Shown: positions 1-64,000 of the stretch, one piece after another
Layout: each line of letters opens with the position of its first letter
Position numbering within the stretch: the stretch's first letter is position 1
Source: Bugula neritina
Taxonomy: Eukaryota; Animalia; Bryozoa
Length of the DNA stretch: 64,000 nucleotides
NCBI GenBank assembly: GCA_964035545.1
Contig: OZ037766.1
Span: 29,824,640 to 29,888,639, forward strand
Reading direction: 5' to 3'
The notes under the pieces: generated by a model
What the model was told of the DNA's origin: nothing
What the model saw: the letters and a program-made list of their open reading frames with translations, nothing else
Database searches by the model: none
Position numbers and translations under genes: made by a program

Positions 1-2856
1 AGTTCAACAACTGAAAGCTGGTATAACTTCTGAAAAACTGGTTAGTATTTACATTTATTTTACAAGAATTTAATATTTTGATAATTAAATAGTTTCCAGA
101 TATGATGTTACCAATGGAAACTGATAAAGTAATTCAAAGCTAATAAAGTTGTCTTCTTTTTCAATTGAGCTGAGTTTTTTACAGAAAAGACTCATGCTGA
201 TAATATTTGCTAGAATAGTAATGTAGCACATATATAATAGCACATTTTAATTGCTAGTTTTGTACTTGAAATAACATTAAATACTATAGTGATATTTATC
301 AAATTAAAACAACACATGTACATCATTCATGAGAAAGAAAATAATTTCTAACTAACTTTAAAAAGATACCTAAAAGTTATATACTCATAACAGCATTGAA
401 GCTGCAATAGAAGTTCACTATTTTACTTTGTGTGTGTATCTAGATTTATTTGTTACCGTTAGAAATTTTTAAATAGCTATAACACCATTTCCCTAATATA
501 ATTTTTGATGTCATATGAGCAACAATTAATATGAACTCATAGGAGCGAACAAAGAGATTTGTTCAAGGAGGGAGTGCCAGAAGAAACGCCACTGATGAAG
601 CTCACCACGCCCCTTACAACTTTTGTGTACGAAGATGTCCTCCTGGCCCTCGTGGATTTCCCGTGAGTTGAAATAGTTTCTTATTTAATGAATGTTGTAT
701 TAAAATTGCAACAAATCTTCAGTATTTTTATTTTGTGATCTAGATTATCAAAGATAATTGTAGCTAGTAATAATGACGCAGGCTATATACTATTGTAATA
801 TATATTATAGTGTTGATGTTGAATGTGATACATGCATGCAAACTAAATAAATTTAAAAAAGAGAATGGTTTAATAAATGTATAAATTATTATTTTTTAAC
901 TTGGCCAACATGAGTATCAATCTGCAATTATTATTATTATTGATGTGAGCTTTTATTGGTTTACATACAACTGTTAAAAGATGTCTATATTAACTTTAGG
1001 GTAGAAAGGGAGAGAGAGGCTTTCCAGGCTTGACTGGTTTGCCAGGTCTAATTGGTTCACCTGGAATACGAGGGTTTCCAGGAGTCAAAGGAGAGAAAGG
1101 AAATGAGGGACAGATTGGTATCGAAGGCACCACAGGAGAAGTTGGACCTATGGGTAGTAAAGGAGAGAAAGGAGAAGCTGGTTTACAAGGCTTGCCAGGT
1201 GCTGCTGGTGCCACGGGGTCAAATGGTGTCAAAGGAAGCAAAGGAAATGTTGGTATGCAAGGGTCACAGGGTGCAAAGGGAGAGAAAGGAGTACCAGGGT
1301 TAAATGGATTAAATGGTGTAGATGGAGTGGATGGGATGAATGTTTCCAAGGGAGAGCCTGGAGAACCAGGGATTAATGGGATAAATGGGCAAAATGGAAC
1401 ACCAGGAACAGACGGTGCAAAGGGAGATGCTGGATTGCCTGGAAAAGATGGTGTTGATGGAGAGAAAGGCATTAAGGGAGATAGTGGAGAGCCTGGACAG
1501 AGTGGGGGACCAGGTGCAAAAGGTGAAAAGGGAGCTGCAGGAACTAATGGAGTTCCAGGTACTAACGGTAGAAATGGAGCAAAGGGAAGTAAGGGAGAAT
1601 TTGGAAATGCAGGTTTCAATGGTTTAAAGGGAGATCAAGGACCCGTTGGGTTACCAGGTACAGATGGCGTAAATGGTGTCAATGGGGAGAAGGGAGTTAG
1701 AGGGCCAGCTGGTGTACCAGGGGTGGCAGGTGCTAAGGGAAATAAAGGTGCAACTGGAGCTCCAGGTGTTAATGGAGTTAATGGTGCTCTAGGAGCAACT
1801 GGTGTTGCTGGAGAAAAGGGAGAGAAAGGAGCAGTTGGAGCACCTGGAATCAATGGCATAGCTGGCTCGGGCGGGGAAAAAGGAGAAAAGGGTAAATATG
1901 AAAATTTCAAACTCTTCAATGTTTCATTTGCAATTATTTTCTGGATACATTACTTTATACAGCAATTTATTATTGTGATGTTTGCTAAGATATTGCTAAA
2001 CAATTTTAAAATCATTTTTTACAGAATATAAAAAAATACTGAATGTCTTAAATAAATGTTTCACTCATTCATAAGCAGTTTGTTGTAAAGCAGTGTATCA
2101 TGTTTTTCGAATTTTAAAAATCAATCAGAAATAAATAGAGATCTATGTTATAAATTGAATTGTTGGAAGGATATTATAATAGCAATGTAACTTATATATA
2201 GAGTTATGCATATAATATATTTGTATACTAATAAAGTGTTTCATGTACACTATTTAATGTTGTAGGGGAAAAGGGGTTGCCTGGAAGGAAAGGAGAGGCA
2301 AATCAAGCAACCACAGGGGGCCAGGGTAGACTGTGAAATATATCAATTTAGCTTCAGATCCAAGACAATAATCCTCAACAAATACATTCTAAATTTAAAT
2401 ACTTTATTATATGCAACAAGATTCTGCTTGTTTGTCAAGTTGGCATACTTAACATTTATATATTATATAGCCTACTCTTTTTTTGTGAAAAGTGATAGTT
2501 TTGTATAACATGAAATTTGGTTTGGCAATGTGTTTTTACTTTCTTTGATTGTTTTCGATTGCCTTAAGCCTTTTCAGTATCAACAAGACTGTTTATGATA
2601 GCTTACTTCATTTATACACCCACTCGCTTGCACACACAATAGCAACTGCACTAAGGAAATTAGAATGGGCTGTTGTTTGTGACTGTTGACCGTTTTGTGA
2701 GGCATAGGTGTTGTGAACCTGGCTCATCACGTCTTGGTGACAGATGAATTCTCTTACCATGACCGACAATAGTTAGAAACAGCTATATTAAAACTAGTGC
2801 TTGTAAGTATAACCATTCATTTAGGTTTACCTGGTGCAGTTGAGGGTCTGTTTTAG
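1..2856 (+). CDS. Collagen (3' part, 5' end outside window); resembles a furin-shed MACIT-type collagen
   Basis: Inferred exons <1-40 (VQQLKAGITSEKL), 543-662 (ERTKRF...NFCVRRCPPGPRGFP), 1000-1891 (99 Gly-X-Y triplets with one imperfection, GMN-VSK-GEP), 2266-2325 and 2825-2856 (GLPGAVEGLF*). GT-AG sites and phases are consistent. Read-through of exon 4 would instead stop at 2336. A furin-type RTKR followed by Cys-Pro-Pro-Gly precedes the helix. Confidence 0.85.
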
Positions 2857-3297
2857 CTGTAGAGAATTAATAACTAATTATAGCTTATTAATACACTTTC
2901 AATAGCTGTGAACGTTGTGTAAGAGTTGTGAGGACACGTCAAGGACAAAGGGTTGAGGGTTTTCACATCAGCAACATTTTCCAGTGATCAAAATTAATTG
3001 AGTGAGTGATTATGTAAAATTTTTGGCCATAATGAAGAGTTGTCTGCACTACATGAATAACGTATAAGATGATGTGATAGACATCTACCAATTGTTGTAT
3101 CTCTCCCAAAACAAAGATTTTCACATCTCAAATTCACTGCATATAGAAGATTACAATTATTAAAAACCTCAGCAATATAATAAAGTTAGTTTAATAAACA
3201 TTAATTTATTATATAATCCATGATGCATATATAAAACAAATAATATATTTAATTATTTTCGTAAAAAAATCAAAACTTTTTTAGCATTTAGTTCTTT

Positions 3298-6200
3298 TCA
3301 AAACTGCCCAAACATAGATGTAACGAAATCTTTCATCTGTTCTTCTGGACATTTTTCTCTGAATGGAGGTTGATGTCTGGCAGGTTCCAGTTCCTCTAAC
3401 AGACAGAACCATTTTGGTTTGCCCAGAAATCGCACCTCAGCCACTTTGCCTACAAACATGCACACCTATTATAGCTAAACAGTGTAACGGATGTATCCCA
3501 ACTTTTTTATATAAATTATGGCAAGACCAGAATAAATAACTCTATAAAATACACTAAAATATACCAAAGTTATATAAACAAATTGAGCATCTTTTTTAGG
3601 AATAAGCAAAATTGTTTGATCTTGAAGTAATTGAGAAACTCTATACATAAATTTTATAAAATTAGCCTGCAGGCTAATTTTAGAGCTTGAAGCATTAGAA
3701 AAAATTCAAGCTTATTTTAACCAAATCTAACATCATTTTAAATTTAAAAATAAATGTTTATACTTTTTTTGAATTTTTTTCTTGATCCACAGTTATCGAT
3801 TTTTGGATGATTAAAAATAGAAAAGATTAGAAAGTCAATATTTCTGAAGTGAAACAAATAAAATGTCTATTTTAGCAAATCACATTTTAAAATCTTCAAA
3901 ACTAAAAACAGATGCACATAAAAAATAGCACATCTCCTTTTTGGGACGCAGAAATTAAAATACAACATAGTCACAGAATTACAACCATATAATATAGTCG
4001 ACCTTACTAAAGCTTCGACTATATATTTTAATATACAATATGTATTCTCACCTAAACTACCATATCTATTGGTGATGTCAACCAACATTCCAACATCCTT
4101 ATGAGTCACACCTCCCCAGTCTAGACGGGGTTTCTCCACAGACAACTTCACCTGTAAACCTAGCTCACTTTATCACAATACGACAAATTTTTGATTTAGT
4201 GATAGTTATTCTTTAAACAACTTTAAAAATAATATTTATAGATCAATGATGTGTAGATTTGCTATAAAAAATGTTAAAAATAAGTTATTGATAGTCAATG
4301 CAAGCTGAAAATAAATAAAAAAGTTGACATTTTAAAACCGTGCCATCGTACATCTCACCTGAACTTCATCGTCTAAATTTAGCCCTCTGACCAATTCCAA
4401 ATCTGTAGCCAATCCTCTCCAAGATTCATTTTCAGGAAACTCTACCGTTACCTTTTCTCTGCCTTGACTTCCCTTCACACTCCTCACTACACCAACACTG
4501 CTACCATTAATTCCATTCCAACCAGTGGAAGGTTCTGGAACACGTCTGGATGCTCTCACCTTGTCACCAACCTAAACACAATGGTAAACCAAACTTTGTT
4601 TTCTGTTAACTATAATTTTTTGCATGTCAGTTATACATATACAAGCCACTTATCATTATTTTGCTTGCAGGTGGTAATAACACTGAAGCTCACAATGGCA
4701 TGGAATTTTATACTATTATAGTTAGCTCAATGCCAGTCAATATTGTTCTATAGAGTACATAACAATATGAAATATTAAAATGTTAATGTTAATGTTAATA
4801 TTAAGGCTCATCTTCTACATAATAGTAATAAGGTAACTCAAAACCTCTGCTATGTTTACTGGGTGCCATGGTTAATAACAAATAATATTAATTAATTATA
4901 AACTACTAATAGTAAATAAATTAATTGAACAAAATAAGGAGCAAGCATTGTATCTAGAAAAAATAGAACAACTTTTATTAATGCAGCAGAATTACACAAA
5001 TTGACTGTATTAAATTAGATAGTAGCTACTAATTGGCTTATATGTTAATAGTCACATGATGCAAGTCTTTAAAGTCAAATTGAATGAGTTACGTAATTCT
5101 ATATGAATTTTAAAGCCAATAAGTATTTCATACAGCTTGTATCACCGCATAACATATTATCCAATAAAATAATGTTTTATTTACCTCAAAGCCACATCCC
5201 GGAACCAACTCTATCTCGTTGTAATTTCCACGCCAGTCTTTTAGATCTGGAAAGTCTACCATCACACTAACAGCTCTCTTTTGACCGATTCCCTTAGAAT
5301 GACTCAGACCCACGTTCTTCAAAACTCCATGACTAGATTTTGTCAAAAATAAAATAATTTTTCACTAATAACAGAAAATAATTATTCATAAATATATTTT
5401 TAATAGCCTTTTGTATGAAAATAAAGAGTAATAAGCGTTAAAAAAATTGCTTAAAACAAAGGAAACCAGAAATTGAATTTATACAGCTATAAGAATATAA
5501 ATTATCTATACATAATAATATACATTTGTTGTTTACTAAAATTATCAGTCATTGTAATAAATCAACAATTACATCATCTCCATTGGAGCAGTTTTGATAA
5601 AGTTTTAGTCTGCCTATAGTTAAAATGTTAAATCATACGCTAGCTATCTCTCCCCCAAATCTTGAGTTTGCATCATTGAACAAAGCTGGTAAAAACAATC
5701 TACTTTACCTGCCTTCTGCAGGTAGCTTGTTGGAGAAGGGATGAAATTCTCCATTTTCCCTTTTCTTCAGTCTAACTTTGCTTCCAATATAAGGAATGTT
5801 TTTGGCTTTCTCAACAGATCGAACTAAACTACCAGGAGGAGAGAGAAAAACATAATCTTCAGGAAAGATTACCCAAACCTGCAAGAGATTAGTGATAAAT
5901 ATTAACTATAGGTAATATAATTAGTATAGTCAAGTGCTTTGTGTTGGTTCATAAATCCTAAACGTAACTTAATTATAAAACTGAATATATTTCAAAAATT
6001 ATAAGACTTACTAAATCAGTAACATAGTACAAAATGATGTTCAGTTACATTTTTCTTAGTGTTGCTCTGTCAGTTATTTGATTTGCCCATTTATAAATGG
6101 CAATTGGTAAAACCCTCTTCCTTGCAGCTTGTAAAGCTAATTTTAAAATTTAAAAGCTTAAAATTTTACTCATGGTTTCATTTAATTGAATTGTTGTTTG

Positions 6201-9200
6201 GAGCCTTATTTAGTTTATTAATGTTTTGGATATGGAAGAGACTACTAATATAATTTAAGTAGGCAACATAGTTTATATATACTGCATAAAAAGTTGTCAT
6301 TTATCTGAATATTTCTATATATGCATTCTAATACAATCCTTTCCAGTACAATAATTGTAAAATATTTGTAAATATAGCACTGTCAATTTTCTTTCTTAAT
6401 TTTTTTTTATTATTTTCACTTCCATTCCATAGTAAAACCTTTATACTAACTTTGTGACATGTATGACCTAAGTTTGAAGTACACGAAGAAACAAGGAAAA
6501 AGACAATACTTACATACACATCCGACACGCCCCTGACGTCTGTTTCTGTCCCAGAGTACTCGATGATCTTACCACCAAATATACCAACACTTGAATATGT
6601 TACGTCAGAAGCTACCAGCTTCTTCTTGTATTCAGGAGTTAGAAACTCCCTGTTGAGTATCAGTCTCACACTATCGCCTTTCGTCATACTTCCGAACTCT
6701 CCTACTTCTACAGATGACAGGCTAAACATTTTCAAAAAACCGGTTATGCATGGAGCACTATAAGCAATTTTAAAACAAAATACTATTTGCATAATTGTTT
6801 AATCTAATATAAATGCTACGTCAGTAGTATTTTATCAAATTAAAAGTTTCAAGCAGAACAGATAATAAATAGTGGAGATAACTCCAGCATCTGAAATTGA
6901 TCAATAACAATCTGCTCAAATTTAAATTATGGCTAAGACTAAATTGCTTAAAAGGTTTTTGCACATGTGCAACTTCATATTTATGTATTTTAGTAAAACA
7001 CCGTTCACTTAAACAAAAGATCTATATAATTTATAAAAAATGTATTATTATTTTAATAGCAAATACTTTTAACTTCAATTCTGCAGAGATGCAATAGCTT
7101 GAAATTTACAAAAAATAAATCTATCAGAATTGGTTTACAAAAAAAATATTTTATGGCAGGTATAGAAGTTCAGTTATTACAAGGTCTATTAAACTTATTA
7201 GCATTGAGAATAGTATGTGAATTAGGATGCTAGCAATTCCTGTTCCATTCACGATTGCTGCATGCACCTATATGAGTATTGCACACAATTCAATATTTGG
7301 CCGAGTTTGAACACTAAAATCATTGTTGCACTATATAATAGCAAAACTTGAATAGTTTGTTCAACTTATGTAGTTTATATGGTGTGCATTTAAAAAATAA
7401 ATACAGAAAGCAAATGCAAAGATAAGAAAATCCTAATAGAATAACAAACTTACGAATTTTGAATAAAATCTTAAGAGGTATCATGTTCCATTTTTAGCCA
7501 TGTATGCTGGCTGCCCTGCATCTAATTTGCAGTTTTTTTATTATTAATTCAAATAACAAACTTATAGGCGCCTGCAAAGAAAAGCGATTGTTTTATAAGT
7601 TGTCTTTTTAGAATGCAAACGGTTATTTTTTATACCAGCCCTGATTGGTCACTCACCGGTCCAGGTTTTTGTGACACTCGCCATCACACTTCTTAAGTCA
7701 TCTAACTGCTTTTGAGCGTTAGCAAAAGCTGTTTGAGAACAGCCTTTGTTTGACAGCAACTTTTGCGCTTCAACCAATGCAGCTTTGGCTTTGCCAACTT
7801 TCTCAAAGCAGGGTTCATACAGGGATATCTTTTTGCTAAGTTCACTTGAAAATGCTCGAGCTCCGTTATCCACTGCTTCAATCTATAAAATTAAACTACT
7901 ATATTATTATCAATAAGTATTTTAGTAATATTAATATGATGAAAAAAAAAATATTATACGAAATATAAAGAGCAATAATTCAAGTCGACAATAAGTTTTC
8001 TTCTCTTAATTTCTACTACTTGATAGTCAACTCTTGATACATTTTCATAGTGACATGTACTGACAATTACATAAGTATTCATATTGTTGCTAATAAATTT
8101 TTTGTTTTATTATTTTGATTTATTTCTAGTTTTTTTAACTTTATAAAAACAAAATACCACACTGACATGCTTCATATGATAAACTTGCTGTCAGCATAAA
8201 TTAAAGCATAGTAATATTTTGTATGATGTATTCAGTTAAACTAAAAGAAACTTCTGCCAGAGTTCAGTAAAATTCAGTAAAATCCAGAAAATATGAAAAT
8301 GTCGGGCTTTAAAATATTAAGATAATTTGAAAAAGCATGATAGAAAGTTTCATACTTTTCATTATCACATGCATAAGGCTAGATCAAATATTATGATTTA
8401 TATACAGCATAAGCAATGCATAGGTAATACCTGTCAAAAGCAGCTGCAGAGTTTATTTTTGATAATTTTTAAAAATAAAAAAAAGTTCAAAAAATTTAAC
8501 CATAACTACAGAATTTACTAACAATTTAGAAATCAGCTGATAAATACCTTGTCAATGCTGCTTTGTTCGTCTCTCTTTTTATACTTTACAATAGCTTTTT
8601 TTGTGGCCTGGGTTTGTGCAGGTAGCTTTTCCAAAACCCCATTACATTTTTCTACCTGTTGCAACATGACAATACCATTGAACACATACATATATGCAGA
8701 TGTGCAACAAAATGAGATACAAATAGACATTTTAGTTACAAACTATATATAAGGTTTAAAAACAAGCAACTATAAAAGCAATAAAACATTTTTGGTGAAA
8801 GCAGAAATTAATAAATCTCATCACCTGAAATGAAAAATTAGTTTTTACTGGTACCCTAGCCTGTGGTGCAATTTATGCAAGTTAATTGTAATATAATGCA
8901 ATACAATATAATATATTAAAGCAATATATATTATAATAACACATCACAATATAATACAAAGAAATTTAAAATAAAAAAATATAATGTAGCATTATAATAT
9001 AAAGTAGTACAACATAATATAAGGCAATTCAATTTAATACTGTCTTTGATATAATAAAATAACTGCATACAATATTACTAACCATCGTTTTTACTTCTTC
9101 ATAGTTTGCTTCTGCCTTGTTCTTTACTTCATCAAAACTGTTACTCAGTTCCAAAAGATCGTCTTCAGAAATAAAAACACACACTATATTAAATGCCTTG

Positions 9201-10685
9201 AGTTTTTTACCCATTTATTGCAGAATTTCTTATATTTCTAATATTTATATAGAATTGAGGTAAACCAAGTAACACTGAATTGTTAAGCAGTTTAAAAGTT
9301 TCTTTTTTTTCTAGCTCTACTGTATTATTAAGGCTAAATTCTTGTGTAGAAAATTATCTCTTTATAGTTCTTATTACCCTCTGCATCTTTTTCATCAGTA
9401 TGAAGATTGCTGTCATTTTTACCATCAGCTCCCCCTGGTGTCAAAACTCTTTTTGACGGTTGCTGCATAGTTTTCTCTAAAATCATTCAATATAAATGTA
9501 TTAGACCTTAGACTTTACTCTGAAACACTCAAGTGTATTATACTTCAAAGTAAGGCAGCTGCTAATTCAGGTCTTACTACTAAGTCTATCAGAACTTCAT
9601 TACAGTTGGAGACCAGCACTAGATGTGCTATTTATATGATCTATATAGTCAATTTATTTACACTGTATTGTTGACAAGTGAAACATGTAAATAATGCAAT
9701 CATAATTAGCTGTTCTTTTTCTATAGTTTCAAAAACATTTCATTGTAAATTAGGTTAATATTTTTACATTTGAAAAATTTCTTAATTTTTTGATAGACAT
9801 ATGGGACAGCAATTTTTTCTACAAATATTTTTTGTAAAAGTTCTAAAAAAAACTATCATATAAAAAATACATCCCATGCATGCCTTTGTTTTCAGACATG
9901 ATTATTACTGTTTAGCAAGATGTACCTTTCTGTTTTGCTGACTCAGCAATATGCTCTGATGCTTCAGGGCTTTCAGAATCTGTCTTTTTAATGGTCAAAT
10001 CAAAGATCTGTTTAGTTAGCAGGCTGTCTGGAAGATTATCAAATCCTCCTTTGGGTACTGGATTTTCCTTCAAAAATATACCAGATAATTTTTGTGACTG
10101 CTTTAAGATAGCTGCAGACAAAACCTAAAAGTCGTGTGTTCGTGTGTTTGTGCGTGTGCGTGTGTGTGTGTGTTTGTGCGTGTGTGTGTTTGTGTGTGTG
10201 TTTGTGCGTGTGTGTGTGCGTGCATGTGTGAGTCAAGCAAAATTAGATTTAAATGTCTACAAAAACAGTTTCGAATTTTTTAATAGGTTGAGAGAAGTAT
10301 ATTATATAATGTAATAAAAGTCTAAACATGCATAGGTAAGCTACATGCAACTTGCCACTTTGCCACAAATTGCTTCAAGAGCTATAAACAAGAAATATAA
10401 ATTATATTATATTTATTCAAGAAAACAAAACACGGAACCAGAAATAGCAAAAGTTACAAGTATAAATATGCACAAAATATAATATAATACAAAATTTCAA
10501 AAGAGTCTTACCTTGTTACAAATAGTGCACTTAAATCGCTGACGTCTCACAGTCAGCTGTTTCACACAAGTCAGACATATTGTGTGCTGACAAGGCAGCG
10601 CTTTCAGAGTGTCAACTTCCTCCAGACAGACATTGCATTTGAGAAGATGTTTCAGGGAGTCCTCTATTGCCACTTTCTCTGCCAT
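3298..10685 (-). CDS. RING - coiled-coil - 4x HERC2/KEG-like SH3 repeat protein, paralog A1 (~601 aa), putative TRIM-like E3 ligase
   Basis: 12 exons: 10685-10512, 10067-9926, 9476-9378, 9162-9083, 8655-8548, 7882-7657, 6707-6514, 5878-5709, 5332-5185, 4571-4359, 4151-4052, 3449-3298. All are GT-AG with an open frame. C3HC4 RING CNVC..PCQHTICLTC..CTIC is followed by VPKGGFDNLP. Example repeat: VGDKVRASRRVPEPSTGWNGINGSSVGVV..VTVEFPENESWRGLATDLELV. Confidence 0.88.
10134..10231. repeat. (TG)n/(TGCG) microsatellite in A1 intron 1
   Basis: Imperfect GT dinucleotide run, seen directly. Confidence 0.9.
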
Positions 10686-11249
10686 CCTGATGTTTTTCTG
10701 CTAGTTAAGAAAGTGATATTTCCTTTCTCTTGTTCAATATCTCATACTTTTCTTGTCAGCATTTTAAGTCTTATGAAAATAGATTACCATAAAGCAACGT
10801 GTTTATAGTAAAGTTATTACTCTGGTGTATAATTTCAACATTTCACTATTACATATATTAGTCAAATTTTCATAATTGCTAAAACTAATAATAGCTTTTT
10901 AAAATTTTATTAAATTTTAAAGTTATTCATTACTACCCAGTACATTATAATTTATAAAATATTTATTAGCAATGGTAGGTACTGATGCTACGTCGCCATG
11001 TCACCCCCAAAACTTGTTTGATGTGGAGATGTAAATTTTTGCTTAGAATAAAATTGAATGATTAAGATAATAAAGCATGTTGATATTAATAATAATTATT
11101 TGTAATTTATAGCTTCAGCTTATAGTACTTGCAACTTATTTTTAATATTACAAAGTTTTGCTAGAACTAACCCTGTGTCGGGTAAAATTCATTGCATTTA
11201 TTACCTTTTTCTATAGAATAAGATCATTTAAAATTACCAGACTCTTCTA

Positions 11250-11365
11250 ACTTGTATAGTACTGTTGCTAGTAGCTTGTAGTAATGTTGCTATAGTATAG
11301 CTTGTAGTACTGTTGCTAGTGGCTTGTATATAGTACTTTTGCTAGTAGCTTGTAGTAGTAGTAGC
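11250..11365. repeat. Short minisatellite (~22-27 bp unit, tagcttgtagtactgttgctag) in the inferred A1 5' UTR exon
   Basis: 4-5 imperfect tandem copies next to the minus-strand donor at 11237. Confidence 0.7.
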
Positions 11366-11436
11366 AGCAGACGTGTAAGGCAATGGCTGAACTAGTAATC
11401 GCGCTAATGATCTCGTCACGCTTCAGCAAACAGGGC

Positions 11437-11574
11437 AAAATTCCCCCTCTCGTAATTCCCCATCTCGAAATTTCCCATTCAACTATGTTCAAGATAATAA
11501 TATTTTAATTGAGTATCATGCTAATATTCAGAAGTAAGGATAAATAGACATTGTTGTTTATATCGGGATTCCCC
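11437..11574 (-). promoter_or_regulatory. kappaB site cluster upstream of A1
   Basis: GGGGAATCCC on the minus strand (11574-11565), plus three weaker sites GGGAAATTTC, GGGGAATTAC and GGGGAATTTT at 11476-11437. Confidence 0.65.
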
Positions 11575-12488
11575 TTAATTGTACGATGTAACTCAGAGTG
11601 ACTGGAATTTTTCAATAATTATTCCCTTTAAATAAATAATATTTGAATAGACAAATAATCCAGCATGGAGTTTAAAATGCAGCAGTATACTTGCTAGGAG
11701 CCTGATATGGTGTATGTTTTACTCACTTACAATAATTATCAACAAGTTTTGCCAACATTCCTTGCCTAAATTATTTAAATAGAAACACTAGTATACAATA
11801 TAATAATCTTCTGCAACAATTAATACAATGACTTTCATGGATATATTCAAAGCTTTATCGCTTGCATTGTATCACTTTACTGCATCACTTGTAGCTCAGT
11901 CATCATTAACTATGACTTTCAGATTTATTTTTTTATTTAAATACTAGCCAACTTTAACTTTCTTCACAGTTTTTTTAAAGCTGAAAACATAAGATTGATC
12001 TTTTCACAGTTATATAATAAAAATTAATCCCATGCAGCTAGTATAGGGCCAAAAGTTTCTATGCAAATTAAACCTTGCTTCAAGCGCTCCAAGACGTAAT
12101 TTATTGTAAAGTTTTACTTCATCAACTTGTAAAAACTAGGCTCTGCAACATGGTTTGGCAGAATTATGTAGCAATTGAAATTATAGAGTTTATATACGAT
12201 GCTGGGTGCATGAACAATATTATTTTAATTCATTAATCATGGTTGCATCATCAGCTTTTTTTATTGACATGACCATGTTTTGTAAAAATTGTAAATAGTA
12301 TCTTAATTGTTTTTAAAAAAATTAAAAATGCAATGCAAGATTTTCCAACATATAGTTAGAGTAGATAGGAAAAAAATATTATTATGGAAAACACAAGCAC
12401 ACAAAACAAAAAGAAATATTACTGCTCTACGTAAACAGAATAACTGGTGTTTTCAAGACGCAGTTTTTCAGTGAATTTTTGAGTCCAA

Positions 12489-14731
12489 TTAGTAATCATC
12501 ATCCCAAAAACGGCGACGATTAAAAAAAAATTGATTTCTCAACATTTCCATTCTCTGTTGCCGAGCTAACTCTTCGCGATGCGCCATCATTCGCATGTAG
12601 AAAAGGGTTTGAAAATCAAGTCCTGACGACTCTTCATAGCTGGGTGGCTGGTATCGGGCAGGCTCGAGATCTTTGATTTGAAATGGGCGCTCTGGCTTTC
12701 CAGGAAACTTCACGCTTCCAATTCGACCTAGAAAATTGAACACAATTGTACTTTAGATACAATCAGCCTAAGCGTCAATTTTTCTAGATTTACTGAGCAG
12801 TTAATCAACCTCTTATTAATTCTCTAACTTAAGACATAGCGCTTTCCTATATACTAATAAAATGTCTTAAGACAGGAAGTGATGTATGATATACAGGAAG
12901 TAGTTTATGATACACATAAAGTAGTTTATCACTTTTCCATAAATAAGTGGCAGTTAGCCCAATGCAAATTATTGACTCATTTTTATGACAATGAGCCATA
13001 AATTGCGGCAATACACTGTGTTTTCATTTCTTTGCATTATATGCGAATAGATTTTTCATTCAATGTTTTGAAACAGGCACGTCATCGATGTTTTACAATA
13101 ATTACTAAAATTCATTTTATAGCATAGAAAGTAAACTTGCCCTTTTTTTCCAAAAACAACATGCTTTGTAAGACTTGTTAAAATTATATAAATTCAACAA
13201 TCACAATTATCATAAACATTTCACCTGAATCTCTAGAGCTCTCTACTTTCTCAACGAGCTCTCCGACATCTTCATGAGTTGCTCCTCCCCATCCAAGTTT
13301 GGGTGTTTCTACAGTCAGTTTCACCTGTCAGCATAATATACATGAATCTTTATATTCTCATTGAATTTTCGCGTAAAACCTATGAAAAATATATCGGGAA
13401 ACCAAATAATAATGATAATAACAATATCTAGTGTTAAATGTTACCTGCACTTTCTCCCCTTCAATAGGTTCTCTGGACATTTCTAGCTCAGTAGCTAACC
13501 CCACCCAGTCTTTGCATTCTGGGAAATCAACCGTGACCTCTTCTTGACCTTCGGCTCCTTCAATAGCTGTGATTTTTCCAACGCTACTTCCATTTACTCC
13601 GGCCCAGCCTCTGGATGGTTCGGGTATGTTACTGTTTACTCTTACTTCATCTCCAACCTGACAGGTGTAATATACTGTATAGTCTTATATAACTCACACT
13701 CACTCACTCAAGTTTATAGTCACCATCCCTGTGAGAAAACCCGTGATGGAAGGAGTTTTTGTTAAATTTTGCTAAAGACTCATTCAGATGGGGCACAGGA
13801 GCAATTATGACTGGATGCTCTTCCTAACATCATCAATGGTAGGGGTTCGAAGCCATGACTTTGTACTTACTAGGCAAACGATCTAACCTCTGGACCACGG
13901 CTGCTCTATACTATATACTCTTATATACTCGCATGTATACAATATTGCAGTATACACATACAGTACCCTGTTCAGTGTAATATATACTCCTACATTAATG
14001 TACATTATAGTAATATAATGCAGTTATATACATACACTACCAAATAAATCAAAGTCTATATACATAATTTCTTGTCTAGAACAATAGTTTACTATTAAAT
14101 ATTTGTTTGAGTATTGTATAAATGTATTATAATAATAAATTGCACCCATTTGAATAAATAAACTCTGATGTATCTAGTCTAGATTCAGTTTAGACTTGTA
14201 TGTTTCTTACCTCCAGTCCACAAGAAGGAGCAAGCTCTATCTCACTGTACAGACCTTTCCAGTCATGATTCTCAGGAAACTTCACAATCACAATCAAGTC
14301 ATTGGCAGGTTCTCCTGATTTTATCTCTTCCAAAGTGCCTTTACTAAATAGATTTATTTACTCACATTAAAAAACCAGGAACTCGTTTAAGCTTTAGTGT
14401 GATTTTCTTGCATATTATCATCAAATTAACAAAAACTCAAATTTTCTTAAAATTAAAGTTTCATTGTTTTGAATTAGGCTACAGAAAGTTCCTTGATATG
14501 TTTGAAGACAACATTTATAAAGTTGAAATAGAATATATTTTATACGTAAACCTGAATAAAAAAACTTGAACCCAATTAACAAATCAATTGCTGGATTTCC
14601 TTCATTATATAGAATTACATATAGCATACAATAATTGCAAATGCATATTGCAGACAAATTCAATTTTAGTGCATGCATCCAGTAAATAACAATAAATTTT
14701 CATTTGAATAGAATTTTTATATATTATATAT

Positions 14732-14778
<47 letters not shown>

Positions 14779-14800
14779 TTTATATATATATAATTATATA

Positions 14801-14852
<52 letters not shown>

Positions 14853-17800
14853 GTTTTAGCAGTTACTGGAATGTTTGTTATAATAGCTAAGGCAAAACTG
14901 TTGGAAATTTTATTCCAATCATCACATATAAAATCACTTATAATTGAACCAGGACTTTATATATCATTCTTATAACTATTGATATAATGCAAATATGAGA
15001 CTGATTTGTTTTTATAAAATTTTATTAACTGTTGACCGCTTTACCATCTTTTTTGTCTGATGCCATTCCATGAGAAGTGTGGTTTGGTAACGGAAGGTTT
15101 TATTTTAACTTTGTCTCCGATATAAGGAAGACTAACTTTCTTCTGACACTTGACTAAACTTCCTTCTGGTCCCTTCCAGTCAATCTGCTCAGGGAATACA
15201 GCCATTAGGACCTGTAGGGAGAATACACAGTAGACTAGCCTTAATTTCTTTTCTGTGAACAAAATTTTAAGTTTTAGAGTCATGTTGTATAATCAAAATT
15301 TCTTCTAAATCTGAGGAAGCTAGATCAAAAGTTCCAAGTTATAGACTAACATTGTACACCTAATAATAAAAATTTACTATAAATTTAAAAGTTACATGTT
15401 ACTCCATTAGCAACATTGAGAAAGAAAAGCTTCACATGAAAAATTGAAACATACTAAAGATATCAGCAGTTGGTTTTTAAAGTTAAGAATAAAATAGGTA
15501 TACGCAAATAAATTTACATTAAAAAAGTGGCAGCAATAGAACATTTAGTCTGCAGTACAGCTGCTATAATAAGCAACAAGTTCGTTTCTTTAAAATGATG
15601 ATAAGGATAAGCTATACCTTCAAGTGAGACATAATATATACAGACAAACTCTACAAATTTTTGCCATGTTGTTAACAAGTACAAGCACATGTATATAACT
15701 TACTCTTTTATAAAAAAACTCACTTGGGTCACTTTACTTAATTTAGTACACACTGGAAATTTCCAATTTCTATCTATTTTTCACAATTTAGCTGCTAATG
15801 AACATGAATTTTTGCTCAAAACTAGTAAAATATCATTAAATACACTTAGAAAATCAAGGTTCTTCTGAATTTTGCTTGATTTCCCATGTTTTTCTTATTT
15901 ATTTAGCTAGGTTGGATTGCTGACCGTTACTAAAAAACCATAACGATCCGCAATCAAAAGTAGCTGAATAATTAGGAAAAAACATGGGAAATCAAGCAAA
16001 ATTAAAAATAACCTTGATTTTTAGGTGTATTTATTGATATTTTATTAGTTTTGGGCAAAGACCCTTGTTCAAATTAGCAGCTAAATTGCAAAAAATAGAT
16101 AAAAACTGGAGATTTCCAGTGTGTACTAAATTAAGTAAAATGACCCACTTACTCTTTTATCTCCAGGGCAAATGCCCATGTTCAGAAATCTACCAACACT
16201 GGTGTGAGTCACTTTATTGTCCAGAATATTCTCAATGCGAATATCTGAACTGTCATCTATAGTTTCACTATAAGGCATAGCCTCTGTGTCATTCAGAGTT
16301 GCGAGACGTACGTACTCCCCTCCTCTGATACATTTACTGCAGCCTAAGTCTTAATTTGATACAATAATAAAATTGTAAATAGAATTGGTAAATTGAATAG
16401 GTTCTGCGGATATTTACACTTGAACAAAACAAATTCTAAGATTCTCAAGTATAGTTTCATAAAATTTTCAACAATAATTTTAAAATGTTGTGGGTTTGAG
16501 TGCAATATTTTGGTTCTAATAATTATGTAAATATAAAAAAAACCAACATAATGTTCCAAGTTAATGCAGCTATTTAACAATGCATTATGTTGCTATATAT
16601 AAGCATAATGTAACTTTATAATATATTGTTGTATAGTATAACATTGCCTGTAGCTAAAAGCTGATTTAACATTTAGAAAAGTTAATCAACTAAAGTACAT
16701 GCACGTAATAAATATATATATTTATACCATAAAATGGAGCTTTACAAAACAGATTTATCAAAGTCTATTGCTTACCTTGTAACTCTTCAAATTCTTTATT
16801 CAATGTTTTCAGCTGTTCAAAACTGGCTTTCTGCTTTCGTACTTTTTCAAGGAAATCACTTGAAGGTTTTCGTACGTATCGTGGTTGACGTAGCCGATAC
16901 TTGGGCACGGCTTCTAGAGCATTCTTCATTCTAGTTGCAAAAGGCTCCATCACTTTCAGAGTGGCTTTGTTGTACTCTGTTCTTTCTGCTAGAGCTGCAT
17001 CTAACCCTTTCAACTAAAGACACACCCTAATTGGTACACCAGAGCAATAGGTGGCGAGTGTTTGTTAAAACTGGCATTTTGCCAGCTTTTTCTACCTCTG
17101 GAGCTATGCATAAAATAGCATATTTATTCACAGGACTCTTTGTAAAAACAAATGCTGTAAAGCAAATCTTTCTTATAACACAACAAAATCTAAGTAAAAC
17201 ACGCTATATTTTACCTGTCAGCTGGTTTTAACTGCATGTCGGTTTTTTTTACAAAAATTCCCAATGTAGGCAGCCTTTAAGGTTGAGTTCAACTAATGAA
17301 AAAGCTATTTAACTCTAGATCTTGTAGCTATAGCTGATACATTTTGCTCTATAATTACTTAACATAGGCAGTTCAAACAAACCTTCACTTCAAATGATGG
17401 CTTCTTCAAAGTCTTTTGGTGGTCCTGGTACACTTTTTTAGTACTCTTTGCTTGGTTAGGCATGTCTTCCAAAATCAATCTGTACTTCATCATCTATAAT
17501 TAATATATAAATCTGACTATAATAATAATAAACATAATTTTTGGAAACAATATTTGAAAGAAATACAGAGTTATCCAACCAGTGAAATCCTTCACCTTGA
17601 TGTACGTAACAGCACAAGTTACATAATAATGGTAACATCACTTGTTAAGCTCATTGCTGCAACTAACGGCTTATAATGAGTATTATAGCACCTGTAGTTA
17701 AAATATTATGCTTATTATCGAGTTTTTTAATTTCAAACTATCATTACAAACTCATGCTGTACAGAGATGGATAGTATGAACACGAATGAGCAACATACAA

Positions 17801-20690
17801 AAAAATAATTTTTTAAAATATATATAAATAGGAACTTCCATAAAACATCTTTATACATTAACTTAAGTTAAGGTATAAAGATGTTTTATGGAAGTTCCTA
17901 TTTATATTATTTATCATGTATATGATCTGTATTTCAATTTAGTGACACATATATATGTATGATCGTCATTTTGTTTTTACTATAGCTTTTCAATGATTCA
18001 TACTAGGTCAAGCTTTTTTAAACTAAATGTTTTTATAATATATCAAATTCTTTCTCGAAAAGGGCAGCAAAAATTCAAAAAACCAAATTTAATCAAAGGT
18101 TTTGTTGCTAATGAGAAATTATTAACATTACCAGCTAGATTAAACAATTGTAATAATTGCTGCATTGAAAATCATTGAATTAACTAATTTTCTCAAAATA
18201 TATTAGAAGAAATATAATTCTACAAAGAAGTCGTGTTGCTAGCTGTTCTAAAGCTAAAGGATATAACATACTGTCTGAAACGCCTCCATAAACCAAACGT
18301 CTGCTGACTTCAACTCATCTTTTATCTCTTTAGCCAACTTCTTAACTGCCTTTGCATCAACTCCTACAGTATTATAAAAGTACTAAGCATTTTTCTTTTT
18401 AGTTCTTATATATTACAATAATATATATATAATAGCTAGCAGATATATCACAAGAAATTAGAGCTCTGAAAACACTTACGGACTGGTTGTTCTACAGGCT
18501 TTGGTTTTGTCTCATCTTTCTTTAGCTCAGCTTCCTTACTTTTAGTTGTTTCTCCATCAGACTTGGTCGAGCTACTTCTCGGTGGAACAACTCCAAACCC
18601 GCCATTAGAAAGCAGCTCTTTGGCTGATGGAGGAGAAGCAGAAGGTTTTTTCTCGGCTTCGGATTTGATGCTCAGATCAGGAGATTTCTCAGCTGCTTAC
18701 AAGTATATAATAATTTATAACAATTATGTCAGCTTTAATAGGGATGTTTATAGTTTACTTTACCTATAAAGTTCAACTATAGTTTAGTTATTTAATGCAT
18801 TTATACAAAAATTGTATCCTTGAACAGGTTTACAGATTTCATACAGACAAACCACTGGTCCATATATTGTGAATGAATATATTGCAATTAATTGAGAACT
18901 AGCTAACTCTAACACCAACTGCTACAAAAAGCTACTGCTCAGAAGTTATTTGCTCCTGTATATTTGTGTTCATAGACATACAATATTATTATAAAGTTCT
19001 ATGTTTTACTTGTGAAAAAATGTCAAAACACTAACTGACAGTGAATTCTTGGCAGCGTTCAGTTAGCTGATGTGTGCTGCCTCCGGTATACTTGATATCA
19101 TCGAGTTGAACTTTGACATCTACTTTATTTATACACAAAACAGTCACCTGTTTTACTTGGCTGGTTAGAGTCTGTTCCCTGTACTTTATCTTCAGTTTCC
19201 TTACCTCCAGCATCAGAGAGCTTCTTGCTCTTTATCAGATCTTTGAGTTGCTTTCCCACCAGACTGTCTGGCAGTTTTCCAACTCCTCCATTGGGCATTG
19301 GGTGTTGCTGTTTTATAAAGATTATATTATAATATAATAAGGGGAAAATATGAAATGATATAGTACAGTATAATATTTTATGAAACGTATATCAGTATTA
19401 TAATTTTTATTAAATGTAGTAATAAACAGTTATGCAAAAGTAATCATCATTTGCAATTGCTTTTATTTCCAATACTATTAAAGTGTTGATTATAATGAAA
19501 TATTATAGCTTTTTAGTGTTGTTATATAGTTATATACATATTGCAACATAATTCTGCCCAGCTGCATGTCATTTCATAATAAGTAGTATATTATTTCAGT
19601 ATCATAGTGCTAACCCACTGTTGACTTTGGCAATGAACTTGAACACACAATATGGTTATATTATTCACATTAGGTTATATATAATTAGCTAGTAGTTACT
19701 ACTATAACTAGTATATTGCAAATGTACGCACAATATTTTAAGTGCTAGATACATCACAATGATACTATAAACTATACTAACCTTACTGCATGACAAAGAA
19801 AAGATATTGTTTATATAGGAATACTCATGTTTATCTCTATTTTCTATAAAAGTAACCTGATAAATATTGTATTTTAGTTTAGGAACAGGAGCTGACCAAA
19901 GTCTAAGCTATGTTATGGATTTCAGTCATGACAGGGTTATTGGCAATGTCAGGAAAAGCACCTGGCCATAATTGCAGTTATGGTGCTTTGAAAGTCGTTT
20001 GACTATGTTAGAGTAATGCAAAGAGGTTCTTAGCTGTTTTACCACAGGAATGGAGAGTTTAAGCTATTGTGAAATTTAACAGATGACATGTGCTACCTGT
20101 TCTATGCCAATGTTTATATAGCTCTTCAACTTTGATGTGTATACATTTTATGCACGATTTACGTGATTAATAAAAACTATGACCTTCAACTGAGGGAATT
20201 ATCACACTATGAACTTTATTCACTATAATATTATACACAAATATTTGCTGTCCGTCACACTTTAATAATCTAGGCTATTATTGGAAAGTTTGAGGTATGT
20301 TTTCTTTTTTATTCGAAACAAAGAGTTTTCCCAACTTTGATAAACATTAGGAGTTATCCCCTCTACATTAACTTGAATCTGGCACTCAATGAGCTATGTA
20401 TATAAATTTACTAAGAAGCAAGTAGTGTGAGAAGAATACGATTAAAAGCACTAGCTATTATACTTCACATAATATACTACACATAAAATAGCAACACACT
20501 TATACTGACTAACCTTTTTGCAAACACTGCAAGTAAACTTTCTCTTAACAACATTCAGTTGTTTGGCACAAGGTAAACAGACAGTGTGTTGGCATGGCAA
20601 CACCTTCAACTCATCTACTTCCTGTTTACATATGTTACAGTTGAGTAGACTTCGAAGTGACTCTTCTATTGCATCCTGGTTAGAAGCCAT
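12489..20690 (-). CDS. RING - coiled-coil - 4x HERC2/KEG-like repeat protein, paralog B1 (~677 aa)
   Basis: 12 exons: 20690-20514, 19307-19157, 18695-18480, 18363-18272, 17493-17383, 17013-16776, 16349-16153, 15211-15045, 14343-14211, 13657-13445, 13324-13225, 12727-12489. Intron phases match A1. RING is CNIC..PCQHTVCLPC..CSVC. Example repeat: IGDKVKIKPSVTKPHFSWNGI..KGTL..VIVKFPENHDWKGLYSEIEL. Confidence 0.88.
13691..13906 (-). mobile_element. tRNA-derived SINE with ~20-bp target-site duplication in B1 intron 9
   Basis: A-box-like TGGTCCAGAGG, B-box-like GGCTTCGAACC, internal AGGAAGAGCATCCAG and a (GAGT)n tail. Flanking direct repeats at 13671-13690 and 13907-13926 have 2 mismatches. The element is absent from the paralogous B2 intron. 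Confidence 0.8.
14717..14850. repeat. (TA)n microsatellite
   Basis: Long interrupted TA run. Confidence 0.95.
15726..16146. mobile_element. Fold-back MITE (~420 bp, arms ~205 bp)
   Basis: Termini GGGTCA...TGACCC. The arms are reverse complements along their length, e.g. TTTACTTAATTTAGTACACACTGGAAAT / ATTTCCAGTGTGTACTAAATTAAGTAAA. ACTT flanks both ends as a possible 4-bp TSD. Absent from B2. Confidence 0.85.
17822..17907. repeat. 86-bp spacerless palindrome (1 mismatch) in B1 intron 4
   Basis: ATATAAATAGGAACTTCCATAAAACATCTTTATAC-A-TTAACTT|AAGTTAA-G-GTATAAAGATGTTTTATGGAAGTTCCTATTTATAT. Confidence 0.95.
19940..19976 (+). mobile_element. Degenerate fragment of the same SINE family
   Basis: TGGCAATGTCAGGAAAAGCACCTGGCCATAATTGC resembles TGATGATGTTAGGAAGAGCATCCAGTCATAATTGC of the 13.7-kb SINE. 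Confidence 0.5.
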
Positions 20691-21863
20691 TGTCTTGCTG
20701 TTGTGTAGGTAAGAGGGGTTACGCTAGACTAAAATATATTTGAAATATGTAATATATGCATTTTAAATGAAAACATGTTTTTGCTGTTTGGTTATTACTG
20801 TAATTCACCAGTGTGTGTGTGTAAAACTATCACTATTGGGAAATAGATTGGGAATTGATTTTTCATTCATGTCTGGAAACTGCTGCATCCACAACGAAGT
20901 AATGGAAACGAAGTGTATATCATGAATAGAATAAAGAGCAACTGGTAGCTGGTATAACATTGTTATAAAAGTTTTCATGTGATATTTAGAGATACAACTC
21001 TGTTATCTGCCCTCAAAACTATAAACTCAACTTTGCACCAACTGGAGATAAACAAATATCTCAGACAGAATATAATGTTTCATCATAATATAATCAAAGT
21101 AGCTATTTATAACCACAGTTAGTGCAATATCCCAGTTGATGTGAGGTACATAATTATGCAATAATTTCGTCATAAGATAAAGCATTAAGGAGAAAAGCTT
21201 ACAGGTAATAAAACCTGCAGTCAACTAAGAGTATTACGACACACTTTACTGCAACAAGTGGTAATATTTATATAATTTACATTTTTCGTTTACATTTTAA
21301 TAAAATTATAAAACTAGCAGCCGAAGTTATAAATAGCCTCATTGCCCCCCCCCTCTTATTCTCTTCCTATTGCCATACAACAAAACTGTGAATGTAAAAT
21401 TTACCCTTAAGTTCACCAATTTTAATAACCATGCAATAGCTTGAAATAAGATTGAAAAAGCAATTCATTTTTGACCTGAATATAATTGTAACCTCAAATT
21501 ATAGTACTAGTAGCCCCATATAAAACATTAAAAATCAGTGCTTGGAGTTTAAGAGTAAACAGAAGTAATACTTTGAATATTAAACATACAATTTATATTT
21601 TTAACTTTTAACTTATTGTGTATGCAGCCACTTTGATTTACTCATTTTCCTATATAGCTTCACTACATTATTCTATTATATCTTCACATATAACAGTTAT
21701 AATTATATGACAATTGAATATGCATACCTATAGGTATCGATTTGATGATAAAACCATTCATGAGTTCAAGAAGTCAGTAATAAACAATGGGACGGCAAAT
21801 GATATTGACACAGACTGTGGGTAGTGAAACAACACAAGTAATGATTTATTCAATAGCCTAGAT

Positions 21864-21912
21864 GGGGAAGTCCCTATACACAAACAGTTCGCGTCTTGAG
21901 TTGGAATTTCCC
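21864..21912 (-). promoter_or_regulatory. Paired kappaB sites upstream of B1
   Basis: Minus strand GGGAAATTCC (21912-21903) followed by GGGACTTCCCC (21874-21864). A candidate 5' UTR donor lies at 21727. Confidence 0.7.
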
Positions 21913-22548
21913 AACCGCAATAAGTACCCCTCATTATTATTTACAGCCACATTGACTGCATTAGAAGAATATCGAAGCGCGAAGTTGGAGGTAACTGAGT
22001 ACAGTATTTGTGGGTGTAAAAACTTCAAACCCTAGACCTCAACCAATGCACTCAGTAACCACCAACTGGGTGCTGCTTTAAGAGATTTTACATAAACACC
22101 CACAGCAGCTCAGCTTATATATGAATTGAGTCAATGCAACCATGCAAATTGACCAATAACTCGGCACTAAAGCTAACATTTTTTGAAATACATGGTTTGA
22201 ATAGAAAATTTGCAGTTGTAACTTACATCAGCAAACTACACACATTATTTTAGCGTACCAAAAGATAAAGAAATATATATCACCCATAACTGCTTTTCAT
22301 TTGAGATTCTGTTTCCATTACAGAAAATATTAAACTAAAAATCCAATAGATGGTTCACAATAAAAGATACATCGTAGTGGCCAAGATTTCAATAAATATG
22401 AATTCCAATTTTTCACTATCTTTTTTGTATATCTTACTTTCATAGAGACCTACAAGTCTACGCAGATGAAGTCACAGCATTTACTATGTTTATCTGCAAT
22501 TCATTACATCAACCGACTTAATTGCATATATCACGAATAACCAGTTTA

Positions 22549-22612
22549 GTAACAACATTCAATTAGAAGCACAGAGTTAACAGTGTGTTGGCATGCTAAC
22601 ACCTTTTACAAC
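22549..22612 (-). pseudogene. Relic fragment of a B-type RING exon
   Basis: TAACAACATTCA...ACAGTGTGTTGGCATGCTAACACCTT aligns with B1 exon 1 (TAACAACATTCA...ACAGTGTGTTGGCATGGCAACACCTT) with indels. Confidence 0.65.
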
Positions 22613-23349
22613 TATTACACCAACATGTGAGGTGTAAATCATATGTGTAAAAGCTACCATACATAACTAATAGCAAGGTAGCCTAGAGTAGTTTTGCATA
22701 ACTCTACAATTGTTTACTTAAAGGTAAATAGTTTATGTAGAGGTTGGAAAATAGAATGGAAACTGTGAAGAATTCAAGACAAACTTCTGCATTTCTTATA
22801 GACCTAACCAGGTATATAAACCATACGATTAATATTATACTACTAGTATTATAACATAGTTCTAGCTGTTACTTGCAACCGATATCACTTTAGTTGTTAT
22901 CGCAGGCATTCCTTATGCAACCAATAATAATACTATTCATTGTGATATACTCATATTCTAAATTACATTATGTGCAAACAATATGTATTGATATTCAGTT
23001 TCACCAATATCATTATGATTACTAAATTAATTGTTAGTAATCATCAGTCAATACTGATATACAATATAGCATGTTTTCATTTTATGGCCACAATATGAAA
23101 CAGCTTTTTTTAAATAGAAAATATCAATCTCGAACTAACCTGTTAGTACACAGCATTGCAGGCAGCATGACCTCCGGCATTCAGTAGCACTAGCAATGCA
23201 TAGAGCAGTACTATACAGTTGCTGCTATTACGTGACTCACAGCAGTACCACTGAAGCAATTTCGATATCCCTTACAACCAATCAGGAACCAACATGTGTT
23301 TCTATAATCAGTATAATGTAACTTTACCTTTAATGGAATGTAGTCAAAA

Positions 23350-23359
23350 GGGGAATCCC
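23350..23359 (+). promoter_or_regulatory. kappaB site upstream of A2
   Basis: GGGGAATCCC, identical to the A1 site and in the same orientation relative to transcription. A candidate UTR donor lies at 23586. Confidence 0.7.
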
Positions 23360-24181
23360 TGGTCACTCTAGAAGTTATAAGAGCTGCTAGTAATAAACTA
23401 TTTTAACAATGCAAACTGCTTGCTACAGGAGCTGCATTCACGGCATCGCTCTTATTATTCGCTCTGTTTCTTATTAAGCAGCCAGAGTAGAGAAAAAGTG
23501 TTGTCAGTTCTAGTAAGCACCATTTGGTCAACTAAGGAATCATCATTCTAAACATTCTATAGTTTCTGAACTCCGAGATCAACTGGTGAGTAGTATAATC
23601 ATAATGATATTGTATAATTATAACAATAATACAGTTAGATTCACATAATTTCTTGTAACTAGTTTTCTTTTAAAAAAAAAGAAACCTAATGGTTTAATCA
23701 TCTGCACTGATTAATATCTTCAGGGCTAAGATTCGTTAATCACATTCTGAAATGATAACTGACACAATGATTCATTAACTTGAAGATTAATTTACCTAAA
23801 CTTTGGCATTCTCGCTAAAAACACTGTGATGGTGGACTTTGTAAACAATAACATTTCGGCAAAGTCTGGGTATGTGAGCAATAATTGTTAAGCCAGTGCA
23901 GTGCACTCTCACTCTGAGTATTTGCCTGACTCATTGTAACAGCCAGTAGATAAACATCTTTAGAAACCTGTTCATGCTGCATATATACAAGTTTTGTATA
24001 CAAAAAATATCTTGTATCAAAAGCCACTGCCATTTAAAGTAGTTGGTCATGGAAAATCTTTATTTCATAATGGCTGACATTGAATGCAACCGTATTTTCG
24101 TGGCAAGACTAAAATTTAAAGGTATATAAAACAACCTTGAAAGGTACAACTACGTTATTATATTTACCATAGGAATTCAAA

Positions 24182-27100
24182 ATGGCAGAGAATGTGCCGA
24201 TAGAGGACTCCCTGAAACATCTCCTCAAATGCAATGTCTGTCTGGAACAGGTTGACACCCTGAAAGCGCTGCCTTGTCAGCACACAATATGTCTGACTTG
24301 TGTGAAGCAGCTGACTGTGAGACGTCAGCGATTCAAGTGCACTATTTGCAAAAAAGTAAGCTTTACATTATTTCATTTGCAGAACTGTATTCATTTATTT
24401 TTTATTTTTAAGATTTCAGTTTATTTACCCACTGTAGTTTTGAGCAGTTTATTATAACCTCTCGATTTTGTTGAAAATTAAAGTTTTCGTCGTATTTAAG
24501 ATTTTAGTTGATAATTTCATAACTGTTTGTGTTGCTTATTTGTGATTTACAAGCTATATCACATATGATTGGGCAATAACAAACCAGTTTACTGATTTAC
24601 TTTAGGAAAATCCAGTACCTGAAGGCGGGTTTGAAACTCTCCCAGACAGTTTACTAACTAAACAGATCTCTGAATTAATCCAAAAGAAAAGTTCAGGAAG
24701 TTTTGAAGAATTGCAAACTCAATCAAGTCTGAAGAAAGAAGGTACTGGGAACATCTACAACTATATTGCTGTGGTGTGCTGTGACCTTTCACTTTATATA
24801 GTAACAATTATAACTGCTGAATAAACTGATAAATTAACTATGAAAAAAATTAATTTTAAGAAGACATTTTGTAGCAAACTTTGTAAACAAGCCATATATT
24901 GATAGATCTATGTTGTTGGAACAATCTATGAATTGATAAGAAACAATAATTTATCTTTTCATAATGCAATAATCATATAATTTATTGTCAATGCATATTT
25001 TGTACCTACCAAGAAATAATCAAAATTATTCCTTCAAGGGTATTATTAAATTATGCCCCCTGTGTGCTACAGCTCAAGATACTAAAAAAGCTATGCTGAG
25101 TATTTCACCACCAGATGGAGCTGCTGAGGAAGACAATGAAGAAAACGGTTTGCTTAAGGTTATGCTGGATGATGACGAAGACGTAAAAGGTATTTACTTG
25201 CAGAGATATATTATATGTAAAGTTTGCGGTGTGTACTGCGCTCTATGGACTATCATAATGTCTTAAATATAAATAACACTGTAATATTCCTTTGGTAGAC
25301 AATTATTTATTGTATATATAGTATATTATAAACGCCATGTTGTATATAATTTAATGTAAAATAATAATACAACATTTACATTGCATTAAAATATATAATT
25401 ATATTTAAATATATAAAAATCATTTCAACACAAAATATTATATTAGTTCTGCATGAAATTAAACTTGAGTTTAAAACAAATGTGCACAGCTTGAATTATA
25501 TATGACAAATATTTGTTTATATGTAAAGTTGAATACAAATTGTCACTCTTCCTTTTCTAACCAAATCTGTTGATAGATACATGATGATGTTTTATAATAA
25601 TTTAGGGATTGACTTTTGGAAACTGCAAGGCAACTTGGATAATGAAAAGCGCAAAGCAGAAAGGAGTTATGAAAATGCAAAAGAAATGGTTAGTATCACA
25701 CTAATAGGTGGTATAGCTCCAAGAGAAACAAATAGATTTACAGCTGTTGTTTCTTGTACAAATCTAAAACTTACCAATATGACTAAAACTATGCAACAGT
25801 GTTCAGTTAAAAATGTTTAATAGCATGCATTGCTTTAGCTATATATAAGTACTAAAACTCTTAAAGCATTTTGAGTTTTCATCAGTTTTTGAATTTTTTT
25901 TATTTATTCACATTCTTTTATTGAAAATATTGTTTTATTTTAAGGCTATGTGCTAACTGTTACTTGTTGTATATCATCAGGTAATTGGCTAATGAAAACT
26001 TTGAATATGATTGCTTTTATTGGTCATCTTTTTGCACAACCAAGTAATTAGGTTTTTATTACAAAAGTGATGAGTGAGCCTTTTACACATCTGCTGTAAC
26101 CTTTAGGTCTGATATGCTGGTTATTTGTGAAAGACCATTTACTTAACTTACTGTTTACATGATTATACACATCAAATTAAGCTGCAATATGAACAATTAG
26201 CTGCTAGGAGGCTGAGTTTATAGCAGCTTTTGATATTTCTTTAGCATGCTTTCATGCAGTTACATAAAACACTTTTGTTTTAATTGTGGAGAAAATTGCA
26301 AATATTTTTATAGTACTCAGAAATAATGCAACAAATCTGAATTTTAAATAGAGCTAAAACTAAATTTTTACCAGAGTAATGGTTAAATTTGATTTGAGCA
26401 GGTAAAGAAATGTACTGAAACTTTGGAGAAGTTACCTGCACAAACTGAGGCTACAAAAGAAGCTATTACTCAGTATAAGAAGAAAGAGACACTTCAGTTT
26501 CAACAGAAGGTCTGTTTGCCATTCTTTTTTTTATTAGTTACTTTTTATGTCAGCAGGATTTCCTGCTGCCGGTGCTCATGTGATTGCTTGTTTAATATTG
26601 CTACTAAAAACCTAGTAGTTTTTACTGTATGTATGAGTTTTTTTAGTTCATTAATAAACATTTACAATTTTATTATATAAAACATGGTGCGATTCTCTTT
26701 GGTTTTGGTCGATGATAAGCAAATCTAAATCATAACACATTTATAAACAGTTGCCACGTAACCTTTCCAGATTGATGCCGTTGATTCAGCAGTGCGAGAC
26801 ATTTCAGCTAATCTTCAGAAGAAAATGTCAACTTACCAGCCTTACCTTGAAAAGGTTCGAAATGCTATAGACGTAGCAACTCAATCAGAGAAACTGCTGT
26901 CAGCTAAGAAGTGTCCTACTCATAGTCTCTTTGCTGACGCTCAGAGGCATTTGGCTGACTTGAAGAGAGTAATGGCAGACGCTGCCAAGAACTGGAGTGG
27001 TGAGTCATAGTCAGCCATATATACTGGAGAACGCTAAACACTATGCCTTTAATATCTTCATTAGGTTTACTGATAGTCGTATAATAAAGGGTATCTTATA

Positions 27101-30100
27101 ACCTATATGTAGACCAAGTGTTGAGCAGCAGTGGTATTGTTGATTATAGTTTTGGCTTAGTGAACATAGGTTTAAATGTTTGAATTCTTGCAAGTTCATC
27201 GTTGATCTTAGGAAGGGCATTCAATCACAAAAATCCTTAGAGACAGCACCGAGTTGGTGGTCACTGAGTGCAATGGTTGAGGGGGTTTGGACAGATATTT
27301 GCATACAAATACTGTACGTTCTCAGTCATCCTCAACTTAGCGCTGCTTCTAGCAATTATTCTTTAATCACAATGGATCCTCTGCTGTTAAGTTTGCGCAA
27401 TATCCTTAGCCCACTAAAAGCTTTGACCATAGAAAGGTTCATTTCAGGTCAAAAAAGTCTTAAAGGCTAAGTTTAGAGAATATATACTCAATATGATTGC
27501 AGTATCATATCTTTGCACTACTTGCTTTTGATACCCTACAGAAAACATTATTACTTTTTTTCTTCAAACAATTTTTCAATTACAAACAGCTGGTAACTTT
27601 ACCCTATGCTTTTTTATTTAAAATTGCTTTAATTCTAGAAGTGGGAAATCATAATTTTATGCGAGGTGACAGCATTCGTCTGAGACTCAACAAAGAATGT
27701 CTCACTGGAAAATTTAAAAAAAAGTTAATAGCTAGTAATGTCAACTACTCAAGTATTGGTATTGTCTATGGGGTAGCAAAGCAACATTTTCGATTTGAAG
27801 GAATTGAAATGACTGAGGATCAAGTAAGTTTTGTATTACTGTTGTTTCAATTTCACTTCTTGCTACTATAATTAATTTGCCTTCCCTGATCTGTTTTATT
27901 GCTTTTATTGTAAGTATAAACATATTTTATATTCAATTATTGTTTGAATATTGTCATGTCACATTTTTAAGGCAATACTAATGTTTCCTGAAGAACCTGC
28001 GTTTCTTGCACCAATTGGCAGCATAACTAGTTCTGCCGAAAAAGCCAAAAATGTCCCCTTCATTGGAGACAAAGTTAGGCTGAAGACAAAAGAAGTACAC
28101 AGCTACTACAGGAAACCAGCTGAGGGCAGGTAAAAGCATTGATGTGTGACACAAACTCTGTTTGCTCACAGCAGTTTCTCAAAGTCATATATAAAGTTTT
28201 GTTCATTTTGTTTAGACTTGCTTTGCTGCCAGAAACAGATTTTCTTAACACAGAACCGAAGAGTTCTTACTTTTTCTTGAATCTTGCTGTCAATTATTTT
28301 CTTTTTAATACATATAATATGTTAATTTCTTGTTCTACAATGTTTAGTATATCTACTAATTAATTATAGTAATTTTTTACAGGCTATAGATAATGAAGAC
28401 AATGATTATGCAATAAACAAGACCCTGAATCATTAAATACTTATTTTGTTTAGAAAAACTGATCTATTTTGTGCAGCCATAAAATGTTTTACTTTTTTAG
28501 GTTTTCAGATTGAGCAGAAATAGAAATAACTCTATTATCTACATGTAGTAAAATATCATATTTTTTAGTTTGCTAAATGCTTGCAGATCCCGTAGTGAAA
28601 AATAGAAATGTTTCTAAAAATAATATCTTTATGGTTGCATGTTCTTTAGATTTAGAATTTGAAGTTATAAGTAATTAATATTTGGAAACATTATAAACAT
28701 AAAACTTGCAACCTATTGTTACACAAAAAGAACTCTGCAGAGAAATTAATTTCTTGCTAAATAAATCACATTGTTTAACTGTATTTGGAATATTTTTAGC
28801 CATGGCGTTCTCAAAAGCTTGAATTTTGACTTCAGAGATGACGATGAACCGATAGTAAATGTTGTCGTTGAGTTTGCAGACGTAAGAGATTGGCGGGGAA
28901 ATTACGAAGACATAGAACTGGTGCCAGGGTGTGGTTTTGAGGTAACAAAGTGAAATTTGAATAAACAATTGCAATATTATATAATATACCCAAATCAAAC
29001 CAATAATTAGCAGAGTTTAAACAAATCTTGGCTTTGTTCTTTAATAAATACTTCTCTATAATTCAGCATCCACTATATTATAATACATAATGATATCTGC
29101 CTTAGGTTGGTGATAAAGTGAGAGCATCCAGTCGAATTCCAGAACCTTCCACTGGTTGGAATGGAATTAATGGTAGCAGTGTTGGTGTAGTGAAACAAGT
29201 GAAAACATTTCAAGGCAAAAAGAAGGTCATTGTTGAGTTTCCAGAAAATAAAAATTGGAAAGGGTTGGTTGGAGATTTGGAGCTAGTTAGAGGGCTTGTT
29301 GAAAAGGATACGGTTCAGGTAAATCATTTTAAATTGCTTTACAATTAATATATTGTACATTGGTTAAGAAGCAATAAAAAAACTTTCTGCAGATTTTTGT
29401 CTGATTTCATCGATTCTGCGTACTAGTATATATATACTATGGCTATATAGCCATATACTTGCGGCAACCATGTTAATCAATTTAAGTCGTATATGTTGTC
29501 TTTTATTTAAAATCAAAGAAGTTATTTATGTATAAACAGTAAACTAAAAACTAAAAAATTGCAATTTATAAGAACAAATGGCAATTTCATTGTGAAACCA
29601 CCAGAAGAAAATCAACTGTTTTTTCATTATGGATTTTGAGTTCACTATATTATATACTATCGTAAGCTGCAGGGTTTACAATATGAGTCACTTATGACTC
29701 ATAGCCAGAAATATATATTAATTTACAGGTGAAGCTGTCAGTAGAGAAACCCCGTCTAGACTGGGGAGGGGTGACTCATAAGGATGTGGGAACGTTGGTG
29801 GATATCACCAATAGCTACGATGATTTAGGTAGGTGCGGTATTTGTGTGCACACAGGTTAAGGCAAAGCACATATGCACAAACACAATTCCATGTGCGAGG
29901 TAGCCTTGTGAATGTTGAGTCATGCATTTCACTGAGATTAGTCTTGAAGTCCAAATTTTCTAATTTCTAGCCTGTGCACCAGAGTGTTACTAGATTGACT
30001 CTTTAGTCAAATAAAATAGTATATACTAGAAAAGGTATATAAAGTATAGTTATAAAACAGTTGATTTTGCTAACAGATCTCATACACATCTAAAAGCAAA

Positions 30101-30589
30101 ATAGTTAATGTACTCAAAACACATAAAATTATAGAAAATAGATTATTTGAAAATGTATTATTAGATTATCTTTTAAAAATTAGAGAATATCTTATTTGGC
30201 AAAAGTAATTAAACATGGCCTTTTTAATCTTATTTTTCATTGTGTACTAATAAATAAACTGTGGGAAAAATTAAAACTGGAAAGTGATTTCTAACTTTAA
30301 TACTTTTGATAAATACTGTTATTTGTATATACTATTGTAATAGCTGTACAAATTATAATATGCTTTAAATATTCCACATTGTGTTTCACTAAATGAATTA
30401 TACTGTATAGGTAAGATAGCAGAAGTACAGTTTCCCGACAGACCAAAGTGGTCGTGTCTGCTGGAAGAGCTAGAGCTGGCCAGATATCAGCCACCACAAA
30501 TTCAGATAAAGAAAGAACGGAGAGAGGTTACCATAGAGGAGATATTTTTTGCATCCATGCTTGAGCAGATGCGTGGCAATGGTTGGTAA
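24182..30589 (+). CDS. RING - coiled-coil - 4x HERC2/KEG-like repeat protein, paralog A2 (~607 aa)
   Basis: 12 exons: 24182-24355, 24606-24741, 25073-25189, 25606-25688, 26402-26509, 26771-26999, 27639-27823, 27972-28129, 28800-28941, 29106-29318, 29729-29828, 30411-30589. The frame is open and the gene is an exon-by-exon paralog of A1. Confidence 0.88.
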
Positions 30590-32481
30590 CCATATTAACG
30601 TGTTACTCTAACAGTTGGTAACCATAGTAACACTGGATACTTATGGCAATGCTGTATAGTTTTGCTTGAAGTAGCTGCAATGGCTCTCTCAGATATTTTT
30701 ATCAACTGCATATACCAGTACAATATGTGATAGTTATAGAGAGAGTTTTTTTTATTTTATTCTTTTGCTGCTACATAAATCCAATATTTTTTATATAAAA
30801 CATTATAATTACGTACAGACTTTGGGGATAAAGCAGCACAATTTATGTTTTTGTGGTTAAATACATACATAAAAATTTTATATATAGCTAAATCAAAATT
30901 ACCTAAGAAAAATAAAGACAAAATGCACATCTTTTGTTTTTGTAGTTAAAATATTTATGTTTCAATAACAAAATGTGTATAACAATTAGTAAAATATTTA
31001 GCTATAAAATTATTTGTACCCTTACATTATTTATGCTTAAACAGATAAAACTAGTTCATTGATTGAAAGATTATAAATATAAATGCAAAGATGTGGGGTA
31101 TTACAATGTTGAATGGTGTAACTGTTGTGTTTTAATATATATGTATATTTCTGAAGACCAATGAAAATTTGTCTGAATGAAAAAAAGTACTAAGGTTATA
31201 ATAGTCTAAAAATAGCTTTTTGCGGTAGCCAAAATAGCTGAACGCAAGCAAATAACACAACTAAAACATGTAGGATAGCTAAAATAGCTATAACAATACA
31301 ATTAAAACTATAATGATATAAGGAGAGTTTTCCATGTTCTATAACTAGTAATCTCCCAACAGATAGCATAATATATACTTATATTAGTTATTACACACAA
31401 TATAGTATAGTTACAATTGTTGAGTAGTAGAATGAGAATGCTTTTAGTTCGCAATGCATACTAACTATATTCAAGTGAAAGCTGCATCTCTCAAACTTTA
31501 CTTGGTATTAAACTAACAGATTACAACAGATCATAAAGATGTCATAGATGCGCAATGGCAAGCTTATCAATTTATATGATAAGATTACGTTTATCATAAC
31601 TTGCATAGAAGAATTGCAAATTTAAAAAGTAATCAAAGATTGCACTACATGGTTTTGTTTTGCAAAAATTTCCTAAATACATAACAAATATTTGTAAATG
31701 TCATTATACTTGTGTTCAGTTGTGATTTGATTAATTTTTTTATGGTCATGACTTGGTTATTGTTGAAATGAGATTTTTGTTGAATACAACACATGCAACT
31801 TTTAATTTAAAGTTAAATACAGGAAAATGAAATTAAACTAGAAATGAGCAACAGGACATGGATCACTCAGGTTATAGTATCTAATGTCCATGTTAAACCA
31901 TATAAATTATCAACATCATTGGCAGTGCATATAATTTAATAAATTTTTTTCTACATATCTCGGTTATCAAGTCAAATTATCATCACAATTGAATTTTTCA
32001 TCCCTTATCATCATAACTCTTGTAATGGTGATAAGACATTATTGAATAGAAAACTATATCCTCATCTGATAGTGTTTAGTATATTGCTTATCTATCCCTT
32101 CTAAAACTTTTATGGCCGGAAAATTTGTGTTGGGGATTTCTGGAAACAAATCTATAGTTATTTATTTTTATTTAACTGTTAATTCAGAGTTTTACAGCAA
32201 CAAATTTTCTATCTATGGGGAATTTTTAAGTCTATGAGAGTTGATGACTCATTCTTACAGGTTAATTGCACGTTATTTGCATTTTTGTACTCGGATCAAT
32301 AAGCATAGCTGCAATTCTATAGCAGATACTTGAAGCATTAGAAGTTGTTTATCAAACCAGCTAAACAAAAACTTACATACATCATGCATAAGACCTGTGC
32401 ACAAAAAATCAAAGTCCATAACGAAGGCGAATGCGATGCACATTGTTTTCTTTGAACTAGGTAATTCAATACAACACAAAA

Positions 32482-32523
32482 GGGGAATTCCATTTTTATG
32501 GTAATATAAAAAGGGACTTCCCC
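32482..32523 (+). promoter_or_regulatory. Paired kappaB sites upstream of B2
   Basis: GGGGAATTCC (32482-32491) followed by GGGACTTCCCC (32513-32523), the same order as in B1. A candidate UTR donor lies at 32646. Confidence 0.7.
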
Positions 32524-33097
32524 TAATGGGAAGTATACGCATTGCATTACAATAGCATATTCCCTAATCAAAGGAGCTGCACATAAGACTAGTAGCAAGT
32601 AAAGTATACAAGTTGTGTTAATCAAAGATGCAACAATTTGCTGAGGTACGTTATTATGCTATTGTAATCTTTGTATTATGTTCTTATATACATTATGTTC
32701 TTATATACAAAACAAATATGGTTAAAACTGTAACTATGTTTAGTTTTAATGCTTATAGCTATAAGTACATGATGTCTTTTTAAACAGAGTGCTATAGTAT
32801 ACAACTGTTATCAAGTGCTATGACTGCTATAGAGGCCTGAGTAGAACGTATCTTGGTACGAAAGATTGAAATCAGTAATGTACTTGTAAATCGAAATCTC
32901 TTTATTATGTAAAGTGAATCTCAATAACAATTTTGTGTTTTAGACCACACAATGTGATACATGATTTTAGTAAGTCTATTTACTAACAAAAAATACTTTA
33001 ATGATGCTAGTATACTCTTTATATGTTATAGGTAGTGATAGTAGGTTAGTAGTAGCAAACCATAGCTTACAAGACAATAGCTTCTAACCAAACTGCA

Positions 33098-34311
33098 ATG
33101 GAGAAATCACTCCGAAGTCTACTCAACTGTAACATATGTAAACAGGAAGTAGATGAGTTAAAGGTGTTGCCATGCCAGCACACCGTCTGTTTACCTTGTG
33201 CCAAACAACTGAATGTTGTTAAGAGAAAATTTACTTGCAGTATTTGCAAAAAGGTTAGTAGTTATTTAATATTATAAACACAAATCTAGTAAAACAGTAT
33301 TATGTTTTCTATTTTATATAGGAATAATTTAATCTATCTGCTTTTTTATTCTTTTGCTATTTAGAGTTCTTTTTATAAATTGAAAATCAAAAATACAAAA
33401 TACAAATTTATATGAACCCTTGTTTCTAATTATTCATCTAAGGTTTGATTTAATTGTTATGCAAAGGTTTGAGCTCTGAGCTATATTTTAATCAGTAGAA
33501 TTTTTACTGTAAATAGGAACACCCGATGCCTAATGGAGGTGTTGGCAATTTGCCAGATAGTTTGGTAGGAAAACAGCTCAAAGACCTCGTCAAAAGTGAA
33601 CAACTCCCAGATATTAGTGGTAAAAGTGATAACGAGACATCAGAGGTTCAGCAGCTTGTAGCTAGTAAGTATATATATAGCATATATACTCAAGGATGAA
33701 TATTGGTTGAATTGGTACACATTTGCTGGTTGAAGTAAAATAACCTGTTTCTCCAGCTTCTCCAGTTACTTAAATCATATGAGTATAATTAAAATGCTTT
33801 GATACAATTATATAAGCTAAGTTTTCAGGTTTTTTGCTTCAAAATTAAATCTACTGGTATAAAATATAGAAAAACTCAGCAGACAGCTTTTTCTGCAATA
33901 ACTTACATAAATTGTAAATTAAAGTATGAACCATTATCGCACAAATTGAAATTCATATAAAAGCAGTTTTAATGAGCTGAAAACTGGTAATCAGTCAAAA
34001 TCACTAATTACTCTCTAAAAAATACCAAGCTGTTTATGTTGAATGGATTATTTTCACATTTTTATAAAAAGATGGAGCAAGTTCTATGTTAGAGAGAGGT
34101 GGTAAGGAGAAGGGTGATGCAGTTGTAAGGTCTCCTTCCAGTAACGTGACTAAAATTCTGGCTGGTGGTGGATTTGGCTCTGTTCCAGCTAAAGGACGTA
34201 GAGGTGATGCAACCAAGACATCTCCAAGCATAGCAACTCAAACTATGAGTGTGAAAGTCAAGAAAAAGCCAGTACAGTCTCAGCCACAGTCTAACAGTGA
34301 GGGCAATATTA

Positions 34312-34388
<77 letters not shown>

Positions 34389-37300
34389 TACAAGTATATA
34401 CATTTATAATAATATTTGTTTTAGCTATTTGCCTTATTTACTTAGTCACTGATGCTCCAATTCCCTCTCTCATTCATTAACTCACTCACTCCATCATGGG
34501 CAGAATTTTTCAATGTATAAACATATATATATGCGACCTTCAAAAAGTCATCCATCTTGAATAGTTTTGGCTTTTTTTAAATTTCACAGAAGTTGATGCT
34601 AAAGCAGCCCAAAACTTGGTGAAAGAAATGAAAGAAGAGTTGGAGACAGCGAGCAGCTGGTTTGTTGAAGCCTGTCGCAGAGTAAGTCTCTTATAAACAA
34701 GTTTTCCTTATTAAAAGCAGTCTGGGTTTAACAATTTATATAAAGCTATCTTAGCAGTCATTATATATTTGACTTACAGCTTGTTAAAAATCACATAGGA
34801 AAGGCAATGTTACACTATAAGTGTTTTTCTATATTATTTCGCAATTTGTTGGTGGCAGATAACTCTATGTAATTGTAAATTGTATTAAAAGTTGAAAACT
34901 TGCATGAGTAACGCTATAATATGATTGCTTATATTGATGAGTCTTTAAAATTATTCTGCGATATTCGGCTTTTGCCTAGGTGATATACATTATTAAGAGC
35001 AAATAGTTATTTATAACACGTTGGCCTTATAGCTAGCTTTAAGCATTCCTATACTTGAAGTATGCTACATGTACATAGTTCGGGTATTCATGTTCACTAT
35101 TTTTTTCTCCTGATGCCTTCATGGGTCTGAATTTACTATATTTTTGCATTCTGTACTTTATCTACATGCATAATGAGTAGTGACAGTGATAAAAATTCAC
35201 TATTGTACCAGTTTTATGTTGAGTATGGGCTTAAAATTGTTCTTAAATATCATTTATCTTATATAATATAGTATTCTCAATTCAAGCTTCAATGAAAAGA
35301 ATATATATACACTTTGAGATAATCAAATACTCTTTGAAGAATTTGCCTTTAAGGTTTCAACATAATATTCATACCTAATAAATTGTATTGTTGTTGTGTT
35401 TAATACATGCAAGCAACATATGTTGTACCATGCAGGTACTGTTTCGATTCTCATGATAAAAATTTACATAAAGTGAAGAATAACTCTTAATATTTTATAA
35501 AGGTGATATAGAATAGCTCCAATTTGTATGTATTTATGTAGATGGGGTGGTACAAAGAGTCCCTAGACAACATGAGAAACCATGCTACAAGTGTCAAGAA
35601 AGTCTACCAGGACCACCAAAAGACTCTAAAAAAGCCCTTCAGTGCAAAGGTGAAAGCACTTTCATTTAATTAATTGGTGAAGCCATGAATTTAGTAACAT
35701 TACGCATCATGCACAGTTTAATTTATTTAATGATACAAATTAGAAAATTGTATCAATTTATTGTGCTGATCATAAAGTAGCAAGTTAAATGTCAGAACGT
35801 GACATAATGCTTTATCTATAGCTAAAAGATTTAGACTCTGCTTTAACCGAAAGAACCGAAGATAGTACTGCAAAATTGGGTGTGCTGGAACCTTGCGTGG
35901 CTAAAATGGAGAATGTGATTAAGTCGTTACCTGAGTGTAGCAGCTTAAGCTGGAGATCACGTCGGAGAGATATCCCGCCTGACGAGATCAGAGAAACGAA
36001 AGCTAATTTTGAGAAACTAGAGACTATGAATAAAGAAGTCGAGGCTATACCTATTGGTAGGAGTTAAATTTATAAATTTCAATTTTTGTAGTTGGCGAGC
36101 TGTGTATGTACATTACATTTCATTTATCCTATATTAATCCGTCTATATCTCTCACCTTCAAACTTTTTGAGGGTTTCATGCTCAAAAGATTTGGTTTCAT
36201 AATAACTTTTGTGCAATCATATCATGAAAATATTTGGAGTTCCTCATCACTTGTTGTTTCTAGTCTGCTCTGAAGCCTGTGGTATTATAAGACTAATAGT
36301 AATTATAGCTGACTTTCATTACGTGCTATTCTTAGCTTTTCTTAACCACTAAGATAACTTGAATGTTCAAACTTTAAACTAACAAGTCTGCTCAGTGATT
36401 AGAGAGTTTCAGGGATGTTTTAATGAAAAGAAATAAAGAAATAATAAAGGATGAAAAAACAATAATGATAACTAACAAACAAATAATAGATAATAATAAA
36501 TAATGTGTAGGCGTTGGCAATTTTGTTAAAATTAGATTATATAGTGTTTGAATGAATAAATATTTTACTATTATGTAATATATGTGGAACCACCTGTTTA
36601 CCTCAACCGACTTCATATAATATAGTAAAATTCTAAATTGTAATCTTACCATATAGACTGTGGAGCACAGATTTATTTTAGCACAGTTGATAGATGAAGG
36701 TAAGCATTATAGCCTAGCTGTTGCATGGACTATTTGGTAGAATTTACGCAAATTTCTTTTGAAGTTTTTTAATTTAACTTAAATGGCTTCTCTGGCTTTA
36801 TTTAGACTTGGACTACAGTGAATACATTGAAGTAGGGGACTACGTACGTCTTACAACGCTGGAAGAAGCAGAGACTATAATGCCTAGTTATTATCGTGGA
36901 TATAAAGTCAGTTCAGATGCCCGTATTGAGAATATTCTGAACAGTAAAGTTACTCACACCAGTGTTGGTAGATATCTGAGAGAGACTTACTCTGGAAATA
37001 AAAGAGTAAGTTATATTTACATGTTTTTGTTAAGATTCTGGCAAAACACTTCTCATGTATTTTGCTCAAAGCTATAGCTTGTGCATAACATCTGTTCAAA
37101 ATGTTAAAACAAAGGGTTGTATAAATTGTAATAAAAACATTTTTATAATATGAATGTTATATTATGAATATATTCATTATATATTTTTTTATTTTAAAAC
37201 TTAATATAGAGATTAAATGCTAAAGAATTGTGATCTTTTTAACTCTGATTTATTATTTGTAATTGTTTCTGCGAGTTGATGTTAGTATTTATATATTATT

Positions 37301-40084
37301 ATCAGTAATATAAGTTGCACAATGACTTTTAGTATACAATATATAGCTCTCAAATTTCAAATTTTGTTTACAGAAAAAATTTTCAGTCAATTGGCATTAA
37401 TTTAATTTAAAGCTAGTTTACTGCATATTCTCCCCACAGGTTCTAATGGCTGTATTCCCTGAGCAGATTGACTGGAAGGGACCAGAAGGGAGTTTAGTTA
37501 AGTGTCAGAAGAAAGTTAGTCTTCCTTATATTGGAGACAAAGTTAAAATAAAACCTTCCGTCACCAAACCACACTTCTCATGGGATGGCATCAGACAAAA
37601 GAGATGGTAATGTTCATAAATGTGTTCATGGTACCGTAATAAGTAAAGTTGTGATTTCAAAATTCTGCTTAATAATCAAAAATTAGGTAGTTTCTTATAT
37701 GAATTTCAATTTTATTAGCCAATTCTTATGCTACACGAAAACTTAAAACTACTTGCAAAATATGTGATTAGATTATGCGAAGCTTGAATTTTTTTTAAGT
37801 TTTGCCATGCAGAAAATCCTTTTCTTTGGCCCAAAATAAAATTTTCAAACGTCTATGGCTTTAAATAGGTGAAATTAAGCTCAAACTATCTATGGTTTCT
37901 TGACTCTCAAAGTAAAAACTGGGAAACCTATTTAGATTAAAATGAGTTTTGTTACATATAGACAGATACAAGTGCATTTGTAAATGATGCAATTTACTAA
38001 AATACATTTTTATTGGTCTGCATTGTTTGGGAAATATTTGAAATATATGTGTTTACAACCACATGTTTATCTGCAGACTACAGCTGTAGTTTCAGAGAAG
38101 TGCTATATTTTGTGAAGAATTAAATTAGCTGTTACGAAAAGAAGCAATCACTTAAATCTTACTTTGGATGATTTTGAACTGTGTTTTAATTTGAGTAAAT
38201 AAATCTATTTAGTAAAGGCACTTTGGAAAGCATCAAATCAGAAGGACCTGCTAATGACCTGATGGTGATTGTAAACTTTCCTGAGAATCATGACTGGAAA
38301 GGTCTGTACAGTGAGATAGAGCTTGCTCCTTCTTGTGGACTGGAGGTAGGAAGCACAATCTTTTGGAAGTATATATTATAAGAAAGTTGCCATGTTATTT
38401 TTAGTAGTAATAAAATTGCATATAAATATTTTGCAAAAACATGCGTAGGCTAGTATAATTTCCATTATTGTTATGATAACTCTTAATTTGCAATAAAATA
38501 TCATACATAAACATCAACACTAAACAAAGAATACATTATAACAGATAACTTATTTTCCTAAAGCTAGTGCATTTATTAGTTTAAAGTTATCTACATGCGT
38601 ATTAAAACCATACATAAAAATGTTTTTATAATTTTTATTAAACTTTCTCAGCAGAGCAAAACTATTTTTAAGGATAATTTATAAGCAAGCATTATAGCTG
38701 TTTTGTTTTGTAACTAACATCTTTTTATGTATATAGCTACATATAGATTACATTATTATATACTGCTGTAGGAGTATATATTACAATACTGTATACAGAT
38801 ATAAGAGTATATATATTACACCAAATAGGTTGGAGATGAAGTGAGAGTAAACAGTAACATATCCGAACCATCCAGAGGCTGGGCCGGAGTAAATGGAAGT
38901 AGCGTTGGAAAAATCACGGCTATTGAAGGAGCTGAAGGTCAAGAAGAGGTCACGGTTGATTTCCCAGAATGCAAAGACTGGGTGGGGTTAGCTACTGAGC
39001 TAGAAATGTCTAGAGAACCTATTAAAGGGGAGAAAGTGCAGGTAAAACTCAACACTAGATATTGTTATGATTTGGTTTTCCGATATATTTTTTATAGTTC
39101 TTATGACAGTTCAATAAAAATATAAAGCTATAAGTATATTATGCTGACACATAAAGCTGACACATATCTATTATGCTGACAGGTGAAACTGACACATACT
39201 TATTATACTGACAGGTGAAACTGTCACATATATATTATGCTGACACGTAAAACTGACACATATTATACTGACAGGTGAAACTGACACATGTATACTATGC
39301 TGACACATAAAACTGACACATATATATTATACTGACAGGTGAAACTGACACATATTCATTATGCTGACAGGTGAAACTGATACATATATACTATGCTGAC
39401 ACATAAAACTGACACATATATATTATGCTGACAGGTGAAACTGACACATATATATTATGCTGCCACATTAAACTGATACATGTATATTATGCTGACAGGT
39501 GAAACTGATACATATATATTATGCTGACAGGTGAAACTGACTGTAGAAACACCCAAACTCGGATGGGGAGGAGCAACTCATGAGGATGTTGGAGAGCTCG
39601 TTGAGATAGTTGAGAGCTCCAAAGGTTCATGTAAAATAATGCAAATAAATAACATGTCGAAAGTAAAAAAATGTTTTTTTTCCATGAAGTTGTACAAAGT
39701 ATGCAGTGATTTTTTTATCAACTTCAGATAACTTTATTTGCACATGCAAATATTTTTAAAATTTTTGTTAATAATCTTAACAGTATGTAATGTAATTAAA
39801 CCAGAAATCTCATTCAATGTGAGTTCAGCTAATAGTTGTGTTTATAAGGTCGAGTCGGAAATGTGAAGTTTGCTGGAAAACCTGAACGTCCATTTCAAAT
39901 TGAAGATTTGGAACTTGCCCGGTATCAAGCACCAAGCTATGACGAGAGATCGCAAGTTGTCCTTCCTTTTTGGCAAATGATGCAACTCGTGAACCCTGGG
40001 TTTGGCTTATTTGGAGCACAAAACCTCTTTTATGATGAAAGTTATGACTGTTATGACGACGGTTATGATGACTATTACGATTAA
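33098..40084 (+). CDS. RING - coiled-coil - 4x HERC2/KEG-like repeat protein, paralog B2 (~670 aa)
   Basis: 12 exons: 33098-33253, 33517-33664, 34072-34296, 34590-34681, 35542-35649, 35822-36056, 36806-37005, 37440-37606, 38213-38345, 38829-39041, 39531-39630, 39849-40084. The frame is open and the gene is an exon-by-exon paralog of B1. The start ATG lies 7 codons downstream of the B1 start position. Confidence 0.87.
34305..34390. repeat. (TA)n microsatellite
   Basis: TA run just after B2 exon 3. Confidence 0.95.
39135..39541 (+). repeat. ~32-bp minisatellite (13 units) derived from the B2 intron10/exon11 splice acceptor
   Basis: Unit TATATTATGCTGACAG|GTGAAACTGACACATA. Eight units keep CAG|GTG, the last being the true acceptor; five have CAC in place of CAG. 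B1 has a single copy. Confidence 0.92.
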
Positions 40085-40715
40085 TTGTGAAACTGATTAC
40101 AATTATGACAGTTAGATGATGGAGATCATATTGTCATTGCCGCAGCCCTAACTCTTTGTACTGCAAACAGTGTAACTACTGCACAAAGATAAATTAACTA
40201 TTCAACTAAATAATGGTTCATTTTAAGTTTGTCTTTATCACATCTTCTGTTTTTTAACAGCCAGTTATATGGATAATTAGCACAAATTTGATTATATCTT
40301 ATATTACCTATCTCACATATTATAATATTTATACTTTTGTTCGTGTGTTTTGTTTGTTATGTTGCAATAAATAACTTAATTCATGATATTTACATAAACA
40401 TTAATCAGAAATATATTAATTTTGCATTAGCATTCTTCAAATACATCTATCTATGTATCTATAAATCAACCCTAAAATAAAAATGTGGTGTCTAAAGATG
40501 CTGGCCTATAAAGCTATAGGTTTTCTTTTATTTTATGCAAAAATTAAACTTTATTGTAGAATTAATGAAAGGTGTGGGTAAGGTTCTCGCGTGGAATAGT
40601 TTCTAGTTACTCAGTACGTTCCTGTGTTTAGAATGATTGCTCAACTTTCGTGAAACCAGTAGATTCAATATTTGAAAAAATATCTTTTTGAGATAATTGT
40701 TGTTAGGAATCTAGT

Positions 40716-40792
40716 AGCTCCTATATTGGTGTGATGCATAGTGTGCCTGCTTGCAAGCTGAAGGTCTCAGGTTCGAATCCCTGTGGCGGCAA
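40716..40792 (+). other. tRNA-like head (SINE head or tRNA pseudogene)
   Basis: Perfect B box GGTTCGAATCC at 40770-40780 and an A-box-like TGGTGTGATGC, but the stems do not close into a cloverleaf. Confidence 0.5.
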
Positions 40793-43019
40793 GTATTTTA
40801 CAGATATAGCCTTATAATATCGTTTTTATAATAATAAATTTTGTGATCTTGGACTAGAGGCTACATCTTGATGACATGGTTTGTGACGTGTGCATATGCC
40901 TTATTAGTAATCACCTCTCCATATTTATCAAGTCTTATGTTGCATAGAGGACAACTCCTAACTATTTATTAGATATCCCTATTGTTTGCATGTGGTAATG
41001 TGTAAATATTTTATTCCAAGGACAGTTACCAAATTTTGCAAACTATCAATATCTATACAAATCTCTAAATAATTGGAAGAAAATATGTAAATATTACCAA
41101 CATGCTCACAACATGCTAACAACAAAACTCACACTAGTGAGACTCCGTTAAGGCAAAGGTCATTTTTGATAATTTTAGATTGATTTGCTTTAAACGCTCT
41201 TTGCTCCATGGTTCCGTGAAGTTTTTTTAGACCACATAATGTTTCGATATTTCTATTGTACCTCTGAATACACTTCCATAAATACAAAATAATTAGGCAT
41301 GCTTGAAATTCACCTGTTTCCAGATTCAGGATCCTATTAAAGCCCTGCTTCCCACATTTCCTGATATAGCATTGAAAGTGGCATTATTATATAACCTGAC
41401 AAATTAGGAGTTACTTAAAAGCTGAAGAAGGATGAAAGCTTACACTGAACAAAGTGTAGTTAGTGTAGCGTCAAGTCCTTTGTTGGGTACAAACCAATTT
41501 CTCAGCAGCTGAAAATAAATGTATGATAATGATGGTGCAATATGCTGTCTTTTATATAAAAGTTGCTGGAACTTGTTAATAAATACTGTATAATTAGGTG
41601 TCATCTTTTATAGACGCTTTCCAGTTAGAAGCTAGGCTAAAGTTCCCACTTATAAATATTTACATCATTTACACACCATGCATAGAGTGTGGGCTGCATG
41701 AAAGCCTTCTAATGCTATTTTTTTGCAGTTATGTATGTAAATGAATTATTGAAGACAGAACAATAGAAATGTGACTAAGTAGATTCCTATTTATAGGCAT
41801 TATGTATTTACATGTCTTTGTATGTCGATTGTATACATTATTGTCTGTTGTAGGTGGAAAGGCTTAAAAAGAATTACACAACATTTCAAGGAAATATCAG
41901 GATAGTCATGACACATGATAATATAATAATAATAATGCATGTGAGGATTAATTTATAAGTAATATGTCAATTATTACAAAAAAACAGTTTGCAGTGTTAG
42001 TGTTTGTGTGACTTATAGTATCTTGTTGACAGTTTGCAATACTGGGGGAGGGGGATGGGCATCTGAACAACGAGTTCTCCTAATTTATTTTCTCTAAAAA
42101 TTATTTTAACCAAAATCTTCTATATAATAACTACATTAATTAAACCTGAGTTCTTTTTCAATTTTATCCAACAAAAACACATAATGGATGAATTTTTGAT
42201 CATTAGAGGATGTGTTTTGATTTCCAGAGATGAATTAATGAAAAATTGTTGATGTAAGTTTTGCACCACAGTTCAAGAAATTAAGCTGACTAAACCAAAT
42301 TTATTTGGTTGCAAAAAACTGATATTAAAGCATATATATAGCCATGCAATCATATATTAAAGAATGATACTTTTTCCGAGTTAGAAATTATTTGCAGTTC
42401 ATGCAGAAGTTATAGGCACCTGATTTGTGAAAATATGACAATGTATAAATCCAAGATGATGGTGTAGCTGTATCTATAGATGTATGTAACTTTTTAAAAG
42501 TAGAACAATGCATACTAGACTTTAAAATTTCTAAATATTTAAGATTAATTTGTTTAATTATTTTTAGATATTACTAAACTTTGCTCCTTTGAAGAACATA
42601 TCACAGCATGTGCTAATTGTTAACTTTATTATAGACAAATTGTATGAAAGAGTTTTATTTAACAAAACTCAGCTGGTGTGCAGAATAAGTTGTATATACA
42701 GTATTATGCAATCAGAAAAATGCGGTAGATAGTAAATAGTAAATAATATCAGAATATCATTAAATATAGGTCAGATGTTTATAATAATGCCAATAATTGA
42801 TGTTTGCTTAACACAATATATTATTGCTATATTACAATAATTAAAACTATCACTATGTTCAATTGACTTTTGATAATAAGTCAATCTAATGAAACTACAA
42901 TCATAAGTTAAAACAATTTGCAACGATAAATTCATCGTACACAGGCACCTGTTCCCATACCGCAAAGTCATGAAAACGTAGCGTTGTGATATCAATACGT
43001 ATAGAAATACTGGAAGCTT

Positions 43020-44012
43020 TCAATATCTCTCTAGGTTAACAGCATTGCCATTTGGTTGATCTTCACCAGAGCATCTGTTAAATCTCAATACATGTTTCAA
43101 GTTTTTAACACACTGTGGGTGTAAGTACCAGAATACTGCTAAACTGAGTATTCGCATGACAGAGCCAAATATAATTGCAGATGCTTCAGTAGTCTCTACT
43201 ACAGTAGCTTTGAGTTTCTGCACTTGAAAGACGGAGTAGAGCATTGTGGGAATATATCTGAGGAAGTGTAGCAGAAATTTCCATATGACGTACCTGCTGC
43301 CTGCAATTAATCCGCTGTTGTCAGCAGCAGTAGACCTTTTCACCATCAATCTAAGCTCTCGCCACACTATGGCAAGCAGAATAGCTGTCGACAGCATAAA
43401 CAGCGCTACCATGGCCGTCATCGAGTAATATATTGCAGAGCTTGCTAGACCCGATACATACTTGACCTGAAGGGCCGACTGACAGATTGGAAGTCTGGCT
43501 GTAGTGTTTATTAAAGTTGAAAGTAAAAAACTTGAAATAAATATTACTTCAAAGATAACTTTAATATTGTTGACCAAAGGGTGGGCGCCATATTGAAAAG
43601 GCCGACATACGGCAATGTACCTCTCTATACTTGATATCAGCAGCACCAGGTACCTTATCAGCACAGATGACCCAGAGATGGCATTGAAAATAATGAATAG
43701 CCAATAGGAAGCTTTGGCTGGCAGCTCAAGAATTGATGACTTGATTTCACAGCTTACCTTCAAGATGGATGCAGCGGAATGAATTATGTCCGATGACGTC
43801 AGACTCACGAGGATTCCAAAATACTTAGTTTTTCTCAAGTGTTTCATCTGACTTATTATCAGCAGGTGAAGAAATTGTAGAACGAGAGAAACGTAATTAA
43901 TAGCATCGTTAATCTGGTTGTATGGTGTTAAACATAGCTCTGTGTAGTTGCTAAAGCTGCACGGTAAAATTTCGTAATACTGAGTGTTAGAAAAATTAAT
44001 GCTGTTATTCAT
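43020..44012 (-). CDS. Single-exon divergent rhodopsin-class (class A) GPCR, 330 aa
   Basis: About 7 hydrophobic segments, N-terminal N-glycosylation sequons, SIERYIAVCRP at the end of TM3, LxxSD in TM2, and TM3/ECL2 cysteines. NPxxY is degenerate. Confidence 0.85.
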   Translation of the reverse strand: MNNSINFSNTQYYEILPCSFSNYTELCLTPYNQINDAINYVSLVLQFLHLLIISQMKHLRKTKYFGILVSLTSSDIIHSAASILKVSCEIKSSILELPAKASYWLFIIFNAISGSSVLIRYLVLLISSIERYIAVCRPFQYGAHPLVNNIKVIFEVIFISSFLLSTLINTTARLPICQSALQVKYVSGLASSAIYYSMTAMVALFMLSTAILLAIVWRELRLMVKRSTAADNSGLIAGSRYVIWKFLLHFLRYIPTMLYSVFQVQKLKATVVETTEASAIIFGSVMRILSLAVFWYLHPQCVKNLKHVLRFNRCSGEDQPNGNAVNLERY

Positions 44013-44646
44013 ATTTTATACCAAGTTTGGCATTGCCATAACACAGCTATATAATAACTTGTTGCACAACTTGAAGCTTGCATTAAAATGCCATAATTTT
44101 TTTTTACTTGCTTTTATAATATATCCTGGAGTAGTGTGAATTGAACCAACACATGGCTAATACAACATCCTGGCTAATGATATAATGCATGTTAACAAAG
44201 TCCAAAAGGTATATCACACTTAAATTCTGCCATGAAAAACATGGATTATTAAAAGACTATTTCGATAAAAAATTTCTATGTTACTCGTACTATATAAAAT
44301 TTATGACAAAGAATAGAATGATCTTTTTTAAATTTCAATTATTATAATATTAAGTAACTCATCAAAAAATTTAATTCATTTAGTTTTCACTGCATTGCAC
44401 TCGCAAAGTACTTAGTGGGGTAATAATAAGCAAAAATTTAATTTCTGCAAATGATGAGACAACTCTAACAAACTGGACATCTGCATGACCATCGAAGTTG
44501 TCTACCCTACGTTGTAGAGCTGTAAAGCAAACATAAATGTATTATTGTAATGTTTAGTTTAAATACTTTTCCATAGATGGACAAACATGAAGGGCATAGA
44601 CATTTTCACCGATAGCTCTTAATTTACCTTAGCCATAAAGAAGAGA

Positions 44647-44685
44647 TAATATAATATAATATAATATAATATAATGTAATATAAT
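44647..44685. repeat. (ATAAT)n microsatellite
   Basis: Pentamer run, seen directly. Confidence 0.85.
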
Positions 44686-47600
44686 GTTGTTATAAGTTTC
44701 ATGCATGCTATAGCTTCAAGTAAATGCAAGCTGTTTCCTGCATGCATGGTTACAAGAATCCTTGTATCATCATAACTAGAACAAGCATTGCCAATATACG
44801 CTATACGCTATTATATTGTCTGCACTTTATTTTGTTTATTACTGCTGCACTTTTCTAAGAATAATAATATAGTTGCAACATTTATTACATTCAGTGAATC
44901 ACCTGAACAACATAATGGGTATTATGTAACAATATATTATTATGATATATAATTTAAAGTATATAACAGAATTTCCATGCTTTGCACTTTATGTGATGGT
45001 TTTAGGCTAACATTTGCTACTATGTTTAATATTATATCCTATTAGTTGAGTTCTTACCTCCAAGTTAGACTTGGAAAGGGGGGGGCTGGGTTTGTTTGTG
45101 TATAGTTATATATATTAATGTATTATCTCCACCTGCTATGAAACAATGATCCAATGAATGCTTACAGTTTATCAGTTACGCTCAGCAGGCTTAACAAAAA
45201 TAATTGATAAGTATTATTGACAGTAGGTTGAGTTTGTGAGGACAAATGAAATAGTACAGCAGTGTGACTATATCATAATCATTGTAGCAGCTCAGGTAAG
45301 GTAAGATTCATTTACTTTTACTGTGTAGGTAAAAGATAGCACTGGCACATGCAAATTTTTTTGTCATGATGTTTGTTTTTGTAAACTTTCATGCAAGTAA
45401 AGTGCTATTTTGCTTAAAAGCATGCAAATTTATTCTACAATCAGAACTTAAAATTGAGTAAAATCAAAATATTTGAATTCAATATTTTATATATTCAATA
45501 GAGGTATCCAATATTTCGTTGTATCATTAGTTTGCTAATGATCTAATTTCTAATATATAAGTATAGCCCACTATGCTGCACATATGATGCACTTCTGTAA
45601 ATTAATCGAATATACATGTAGTACTGTAATTTGTCTTCCTGATAATACGTTTCCAATATATTATACCGTCATTTGCATGTCCTGTTGATACTGAATTAGG
45701 TGAATCTCTACTATACTATATTATAGCATAGTATAGTATAGTATTATAGTAGAGTAGGTATAGCGTGTCATAACATTCTAGTATAGTGTGTATAGTATAT
45801 AGCTATAATAGTTAAGTATATGTATAGTCTCAAAGTCTAAACTTTATGAGTCAGATGTTTCAAGACTTTTAATTTTAGTAAGATTTGACTAACTAAGTGC
45901 TTTGCTAAAGATCATTGATGAATTTGACTACCACTCTTGACATCTTCTACAGAAACACTGGCTATTCTTTCATCCGTGTATAGTTACAGTCATATATTGT
46001 CTGATCCGTTAACTGATACTGTGCCCAGTGTCTGACCAGCTTGTAGTGACAGTTTCAACGACTCAATGAATGAACTTACCGGCTTAAGCTGGTAATGAAC
46101 AAGTCTCACACTTGACTATTAGGAGGAAACAAAAAATGCAAATATTTGCGCATAAATATGTGGGTACAGTTTCACTCATTTGAATTAGTAATTAGATGTG
46201 CGTTAGTCTCAAGTATGTGTCAAGTGGATTATCATGATGAACAATTAACCACAGTGAAAGCTAGTAAGTTTTAACATTTCCCTTAAAGTGGAAAAGATAG
46301 CCATCCCATATTTTGGTTCAAATATAGTGCAATATACTGGGTCAGTTTTATAAATGGTCTCATGCTAGCTATATATTTATAATATCTAATTCTGCAGCTT
46401 TCAACACTTAACTTATATGAAATGCATCCAAGCTAGCACTGGTAGAGCGAATAGGGATTTGTACAATTTAATCAAATTTAATAAAACAAGCATTCTTGCT
46501 GAGCTGTGTTTGGCCACTGAGTTTCTATATTCCAATTAAATTAATTTTCTAAACTTACTTTTTCACACCACAGTCAACCTATAGCAAAAAATACAATAGA
46601 AATAAGATATGTAGGCACTTGGTGTAACATTAGCTACTCTGATTTCAAATGTATGGCTCTTTTCATTTCGTATTAGAGCTAAGCACATTACCTAATAGGC
46701 ATGAAGAATGTAAACAAGCATTATTATGTTACATAATAGTCTAGAAAGAGTATTCAGTAGCATGAGTGTTACTCAACGTTATTTCTCACGAGTAGATAGA
46801 ATGATTTACCCCACTGGTCCAATAACTTACAAGTAAGTCAGCATACAGTACATACAATACTGCAAATAATATGTTAAATTTAAACGGTATAACATACAAC
46901 TGACAATCCTTGCATTTTATTCCAGCAATTTATATGGTTTAATGCAAAAATAATTATTTTAACAAACAACTATTTTTAATATTCTTGAAGAGTTTTTTAC
47001 TGGTGCTGTTTTACATTAAAATAGTCAATTTATTAATATTCACTGACATAATTTTAGCAGTCGTAGATTTATATACAAGCAGGAAGATGTTCAAAAGGAA
47101 ACTGGAGATAGTACATGTATAATACTGCTGCTTTAGTTTAAACTGCTGAATGCATGCAGTAATGCATCTCTTGCTGCAAAAGCCATCCCTGCGCTCTAGC
47201 TGTTCTTTTTGAATTAATAATAGCATAAATATGCCTTATAGCAGCAGAAATAAATACTAAATTATTCTGTAATCAAAGAACAAGTTTTTACAGAATTCAC
47301 ACATGCAGTTCAAGTATTTCATATATAAAGTATTACAGTCTTTTTAAAACTCTTCTTTACTTTAAATGAGAGAACAATTACACCAAAAAGTTAGTGTTAA
47401 AATATGGCTTGTATCATCTAGTCACAATTATTTAAAAAGAAAACAAATGGCATCGAACTGTTTTATAAGTTGCATCTTAAAGCTAGCTATATATAACCAG
47501 ATATATATTCTGTACAAATATACATAAGCATTACAAAGACAGACTTAAAATTATTATCATATGTATTGTTTTACATCAAAGACTTGTGAGTTGATTTTTA

Positions 47601-48557
47601 AGTCAATTCAAGTCATTGCCTTTCCTAACTTGACTATGACTTTAATTCCTAATTTACTAATGACTTGATTATATCACCTAACCATGTAACCCATGGGTTA
47701 TATGGTTGAGTGATAGACTGCAGTCTCTAAATAAGCTTTATTTAGCCACTTTCTAGCAAATAGGTAGGATAATGTAGTTTGCATGGTTGTGCTAGTCTGT
47801 GTTTATATTGTTGACATAATTTCACATTTAATAACAAATATTTGGGGAGAAGGTACATTCCTATTTTGAGAACACCCACATAGCCACACCAGATAATAAA
47901 TATCTCACCAAATAACTTATGTAATTGTGTTCATCTCGTGTTAATAAATATAAATCAGCATTTTATATTAATATGCATCCTTGAAATATAAGTATATAGT
48001 ATATCTGACCCACTACTGTGACTATAGCGTTCTAATTTCATGTTTATATAAGTTGTTAGCTAGGTCAGGCTTATTAACCATCATGTGTTTAGAAAGTACA
48101 CTGGATAGATAAATAGTGCTATAGCAACAGTTAAAGTAGCTATAGGGTAGCTTAAATCTAGGTGATAAATACTAAACCACAACAAAGCTGCAATAGATTA
48201 CAACTCTAAAGTAGTTAAAGCAGTCTTTTTGATTCAACTAGTGAAATGAAATCACTAGATTCTTTGAATTCCATACAGGCTTCCGCAATATATAATCCGA
48301 AAGCATGATTTTGAATTGAATGAATGATCTCCAATGCTTTCTAAACACACTATAAGAACTAGTGATTAGAATATTATACAGTAAATACTACTCTTGGACT
48401 ATATATTACATAAACATTATTGCCCACACCTTAAACTGAAACCCCAAATTTTGTGCTGCATCTAGCTGCATATTTATTCTTTTCCTAAACTAAGTAGAAC
48501 TTCAAATACTGTCTCTACATTTTTGATAGATTAGCTTATGATGAGGTTGAAAATTGG

Positions 48558-49638
48558 AAAATCATTTGATTGGAATTTGCATTTAGGAGCAATAGTGGAG
48601 AAATTGTGATAGCCTAAGTTCTTTAATTTCATTATTAAATTTTGGTTGGGGGTGTAGGTTGAAATTCTTGCTAGAACATAATTTCTTTTGCTACATTTTT
48701 AATCTAAAACACAGGTTTTTTCTCAGTTTCTCCATCACTGCACCTACCTCAAAATTGACATATTATTCATGTGTATTTTTCATCTATCAACAAACGATTT
48801 CCCTTGAGATACATGCTGTCAGATAATGTCTTTTCACATTAGTTGTAAACTCCACACAATTGTACTCATGACTGCTAGAAGTCAATATAACTAATTGTTG
48901 AAGTCTATATATAATTTGCATGTACATATTTTACATTCCCTTGGTATTTAAGCATTTATGTGCTTGTGCTTGTTCTATTATAATAAAATGAATGATCATA
49001 CTTCAAAGGTGCTCTGGTGTTGCTAGGAAATAGATGGAGTCGAATTTCTTATTCCCTAATTTTATCAGATGTAGTGTAACATTACCCTACTGCATGTAGT
49101 ACTCCTTGTCAAGCATGCATAATACTACTGCTGAAACGTGACTGCGTAAAGTTTGGCATTCTAGATATAGCCATCATAGTTACCAAATCGTCTCATTAAT
49201 TTTGTAAGAACAGAAAAAAATTTGGTTTCCCCTTCAGTTGTGGTGATACTCATCCTATAAGCTCTACTTGTTGTCTGTTTGGCTGTCGCCTCATCAATCA
49301 GTTGATTTATTGGGTTTTATTTCAGGTTCTTTTAACTCCTACAACAGTATATATACTATATACTATATATGGATATGCAGTCATATAGCAACTCATGTGT
49401 AGTCTTATATACGTATATTATATATACACAGTCACTGTAAGTGAGGTAGGTGCAATAATGGAGAAAATAAGAAAAAATGTGTGTTCTAGATTAGGAATGT
49501 AGCAAAAGAAATTATGTTCTATAGCAAGAATTTCAACCCGCACACCCAACCAAAATTTATTAATAAAATTAAAGAGCTTAGGCTGTCTCAATTTCTCCAC
49601 TATTGCTCCTAAACGCAAATTCCAATCTAATGATTTTC
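48558..49638. mobile_element. Long inverted repeat (arms 48558-48751 and 49442-49638), possible non-autonomous DNA transposon
   Basis: About 195-bp arms are reverse-complementary with moderate divergence (e.g. TTTAGGAGCAATAGTGGAGAAATTG / CAATTTCTCCACTATTGCTCCTAAA), with a ~690-bp non-coding spacer. No clear TSD. Confidence 0.6.
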
Positions 49639-50011
49639 TTGAGCTATTAGGATTTCTCCACTACCCCACCTAAATACTGTAATCCCTTACTATGTGTAGT
49701 TATATATTATAGAGTCATTATATATGCTCTTATATTGTATATATAAAATCATTGTAACTCATATATCTGTATAGTTATGTATACAGTCACAGCCACACAT
49801 ATATTATAGCCATTACAACTTTGACTATGACACTGCATAGGCTGGCAGTGAATAAGCCTATATAACTGATAATGCACCTTATCTAAAGATCTATATTAGC
49901 CATATCATTAAACTATATTATAGCTATGTTTGTAGATAACAAGAATTGCACACTGGGGAATAGAATAGCATAGACTTGACTGCTTCACAAACTACTAAAA
50001 TCAGTTGATTG

Positions 50012-50257
50012 ATGGAGTTACACCATGTAAGACATTTGACTGAAGACAAACACAACACAATGAAACTTTCGGAAGGAGAGTTAGAAGTAATCATTCCAGC
50101 TGTTCTTTTAATTTTCTGGGTTATCATATTAATAGTGGCCGTCTATTTCACGTATAAATGTCTCAAGAAGAGACCCCAGCATTACAAGACTGTACCTGTG
50201 AGAAATATACTATCCGTTGAGATGCAAACTCCGACTTCTTATGGATATGACCAGTAA
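50012..50257 (+). CDS. Small single-pass membrane protein (81 aa), unknown family
   Basis: One strong TM segment (VIIPAVLLIFWVIILIVAVYFTY), a basic stop-transfer with Cys (KCLKKR) and a cytoplasmic YKTV. May have upstream exons. Confidence 0.6.
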   Translation: MELHHVRHLTEDKHNTMKLSEGELEVIIPAVLLIFWVIILIVAVYFTYKCLKKRPQHYKTVPVRNILSVEMQTPTSYGYDQ

Positions 50258-51859
50258 CTCCGCTACACCCAGTGACACCCTTGACAGTGACACCACCTAG
50301 ATGTTGTGACTTATAGTATATCATAATACTGTATATTTACAATATGCATGGAGATAATTTTTCTCAAGACTAGTACTTGTTCATAGAAAACAACTAAAAA
50401 AATTTACTCTTTATGTTGTAATTCACAACCAATCAGGCTTACTATCAAAGGCCGTAGATAAATTAGCTGCCGATGTTGATCAGATACCATGACAATATAA
50501 ATCAAAATAGTGCTGCCAATTGGACTAAACCTTATCAACACAAAAATCTAATCAGTAGAATATTTAGAGTTATCTTTTCTAGTCTGCGCAAAGTGAAAAC
50601 TTATGTATTTAAAACTATTGTATAACTTTTTACTGACTTAAAATTATTATAACAGTCAAGTTTATATAATATAGCATATTATACTCAATCATCAGGGACC
50701 TGTATTCATGTATATATACTGTATAGCATAGTCTAACTAAACATATGGAATACTACATTCAGATATTATGCAATAAACAATTGATACAAAAGCTACTATT
50801 CATGTAATTTATTTTAGTCTCAATACAAAATAATATTAGCTTAAGCAAAGCTATATGGAACAGGACTTTCTATAAGTATAGTAATAGAGTAGTTGGACAT
50901 ATGTAAGGTATGCCTCAGTTGGGATATTACACAACTCACTGACCATGTAATCAGCATAATAGTCATCATTGTACAAAATCATCATGAACATTGAATTTAA
51001 TATGCATGCAGCATTCAAATTGAATTACAGAAATTTAACACATGTAGGAGTTACATTCTCTTGAAATGATGGAACGCTTGCGCAGAACTTGAAATGCAAT
51101 GAGGCCAGTTGTTTATTATTACTATGGCAACCAGGAAGTTTACCAGTACTACTGTTAGCAAACACAAACAAACCCTTATTTTGAACATAAAATTTATTCT
51201 GCATAAAATGAACTATAATATAAAGTAGCCTGTTATTTATTAATAAAAAGTTTAATACGCAACAATAGTTGAAAAGGTTAAGAAATTACATAAAATAAGT
51301 TTGTTCATTAAAAACATATAAAACAGTGGCGACTAGTGGAGAAGACAATTACCAAATGAGAGGTAGAATGTTCACAAATTGGAGTAAAAAAATGGCCACA
51401 GTTGTCTCGCACTTCAGTGTTTACTGAATGTTGTATTTTACATATAAAACTCAGCTAGAAAAAAGAGAAACTGGCCAAAAGTGCCTTGGTCTGTCTGGCA
51501 AAGCAAATACAAAGCATACTAAACTATCTCCATTAATAAAATCTCTTGTTGAGGAGGTAAATCTGTGCATAGAAACATTATAAATGTCGCACCATGGAAA
51601 ACTAAACCAACATAGGTTTATGTACCACAAATAATAGTAACCCAGTTTTATGAAGACTCAGTGCATGTTAGTGCAAAAGTACATTTGCATAATTCTCAGA
51701 CTAGAAATGTTAGAACAACTACTTATGTTTTAGTAGTAAAAGAGACAAAGACAAGAAATTATAGGCGCTAGTGCTGCACCTGTCTTGAGTATAGCTTAGT
51801 AACGTAACGTAAAATATAGACACGAAATAGTAAAACTGCACTGATATCGTATAAAATGT

Positions 51860-54800
51860 CTAATCTTTTGAGGTGGGGTAAGCAGTTCCGATTCCACCAG
51901 CGTGGCCGTAGACAGTTACTTCGACCTTGTATTCATCCAGCTCAATGTGAACTTTAGAACCAACATCCATGAGGTAACACACGGTGTACAGCGCCATCTG
52001 CCAGGAGAAACAAGAAAAAATGGCTTCTTTAGTTTGAAAAGGAACGCTTTGCTCTAGCATTGAAGAATTACTTTACAGCACAACGTAATATATTTTCAAG
52101 ATAAATGGTAGACATAATTTGAATCCTGTTATTCAACGTAAAATACAGTTCAATAAAAGTAAAATAATCTGAAGAGTTGCCTTCTCTTATTGAACTATTA
52201 GACCAGTCAGACATACAAAATTACAGCCTATGGAATGATACCTCAAACTCTGGACTTGTGCCGATAAATGAGCCACCAATGGGTTTCCCTCTTCCATTCT
52301 TACAGCTGAACTGGAGGGTGATAAACCTCGGCTCTCGCTCCAAGGACTGTGAAATATAATGTTAAATGTCAGATGTGTGTGTGTGTGTGTGTGTGTGCGT
52401 GTTCGTGTTGTGTGTGTGCGCGCGCATGTGTGAAACAGACTACGACAGTGTTATAGCTGAGTGGGAAGTTCAACCCTATGGAACTCCATAAAGTCAAAAT
52501 ATCAATCAATTTTTTAAATAAATAAACTTATCAATACTGACAAATATGCATCCTGGGTAACCACTGACATCGACATTGCATTAACAACAGAACAAAACCC
52601 TGTCATATGTGGTTGTTGTTGCAGTGCATTTACCCAGCACTAATTATGCTTTTGGGGCCAGTTTGTTTAAAAAATTTACAATATTTACATAATTAATTAC
52701 AATGGGAGACAAGACAAGTTCTAGTAGGAAAATTGCCTGTTTGAGTGAAAAAATTCCAAGACTTACAGTTCCACGTCTGAAGTAGCCGTGGTAGTCAATG
52801 TTTCCGGATTTTTCTTGCAGATAGAAGCAGATCCAGTTGTGAAATCCTACCACATCTTCTCCTTTGATTTCTCCCACAAACACATGCTCAAAGCCAGATG
52901 AGTCGAAATCTCTGTAGAGGTTAAGGAAAACAAATGACAAAACTGATTTCATACACAAAAATGGAATAAAAGAAGAAACAAAGAAATAAAGGAATAAGTG
53001 GTTTACTCCATAGACGGTTGATGAACCAAAAATATTTTGATAAATCAAATTTAAACTGAAAGAACTAAAATCTTGGCGCATCTTACTTCAAACGCTGCCT
53101 GTGTGAAAGTGTATACAGAAGGATCTTACCTGTCCCCCTTGGTTCTTCTGTACAACTTAAACCACAGTTTATAGAGCAGTTTCTTAAAGTCGTTGATAGG
53201 ACCTGGGGCTTTGCCTTTGTCTCTGAGGAAACTGTGAGCTTCCTTCATAAGGGGCGTATCACAGATAGCGTCAATAAACCTATAAATTGCATTTAGTGAC
53301 AAAGACTACAACAGGCCTTGTAAGATTATGATTTCTCTGATGGGTCAGTTGATAGAGCATAGTGATGAGTGCACACCAGTCACAACACATTAGTCACAAA
53401 ATAATAGTTATAGTCCATTATATTCGTCACAGACTATTAAGTCACAATACAAAAGTTCCACACAGAAGTCACAGCACAGCAATTACAGTTTTCCGAACAT
53501 GCCTGTACACTGTACAGCTTCCCCAAGCACACTGACACACAATCAGCAAGACATACTAACAAATACAAACAGAGATATACTTCAGAAAACAGAGAGTGCT
53601 ACGAACTACGAAAAACCTACATGACGTTTTCTTTGAACTCCTCCTTCGTGACAACTTCCTGCTCTCCCGTTTCCATTGTGTAGTTGTCCAGAAGGGCCAT
53701 GAAGTCTAAAGAACCAACACACACGTGTATACACATGAGAGATCAGTGCATTAGTCTAAACTTCATAGTATAAGCTAGCTATTTCTTTCCACATCTTATT
53801 AGTGGAAAGTTGGAGATTTGCACAACTCCCTTGCTATACAATACAAATATATGTACACCAAACAACTTTACTTAATAAAGTGATCAGATGAAAGGTGTCC
53901 TACACATGCATAGCGGAAAGTTAAAAGGTACTTTTTAGAAAGTATTTTCATTTTAAATTGTAAAACAGGTAAACGTTTTTATGTTAGGCTCAGCAAGTCT
54001 CAATTTTTCTTACAACACAAAATGTGCTGAAGTATTACTAGTAACACTAGTAATACAAGTATACTGGTAATACATATATATTAGTAATACAAGTATATTT
54101 GTATTACAAGTATATCAGTAATACAATACTACTAGAAATACATGCATTTAAAAAGATCCTCAATAGCTTTAGTTAATGGCTTACAAAACAACTTTCAAAT
54201 TATTCATCATAGAATATTTCCAGCGAAAATAACATACCATTATATATCCCTAACAAAAAAACTACTGTATATTCCACATATATTGCTACTGTACATCCCA
54301 TACAAAATGCTCTACTACTCACACTTGTAAGTTGGTTTCTCAAACACTGTTGCCTCGTCAACCCAATCAAACAGAGGATCTTCTGATACATCTTTAGATA
54401 AATCTCTAGCATTCTTCAGGTAGCCTGTGGGAAAAATAATCACTAACTTAGTTATACAGATACAGCAGCTAGTCTAAGCTTTGCTAGCCAATCTGAACTA
54501 TGCTGGAATTTTAGCAAAAACTTAGGTAAAATGAATATGATATAACGTTTCAGAGCTATTTTTATCAAATTCATTATCAGGTTTGAAAGAAAAATACCAG
54601 TAAGAAGTGCTTTGTCTACAAAACATTTTTAAACCATGCAAATTTCAAAACCTTGACATAAGAGTAAGCGTCTGTTTAACTACACTATAAAGTTTGACAA
54701 CTTAAAACTGCTCAGTTAAAGGAAGTAGGTAACATCTATTTGTGACTTAATGTCAAGGTCTTAAATGATATTCCTACTCTGTATTTTATAACAAAATATA

Positions 54801-55821
54801 GCTTTAAGAAAAAGAGCACAAGCTCTTTCAATATTGAAGTATTTAGAGTTGTCTAACCTCCTTTGTTCAAACGGTAATGTTCTCCTGGCTCACACCGATT
54901 CTCGTCTAGATCCCATAACTTGTTGAACAGTTCAGACAACTCTTCATTAACCTCGAACTTGCTAAATGCAGAAAATAACAATTCAATAAGAACACGAAGA
55001 TAAACACACTTGTATTATATTATGCACTAGCACCGAAACATAAAAGGCCTACATACTACATATGGATAATATCTGTAATAGAATACATCGTACTTAAATT
55101 ACTAGGTTCAGTTATACTTACTTTGGATTTTACAAAAAAGGTGAGATTGATTATCATTGATACTATTGTTATTATTATTTATTATCACCACTACGATTAT
55201 CATTATCGTTATGATGAACAATATGACATGATGATGATGATTATACTCATTGTCATTGTGACAGAGTGATTGTGATTACATATACACAATTTAACTTTTA
55301 ATATTAATAATATATAATGAGAAAAGAAAAGAGGTAGTTATATTCTACTTAGCTTTATGTTTAAAATGATTTTACTACTGCAATTATATTTTAATTTATA
55401 ACTAAAAGTAAAAGTACTATTATCATAATGAGTATGGCAGTCAGATTGAGTGTCAAACGCTACTGAGATTTATTAATCTTATTAGTTATTGTAGTAATAA
55501 TCATAAAGTGATAATGATTATGATTATTACTACAATAACTAATAAGATTAATAAATCTCAGTAGCGTTTGACACTCAATCTGACTGTCATACTCATACTG
55601 TCATTGACCCTCCATCACCGCAACCAAAATAAACATTAAACTATTATTGTCAGACTCATACTGAGTCTGATATTCACTATCAAAGTGAGACTGAGAGTGT
55701 GACAGTGACACTCACACTGGCACTAGGAGTAACTGTAAGTCTAACTCAAACTGTCCACCAGCGACAGTTTGAGGTTATAGATTCGGTTAGTTTAAAACGA
55801 AAACACATACTTATATGCCAT
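51860..55821 (-). CDS. ENDOU: Poly(U)-specific endoribonuclease EndoU/XendoU (~279 aa)
   Basis: 8 exons: 55821-55811, 54961-54858, 54424-54323, 53705-53621, 53279-53130, 52911-52767, 52346-52242, 51997-51860. Motifs are [36 protein letters not shown] and [20 protein letters not shown], with the catalytic His, His and Lys present. Confidence 0.93.
52375..52432. repeat. (GT)n microsatellite
   Basis: GT run in an EndoU intron. Confidence 0.9.
55428..55596. repeat. 79-bp-arm hairpin in EndoU intron 1
   Basis: Arms 55428-55506 and 55518-55596 with 1 mismatch and an 11-nt loop. Confidence 0.93.
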
Positions 55822-57733
55822 GATACGGTTCCAAAGTTATCTCTTTTCAAATGGAGCACAAACTGAAGCCGAAAGTTGAAGCTTCAAGTTATTAACCTAA
55901 TTAAAAAATCTCCCCACCGGTGATACCAACAACTTCCTGCATGCAATGACCTGGATTACAAATCTTTAAAATTCACCGCAAAAATAATCACCTAAGCTCT
56001 CAAATTAGATGCGGGCGAATACAAAATACCCCCAATTTTGTCTGCTGTAAATATAATTTTGTATGCGGTAATTGTCAATGAACTCAATAATTATATTCCA
56101 GCTCAGTGGTAATTGTGAACAGGTTGATACTGGCGCAACTCTTAATTATGAACATTTCAACTCGTGAAGTGTGACGGTTAATGAAGCGTTAACTAAACTA
56201 CATTCACCAGCAAGCCTTCATTTTGTTCACAGTGCAGCTACATTATAACTTCTACTGCTTATCTTACTGCATAAGTTGCAACGCAGTCTCAATAATTTAT
56301 GTGAGGCATGTTTTATTGAATAAAATTTAAACCATACGGCTCTAAAGATATTGGCTTAAAATTAATTTATAAACTGTACAGTATGATATGGAGGTATATT
56401 CAATAAACATATTCAGCATGCAAACTTATTCTATAAAATTATTATCAATTATGCTACAGTGATATACGCCATGCGAGATAATAAGCTATGCCATCCAAGT
56501 ACAACTTAGATGCTATATTGCTTGTAACCCATAACTATCTATGTCTCTTTACAAGGAAACTAATAGACAAGTCAAACATTGGAAGTACATCAAGCACTGT
56601 AAGGTGTCAAGCGGATTGAGTACTATACCAGAATATATGTCAGTAGATCAAATTTCCCTCAACTAATAAATCAAAGCAAATATTTACGTAGTAACTAGAT
56701 AGTATAGAATCTACCATTGAGATGTGATTTTTAAATAACGACTCCTTGAAAATACCAAATTGTGTGTTGAAATTATTGCCAACCTACAAGATGTGCCAAA
56801 AAACAATGGGGATACCAAATAAACCCTCAATGTTTAGTAGATGATCAAATAGTTAAAGGGAACAAACTGTGAAAATGAAACTATTGTACTGCATGCCTTC
56901 TATGAAAATAATATAGATTATATAATGGTTGAAGCAGAACAAAGAAACTAGAAACTTCCAGAATATATTTTTATTAAATATCAATAAAATTTAAATATTA
57001 AAAAACAAAAATACATATCATAATGCTAAATTAGAAAAAAAAGAATGGAATTGATCGCGAGATTTTAAAGCCTGTTAACTTGGTAGAAAATTTACACAGT
57101 AAATAACAATATCAATAATAAGCATGATGCAATACTTTGGAAATGGAATGTACTAAAATATAATTCACCATAGAGATATCAACATAATTAATATACTATG
57201 TTCAGTAGAGATAAGTGGGAATATACATAATAAACTCTAGAAATATATACAAACAGTACACAGAAAGTAGAGAAAAACTGTTGCATGAATTGCATACATT
57301 CAACTAGAAAGCTGTCTTTTAAAATACAAGGCAGCAAGAGTTGAACCAAATAAAGAAATAGGAAGACAACTTCCAAATCCATGTTATACTGCTAAAAATC
57401 CGTGCATAATGACCAACTTGATGAATAGGGTGTTTTTTGGAGTAAAGTATAAAACCTACTGGCCCAAGGTTTAGAAGAAAATACAAAATAGTTAAATTAA
57501 TGCATTTGTATTAAACCAAAAGTTGCACATAGCCTGTAGTTATAGATTGTTCTCGTATCCACCATCATCATCTTTCCTGACACGGCACATTACTACTCTT
57601 ATTAACTCCACTATAGTTGCTACAACTAATTAATAAACTAGTCCCATTGAAGTTAAGACAACGCAACTATTTATGGAGTCCACAACAGCAGCAGATGCTT
57701 GCTTGACTTTAGAGGTCAATTGAGTTGTAGACG

Positions 57734-60700
57734 TCAATAACTTGCCTCTACTCGTCTGGCTTTTATTATCTTTAAAGGAATATCACTAGAGGTCATTCCT
57801 GCACCAGCTCTACAGGTGTTGACGCCTGCTACAAGACTCCAACTACAAGAAGAACAGCCATTGGATGAGATGCCTGCGTGTAGTCATATATTTAACCAAT
57901 GAGCATGGTCAAACAGAATAAAACAAGGCAGGGTTAGAATGGAGGGATTATTGAGTGTTTAATTATAAGGTAGTGCTGTATTAGAACAGTAGTGAGATTA
58001 GCAGCTAAACAGAGGAAAGGGTAAAAACAATCTAAAAAACATCAACTTCCCTAACGAACAATTCCAAGTTGTCAAACCAAATTTCAACATTTACCATAAT
58101 ATTAATGTAATTTTTATGAACTATGAGTTATAAATATGAGCTCAATCAATACATATGAACATTTACACTTGAATAACTTCTGAGTTACAGTAAAATTTAT
58201 CTGAATATTCCAAATGAATGAGCGTTGTATGGAAAGTGAAGACATCATCTTTAGGGTTGTGCTACTTACAATTTTAAAAATACATGAAAAGCCGACTCCA
58301 AATTATAACTATTTTTCTAGTTTAATAGCAACAAAGCAGCAACTGATATAAAATACATAATAACTAATAAAGTACGATAAGCTGAGATTAATTTTGACAA
58401 AACTAGGACAGCGAGAGCAGTACTAGCAAAAGGCACCCTCCACCCTGCAAGCAACCGAAATAGCATCAGAGAACTGAGGCTAACCTGACATATAATGTGA
58501 CTTCAACTTTTCTAGTTTACTTTGTGCTGCCACGTGAAACAGACCCGAGGTGATACCGCTGCCGGCCCTGCATACTAGCAGCGGAGACCGATCCTCCCAA
58601 CTGTGTGTAAAATGGCAGAGAAGATCAGTACATGAAAGGCGTGCTGTGATATTCATACAACACCAAGAGGTGGGAAAGTGAGGGAGTAATGCATACCAAC
58701 AAGTTGAGTGTGCGCTAAGCTATCATACATATTCAATATGTCATACACAAAGCAAGGTGACACAAAACTTAGATGACGTGAGTAGAAACAGATAATTTTA
58801 TATGCAATTTTTCTTGGGATGATAATTTGTTTCAATACAAACCATTTGAACAACTTGTTAAACGTTGTCATCGTGTTCTAAGCAAACAGCAATCAGCTGA
58901 ATATTGACCGCTAAGACAAAGTGAACATTTGAACTAACAATGCTACTAACGGTCAAATGGTTGTCAACACAATATTTTTCAATACTTTCCCTTAAATCAT
59001 TAGAAAGTTTATTTAAAGTAAGTCAATGTACTGCGTGTGAGTGAATGCACAAATAGTTCACCTGTCCTTGATGGGGTCGTAAGCCTCAACGGAATTGAGA
59101 TAATTAGTTCCATCGTGACCTCCCACAGCAAAGAGGTATCCTCCCAGCTGGGCCACACCCACACCTACAACACAACTTACATAATAAAGAAATTCATATG
59201 CCGACTGTCCAATCAGATTATGTGATACAAACAGTTGAAAAGGTAAAAACAAGACATGACAGAACACAGGAAGTAGAGACAAACCTCCTCGTGGAGAACC
59301 CATCGATGTGACGTAAATCCACTGATTAGTCTCGCAGTCATAGACTTCGGCACTTTCTAGGGGAAAGTTGTCATCGAACCCTCCTAACAATTCAAGCAGA
59401 AACTTAGGCTAAATATTCATAATACAATACTTGAGGTAAGCAAATGAACTTTCAACATATATAATTAAATAGAACACATAACATAGGATTACAGTAGTAA
59501 TCAACACAGGCCAATCGGGACTTCATAGTCAAATACATAACAATAACAAACTGCATTGTAATCAGCATACTACAAACTGCAGAAACTATACACACACCAG
59601 GCACAGAGCATGTTGACACTTTAACTTGAGTTCAATTTCTATTGAGAGCTTCAGATGATGTTAGAAGCACGTAGAGAGATTATATTACCTACTAACAGAA
59701 CAGAGTAGAGTGTAAACTTACCTGCGGCATAGAGTCTGCCATGGAGGACAGCCACGCCTGCCCCAGCTCGTCTCTTGTTCATTGGAGCAATCATGACCCA
59801 CTTATTGAGAATTGGGTCATATCTCTCGCAGCTGCTGAGACTGCTTGACCCGTCGTTGCCTCCGATGGCATAGATGCAGTTCTAGAATAACGTAACAGGC
59901 TCTCAGTCTATGCAATTGAGATTAAATGGGAGAAATAATTCTCGAATCACATGAACTAGGTTCAAAGTCTACTCAACTGTATCGATTAAACATTAAAATT
60001 CATAGAGAATAAAAGAGCATGAATTATGTATGATATTAATTCCATACAAGTGAAGTGCGTTTCAGTAGATTGGCAAACATGGGACAAGTACTTTAGGTGC
60101 AAAGCATAATACTACTATTTCAGTGTAACTCTGTAAACTGTGTTTAATAACTGTAATTACCTTTTCTACAACAAAAAGAACTAGTATAACCATACTAAAC
60201 AGAACATGCGGCAGGGTGGATGTATTCAAGAAGATATAGTATTATGTTAACCTTTAGCACGGCCACACCCACTCCGCCACGAGGCACATTCATTGGAGCG
60301 ACCGGAGACCAACTATCCACAGACGGATCATATCTCTCCACCGAATCAAAACAGGAAGTGTCATCTAGCCCACCAATAGCGTAGAGGGCGTTACTAAGAG
60401 CTGCTACTGCTAGACCACGTCTACAATATCACAAGTTGTAAGACAAGAAAAAGATACATTGAATAAAATGTGGTGAAAAATGCTCGTAACAGTATTATAA
60501 TACGAAGCACAGTTTTGAGAAGCTGTTTTGACTGGAAGACCCACACAATGTGCAGTCTAAACTTTGAAGATATCATCTGTGATGCGAAAAGAAGTATGCA
60601 ACTACAACTCTTGCTCATGGGAGACAATAAACAGCCTAACACCATCCGTTACTAGGGGTGATTACATACAGTATAATATAAAGTACATTTTCAATCTGGG

Positions 60701-63527
60701 TAAACCATAGAATAATTGATATCAGTAGCTGCCGACTCAAATTGTCCCATTCCAATTGTTGTCAATGAATGTGATTCGCTAATCAATATCATTACAGGTA
60801 CAACTGCATTCACCAAATCACATTTATACTAGGTTCAGTTCAGTATAGTTGTATAGTATATAGAGTATAGCTAGGAATCTGGACTCAGTTATGTGACGTG
60901 TCACATTACACCACATGGATAGGAGGATGCGCGTGACCGTGTGACTACCTGAGAGTTCTCATTGGTGCGATACAGTTCCATCTGTTGGTCACAGGATCAA
61001 ACACTTCACAGGAACTCAGATGTTCGTCTCCGTCGTGTCCACCAATAGCGTACAGCTTGCCTAACGAGGAGTACATAATTACTTACAGCTTAGTATAGTA
61101 TACAATATAATATAACTTACTGGTATATTATCATTTAATATAGTATTTATTATTATAATACTACTCAGTACAGTATTTGATAAACATATAATTGCTTGGT
61201 ATAGCATTACGTTCATTCAGCAATATTTAATACAGTAGCCTACTTTATCAATATACCATTACTCACTATATTATTCAGCCAAAGATTTTATCTATGTATA
61301 CTATTATTACAATTCCGTAAAGTAATATACAGTATATTAGTATTTAATAATAATATAAACAGTCACATCAACAAAGATCTGCTAATACTAAAAATCATCT
61401 GTCTGAACAAATGTGCTCTTGGAATTAAAACAAGATATTAATAATTTGCAAGTAGTTAATATTTCATCTTCATACAAATGACTTGTGCTCTACAAAAACT
61501 TCCTTATGCCCTTTTGTGTACACGCAGCCCAGACTGCACAACTAAGTCTATATTATTGTAGTTGTATACATGCATGTAGCTATGTGTAGGCAGGGAACAC
61601 CCATAAAAGGGGATCATTAACAAAGGACATGATTAAATCAGGTGCACGTCTGCTGTTTATGAATACTGAAAGTCACGTATTAAACTAAATTTGTGGTAGC
61701 CACTAGCTTTGATCTTGAGAAGTCAAATAACTTGCTGAATATTTACCTTCCGATGAGACAACCCCCACATGCCTCCTCCTAATGGACATCTCGGCTATGG
61801 TGAACCACTTGTCACTTCTGAAGTTGTAGCACTCTATCGAGCAGAACGGGTCACCCGAAGCCCCGCGTCCACCCACACAGAACAGCACACCTTGTAACAA
61901 AATCAACCAATCACATGCAAAAACAGTATGTGGACAGCATGAACCAATCCGACGTAAGATGAGATATGCAACAACCAACTAGATGCAAGATGTAGGCGTT
62001 ACTAAATACCACAGATATAAATAGACTTCAGATCAAATAGAGTAAAAGTAAAATGGATTTGGAAACAAGGTGAAGGTCAAGTTAAGGTGATAGATGGGTC
62101 ACATAATCCAACACTATTAACTTTATGACATTTTCTAAAATCACGTTAATTAAGTTGAACAAACTGTGTTCATAGCACATGTATATATTTAGTTCAGAAG
62201 ATTTAATTGCTGTTGAGGACAAAAGTATTCTTAGTATAGGCTAACTTAGTATGCTGTATATTTTATTGCTATATCAGATATAGTGTTAGGGTGTTGTTAA
62301 TGTTATTATAAGTTCAGGTGGAATATAATTATCGTTAAGCTTAACTTAATTCGAAACAAGATAATATGTAAGTTATTAGGTTAGAACTAAAAGATCAGAA
62401 TGAGTTAAATGATAAATGTGAAGCCGAATGAAAAGCTAAGATAAAAGTAATAAAAACACAACACAAAAATGTGACCAAAATTAAACATAAAGAGGTAGTT
62501 TGAAAGTTATGACATGATAACGGTAGTGTGAGGGTCACCTGAACAGCTCCTACGAGGCACCATCCTGTCGTAGGGTCTTTGGAGAGGGGTGAGACCAGCT
62601 AGGGACAGTTGGTAAGATTTAGCTTCATCTACGTAATCTCTACACTCCATGTCTGCATGTATTAAATCATCTACTTCTACCTCCTAAAACGAGAGTGAGA
62701 TGGTTTCGTTTCACATCAAGACAAATCGGGAGAGAGAAAGCAGAGTAGTTTCACTTTAACTTAGATGTATGGAGGCAGGAAGTAGAGCAAGTTTTACTTT
62801 AACTTACTTGAGTGAGATAGGAGGCAGGAAGTAGAGGTAGTTTCACTTTGGCAAGAAGTGGTGCTAGAGTCTGTTTACGTTTTTCGATATCATCATGTTT
62901 CACCCACCTCATGACAGCTTGGTAAACCTAAATCAAGAGGTATAATACAAGAAATGATCCATATGTATAAACAGTTATAGAAAATTAAAATTTCCAGTCT
63001 TTCTAAGTTGGACAAAAAATGGCAAAATAATCTTTTCAACATCAACAAATCAGCTATCAAACTATTAAGAAAATGAATTTAGTAAAGTCAAGATCAGTAG
63101 GCAGTATTACAGTTTCTGAAAGCTTTATCAGGAAGAGAAAATATAATTCATTAACATATTGTTTTCAACCCGCATTACTTTATGTATCATCAAATGGCAT
63201 TTTAATGTTCTCTCTTTATTTATTGCATTTATAAAATAATAGGTTTACTGTATTCATTTGTTGTAAACACAGCTACAAGAAAGTGGATGCCAAGACAATA
63301 GCATGAAAAGTTGTCTCCTGAAATAGAGTACCCACAATGTAAACAGTTACTCTAAGCCCGAGTTTTCCCCTTTCCTTACTTGTATTTCAGAGTCCACGTT
63401 GAGATCGTCGTTTCCGATGATATCGGCTAAATGCTGGGCCGAGATAGTGAAGAATTCGTCACAGTCGACTACTTCGTTGAAGTGATCTGAGATGTAGGAA
63501 TCGGCCAACTCCTGTAGGTCTGTGCGG
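57734..63527 (-). CDS. KLHL8: Kelch-like protein 8 (BACK + 6 Kelch repeats; BTB and 5' end beyond window)
   Basis: Exons 63527-63380, 62927-62808, 62683-62539, 61890-61747, 61060-60949, 60420-60252, 59881-59722, 59383-59285, 59164-59062, then last exon 58600-58480 or 57842-57734. Motifs [52 protein letters not shown] and CRAGAG match KLHL8 as I recall it. Confidence 0.9.
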
Positions 63528-64000
63528 CTAAAGAATGTAGCACATGGAAGGATATAGAATCATCAAAGAGTATAACAAAAATACTATCAATAAAACTAAT
63601 GGAAAATATATCGCAGTACCGTCTGAAAATTAACAGGATTGGAATTTACTAAATCATAATTGTTGCACGACTACAATAGGAAGTATGGTTAAATATGAGT
63701 CATTTTTGTAGTGTTATATTTATTACTCAGGAAAACGAAAATATGAGATGGGGAAAAGGTGGTTGAGATGATTGCTAAAATTAAAAACGTCAAGACAACA
63801 CAACTTTTTTAGATTTTATATGTATTTTGAGAGGTGAACATTAGTCTATTTTAGGAACATGACAGTGAAAAGTGACAAAAATAGACAAGTGAGCTAAGCA
63901 AGAGAACATAAACCCAAGGCAATGTTCCAAATAGGCAGTACATAGGTCTATATAGAGCTTGGAATGGCCAATCAAGCTAGTAGTAAGGTAATATGAGTTT

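Follow-up and report, generated by a model that had tools for sequence, protein, structure and literature searches.

The analysed stretch of DNA, a window of 64,000 nucleotides from Bugula neritina, harbors four intact paralogous genes, A1, B1, A2, and B2 (Table 1), with A1 and B1 being encoded by the minus strand and A2 and B2 by the plus strand. Comparison of the paralogues revealed 12 conserved coding blocks per gene, and the four RING exons as well as the four exons that each encode a full repeat were found at the positions given in the preliminary description of this locus. Splice sites were picked to fit the intron phases proposed there (0,1,1,0,0,1,0,2,0,0,1), which are common to all four genes. 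In the predicted models, GT-AG borders are present at 44 of 44 introns, the exon junctions fall into identical alignment columns, and each gene yields a single uninterrupted frame that is open across 1.8–2.0 kb of coding sequence, whereby the outermost ends of the cluster lie at 3298 and 40084. Thus, the four intact 12-exon genes with identical phases that had been described were recovered. Independent support for the junctions comes from repeats R2 and R4, which were significant against a profile of repeat R3 only after the two or three exons of each had been joined in the predicted phases. The least certain part of the models is the borders of exon 3, which were set by splice-site scores only. 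In B2, the codon that matches the B1 ATG is ATA (33077-33079), and the first Met is located seven codons further on.

Table 1. Genes and encoded features of the cluster, in window coordinates; the last exon of each gene includes the stop codon.
Feature	Position	Strand	Remarks
Gene A1, 12 coding exons, 601 aa	3298..10685	-	GT-AG at all 11 introns, no internal stop
A1 exons 1-12	10512-10685, 9926-10067, 9378-9476, 9083-9162, 8548-8655, 7657-7882, 6514-6707, 5709-5878, 5185-5332, 4359-4571, 4052-4151, 3298-3449	-	
A1 exon 1, C3HC4 RING	10512..10685	-	Short helix-forming stretch ahead; Pfam and PDB profile matches
A1 exon 2, RING tail	9926..10067	-	NPVPKGGFDNLPDSLL..
A1 exons 4-6, helical region, 138 aa	7657..9162	-	Composition, hydrophobic period
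A1 exons 7-12, four SH3_15/HERC2-type barrels and C-terminal tail	3298..6707	-	
A1 exon 10, entire repeat R3	4359..4571	-	
Gene B1, 12 coding exons, 658 aa	12489..20690	-	
B1 exons 1-12	20514-20690, 19205-19307, 18480-18692, 18272-18363, 17383-17493, 16776-17013, 16153-16343, 15045-15211, 14211-14343, 13445-13657, 13225-13324, 12489-12727	-	
B1 exon 1, C3HC4 RING finger	20514..20690	-	
B1 RING-tail exon	19205-19307	-	
B1 helical region	16776-18363	-	
B1 barrel array	12489-16343	-	
B1 R3 exon	13445-13657	-	
Gene A2, 12 coding exons, 607 aa	24182..30589	+	
A2 exons 1-12	24182-24355, 24606-24741, 25073-25189, 25606-25688, 26402-26509, 26771-26999, 27639-27823, 27972-28129, 28800-28941, 29106-29318, 29729-29828, 30411-30589	+	
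A2 exon 1, C3HC4 RING finger	24182..24355	+	
A2 RING-tail exon	24606-24741	+	
A2 helical region	25606-26999	+	
A2 barrel array	27639-30589	+	
A2 R3 exon	29106-29318	+	Exon 10, identical to database ORF P0013
Gene B2, 12 coding exons, 648 aa	33098..40084	+	Length counted from first Met
B2 exons 1-12	33098-33253, 33517-33619, 34093-34296, 34590-34681, 35542-35649, 35822-36056, 36806-37005, 37440-37606, 38213-38345, 38829-39041, 39531-39630, 39849-40084	+	
B2 exon 1, C3HC4 RING finger	33098..33253	+	
B2 RING-tail exon	33517-33619	+	
B2 helical region	34590-36056	+	
B2 barrel array	36806-40084	+	
B2 R3 exon	38829-39041	+	

The RING exon of A1 scored above the cut-off for the Pfam families zf-RING_5, zf-RING_UBOX, zf-C3HC4_3, and zf-C3HC4. 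A profile of the window RING exons found its best PDB matches consistently in TRIM56 (1.5e-6), TRIM32, and TRIM2, with the RINGs of RNF168, RNF8, and RBBP6 scoring slightly lower. The tail motif (V/M)PxGG..LP is present in all four genes, and for the orthologue from Watersipora subatra the alignment with TRIM56 and TRIM2 extends through this tail, CxxC-x3-(I/V)P-x-G-x4-L, and the next helix. TRIM2 was also the sole RING among the best 50 Foldseek matches of the orthologue model (TMt 0.76–0.79, rmsd 2.1–2.2 A). These data agree with the TRIM2/3/56-like RING that had been suggested for the genes. At the position after the last RING Cys, where TRIM2 and TRIM56 have Arg, A1 has Asn and the other three proteins have Lys, which makes the catalytic strength of the RING uncertain. 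As had been claimed, the family differs from TRIM2/3/32/56 in that there is no B-box: of the 149 B-box matches listed for the genome, none is located within the window or at the four further family loci, none was found in the orthologues P0160 and P0157, and the four genes contain no C/H-rich open frame other than the RING exon. Furthermore, the C-terminal position that is taken by NHL/filamin in TRIM2/3/32/56 is occupied by four SH3_15 barrels.

All four genes possess a low-complexity exon 3, and the helical region encoded by exons 4–6 contains few Pro and Gly residues, 32–37% charged residues, and a hydrophobic period of 3.4–3.6. For the RING and the helix, structure and dimerisation were predicted with a Watersipora type-C orthologue, which is 25–45% identical to the window exons. 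In the AF2 model of P0160, a 106-residue helix is followed by a 32-residue helix, and the model is TRIM-like in its succession of helix, RING, helix, long helix, and return helix. In a homodimer test, the orthologue helix reached 0.55 vs. 0.00 for the best control. Of the 30 proteins whose solved structure is a pair of one chain, 21 attain this mark, as compared with none of the 23 solved as single chains. The runs showed a contact agreement of at least 68% and a partner pLDDT of at least 70, and their contacts (e.g., 245-223, 205-266, 234-234) specify an antiparallel register, as in the TRIM coiled coil. The antiparallel coiled coil of the preliminary description is thus predicted for the Watersipora orthologue, and the window proteins may dimerise in vivo in the same way. 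A search with Pfam TRIM_CC at a threshold as lenient as E<=10 gave no match to the orthologues' helical region, so that the name TRIM depends on the RING and the geometry only.

In this context, it might be that the proteins are not TRIM-derived, and that an ordinary RING, an unrelated coiled coil, and an SH3_15 array were united independently, with the TRIM likeness being convergent. Besides the missing B-box, the lack of a TRIM_CC match, and the small score difference to RNF168, RNF8, and RBBP6, this would fit the nearest other RING genes of the B. neritina genome, which are intronless, RING-only, and without B-box, as well as the unrelated protist proteins P0009 and P0026, which also combine an N-terminal RING with SH3_15 repeats. 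We nevertheless consider such a convergence unlikely, given the consistent TRIM ranking of the PDB matches, the alignment through the post-RING tail and helix, the TRIM-like order of the P0160 model, and the predicted antiparallel dimer. If it were true, the biochemical function would be unchanged, but the label “B-box-less TRIM” would be wrong.

In order of the A1 exons, repeat R1 is encoded by exons 7 and 8, R2 by exons 8 and 9, R3 by exon 10, and R4 by exons 10–12. The R3 profile search yielded four repeats per protein, with R1 being weak (iE 1e-5 to 0.7). Against Pfam SH3_15, the single-exon repeats gave E=0.0015–0.0077 (16.9–19.2 bits, under the cut-off of 24), and the orthologue P0160 is above this cut-off with 49.5 bits. 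The AF2 model of R3 consists of five strands (pLDDT 91). The assignment of four HERC2/KEG-type repeats was borne out, as the repeat matched the PDB entry of the HERC2 domain located after CPH (9L8Y) with E=1e-11 and its fold in Foldseek with TM 0.77–0.78, rmsd 1.7–1.8 A, and 37% identity, and the repeat profile matched plant KEEP ON GOING (KEG, P0030) with E=5.8e-26. The nearest relative outside the family is the HERC2 INBD exon of the B. neritina genome itself. In HERC2, the INBD (PDB 9L8Y, 9L93) is present as a single copy in a giant HECT ligase and acts together with CPH, whereas in the window proteins it follows the RING as a tandem array of four. The known partner of the INBD, [2Fe-2S]-NCOA4, is bound via K2655-G2659, K2677, Q2686, and T2690 (PMC12318192). 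In the 9L8Y alignment, these contact residues fall on a loop and a strand that are conserved in the window repeats: the HERC2 loop PKYKWG, which contacts the ligand, corresponds to EP..GW.G of the family, and the HERC2 strand FPQQSHWTG to FPE..W.G. KEG, likewise a RING E3, carries an array of this repeat type at its C-terminus; however, in this 1625-aa protein Pfam finds RING, Pkinase, Ank, and SH3_15, and it has more repeats, no long coiled coil, and a kinase domain and ankyrin repeats that the window genes lack. The REP of Mind bomb 1 (PDB 4TSE, 4XI6) belongs to the same Pfam family, SH3_15, and the whole-protein model of the orthologue matched 4XI6 and 4TSE with E=2e-6 to 8e-5; MIB1 was absent from the best 50 fold matches of a single window repeat. 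MIB1 differs in having MIB/HERC2 and ZZ domains as well as ankyrin repeats, in the number of REP repeats (two), and in the C-terminal location of its RINGs.

The KEG repeats mediate protein interactions and have also been credited with the ability to dimerise KEG (PMC3697954), and the HERC2 domain recognises a [2Fe-2S]-loaded partner and no plain peptide (PMC12318192). It could therefore also be that the barrels are no substrate receptor but serve in self-association, auto-regulation, or the sensing of ligand- or cofactor-bound partners, and that the proteins are mainly scaffolds or weak ligases, as the replaced TRIM2/TRIM56 Arg would allow. We regard this as rather improbable, since constraint on the genes is strongest in the RING (dN/dS 0.05–0.17 in the A1/A2 and B1/B2 comparisons), as expected if catalysis matters. 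The repeats of KEG and MIB1 recruit protein partners to the ligase, which also counts against a non-receptor role. The HERC2 domain, too, brings a protein partner to its ligase (PMC12318192).

The proteins are 59% (A1/A2) and 68% (B1/B2) identical within and 33–36% identical between A and B, which confirms the suggested two old subfamilies, each of them duplicated. The A1/A2 and B1/B2 pairs show an overall dN/dS of 0.27 and 0.32, respectively, and the linker and helical region are fast-evolving (dN 0.4–0.9). At least eight RING-plus-repeat loci are present in the B. neritina genome. Orthologues named “uncharacterized protein” occur in Watersipora subatra RefSeq; the family models are XP_067944212.1/XP_067944213.1, XP_067945164.1, XP_067944359.1, XP_067945348.1, XP_067945349.1, XP_067945351.1, and P0160 (609 aa), the latter being the orthologue of the B. 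neritina gene at C3:23400323-23405951. They share the RING with a PxPNGG..LP tail, the linker, the helix, the four repeats, and an EP.RY..P.Y tail, but show no 1:1 orthology with the A and B genes of the window, as each species has its own duplications. In several of the Watersipora models, two tandem genes appear to have been merged into one. That some or all copies are unexpressed or decaying duplicates, or that the 12-exon models are partly wrong, chiefly at exon 3 and the B2 start, would fit the ATG lost in B2, the exon 3 borders, and the rapid linker and helix evolution, but is highly improbable in view of the open frames, the GT-AG borders, the dN/dS of about 0.3, the restoration of R2 and R4 by the predicted joins only, and the Watersipora RefSeq models, in which RING, helix, and repeats are joined in identical order. 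We infer that the genes are expressed.

The preliminary description had regarded the architecture as unknown among animals, which does not hold, since the Watersipora orthologues exist and teleost RefSeq already contains proteins that combine SH3_15 repeats with RING, B-box, and TRIM_CC, named “E3 ubiquitin-protein ligase KEG-like” or “TRIM39-like”. Teleost examples are XP_017538314.2 and XP_017538316.1 (Pygocentrus nattereri), XP_036437817.1 (Colossoma macropomum), and KAL2080923.1 (Coilia grayii). As in the window proteins, RING and coiled coil are followed by a C-terminal SH3_15 array, which strongly matches the window repeat profile (E=1e-52 to 1e-69). However, the teleost proteins retain B-boxes (one or two) as well as a canonical TRIM_CC, carry three to seven repeats, and lack the PxPxGG..LP tail, and they probably represent a separate, independent fusion. 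No paper on a bryozoan RING-SH3_15 family was found in the literature. The term “candidate new system” was thus overstated for a domain reshuffle within RING E3 ligases.

Overall, we consider it likely that the four genes constitute a tandem cluster of a family for which only bryozoan members are known so far, and which encodes dimeric RING E3-ligase-like proteins composed of a TRIM-type RING, a helical region, and four SH3_15 barrels. Such a protein would consist of a C3HC4 RING of the TRIM2/3/32/56 kind between short helices, a disordered low-complexity linker, a helical region of about 140 aa, four tandem five-stranded SH3_15 beta-barrels of the domain type shared by the HERC2 INBD, the KEG HERC2-like repeats, and the Mind bomb REP, and a short variable tail, with no B-box anywhere. 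If TRIMs, HERC2, KEG, and MIB1 are taken as a guide, the helical region would form an antiparallel homodimer with one RING at either end, whereby the RINGs may recruit a ubiquitin-charged E2 and act as ligases, and the barrel array may bind the target via the face of the EP..GW.G loop and the FPE..W.G strand. The family would have originated by domain shuffling, in which a TRIM-type RING and coiled coil were joined to an SH3_15 array, and, under moderate purifying selection, would have evolved through tandem duplications specific to each lineage. The B. neritina genes are a lineage-specific reshuffling of known parts and no new kind of system, and this bryozoan-restricted variant is real and probably functional.

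The window is AT-rich (approximately 31% G+C) and lies at C2:29824640-29888639 of the 216-Mb Bugula neritina assembly. A six-frame scan of this region yielded four C3HC4 RING exons, one in each of the loci A1, B1, A2, and B2, as well as four exons with one complete repeat in each. Comparison of the translated open frames of the four loci revealed that twelve coding blocks are conserved per locus and that the introns have diverged. For the predicted 12-exon models, donor and acceptor sites were selected to suit the intron phases proposed in the preliminary description, and the ends of exon 3, which is of low complexity, were set by splice-site scores alone. Each predicted model has a single uninterrupted frame (A1, 601 aa; A2, 607 aa; B1, 658 aa; B2, 648 aa), all 44 predicted introns are of the GT-AG type, the phases are 0,1,1,0,0,1,0,2,0,0,1 in all four genes, and the junction columns coincide in the alignment of the paralogues. 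The outermost coding bases of the cluster are 3298 and 40084, in agreement with the extent first described for it. With a profile derived from the third repeat, R3, four repeats were detected per locally joined model. R2 and R4 only reach significance after joining of their exons according to the predicted phases (exons 8+9, iE 1e-17, and exons 10-12, iE 5e-17, respectively), which provides internal support for the junctions. The dN/dS ratios of the young pairs amount to 0.27 (A1/A2) and 0.32 (B1/B2), with values of 0.05-0.17 for the RING. In exon 1 of B2 (33077-33100) an ATA is found at the position of the B1 start ATG, and the first methionine follows seven codons downstream, before the RING. 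Database ORFs that closely resemble parts of the window genes, among them P0013 and P0015, consist of one exon piece each and cross no junction. Judged by their sequence, the four genes are real, intact, and constrained, and open frames, splice sites, aligned junctions, and repeats restored by the joins together confirm a cluster of four genes with 12 predicted exons each and shared phases. The joined models were used for the frame check, the paralogue alignment, dN/dS, the local repeat count, and the tree, while single exons or RefSeq proteins of the bryozoan Watersipora subatra served as queries for Pfam, PDB, Atlas, folding, and database comparisons.

Positions of RING exons in the window (window numbering) and of related loci in the Bugula neritina assembly (contig numbering)
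Feature	Position	Strand	Detected by or content
C3HC4 RING exon, A1	10500-10700	-	six-frame scan
C3HC4 RING exon, B1	20454-20723	-	six-frame scan
C3HC4 RING exon, A2	24173-24454	+	six-frame scan
C3HC4 RING exon, B2	33056-33274	+	six-frame scan
Family members outside the window, two in tandem	C3:32.29-32.31 Mb		RING + R3 profiles
Family member outside the window	C3:23.40 Mb		RING + R3 profiles
Family member outside the window	C1:2.99 Mb		RING + R3 profiles
L016, HERC2 orthologue	C7:11281000-11290999	-	Cul7/CPH, SH3_15 (INBD), ZZ, APC10/DOC, and RCC1 exons
L017, more distant RING gene family	C2:5930000-5939999	+	weak R3-like repeats, R3 profile E=4e-5 and 5e-4
L013, two intronless ORFs (508 and 545 aa)	C3:3749000-3755500	-	N-terminal RING

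Several other features were seen in the window. A collagen exon at its left edge (1030-2031, plus strand) has a 333-aa Gly-X-Y frame (Pfam Collagen, E=6e-48). The cluster is adjoined by a divergent, intronless GPCR-like ORF of 330 aa (43020-44012, minus strand), which matches the rhodopsin-family model 7tm_1 weakly (29.2 bits, just below the cut-off of 30.5). Also on the minus strand, there are an exon with a partial XendoU (poly-U-specific endoribonuclease) domain (52644-53081, E=3e-21) and a KLHL-like gene with a Kelch-repeat exon (59058-59390, Kelch_1 E=1e-21) and a second Kelch-like exon recognized by its similar translation (61703-61978). Intron 3 of B2 contains a TA-rich simple repeat (approximately 34300-34450), which reads YIYIYI.

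The N-terminal part of the proteins had been compared to TRIM2/3/56, and this assignment is borne out. The exon-1 translations exceed the cut-off of the Pfam RING models, and when these exons were compared to the PDB as one profile, TRIM56 (1.5e-6), TRIM32, and TRIM2 were the best matches, with RNF8 and RNF168 behind. As expected of an active RING E3 ligase, all eight zinc ligands of the C3HC4 motif are invariant in the four exons, which begin the motif with CN(V/I)C, and a hydrophobic residue for E2 contact is present behind the first cysteine pair in all of them. The RING tail, (V/M)PxGG..LPDSL, is encoded by exon 2. RING and tail are contiguous in the Watersipora orthologues, for which HMMER gives an alignment with TRIM56, TRIM2, and TRIM3 that extends from the RING through the tail into the next helix. 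TRIM2 and TRIM56 have an arginine at the “linchpin” position behind the last RING cysteine, which is expected to be basic in an active RING E3, whereas this residue is asparagine in A1 and lysine in A2, B1, and B2. The closest RING relatives in the Bugula genome outside the family are the two ORFs of locus L013, which have no Pfam domain besides the RING; they were considered as a clue to a TRIM origin, but being intronless and RING-only they are uninformative.

TRIM (RBCC) proteins carry one or two B-box zinc fingers after the RING. In contrast, the window family is without a B-box, although its N-terminal RING is of the TRIM kind. Of the 149 B-box (PF00643) matches listed for the genome, none falls within the window or any of the other four family loci, and Pfam found none in the Watersipora orthologues P0160 and P0157. 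Apart from the RING exon, the genes contain no open frame rich in cysteine and histidine, and the only other hit was a CA microsatellite located in the first intron of A1. This CA/TG repeat extends over approximately 10130-10290 and, in several frames, translates into runs of His/Thr or Cys/Val. The absence of a B-box thus holds for the window, for the other family loci among the listed matches, and for the orthologues. As the B-box is lacking, the predicted proteins are by definition not TRIMs. Elsewhere in the genome, dozens of near-alike RING and B-box exons sit in long tandem arrays on C8 (0.2-1.8, 4.2-7.3, and 9.3-10.4 Mb) and C6 (9.2-11.6 Mb), many of them scoring identically, which suggests that TRIM-like genes have recently expanded there on a large scale.

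The C-terminal repeats had been likened to the HERC2 segment after the CPH domain and to the repeats of the plant ligase KEG, and both comparisons turned out to be right. The only convincing PDB match of the R3 exon profile was the C-terminal half of HERC2 residues 2540-2700 (9L8Y, E=1e-11). An AlphaFold2 (AF2) model of window exon 10 (pLDDT 91.3) has five strands, as expected for an SH3-like barrel, and its best Foldseek matches are the HERC2 structures 9L93 and 9L8Y (TM 0.77-0.78, rmsd 1.7-1.8 Å, 37% identity), with Tudor, KOW, and SH3-like barrels ranking far below. Against Pfam SH3_15, the Mind bomb SH3 repeat family, to which the “HERC2-like repeats” of KEG and the HERC2 INBD also belong, scores of 16.9-19.2 bits (E=0.0015-0.0077) were obtained for the R3 exons of the four genes, which is under the gathering cut-off of 24 bits; the HERC2 INBD exon of Bugula itself is likewise sub-threshold (22.3 bits), and the Watersipora orthologue P0160 is above the cut-off with 49.5 bits. 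Pfam yielded nothing meaningful for the partial-repeat, tail, and helical exons. An exhaustive HMMER search collected 458 representative proteins, including plant KEG (P0030; RING-kinase-ankyrin-SH3_15, E=5.8e-26) as well as fish and protist SH3_15 proteins matched down to E=1e-69. The repeats of KEG have been described as modules for protein interaction (PMC3697954). The HERC2 domain was named INBD in 2025 and binds [2Fe-2S]-loaded NCOA4, which it contacts through K2655-G2659, K2677, Q2686, and T2690 (PMC12318192). In the 9L8Y profile alignment these contact residues align with the conserved EP..GW.G loop and FPE..W.G strand of the family, from which we infer that this face may serve as partner-binding surface.

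Between the RING tail and the barrels, exons 4-6 encode a helical region of 138-147 residues, which is poor in proline and glycine, 32-37% charged, and has a hydrophobic period of 3.4-3.6. The Pfam TRIM_CC model matched neither eight orthologue helical segments at E<=10 nor window exon 6. The AF2 model of P0160 (609 aa, mean pLDDT 77.5) begins with a helix, the RING, a helix, and a disordered linker, which are followed by a helix of 106 residues, a return helix of 32 residues, and four five-stranded barrels. For P0160 residues 172-322 a homodimer was predicted with a score of 0.55, compared to 0.00 for the best control; among proteins with solved structures, 21 of 30 homodimers attained this mark, compared to 0 of 23 single-chain proteins. 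The dimer runs had a contact agreement of at least 68% and a partner pLDDT of at least 70, and contacts 245-223, 205-266, and 234-234 correspond to an antiparallel register. The prediction for this Watersipora orthologue supports, without proving, a TRIM-like antiparallel pairing. In a Foldseek search with the whole 609-aa model, multi-KOW SPT5 chains dominate, and no TRIM coiled-coil structure is among the best 50 matches. The antiparallel coiled coil that had been expected is predicted for the orthologue, with no TRIM_CC sequence match.

With RING and R3 profiles, eight loci were identified in the Bugula genome in which the repeats are preceded by a RING exon at a distance of 3-8 kb. The member at C3:23.40 Mb is the orthologue of P0160; most of its exons are 64-88% identical to those of P0160, and the exon pattern is the same. 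A whole-genome scan with Pfam SH3_15 reported only the canonical loci at C2:15.97 Mb and C6:11.40 Mb and missed the family, so that it cannot be used for counting members. Outside the family, the closest relative is the INBD exon of Bugula's own HERC2 (L016), which is identified by the neighboring Cul7/CPH, ZZ, APC10/DOC, and RCC1 exons and has the domain order of human HERC2. The division into two subfamilies, each of them duplicated, could be corroborated: A1 and A2 share 59% and B1 and B2 68% identity, compared to 33-36% between A and B, and the repeat-module tree groups A1 with A2 and B1 with B2 (support 100/99). Watersipora sequences form clades of their own, so that the duplications are lineage-specific; the deeper branching of the window A and B genes relative to these clades is without resolution in this tree, in which Bugula is represented by the four window genes, and P0011, P0019, and P0024 appear without their first-half modules. 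These three Watersipora models each contain two successive helix-plus-repeat modules, the first with R1-R2 only, and look like either annotation fusions of two tandem family genes or real tandem-module proteins. Full-length relatives were only found in Watersipora subatra. When the repeat module of Watersipora was used as query in a word-index search, only Watersipora proteins were returned, followed by plant KEG and one protist. Single-exon ORFs with 60-70% identity to R3 occur in other public assemblies and probably stem from other bryozoans. The ESM Atlas feature search gave only leads below 0.9, namely to mollusc, rotifer, and nematode clusters with RING/B-box content.

The domain reading of the preliminary description was largely correct, but its view that such an architecture is unknown in animals fails, since teleost proteins from Pygocentrus, Colossoma, Serrasalmus, Metynnis, and Coilia with a RING, a B-box, TRIM_CC, and 3-7 SH3_15 repeats are already present in RefSeq/GenBank, where they are named “E3 ubiquitin-protein ligase KEG-like” or “TRIM39-like.” Protists have N-terminal RINGs with SH3_15 arrays, and SH3_15 is also paired with C-terminal RINGs, SPRY, calpain, and caspase domains. 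An orthologue of KEG can be ruled out, because KEG combines its RING and HERC2-like repeats with a protein kinase and ankyrin repeats (as seen in P0030), whereas no kinase or ankyrin coding block is present in the 12 exons and neither Pkinase nor Ank was found in the orthologues. A Mind bomb orthologue was dismissed as well: MIB1/2 consist of MIB/HERC2, ZZ, REP, and ankyrin domains with C-terminal RINGs, whereas here the RING is N-terminal, MIB_HERC2, ZZ, and Ank have no Pfam match in window exons or orthologues, and the canonical SH3_15 loci lie elsewhere. The family is distinguished by a set of features that is so far restricted to bryozoans: RING and tail of the TRIM2/56 type, exactly four barrels, no B-box, and a helix missed by TRIM_CC. 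No published description of the family was found in the literature on HERC2-like repeats, TRIM, SH3_15, and KEG-like proteins. On present sequence evidence the proteins would best be filed as RING-coiled-coil ligases with an SH3_15 recognition array.

By analogy, they would act as dimeric RING E3 ligases with a barrel array as receptor. No new mechanism is revealed by the finding. TRIM-like RING ligases gain a C-terminal recognition module in the form of a HERC2-INBD/KEG/MIB-type SH3_15 barrel array, and this module has been joined to RING ligases several times, namely in plant KEG, protists, teleost TRIMs, and bryozoans. A more far-reaching and rather unlikely idea is that the family comprises fast-duplicating, TRIM-derived, B-box-less dimeric ligases, the barrels of which would form a diversifying recognition array, for instance for non-self, stress-marked, or, in the manner of HERC2, cofactor-loaded (such as Fe-S) proteins. 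If this were true, they would represent an undescribed C-terminal class of TRIM-like ligases and a natural multi-copy form of a domain for which the only solved ligand complex dates from 2025. The practical gain is a better annotation of bryozoan genomes, in which the orthologues are still labeled “uncharacterized protein.” Since the single HERC2 barrel reads a [2Fe-2S]-loaded partner, this small, intron-mapped family with four barrels per protein could be a convenient system for asking what such a barrel recognizes in general.

What the first reader, a model, noticed from the sequence alone, without database searches (positions are those of the whole stretch)
11437..32523. Paralog-conserved NF-kappaB sites upstream of all four E3 genes
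Seen: A1 (11574-11565, -) and A2 (23350-23359, +) both carry GGGGAATCCC about 820-880 bp before the ATG in the same orientation. B1 (21912-21864, -) and B2 (32482-32523, +) both carry GGG(A/G)AATTCC followed 21-28 nt later by GGGACTTCCCC, although the flanks are not alignable by eye. Each set lies about 120-330 bp upstream of a candidate non-coding first-exon donor (11237, 21727, 23586, 32646). Established: all six sites fit the Rel/NF-kappaB consensus GGGRNWYYCC. A rough estimate at ~30% GC gives about one chance match in the whole window; I did not scan exhaustively. Inference: this is a phylogenetic footprint showing the family is immune-inducible, with subfamily-specific kappaB grammar.
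Basis: partly seen in the sequence, partly recalled or inferred. Interest (0 to 1): 0.82.

Follow-up and report, generated by a model that had tools for sequence, protein, structure and literature searches.

The report
Conserved NF-kB sites before bryozoan E3 genes
Four neighbouring RING-type ubiquitin-ligase genes of a moss animal (bryozoan) keep perfect NF-kB-type binding words just upstream, and so do their relatives in this and other assemblies. This makes them good predicted NF-kB targets, but no binding or induction has been shown.

Summary
The six sites are the only exact GGGRNWYYCC matches in the 64-kb window (8 strand hits; shuffles give 0.77; the genome-wide density gives 2.6). All lie 5' of the ATG/RING exons of four paralogous genes, A1, B1, A2 and B2.

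The paralog pairs align only in exons. In a motif-blind test, the rarest word shared by their 1.3-kb flanks is the kB word in both pairs (7/1000 shuffles each).

The same words recur upstream of homologues elsewhere:
- three of four distant paralogs in this genome;
- an ENA contig that carries both GGGACTTCCCC and GGGGAATCCC;
- two genes of assembly GCA_963576615.1.

Overall, 13 of 15 sites in 160 kb of family loci lie within 3.5 kb 5' of the RING exon (P about 2e-7). The reversed-word control shows no such bias. The genome encodes Rel-homology proteins with the RFRY..EG DNA-contact loop.

TATA-like boxes sit beside the sites. A young LTR retrotransposon in the same genome has the same kB-TATA layout.

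"Subfamily-specific grammar" is weakened, because one homologue carries both word types.

First readers of the scan also noted kB motifs elsewhere in this genome; those notes are unchecked.

Verdict: a real, conserved, predicted Rel/NF-kB element set, and a new member of a known kind.

The parts
11565..11574 (-). A1 kB site GGGGAATCCC; it also fits the consensus on the other strand
   Evidence: exact match. (12-mer AAGGGGAATCCC shared with A2).
11557..11562 (-). A1 TATAAA, 2 nt 3' of the kB site; candidate TATA box
   Evidence: read from the sequence. Function is inferred.
11437..11476 (-). A1 triple 15-bp tandem of kB-like half sites: GGGAAATTTC, GGGGAATTAC (1 mismatch each) and GGGGAATTTT (2 mismatches)
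11255..11363 (.). Minisatellite inside the putative A1 first exon; similar arrays occur elsewhere in the genome
   Evidence: matches to query positions 570-678.
10518..10685 (-). A1 ATG/RING exon. The gene's coding exons run down to about 3301.
21903..21912 (-). B1 first kB site GGGAAATTCC
21864..21874 (-). B1 second kB site GGGACTTCCCC, directly preceded by GTGTATA
21964..22098 (.). Dispersed SINE-like repeat just upstream of the B1 sites, not covering them; another copy lies at about 27230-27344
   Evidence: about 40 genomic matches to query positions 565-699.
20535..20690 (-). B1 ATG/RING exon. The gene's coding exons run down to about 12492.
23350..23359 (+). A2 kB site GGGGAATCCC
23376..23381 (+). 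A2 TATAAG, 16 nt 3' of the kB site; candidate TATA box
   Evidence: Function is inferred.
23488..23587 (+). End of the candidate A2 non-coding exon 1, with donor CTG|GTGAGT at 23586. About 90% identical in the orthologous contig L011.
24182..24349 (+). A2 ATG/RING exon. The gene's coding exons run to about 30586.
32482..32491 (+). B2 first kB site GGGGAATTCC
32505..32512 (+). B2 TATAAAAA between the two kB sites; candidate TATA box
   Evidence: Function is inferred.
32513..32523 (+). B2 second kB site GGGACTTCCCC
33098..33253 (+). B2 ATG/RING exon. The gene's coding exons run to about 40081.

Best explanation
The six sites are conserved cis-regulatory elements of the Rel/NF-kB (kB) type. They lie in the promoter regions of four tandem paralogs of a lineage-restricted gene family: an N-terminal RING, then coiled coil, then Mind-bomb-like SH3 repeats.

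Proposed mechanism (inferred). A Rel-homology protein of this bryozoan binds the 10-11-bp words once it is activated. The gene on C9 is the best candidate, because its recognition loop reads FRFRYECEGR. The words sit within a few to about 30 nt of TATA-like boxes. Binding would switch on transcription from a start about 25-30 nt past the TATA. The transcript would begin with a short non-coding exon spliced to the ATG/RING exon.

Shown here: the sites, their statistical excess, their retention in otherwise unalignable flanks, their recurrence upstream of family members in this and other assemblies, and the presence of RHD genes.

Inferred: binding, the transcription start, inducibility, and any immune role.
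For: - The six sites are the only exact consensus matches in 64 kb; shuffles give 0.77.
- All lie 5' of the four RING/ATG exons.
- The paralog pairs align only in exons.
- In a motif-blind test, the rarest word shared by the 1.3-kb flanks is AAGGGGAATCCC for A1/A2 and AGGGACTTCCCC for B1/B2. Each is reached by 7 of 1000 shuffles.
- Three of four distant paralogs have a site 363 to 2147 bp upstream.
- The homologue on ENA contig L028 has GGGACTTCCCC at -1714, and GGGGATTCCG plus GGGATTCCCC at about -1242.
- Two genes of GCA_963576615.1 have GGGGAATCCCC at about -3.3 kb and GGGGAAATTCCC at about -0.4 kb.
- Pooled, 13 of 15 sites in 160 kb lie within 3.5 kb 5' of the RING exon, which is 22% of the DNA (binomial P 1.7e-7). 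The reversed-word control gives 2 of 5. Ten of 11 genes carry a site.
- The words are over-represented genome-wide against their reversed forms: 8869 vs 5260, GGGGAATCCC 351 vs 40, and the 12-mers 37 vs 2 and 20 vs 3.
- RHD genes are present, with three consecutive PF00554 exons on C9 and a second locus on C1, and both carry RFRY..EG loops.
- The flanks holding the sites are single-copy.
- TATA-like boxes adjoin the sites. A young LTR retrotransposon in the same genome has GGGAATTCCCC-CC-TATATAAG in its LTR, sense to its ORFs.
- Literature: NF-kB site specificity is highly similar from protists to cnidarians. In Exaiptasia, heat-stress genes enriched for predicted NF-kB sites include several E3 ligases (PMC13042239).
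Against:
- The paralogs are not independent samples, and the 3.5-kb upstream window was fixed after the data had been seen.
- Distances to the ATG vary from 0.36 to 3.3 kb, so a promoter-proximal position is not established.
- For A2, a TATATAAAA 50 bp before the ATG lies in a stretch that is well conserved in L011. This could be the real promoter, which would make the kB site a distal element.
- One distant paralog has no site in 3.5 kb.
- A candidate positive control failed: an ankyrin, IkB-like gene region of 20 kb has no exact site.
- Much of the genome-wide excess of kB words comes from satellites and LTRs.
- The orthologous contig L011 stops 130 bp short of the A2 site, so the closest cross-species test could not be made.
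Confidence: 0.6

Rival explanations
1. The words are real, conserved regulatory elements, but another factor with overlapping specificity binds them. Candidates are an NFAT-like RHD protein, Su(H)/RBP-J (TGGGAA), ETS (GGAA/TTCC cores), STAT (TTCNNNGAA-like) or EBF/COE.
For: The conservation and enrichment evidence concerns the words, not the protein that reads them. B1 reads TTGGGAAATTCC, and GGGACTTCCCC contains a GGAAGT core on the other strand. The second RHD locus has a variant loop, YRFRYEVEGK.
Against: All six sites fit the full 10-bp kB consensus, including both GGG and CC flanks. The shorter motifs of the other factors do not require these. The specific words are also strongly over-represented against their reversed forms. 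From my own knowledge, GGGAAATTCC, GGGGATTCCCC and the near-match GGGACTTTCC are classical high-affinity kB sites.
Confidence: 0.15
2. The sites have no function. They are chance matches or leftovers of the duplicated ancestral flank, possibly kept alike by gene conversion that spread from the highly similar RING exons.
For: The RING exons are 93% identical while other exons are 71-88% identical, which hints at gene conversion. Exact 12-mers of any kind are not rare between AT-rich flanks. Against the true genome density, the window excess is only about 3-fold.
Against: The blastn alignments stop at the ATG or about 30 bp before it, and nothing aligns in between, so conversion tracts do not reach the sites 0.6-1.2 kb away. 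Composition-weighted shuffles give P of about 0.007 for each pair. The same words recur upstream of non-alignable distant paralogs and of homologues in other assemblies, while the reversed control does not.
Confidence: 0.1
3. The kB-TATA modules were delivered by transposable elements, as solo LTRs or similar, and exapted as promoters. They would then be functional but not ancestral to the gene family.
For: LTR retrotransposons in this genome carry kB-TATA in their LTRs, many as pairs 6.2-7.5 kb apart. L020 and L021 have kB pairs beside a retroelement. A SINE-like repeat abuts the B1 promoter.
Against: The B2 flank has no other genomic match. The A1, A2 and B1 site neighbourhoods are also single-copy at E<=1e-3. 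The same words occur upstream of homologues in other assemblies, which argues for age.
Confidence: 0.08

Closest known systems
Promoter-proximal kB elements of vertebrate and insect Rel/NF-kB target genes. Examples from my own knowledge: IFN-beta PRDII GGGAAATTCC, MHC class I H2 site GGGGATTCCCC, Ig-kappa/HIV LTR GGGACTTTCC, and Drosophila antimicrobial-peptide genes.
   Same: Full match to GGGRNWYYCC. One to two sites per promoter, plus weaker neighbours. Closeness to TATA-like boxes. RHD proteins are encoded in the genome.
   Different: No binding, start-site or induction data here. The organism is a bryozoan, for which the literature search found no NF-kB target studies. The target genes are a lineage-restricted RING family.
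Predicted NF-kB regulons of cnidarians, as reviewed in PMC13042239. These include Exaiptasia heat-stress genes enriched for predicted NF-kB sites, among them several E3 ubiquitin ligases, and Nematostella TRAF3-like and BCL3 genes.
   Same: Computational kB-site enrichment upstream of ubiquitin-ligase genes in a marine invertebrate. The reading relies on the conserved RHD specificity shown by protein-binding microarrays.
   Different: The cnidarian predictions are tied to expression changes. Here the support is paralog and cross-assembly conservation only.
NF-kB-induced ubiquitin-system feedback regulators (A20/TNFAIP3, cIAP2/BIRC3, TRAF1 and some TRIMs; from my own knowledge)
   Same: RING or ubiquitin-editing genes with kB sites in their promoters. 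A second expanded family in this genome, the B-box TRIM-like genes on C8, also has twin GGGACTTCCC upstream.
   Different: There is no homology to those proteins beyond the RING. The substrates and pathway role of the bryozoan family are unknown.
Mind bomb (MIB1/2) E3 ligases
   Same: A weak match to the Mind-bomb SH3 repeat (PF18346, 19.4-19.7 bits) in one exon of each gene, plus a RING.
   Different: The RING is N-terminal rather than C-terminal. No MIB/HERC2, ZZ or ankyrin domains were detected, and the SH3_15 scores fall below Pfam's cut-off of 24 bits. These genes are not Mind bomb orthologues.

Membership tests
Rel/NF-kB response element (kB site) | Sequence fits the kB consensus GGGRNWYYCC | tested here: met
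   six exact sites; further 1-mismatch neighbours in A1.
Rel/NF-kB response element (kB site) | The organism encodes a Rel-homology-domain factor with the DNA-contact loop | tested here: met
   PF00554 is matched above its cut-off in three consecutive exons on C9 and at one locus on C1; the loops read FRFRYECEGR and YRFRYEVEGK.
Rel/NF-kB response element (kB site) | Retention beyond neutral expectation in paralogous or orthologous regulatory DNA | tested here: met
   (flanks do not align; the kB word is the rarest shared word, 7/1000). (13 of 15 sites upstream, P 1.7e-7, reversed control flat).
Rel/NF-kB response element (kB site) | Lies in the promoter or enhancer of the regulated gene, relative to a mapped start site | tested here: inconclusive
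   TATA-like boxes and GT donors are nearby, and the A2 donor is conserved in L011.
Rel/NF-kB response element (kB site) | Bound by Rel/NF-kB protein (EMSA, protein-binding microarray, ChIP) | not testable with these tools
   Needs a bench experiment.
Rel/NF-kB response element (kB site) | Confers signal-dependent induction (immune or stress) | not testable with these tools
RING-type E3 ubiquitin ligase | RING finger with the full set of zinc ligands | tested here: met
   zf-RING_UBOX scores 33.1 and 32.0 bits (cut-off 25.2), and zf-C3HC4 27.8 and 28.0 (cut-off 21); the Cys/His columns are invariant in all four genes.
RING-type E3 ubiquitin ligase | E2-dependent ubiquitin transfer | not testable with these tools
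   Needs a biochemical assay.
Mind bomb family | MIB/HERC2 and ZZ domains, REP repeats, ankyrin repeats, C-terminal RINGs | tested here: not met
   only an N-terminal RING and a sub-threshold SH3_15 match (at most 19.7 bits against a cut-off of 24). No other Mind bomb domains were found in the exons or in the full-length homologue P0009.

The most novel reading that the evidence does not exclude
This bryozoan has an NF-kB regulon built on a compact kB-TATA core-promoter module. The module is shared by lineage-specific expansions of ubiquitin-ligase-type genes (the RING/Mind-bomb-repeat family here and a B-box TRIM-like cluster on C8) and by young LTR retrotransposons. Either retroelements hijack the host's NF-kB signalling, or they have helped to spread NF-kB-responsive promoters to immune gene families in a lophophorate.
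Probability: 0.2. Interest if true: 0.65.

Novelty: new member of a known kind. Interest (0 to 1): 0.45.

Why it matters
My literature search found nothing on innate-immune gene regulation in bryozoans; it returned only pharmacology papers. A set of conserved, high-quality kB sites in front of a tandem RING-ligase family gives concrete, cheap-to-test target promoters for the bryozoan Rel/NF-kB protein. The genome-wide excess of the same words, in TRIM-like clusters and in LTRs, points to a wider regulon. If confirmed, it would extend the link between NF-kB and expanded E3-ligase families, already predicted in cnidarians, to the Lophotrochozoa. It would not be a new principle.

Tried and rejected
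- **Closest ortholog.** The RING-exon ORF of A2 found one JGI metagenome contig (L011, 78% identical to 23490-24559). It starts 130 bp downstream of the kB site, so no test was possible.
- **B-type RING ORF.** The word search found nothing.
- **Metagenome scans.** The RING profile gave 319 pattern matches but no relative. The composite B pattern gave four unrelated matches in contigs of 42-67% G+C.
- **P0009.** This full-length 766-aa homologue has no contig on record. L027 and L031 are too short upstream, and the contig for P0012 has no DNA held.
- **Other tandem kB pairs in the genome.** Many are satellites, an intronic mini-repeat in an actin-related gene (L018), or lie beside retroelements (L020/L021), so they do not serve as a simple promoter control.
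- **Upstream of the C9 RHD gene.** There is no exact site in 9.7 kb; the only one lies just after the RHD exon.
- **IkB-like ankyrin region suggested by note s1-472369.** There is no exact site in 20 kb.
- **ESM Atlas look-alikes of P0009.** All scores were at or below 0.83, which is uninformative.
- **Joined protein model.** Exons were searched one by one by reference.
Full report
**What is there**

The window comes from a bryozoan genome: 216 Mb, about 31% G+C, with the window at C2:29824640-29888639. The bryozoan identity rests on an earlier scan note, s1-475707, which I did not check.

Stop-to-stop reading frames and paralog alignments define four genes of about 7-9 kb:
- A1, minus strand, ATG 10685, last coding exon at about 3301;
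- B1, minus strand, ATG 20690, last exon at about 12492;
- A2, plus strand, ATG 24182, last exon ending at about 30586;
- B2, plus strand, ATG 33098, last exon ending at about 40081.

Each gene begins with a RING-finger exon that scores above Pfam's cut-offs. Each also has one exon with a sub-threshold match to the Mind-bomb SH3 repeat (PF18346, 19.4-19.7 bits against a cut-off of 24). A 766-aa full-length homologue from another source, P0009, maps collinearly onto all four genes. They are RING-type E3-like genes, not Mind bomb orthologues.

**The observation**

Exact GGGRNWYYCC occurs at six sites (8 strand hits). Dinucleotide shuffles give 0.77, with a maximum of 4. The stated orientations, spacings and distances are correct.

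The whole genome holds 8869 strand hits, or 2.6 per 64 kb. Against real DNA the raw excess is therefore about threefold, not tenfold. What is unusual is the placement, since every site lies 5' of one of the four ATG/RING exons.

**Is it a footprint?**

A1/A2 and B1/B2 align by blastn (word size 7) only in exons, plus a few short intron patches in B. The 5' flanks do not align, and the alignments start at the ATG or about 30 bp before it.

I then ran a test that knows nothing about kB. It takes the rarest word shared by the two 1.3-kb flanks under a first-order background and compares it with 1000 dinucleotide shuffles. The winner is AAGGGGAATCCC for A1/A2 and AGGGACTTCCCC for B1/B2, each reached by 7 of 1000 shuffles. 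A2 and B2 also share CAAAAGGGGAAT (41/1000), which hints that the A and B sites descend from one ancestral site.

The stretches holding the sites are single-copy in the genome. The nearby repeats do not cover the sites: a SINE-like element at 21964-22098 and a minisatellite at 11255-11363.

**Relatives elsewhere**

A profile of the four RING exons finds four more distant paralogs in the same genome. Three of them have an exact kB site 363, 2003 or 2147 bp upstream; one has none in 3.5 kb.

A profile search of 1.84 billion representative proteins returned homologues whose DNA could be fetched:
- ENA contig L028 has GGGACTTCCCC at -1714, and GGGGATTCCG plus GGGATTCCCC (the reverse of GGGGAATCCC) at about -1242. 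A GTGAGT donor lies about 380 bp further on.
- Two genes of the chromosome-scale assembly GCA_963576615.1 have GGGGAATCCCC at about -3.3 kb and GGGGAAATTCCC at about -0.4 kb.

Pooling all 160 kb of family loci, 13 of 15 sites lie within 3.5 kb 5' of the RING exon, which is 22% of the DNA (binomial P 1.7e-7). Ten of 11 genes have at least one site. The composition-matched reversed word shows no bias (2 of 5).

Two caveats apply. Paralogs are not independent, and I fixed the 3.5-kb limit after seeing the data.

**Can the words be read?**

The genome encodes Rel-homology domains. PF00554 is matched above its cut-off in three consecutive exons on C9, and once on C1. The recognition loops read FRFRYECEGR and YRFRYEVEGK.

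Protein-binding microarrays have shown very similar kB-site preferences for NF-kB from a protist, a sponge and sea anemones. In Exaiptasia, stress-induced genes enriched for predicted NF-kB sites include several E3 ligases (review PMC13042239).

The words themselves are over-represented genome-wide against their reversed forms:
- GGGGAATCCC, 351 vs 40;
- AAGGGGAATCCC, 37 vs 2;
- AGGGACTTCCCC, 20 vs 3.

Part of that excess comes from satellites and LTRs.

**Likely mechanism**

TATA-like boxes adjoin the sites:
- A1: GGGGAATCCC-GA-TATAAA.
- A2: the kB site, then 16 nt, then TATAAG.
- B2: the first kB site, 13 nt, TATAAAAA, then GGGACTTCCCC directly.
- B1: GTGTATA directly before GGGACTTCCCC.

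A young Ty3/gypsy-type element has 100%-identical LTRs and a protease-RT-RNaseH-integrase ORF. Its LTR carries GGGAATTCCCC-CC-TATATAAG, sense to its genes, and many such LTR pairs exist. This is an independent example that a kB-TATA module serves as a promoter layout in this genome.

I therefore propose that activated Rel/NF-kB binds next to the TATA box and drives a transcript that starts about 25-30 nt downstream. The transcript would begin with a non-coding exon of about 100-290 nt ending at the GT donors at 11237, 21727, 23586 and 32646. All four ATG exons are preceded by a pyrimidine-rich AG acceptor, and the A2 donor is conserved in the orthologous contig L011. All of this is inference.

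For A2, a TATATAAAA 50 bp before the ATG lies in an equally conserved stretch. It could be the true promoter, which would make the kB site a distal element.

**What is not supported**

Immune induction is untested.

"Subfamily-specific grammar" is weakened by L028, which carries both word types.

An ankyrin (IkB-like) gene region that another reader flagged has no exact site in 20 kb. A classical positive control therefore did not come through.

**Comparison and verdict**

This is a well-supported computational prediction of Rel/NF-kB-type elements in front of a lineage-restricted RING-ligase family. It resembles known kB-driven promoters and cnidarian predictions, so it is a new member of a known kind. 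First readers of the scan have noted kB motifs at other loci of this genome, but those notes are unchecked. One follow-up, on TRIM promoters, rejected the kB part there.

My confidence that the sites are functional RHD-bound elements is about 0.6. My confidence that the genes are immune-inducible is lower, at roughly 0.35-0.4.

Noticed in passing
L038 (G000:C1:3619600-3628100), LTR copies at 610-909 and 6964-7263; kB-TATA at 1009-1029: A young Ty3/gypsy-type LTR retrotransposon with 100%-identical LTRs and a protease-RT-RNaseH-integrase ORF. Each LTR carries GGGAATTCCCC-CC-TATATAAG, sense to the ORFs. One search lists more than 15 similar TATA-kB pairs 6.2-7.5 kb apart across the genome.
   Followed up: partly
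L032 (G000:C8:9371000-9380999) 7990/8065; L033 (C8:9413000-9422999) 8728/8804: Tandem B-box/coiled-coil (TRIM-like) genes each have twin GGGACTTCCC sites 75 bp apart, about 2.2 kb 5' of the first B-box exon (PF00643 at 24.8 bits). Six copies of AGGGACTTCCCC lie within 43 kb on C8.
   Followed up: partly
G000 genome-wide: kB words are strongly over-represented against their reversed forms: GGGRNWYYCC 8869 vs 5260, GGGGAATCCC 351 vs 40, AAGGGGAATCCC 37 vs 2, AGGGACTTCCCC 20 vs 3. Five copies of AAGGGGAATCCC cluster within 47 kb on C4:24.36-24.41 Mb, near PAN/apple-like and mucin-like ORFs.
   Followed up: partly
G000:C3:1595577-1595818; C8:182601-182820 and 394844-395063; C2:708122-708378: Satellite arrays with units of about 19-33 bp, each containing a kB-consensus word. 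They inflate genome-wide counts of tandem kB pairs.
   Followed up: no
window 21964-22098 and about 27230-27344: A dispersed SINE-like repeat of about 115-135 bp, with about 40 scored copies genome-wide at 71-92% identity. One copy lies just upstream of the B1 promoter and one in an A2 intron.
   Followed up: partly
window 1000-2031 (+): A long Gly-X-Y collagen-like open frame of 343 aa.
   Followed up: no
window 43023-44015 (-): An intron-less 331-aa open frame with hydrophobic segments and an ERY motif (SSIERYIAVCRPF). It looks like a rhodopsin-type GPCR.
   Followed up: no
L018 (G000:C1:1377000-1386999) 4971-5061: Three kB-consensus words within 90 bp form a mini tandem repeat inside an intron of an actin-related gene. 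It is not a promoter.
   Followed up: partly
   Followed up: partly
window 11255-11363: A minisatellite (units like CTACTAGCAACAGTACTA...) lies inside the putative A1 5' exon. Similar arrays occur on C3, C4 and C7.
   Followed up: partly
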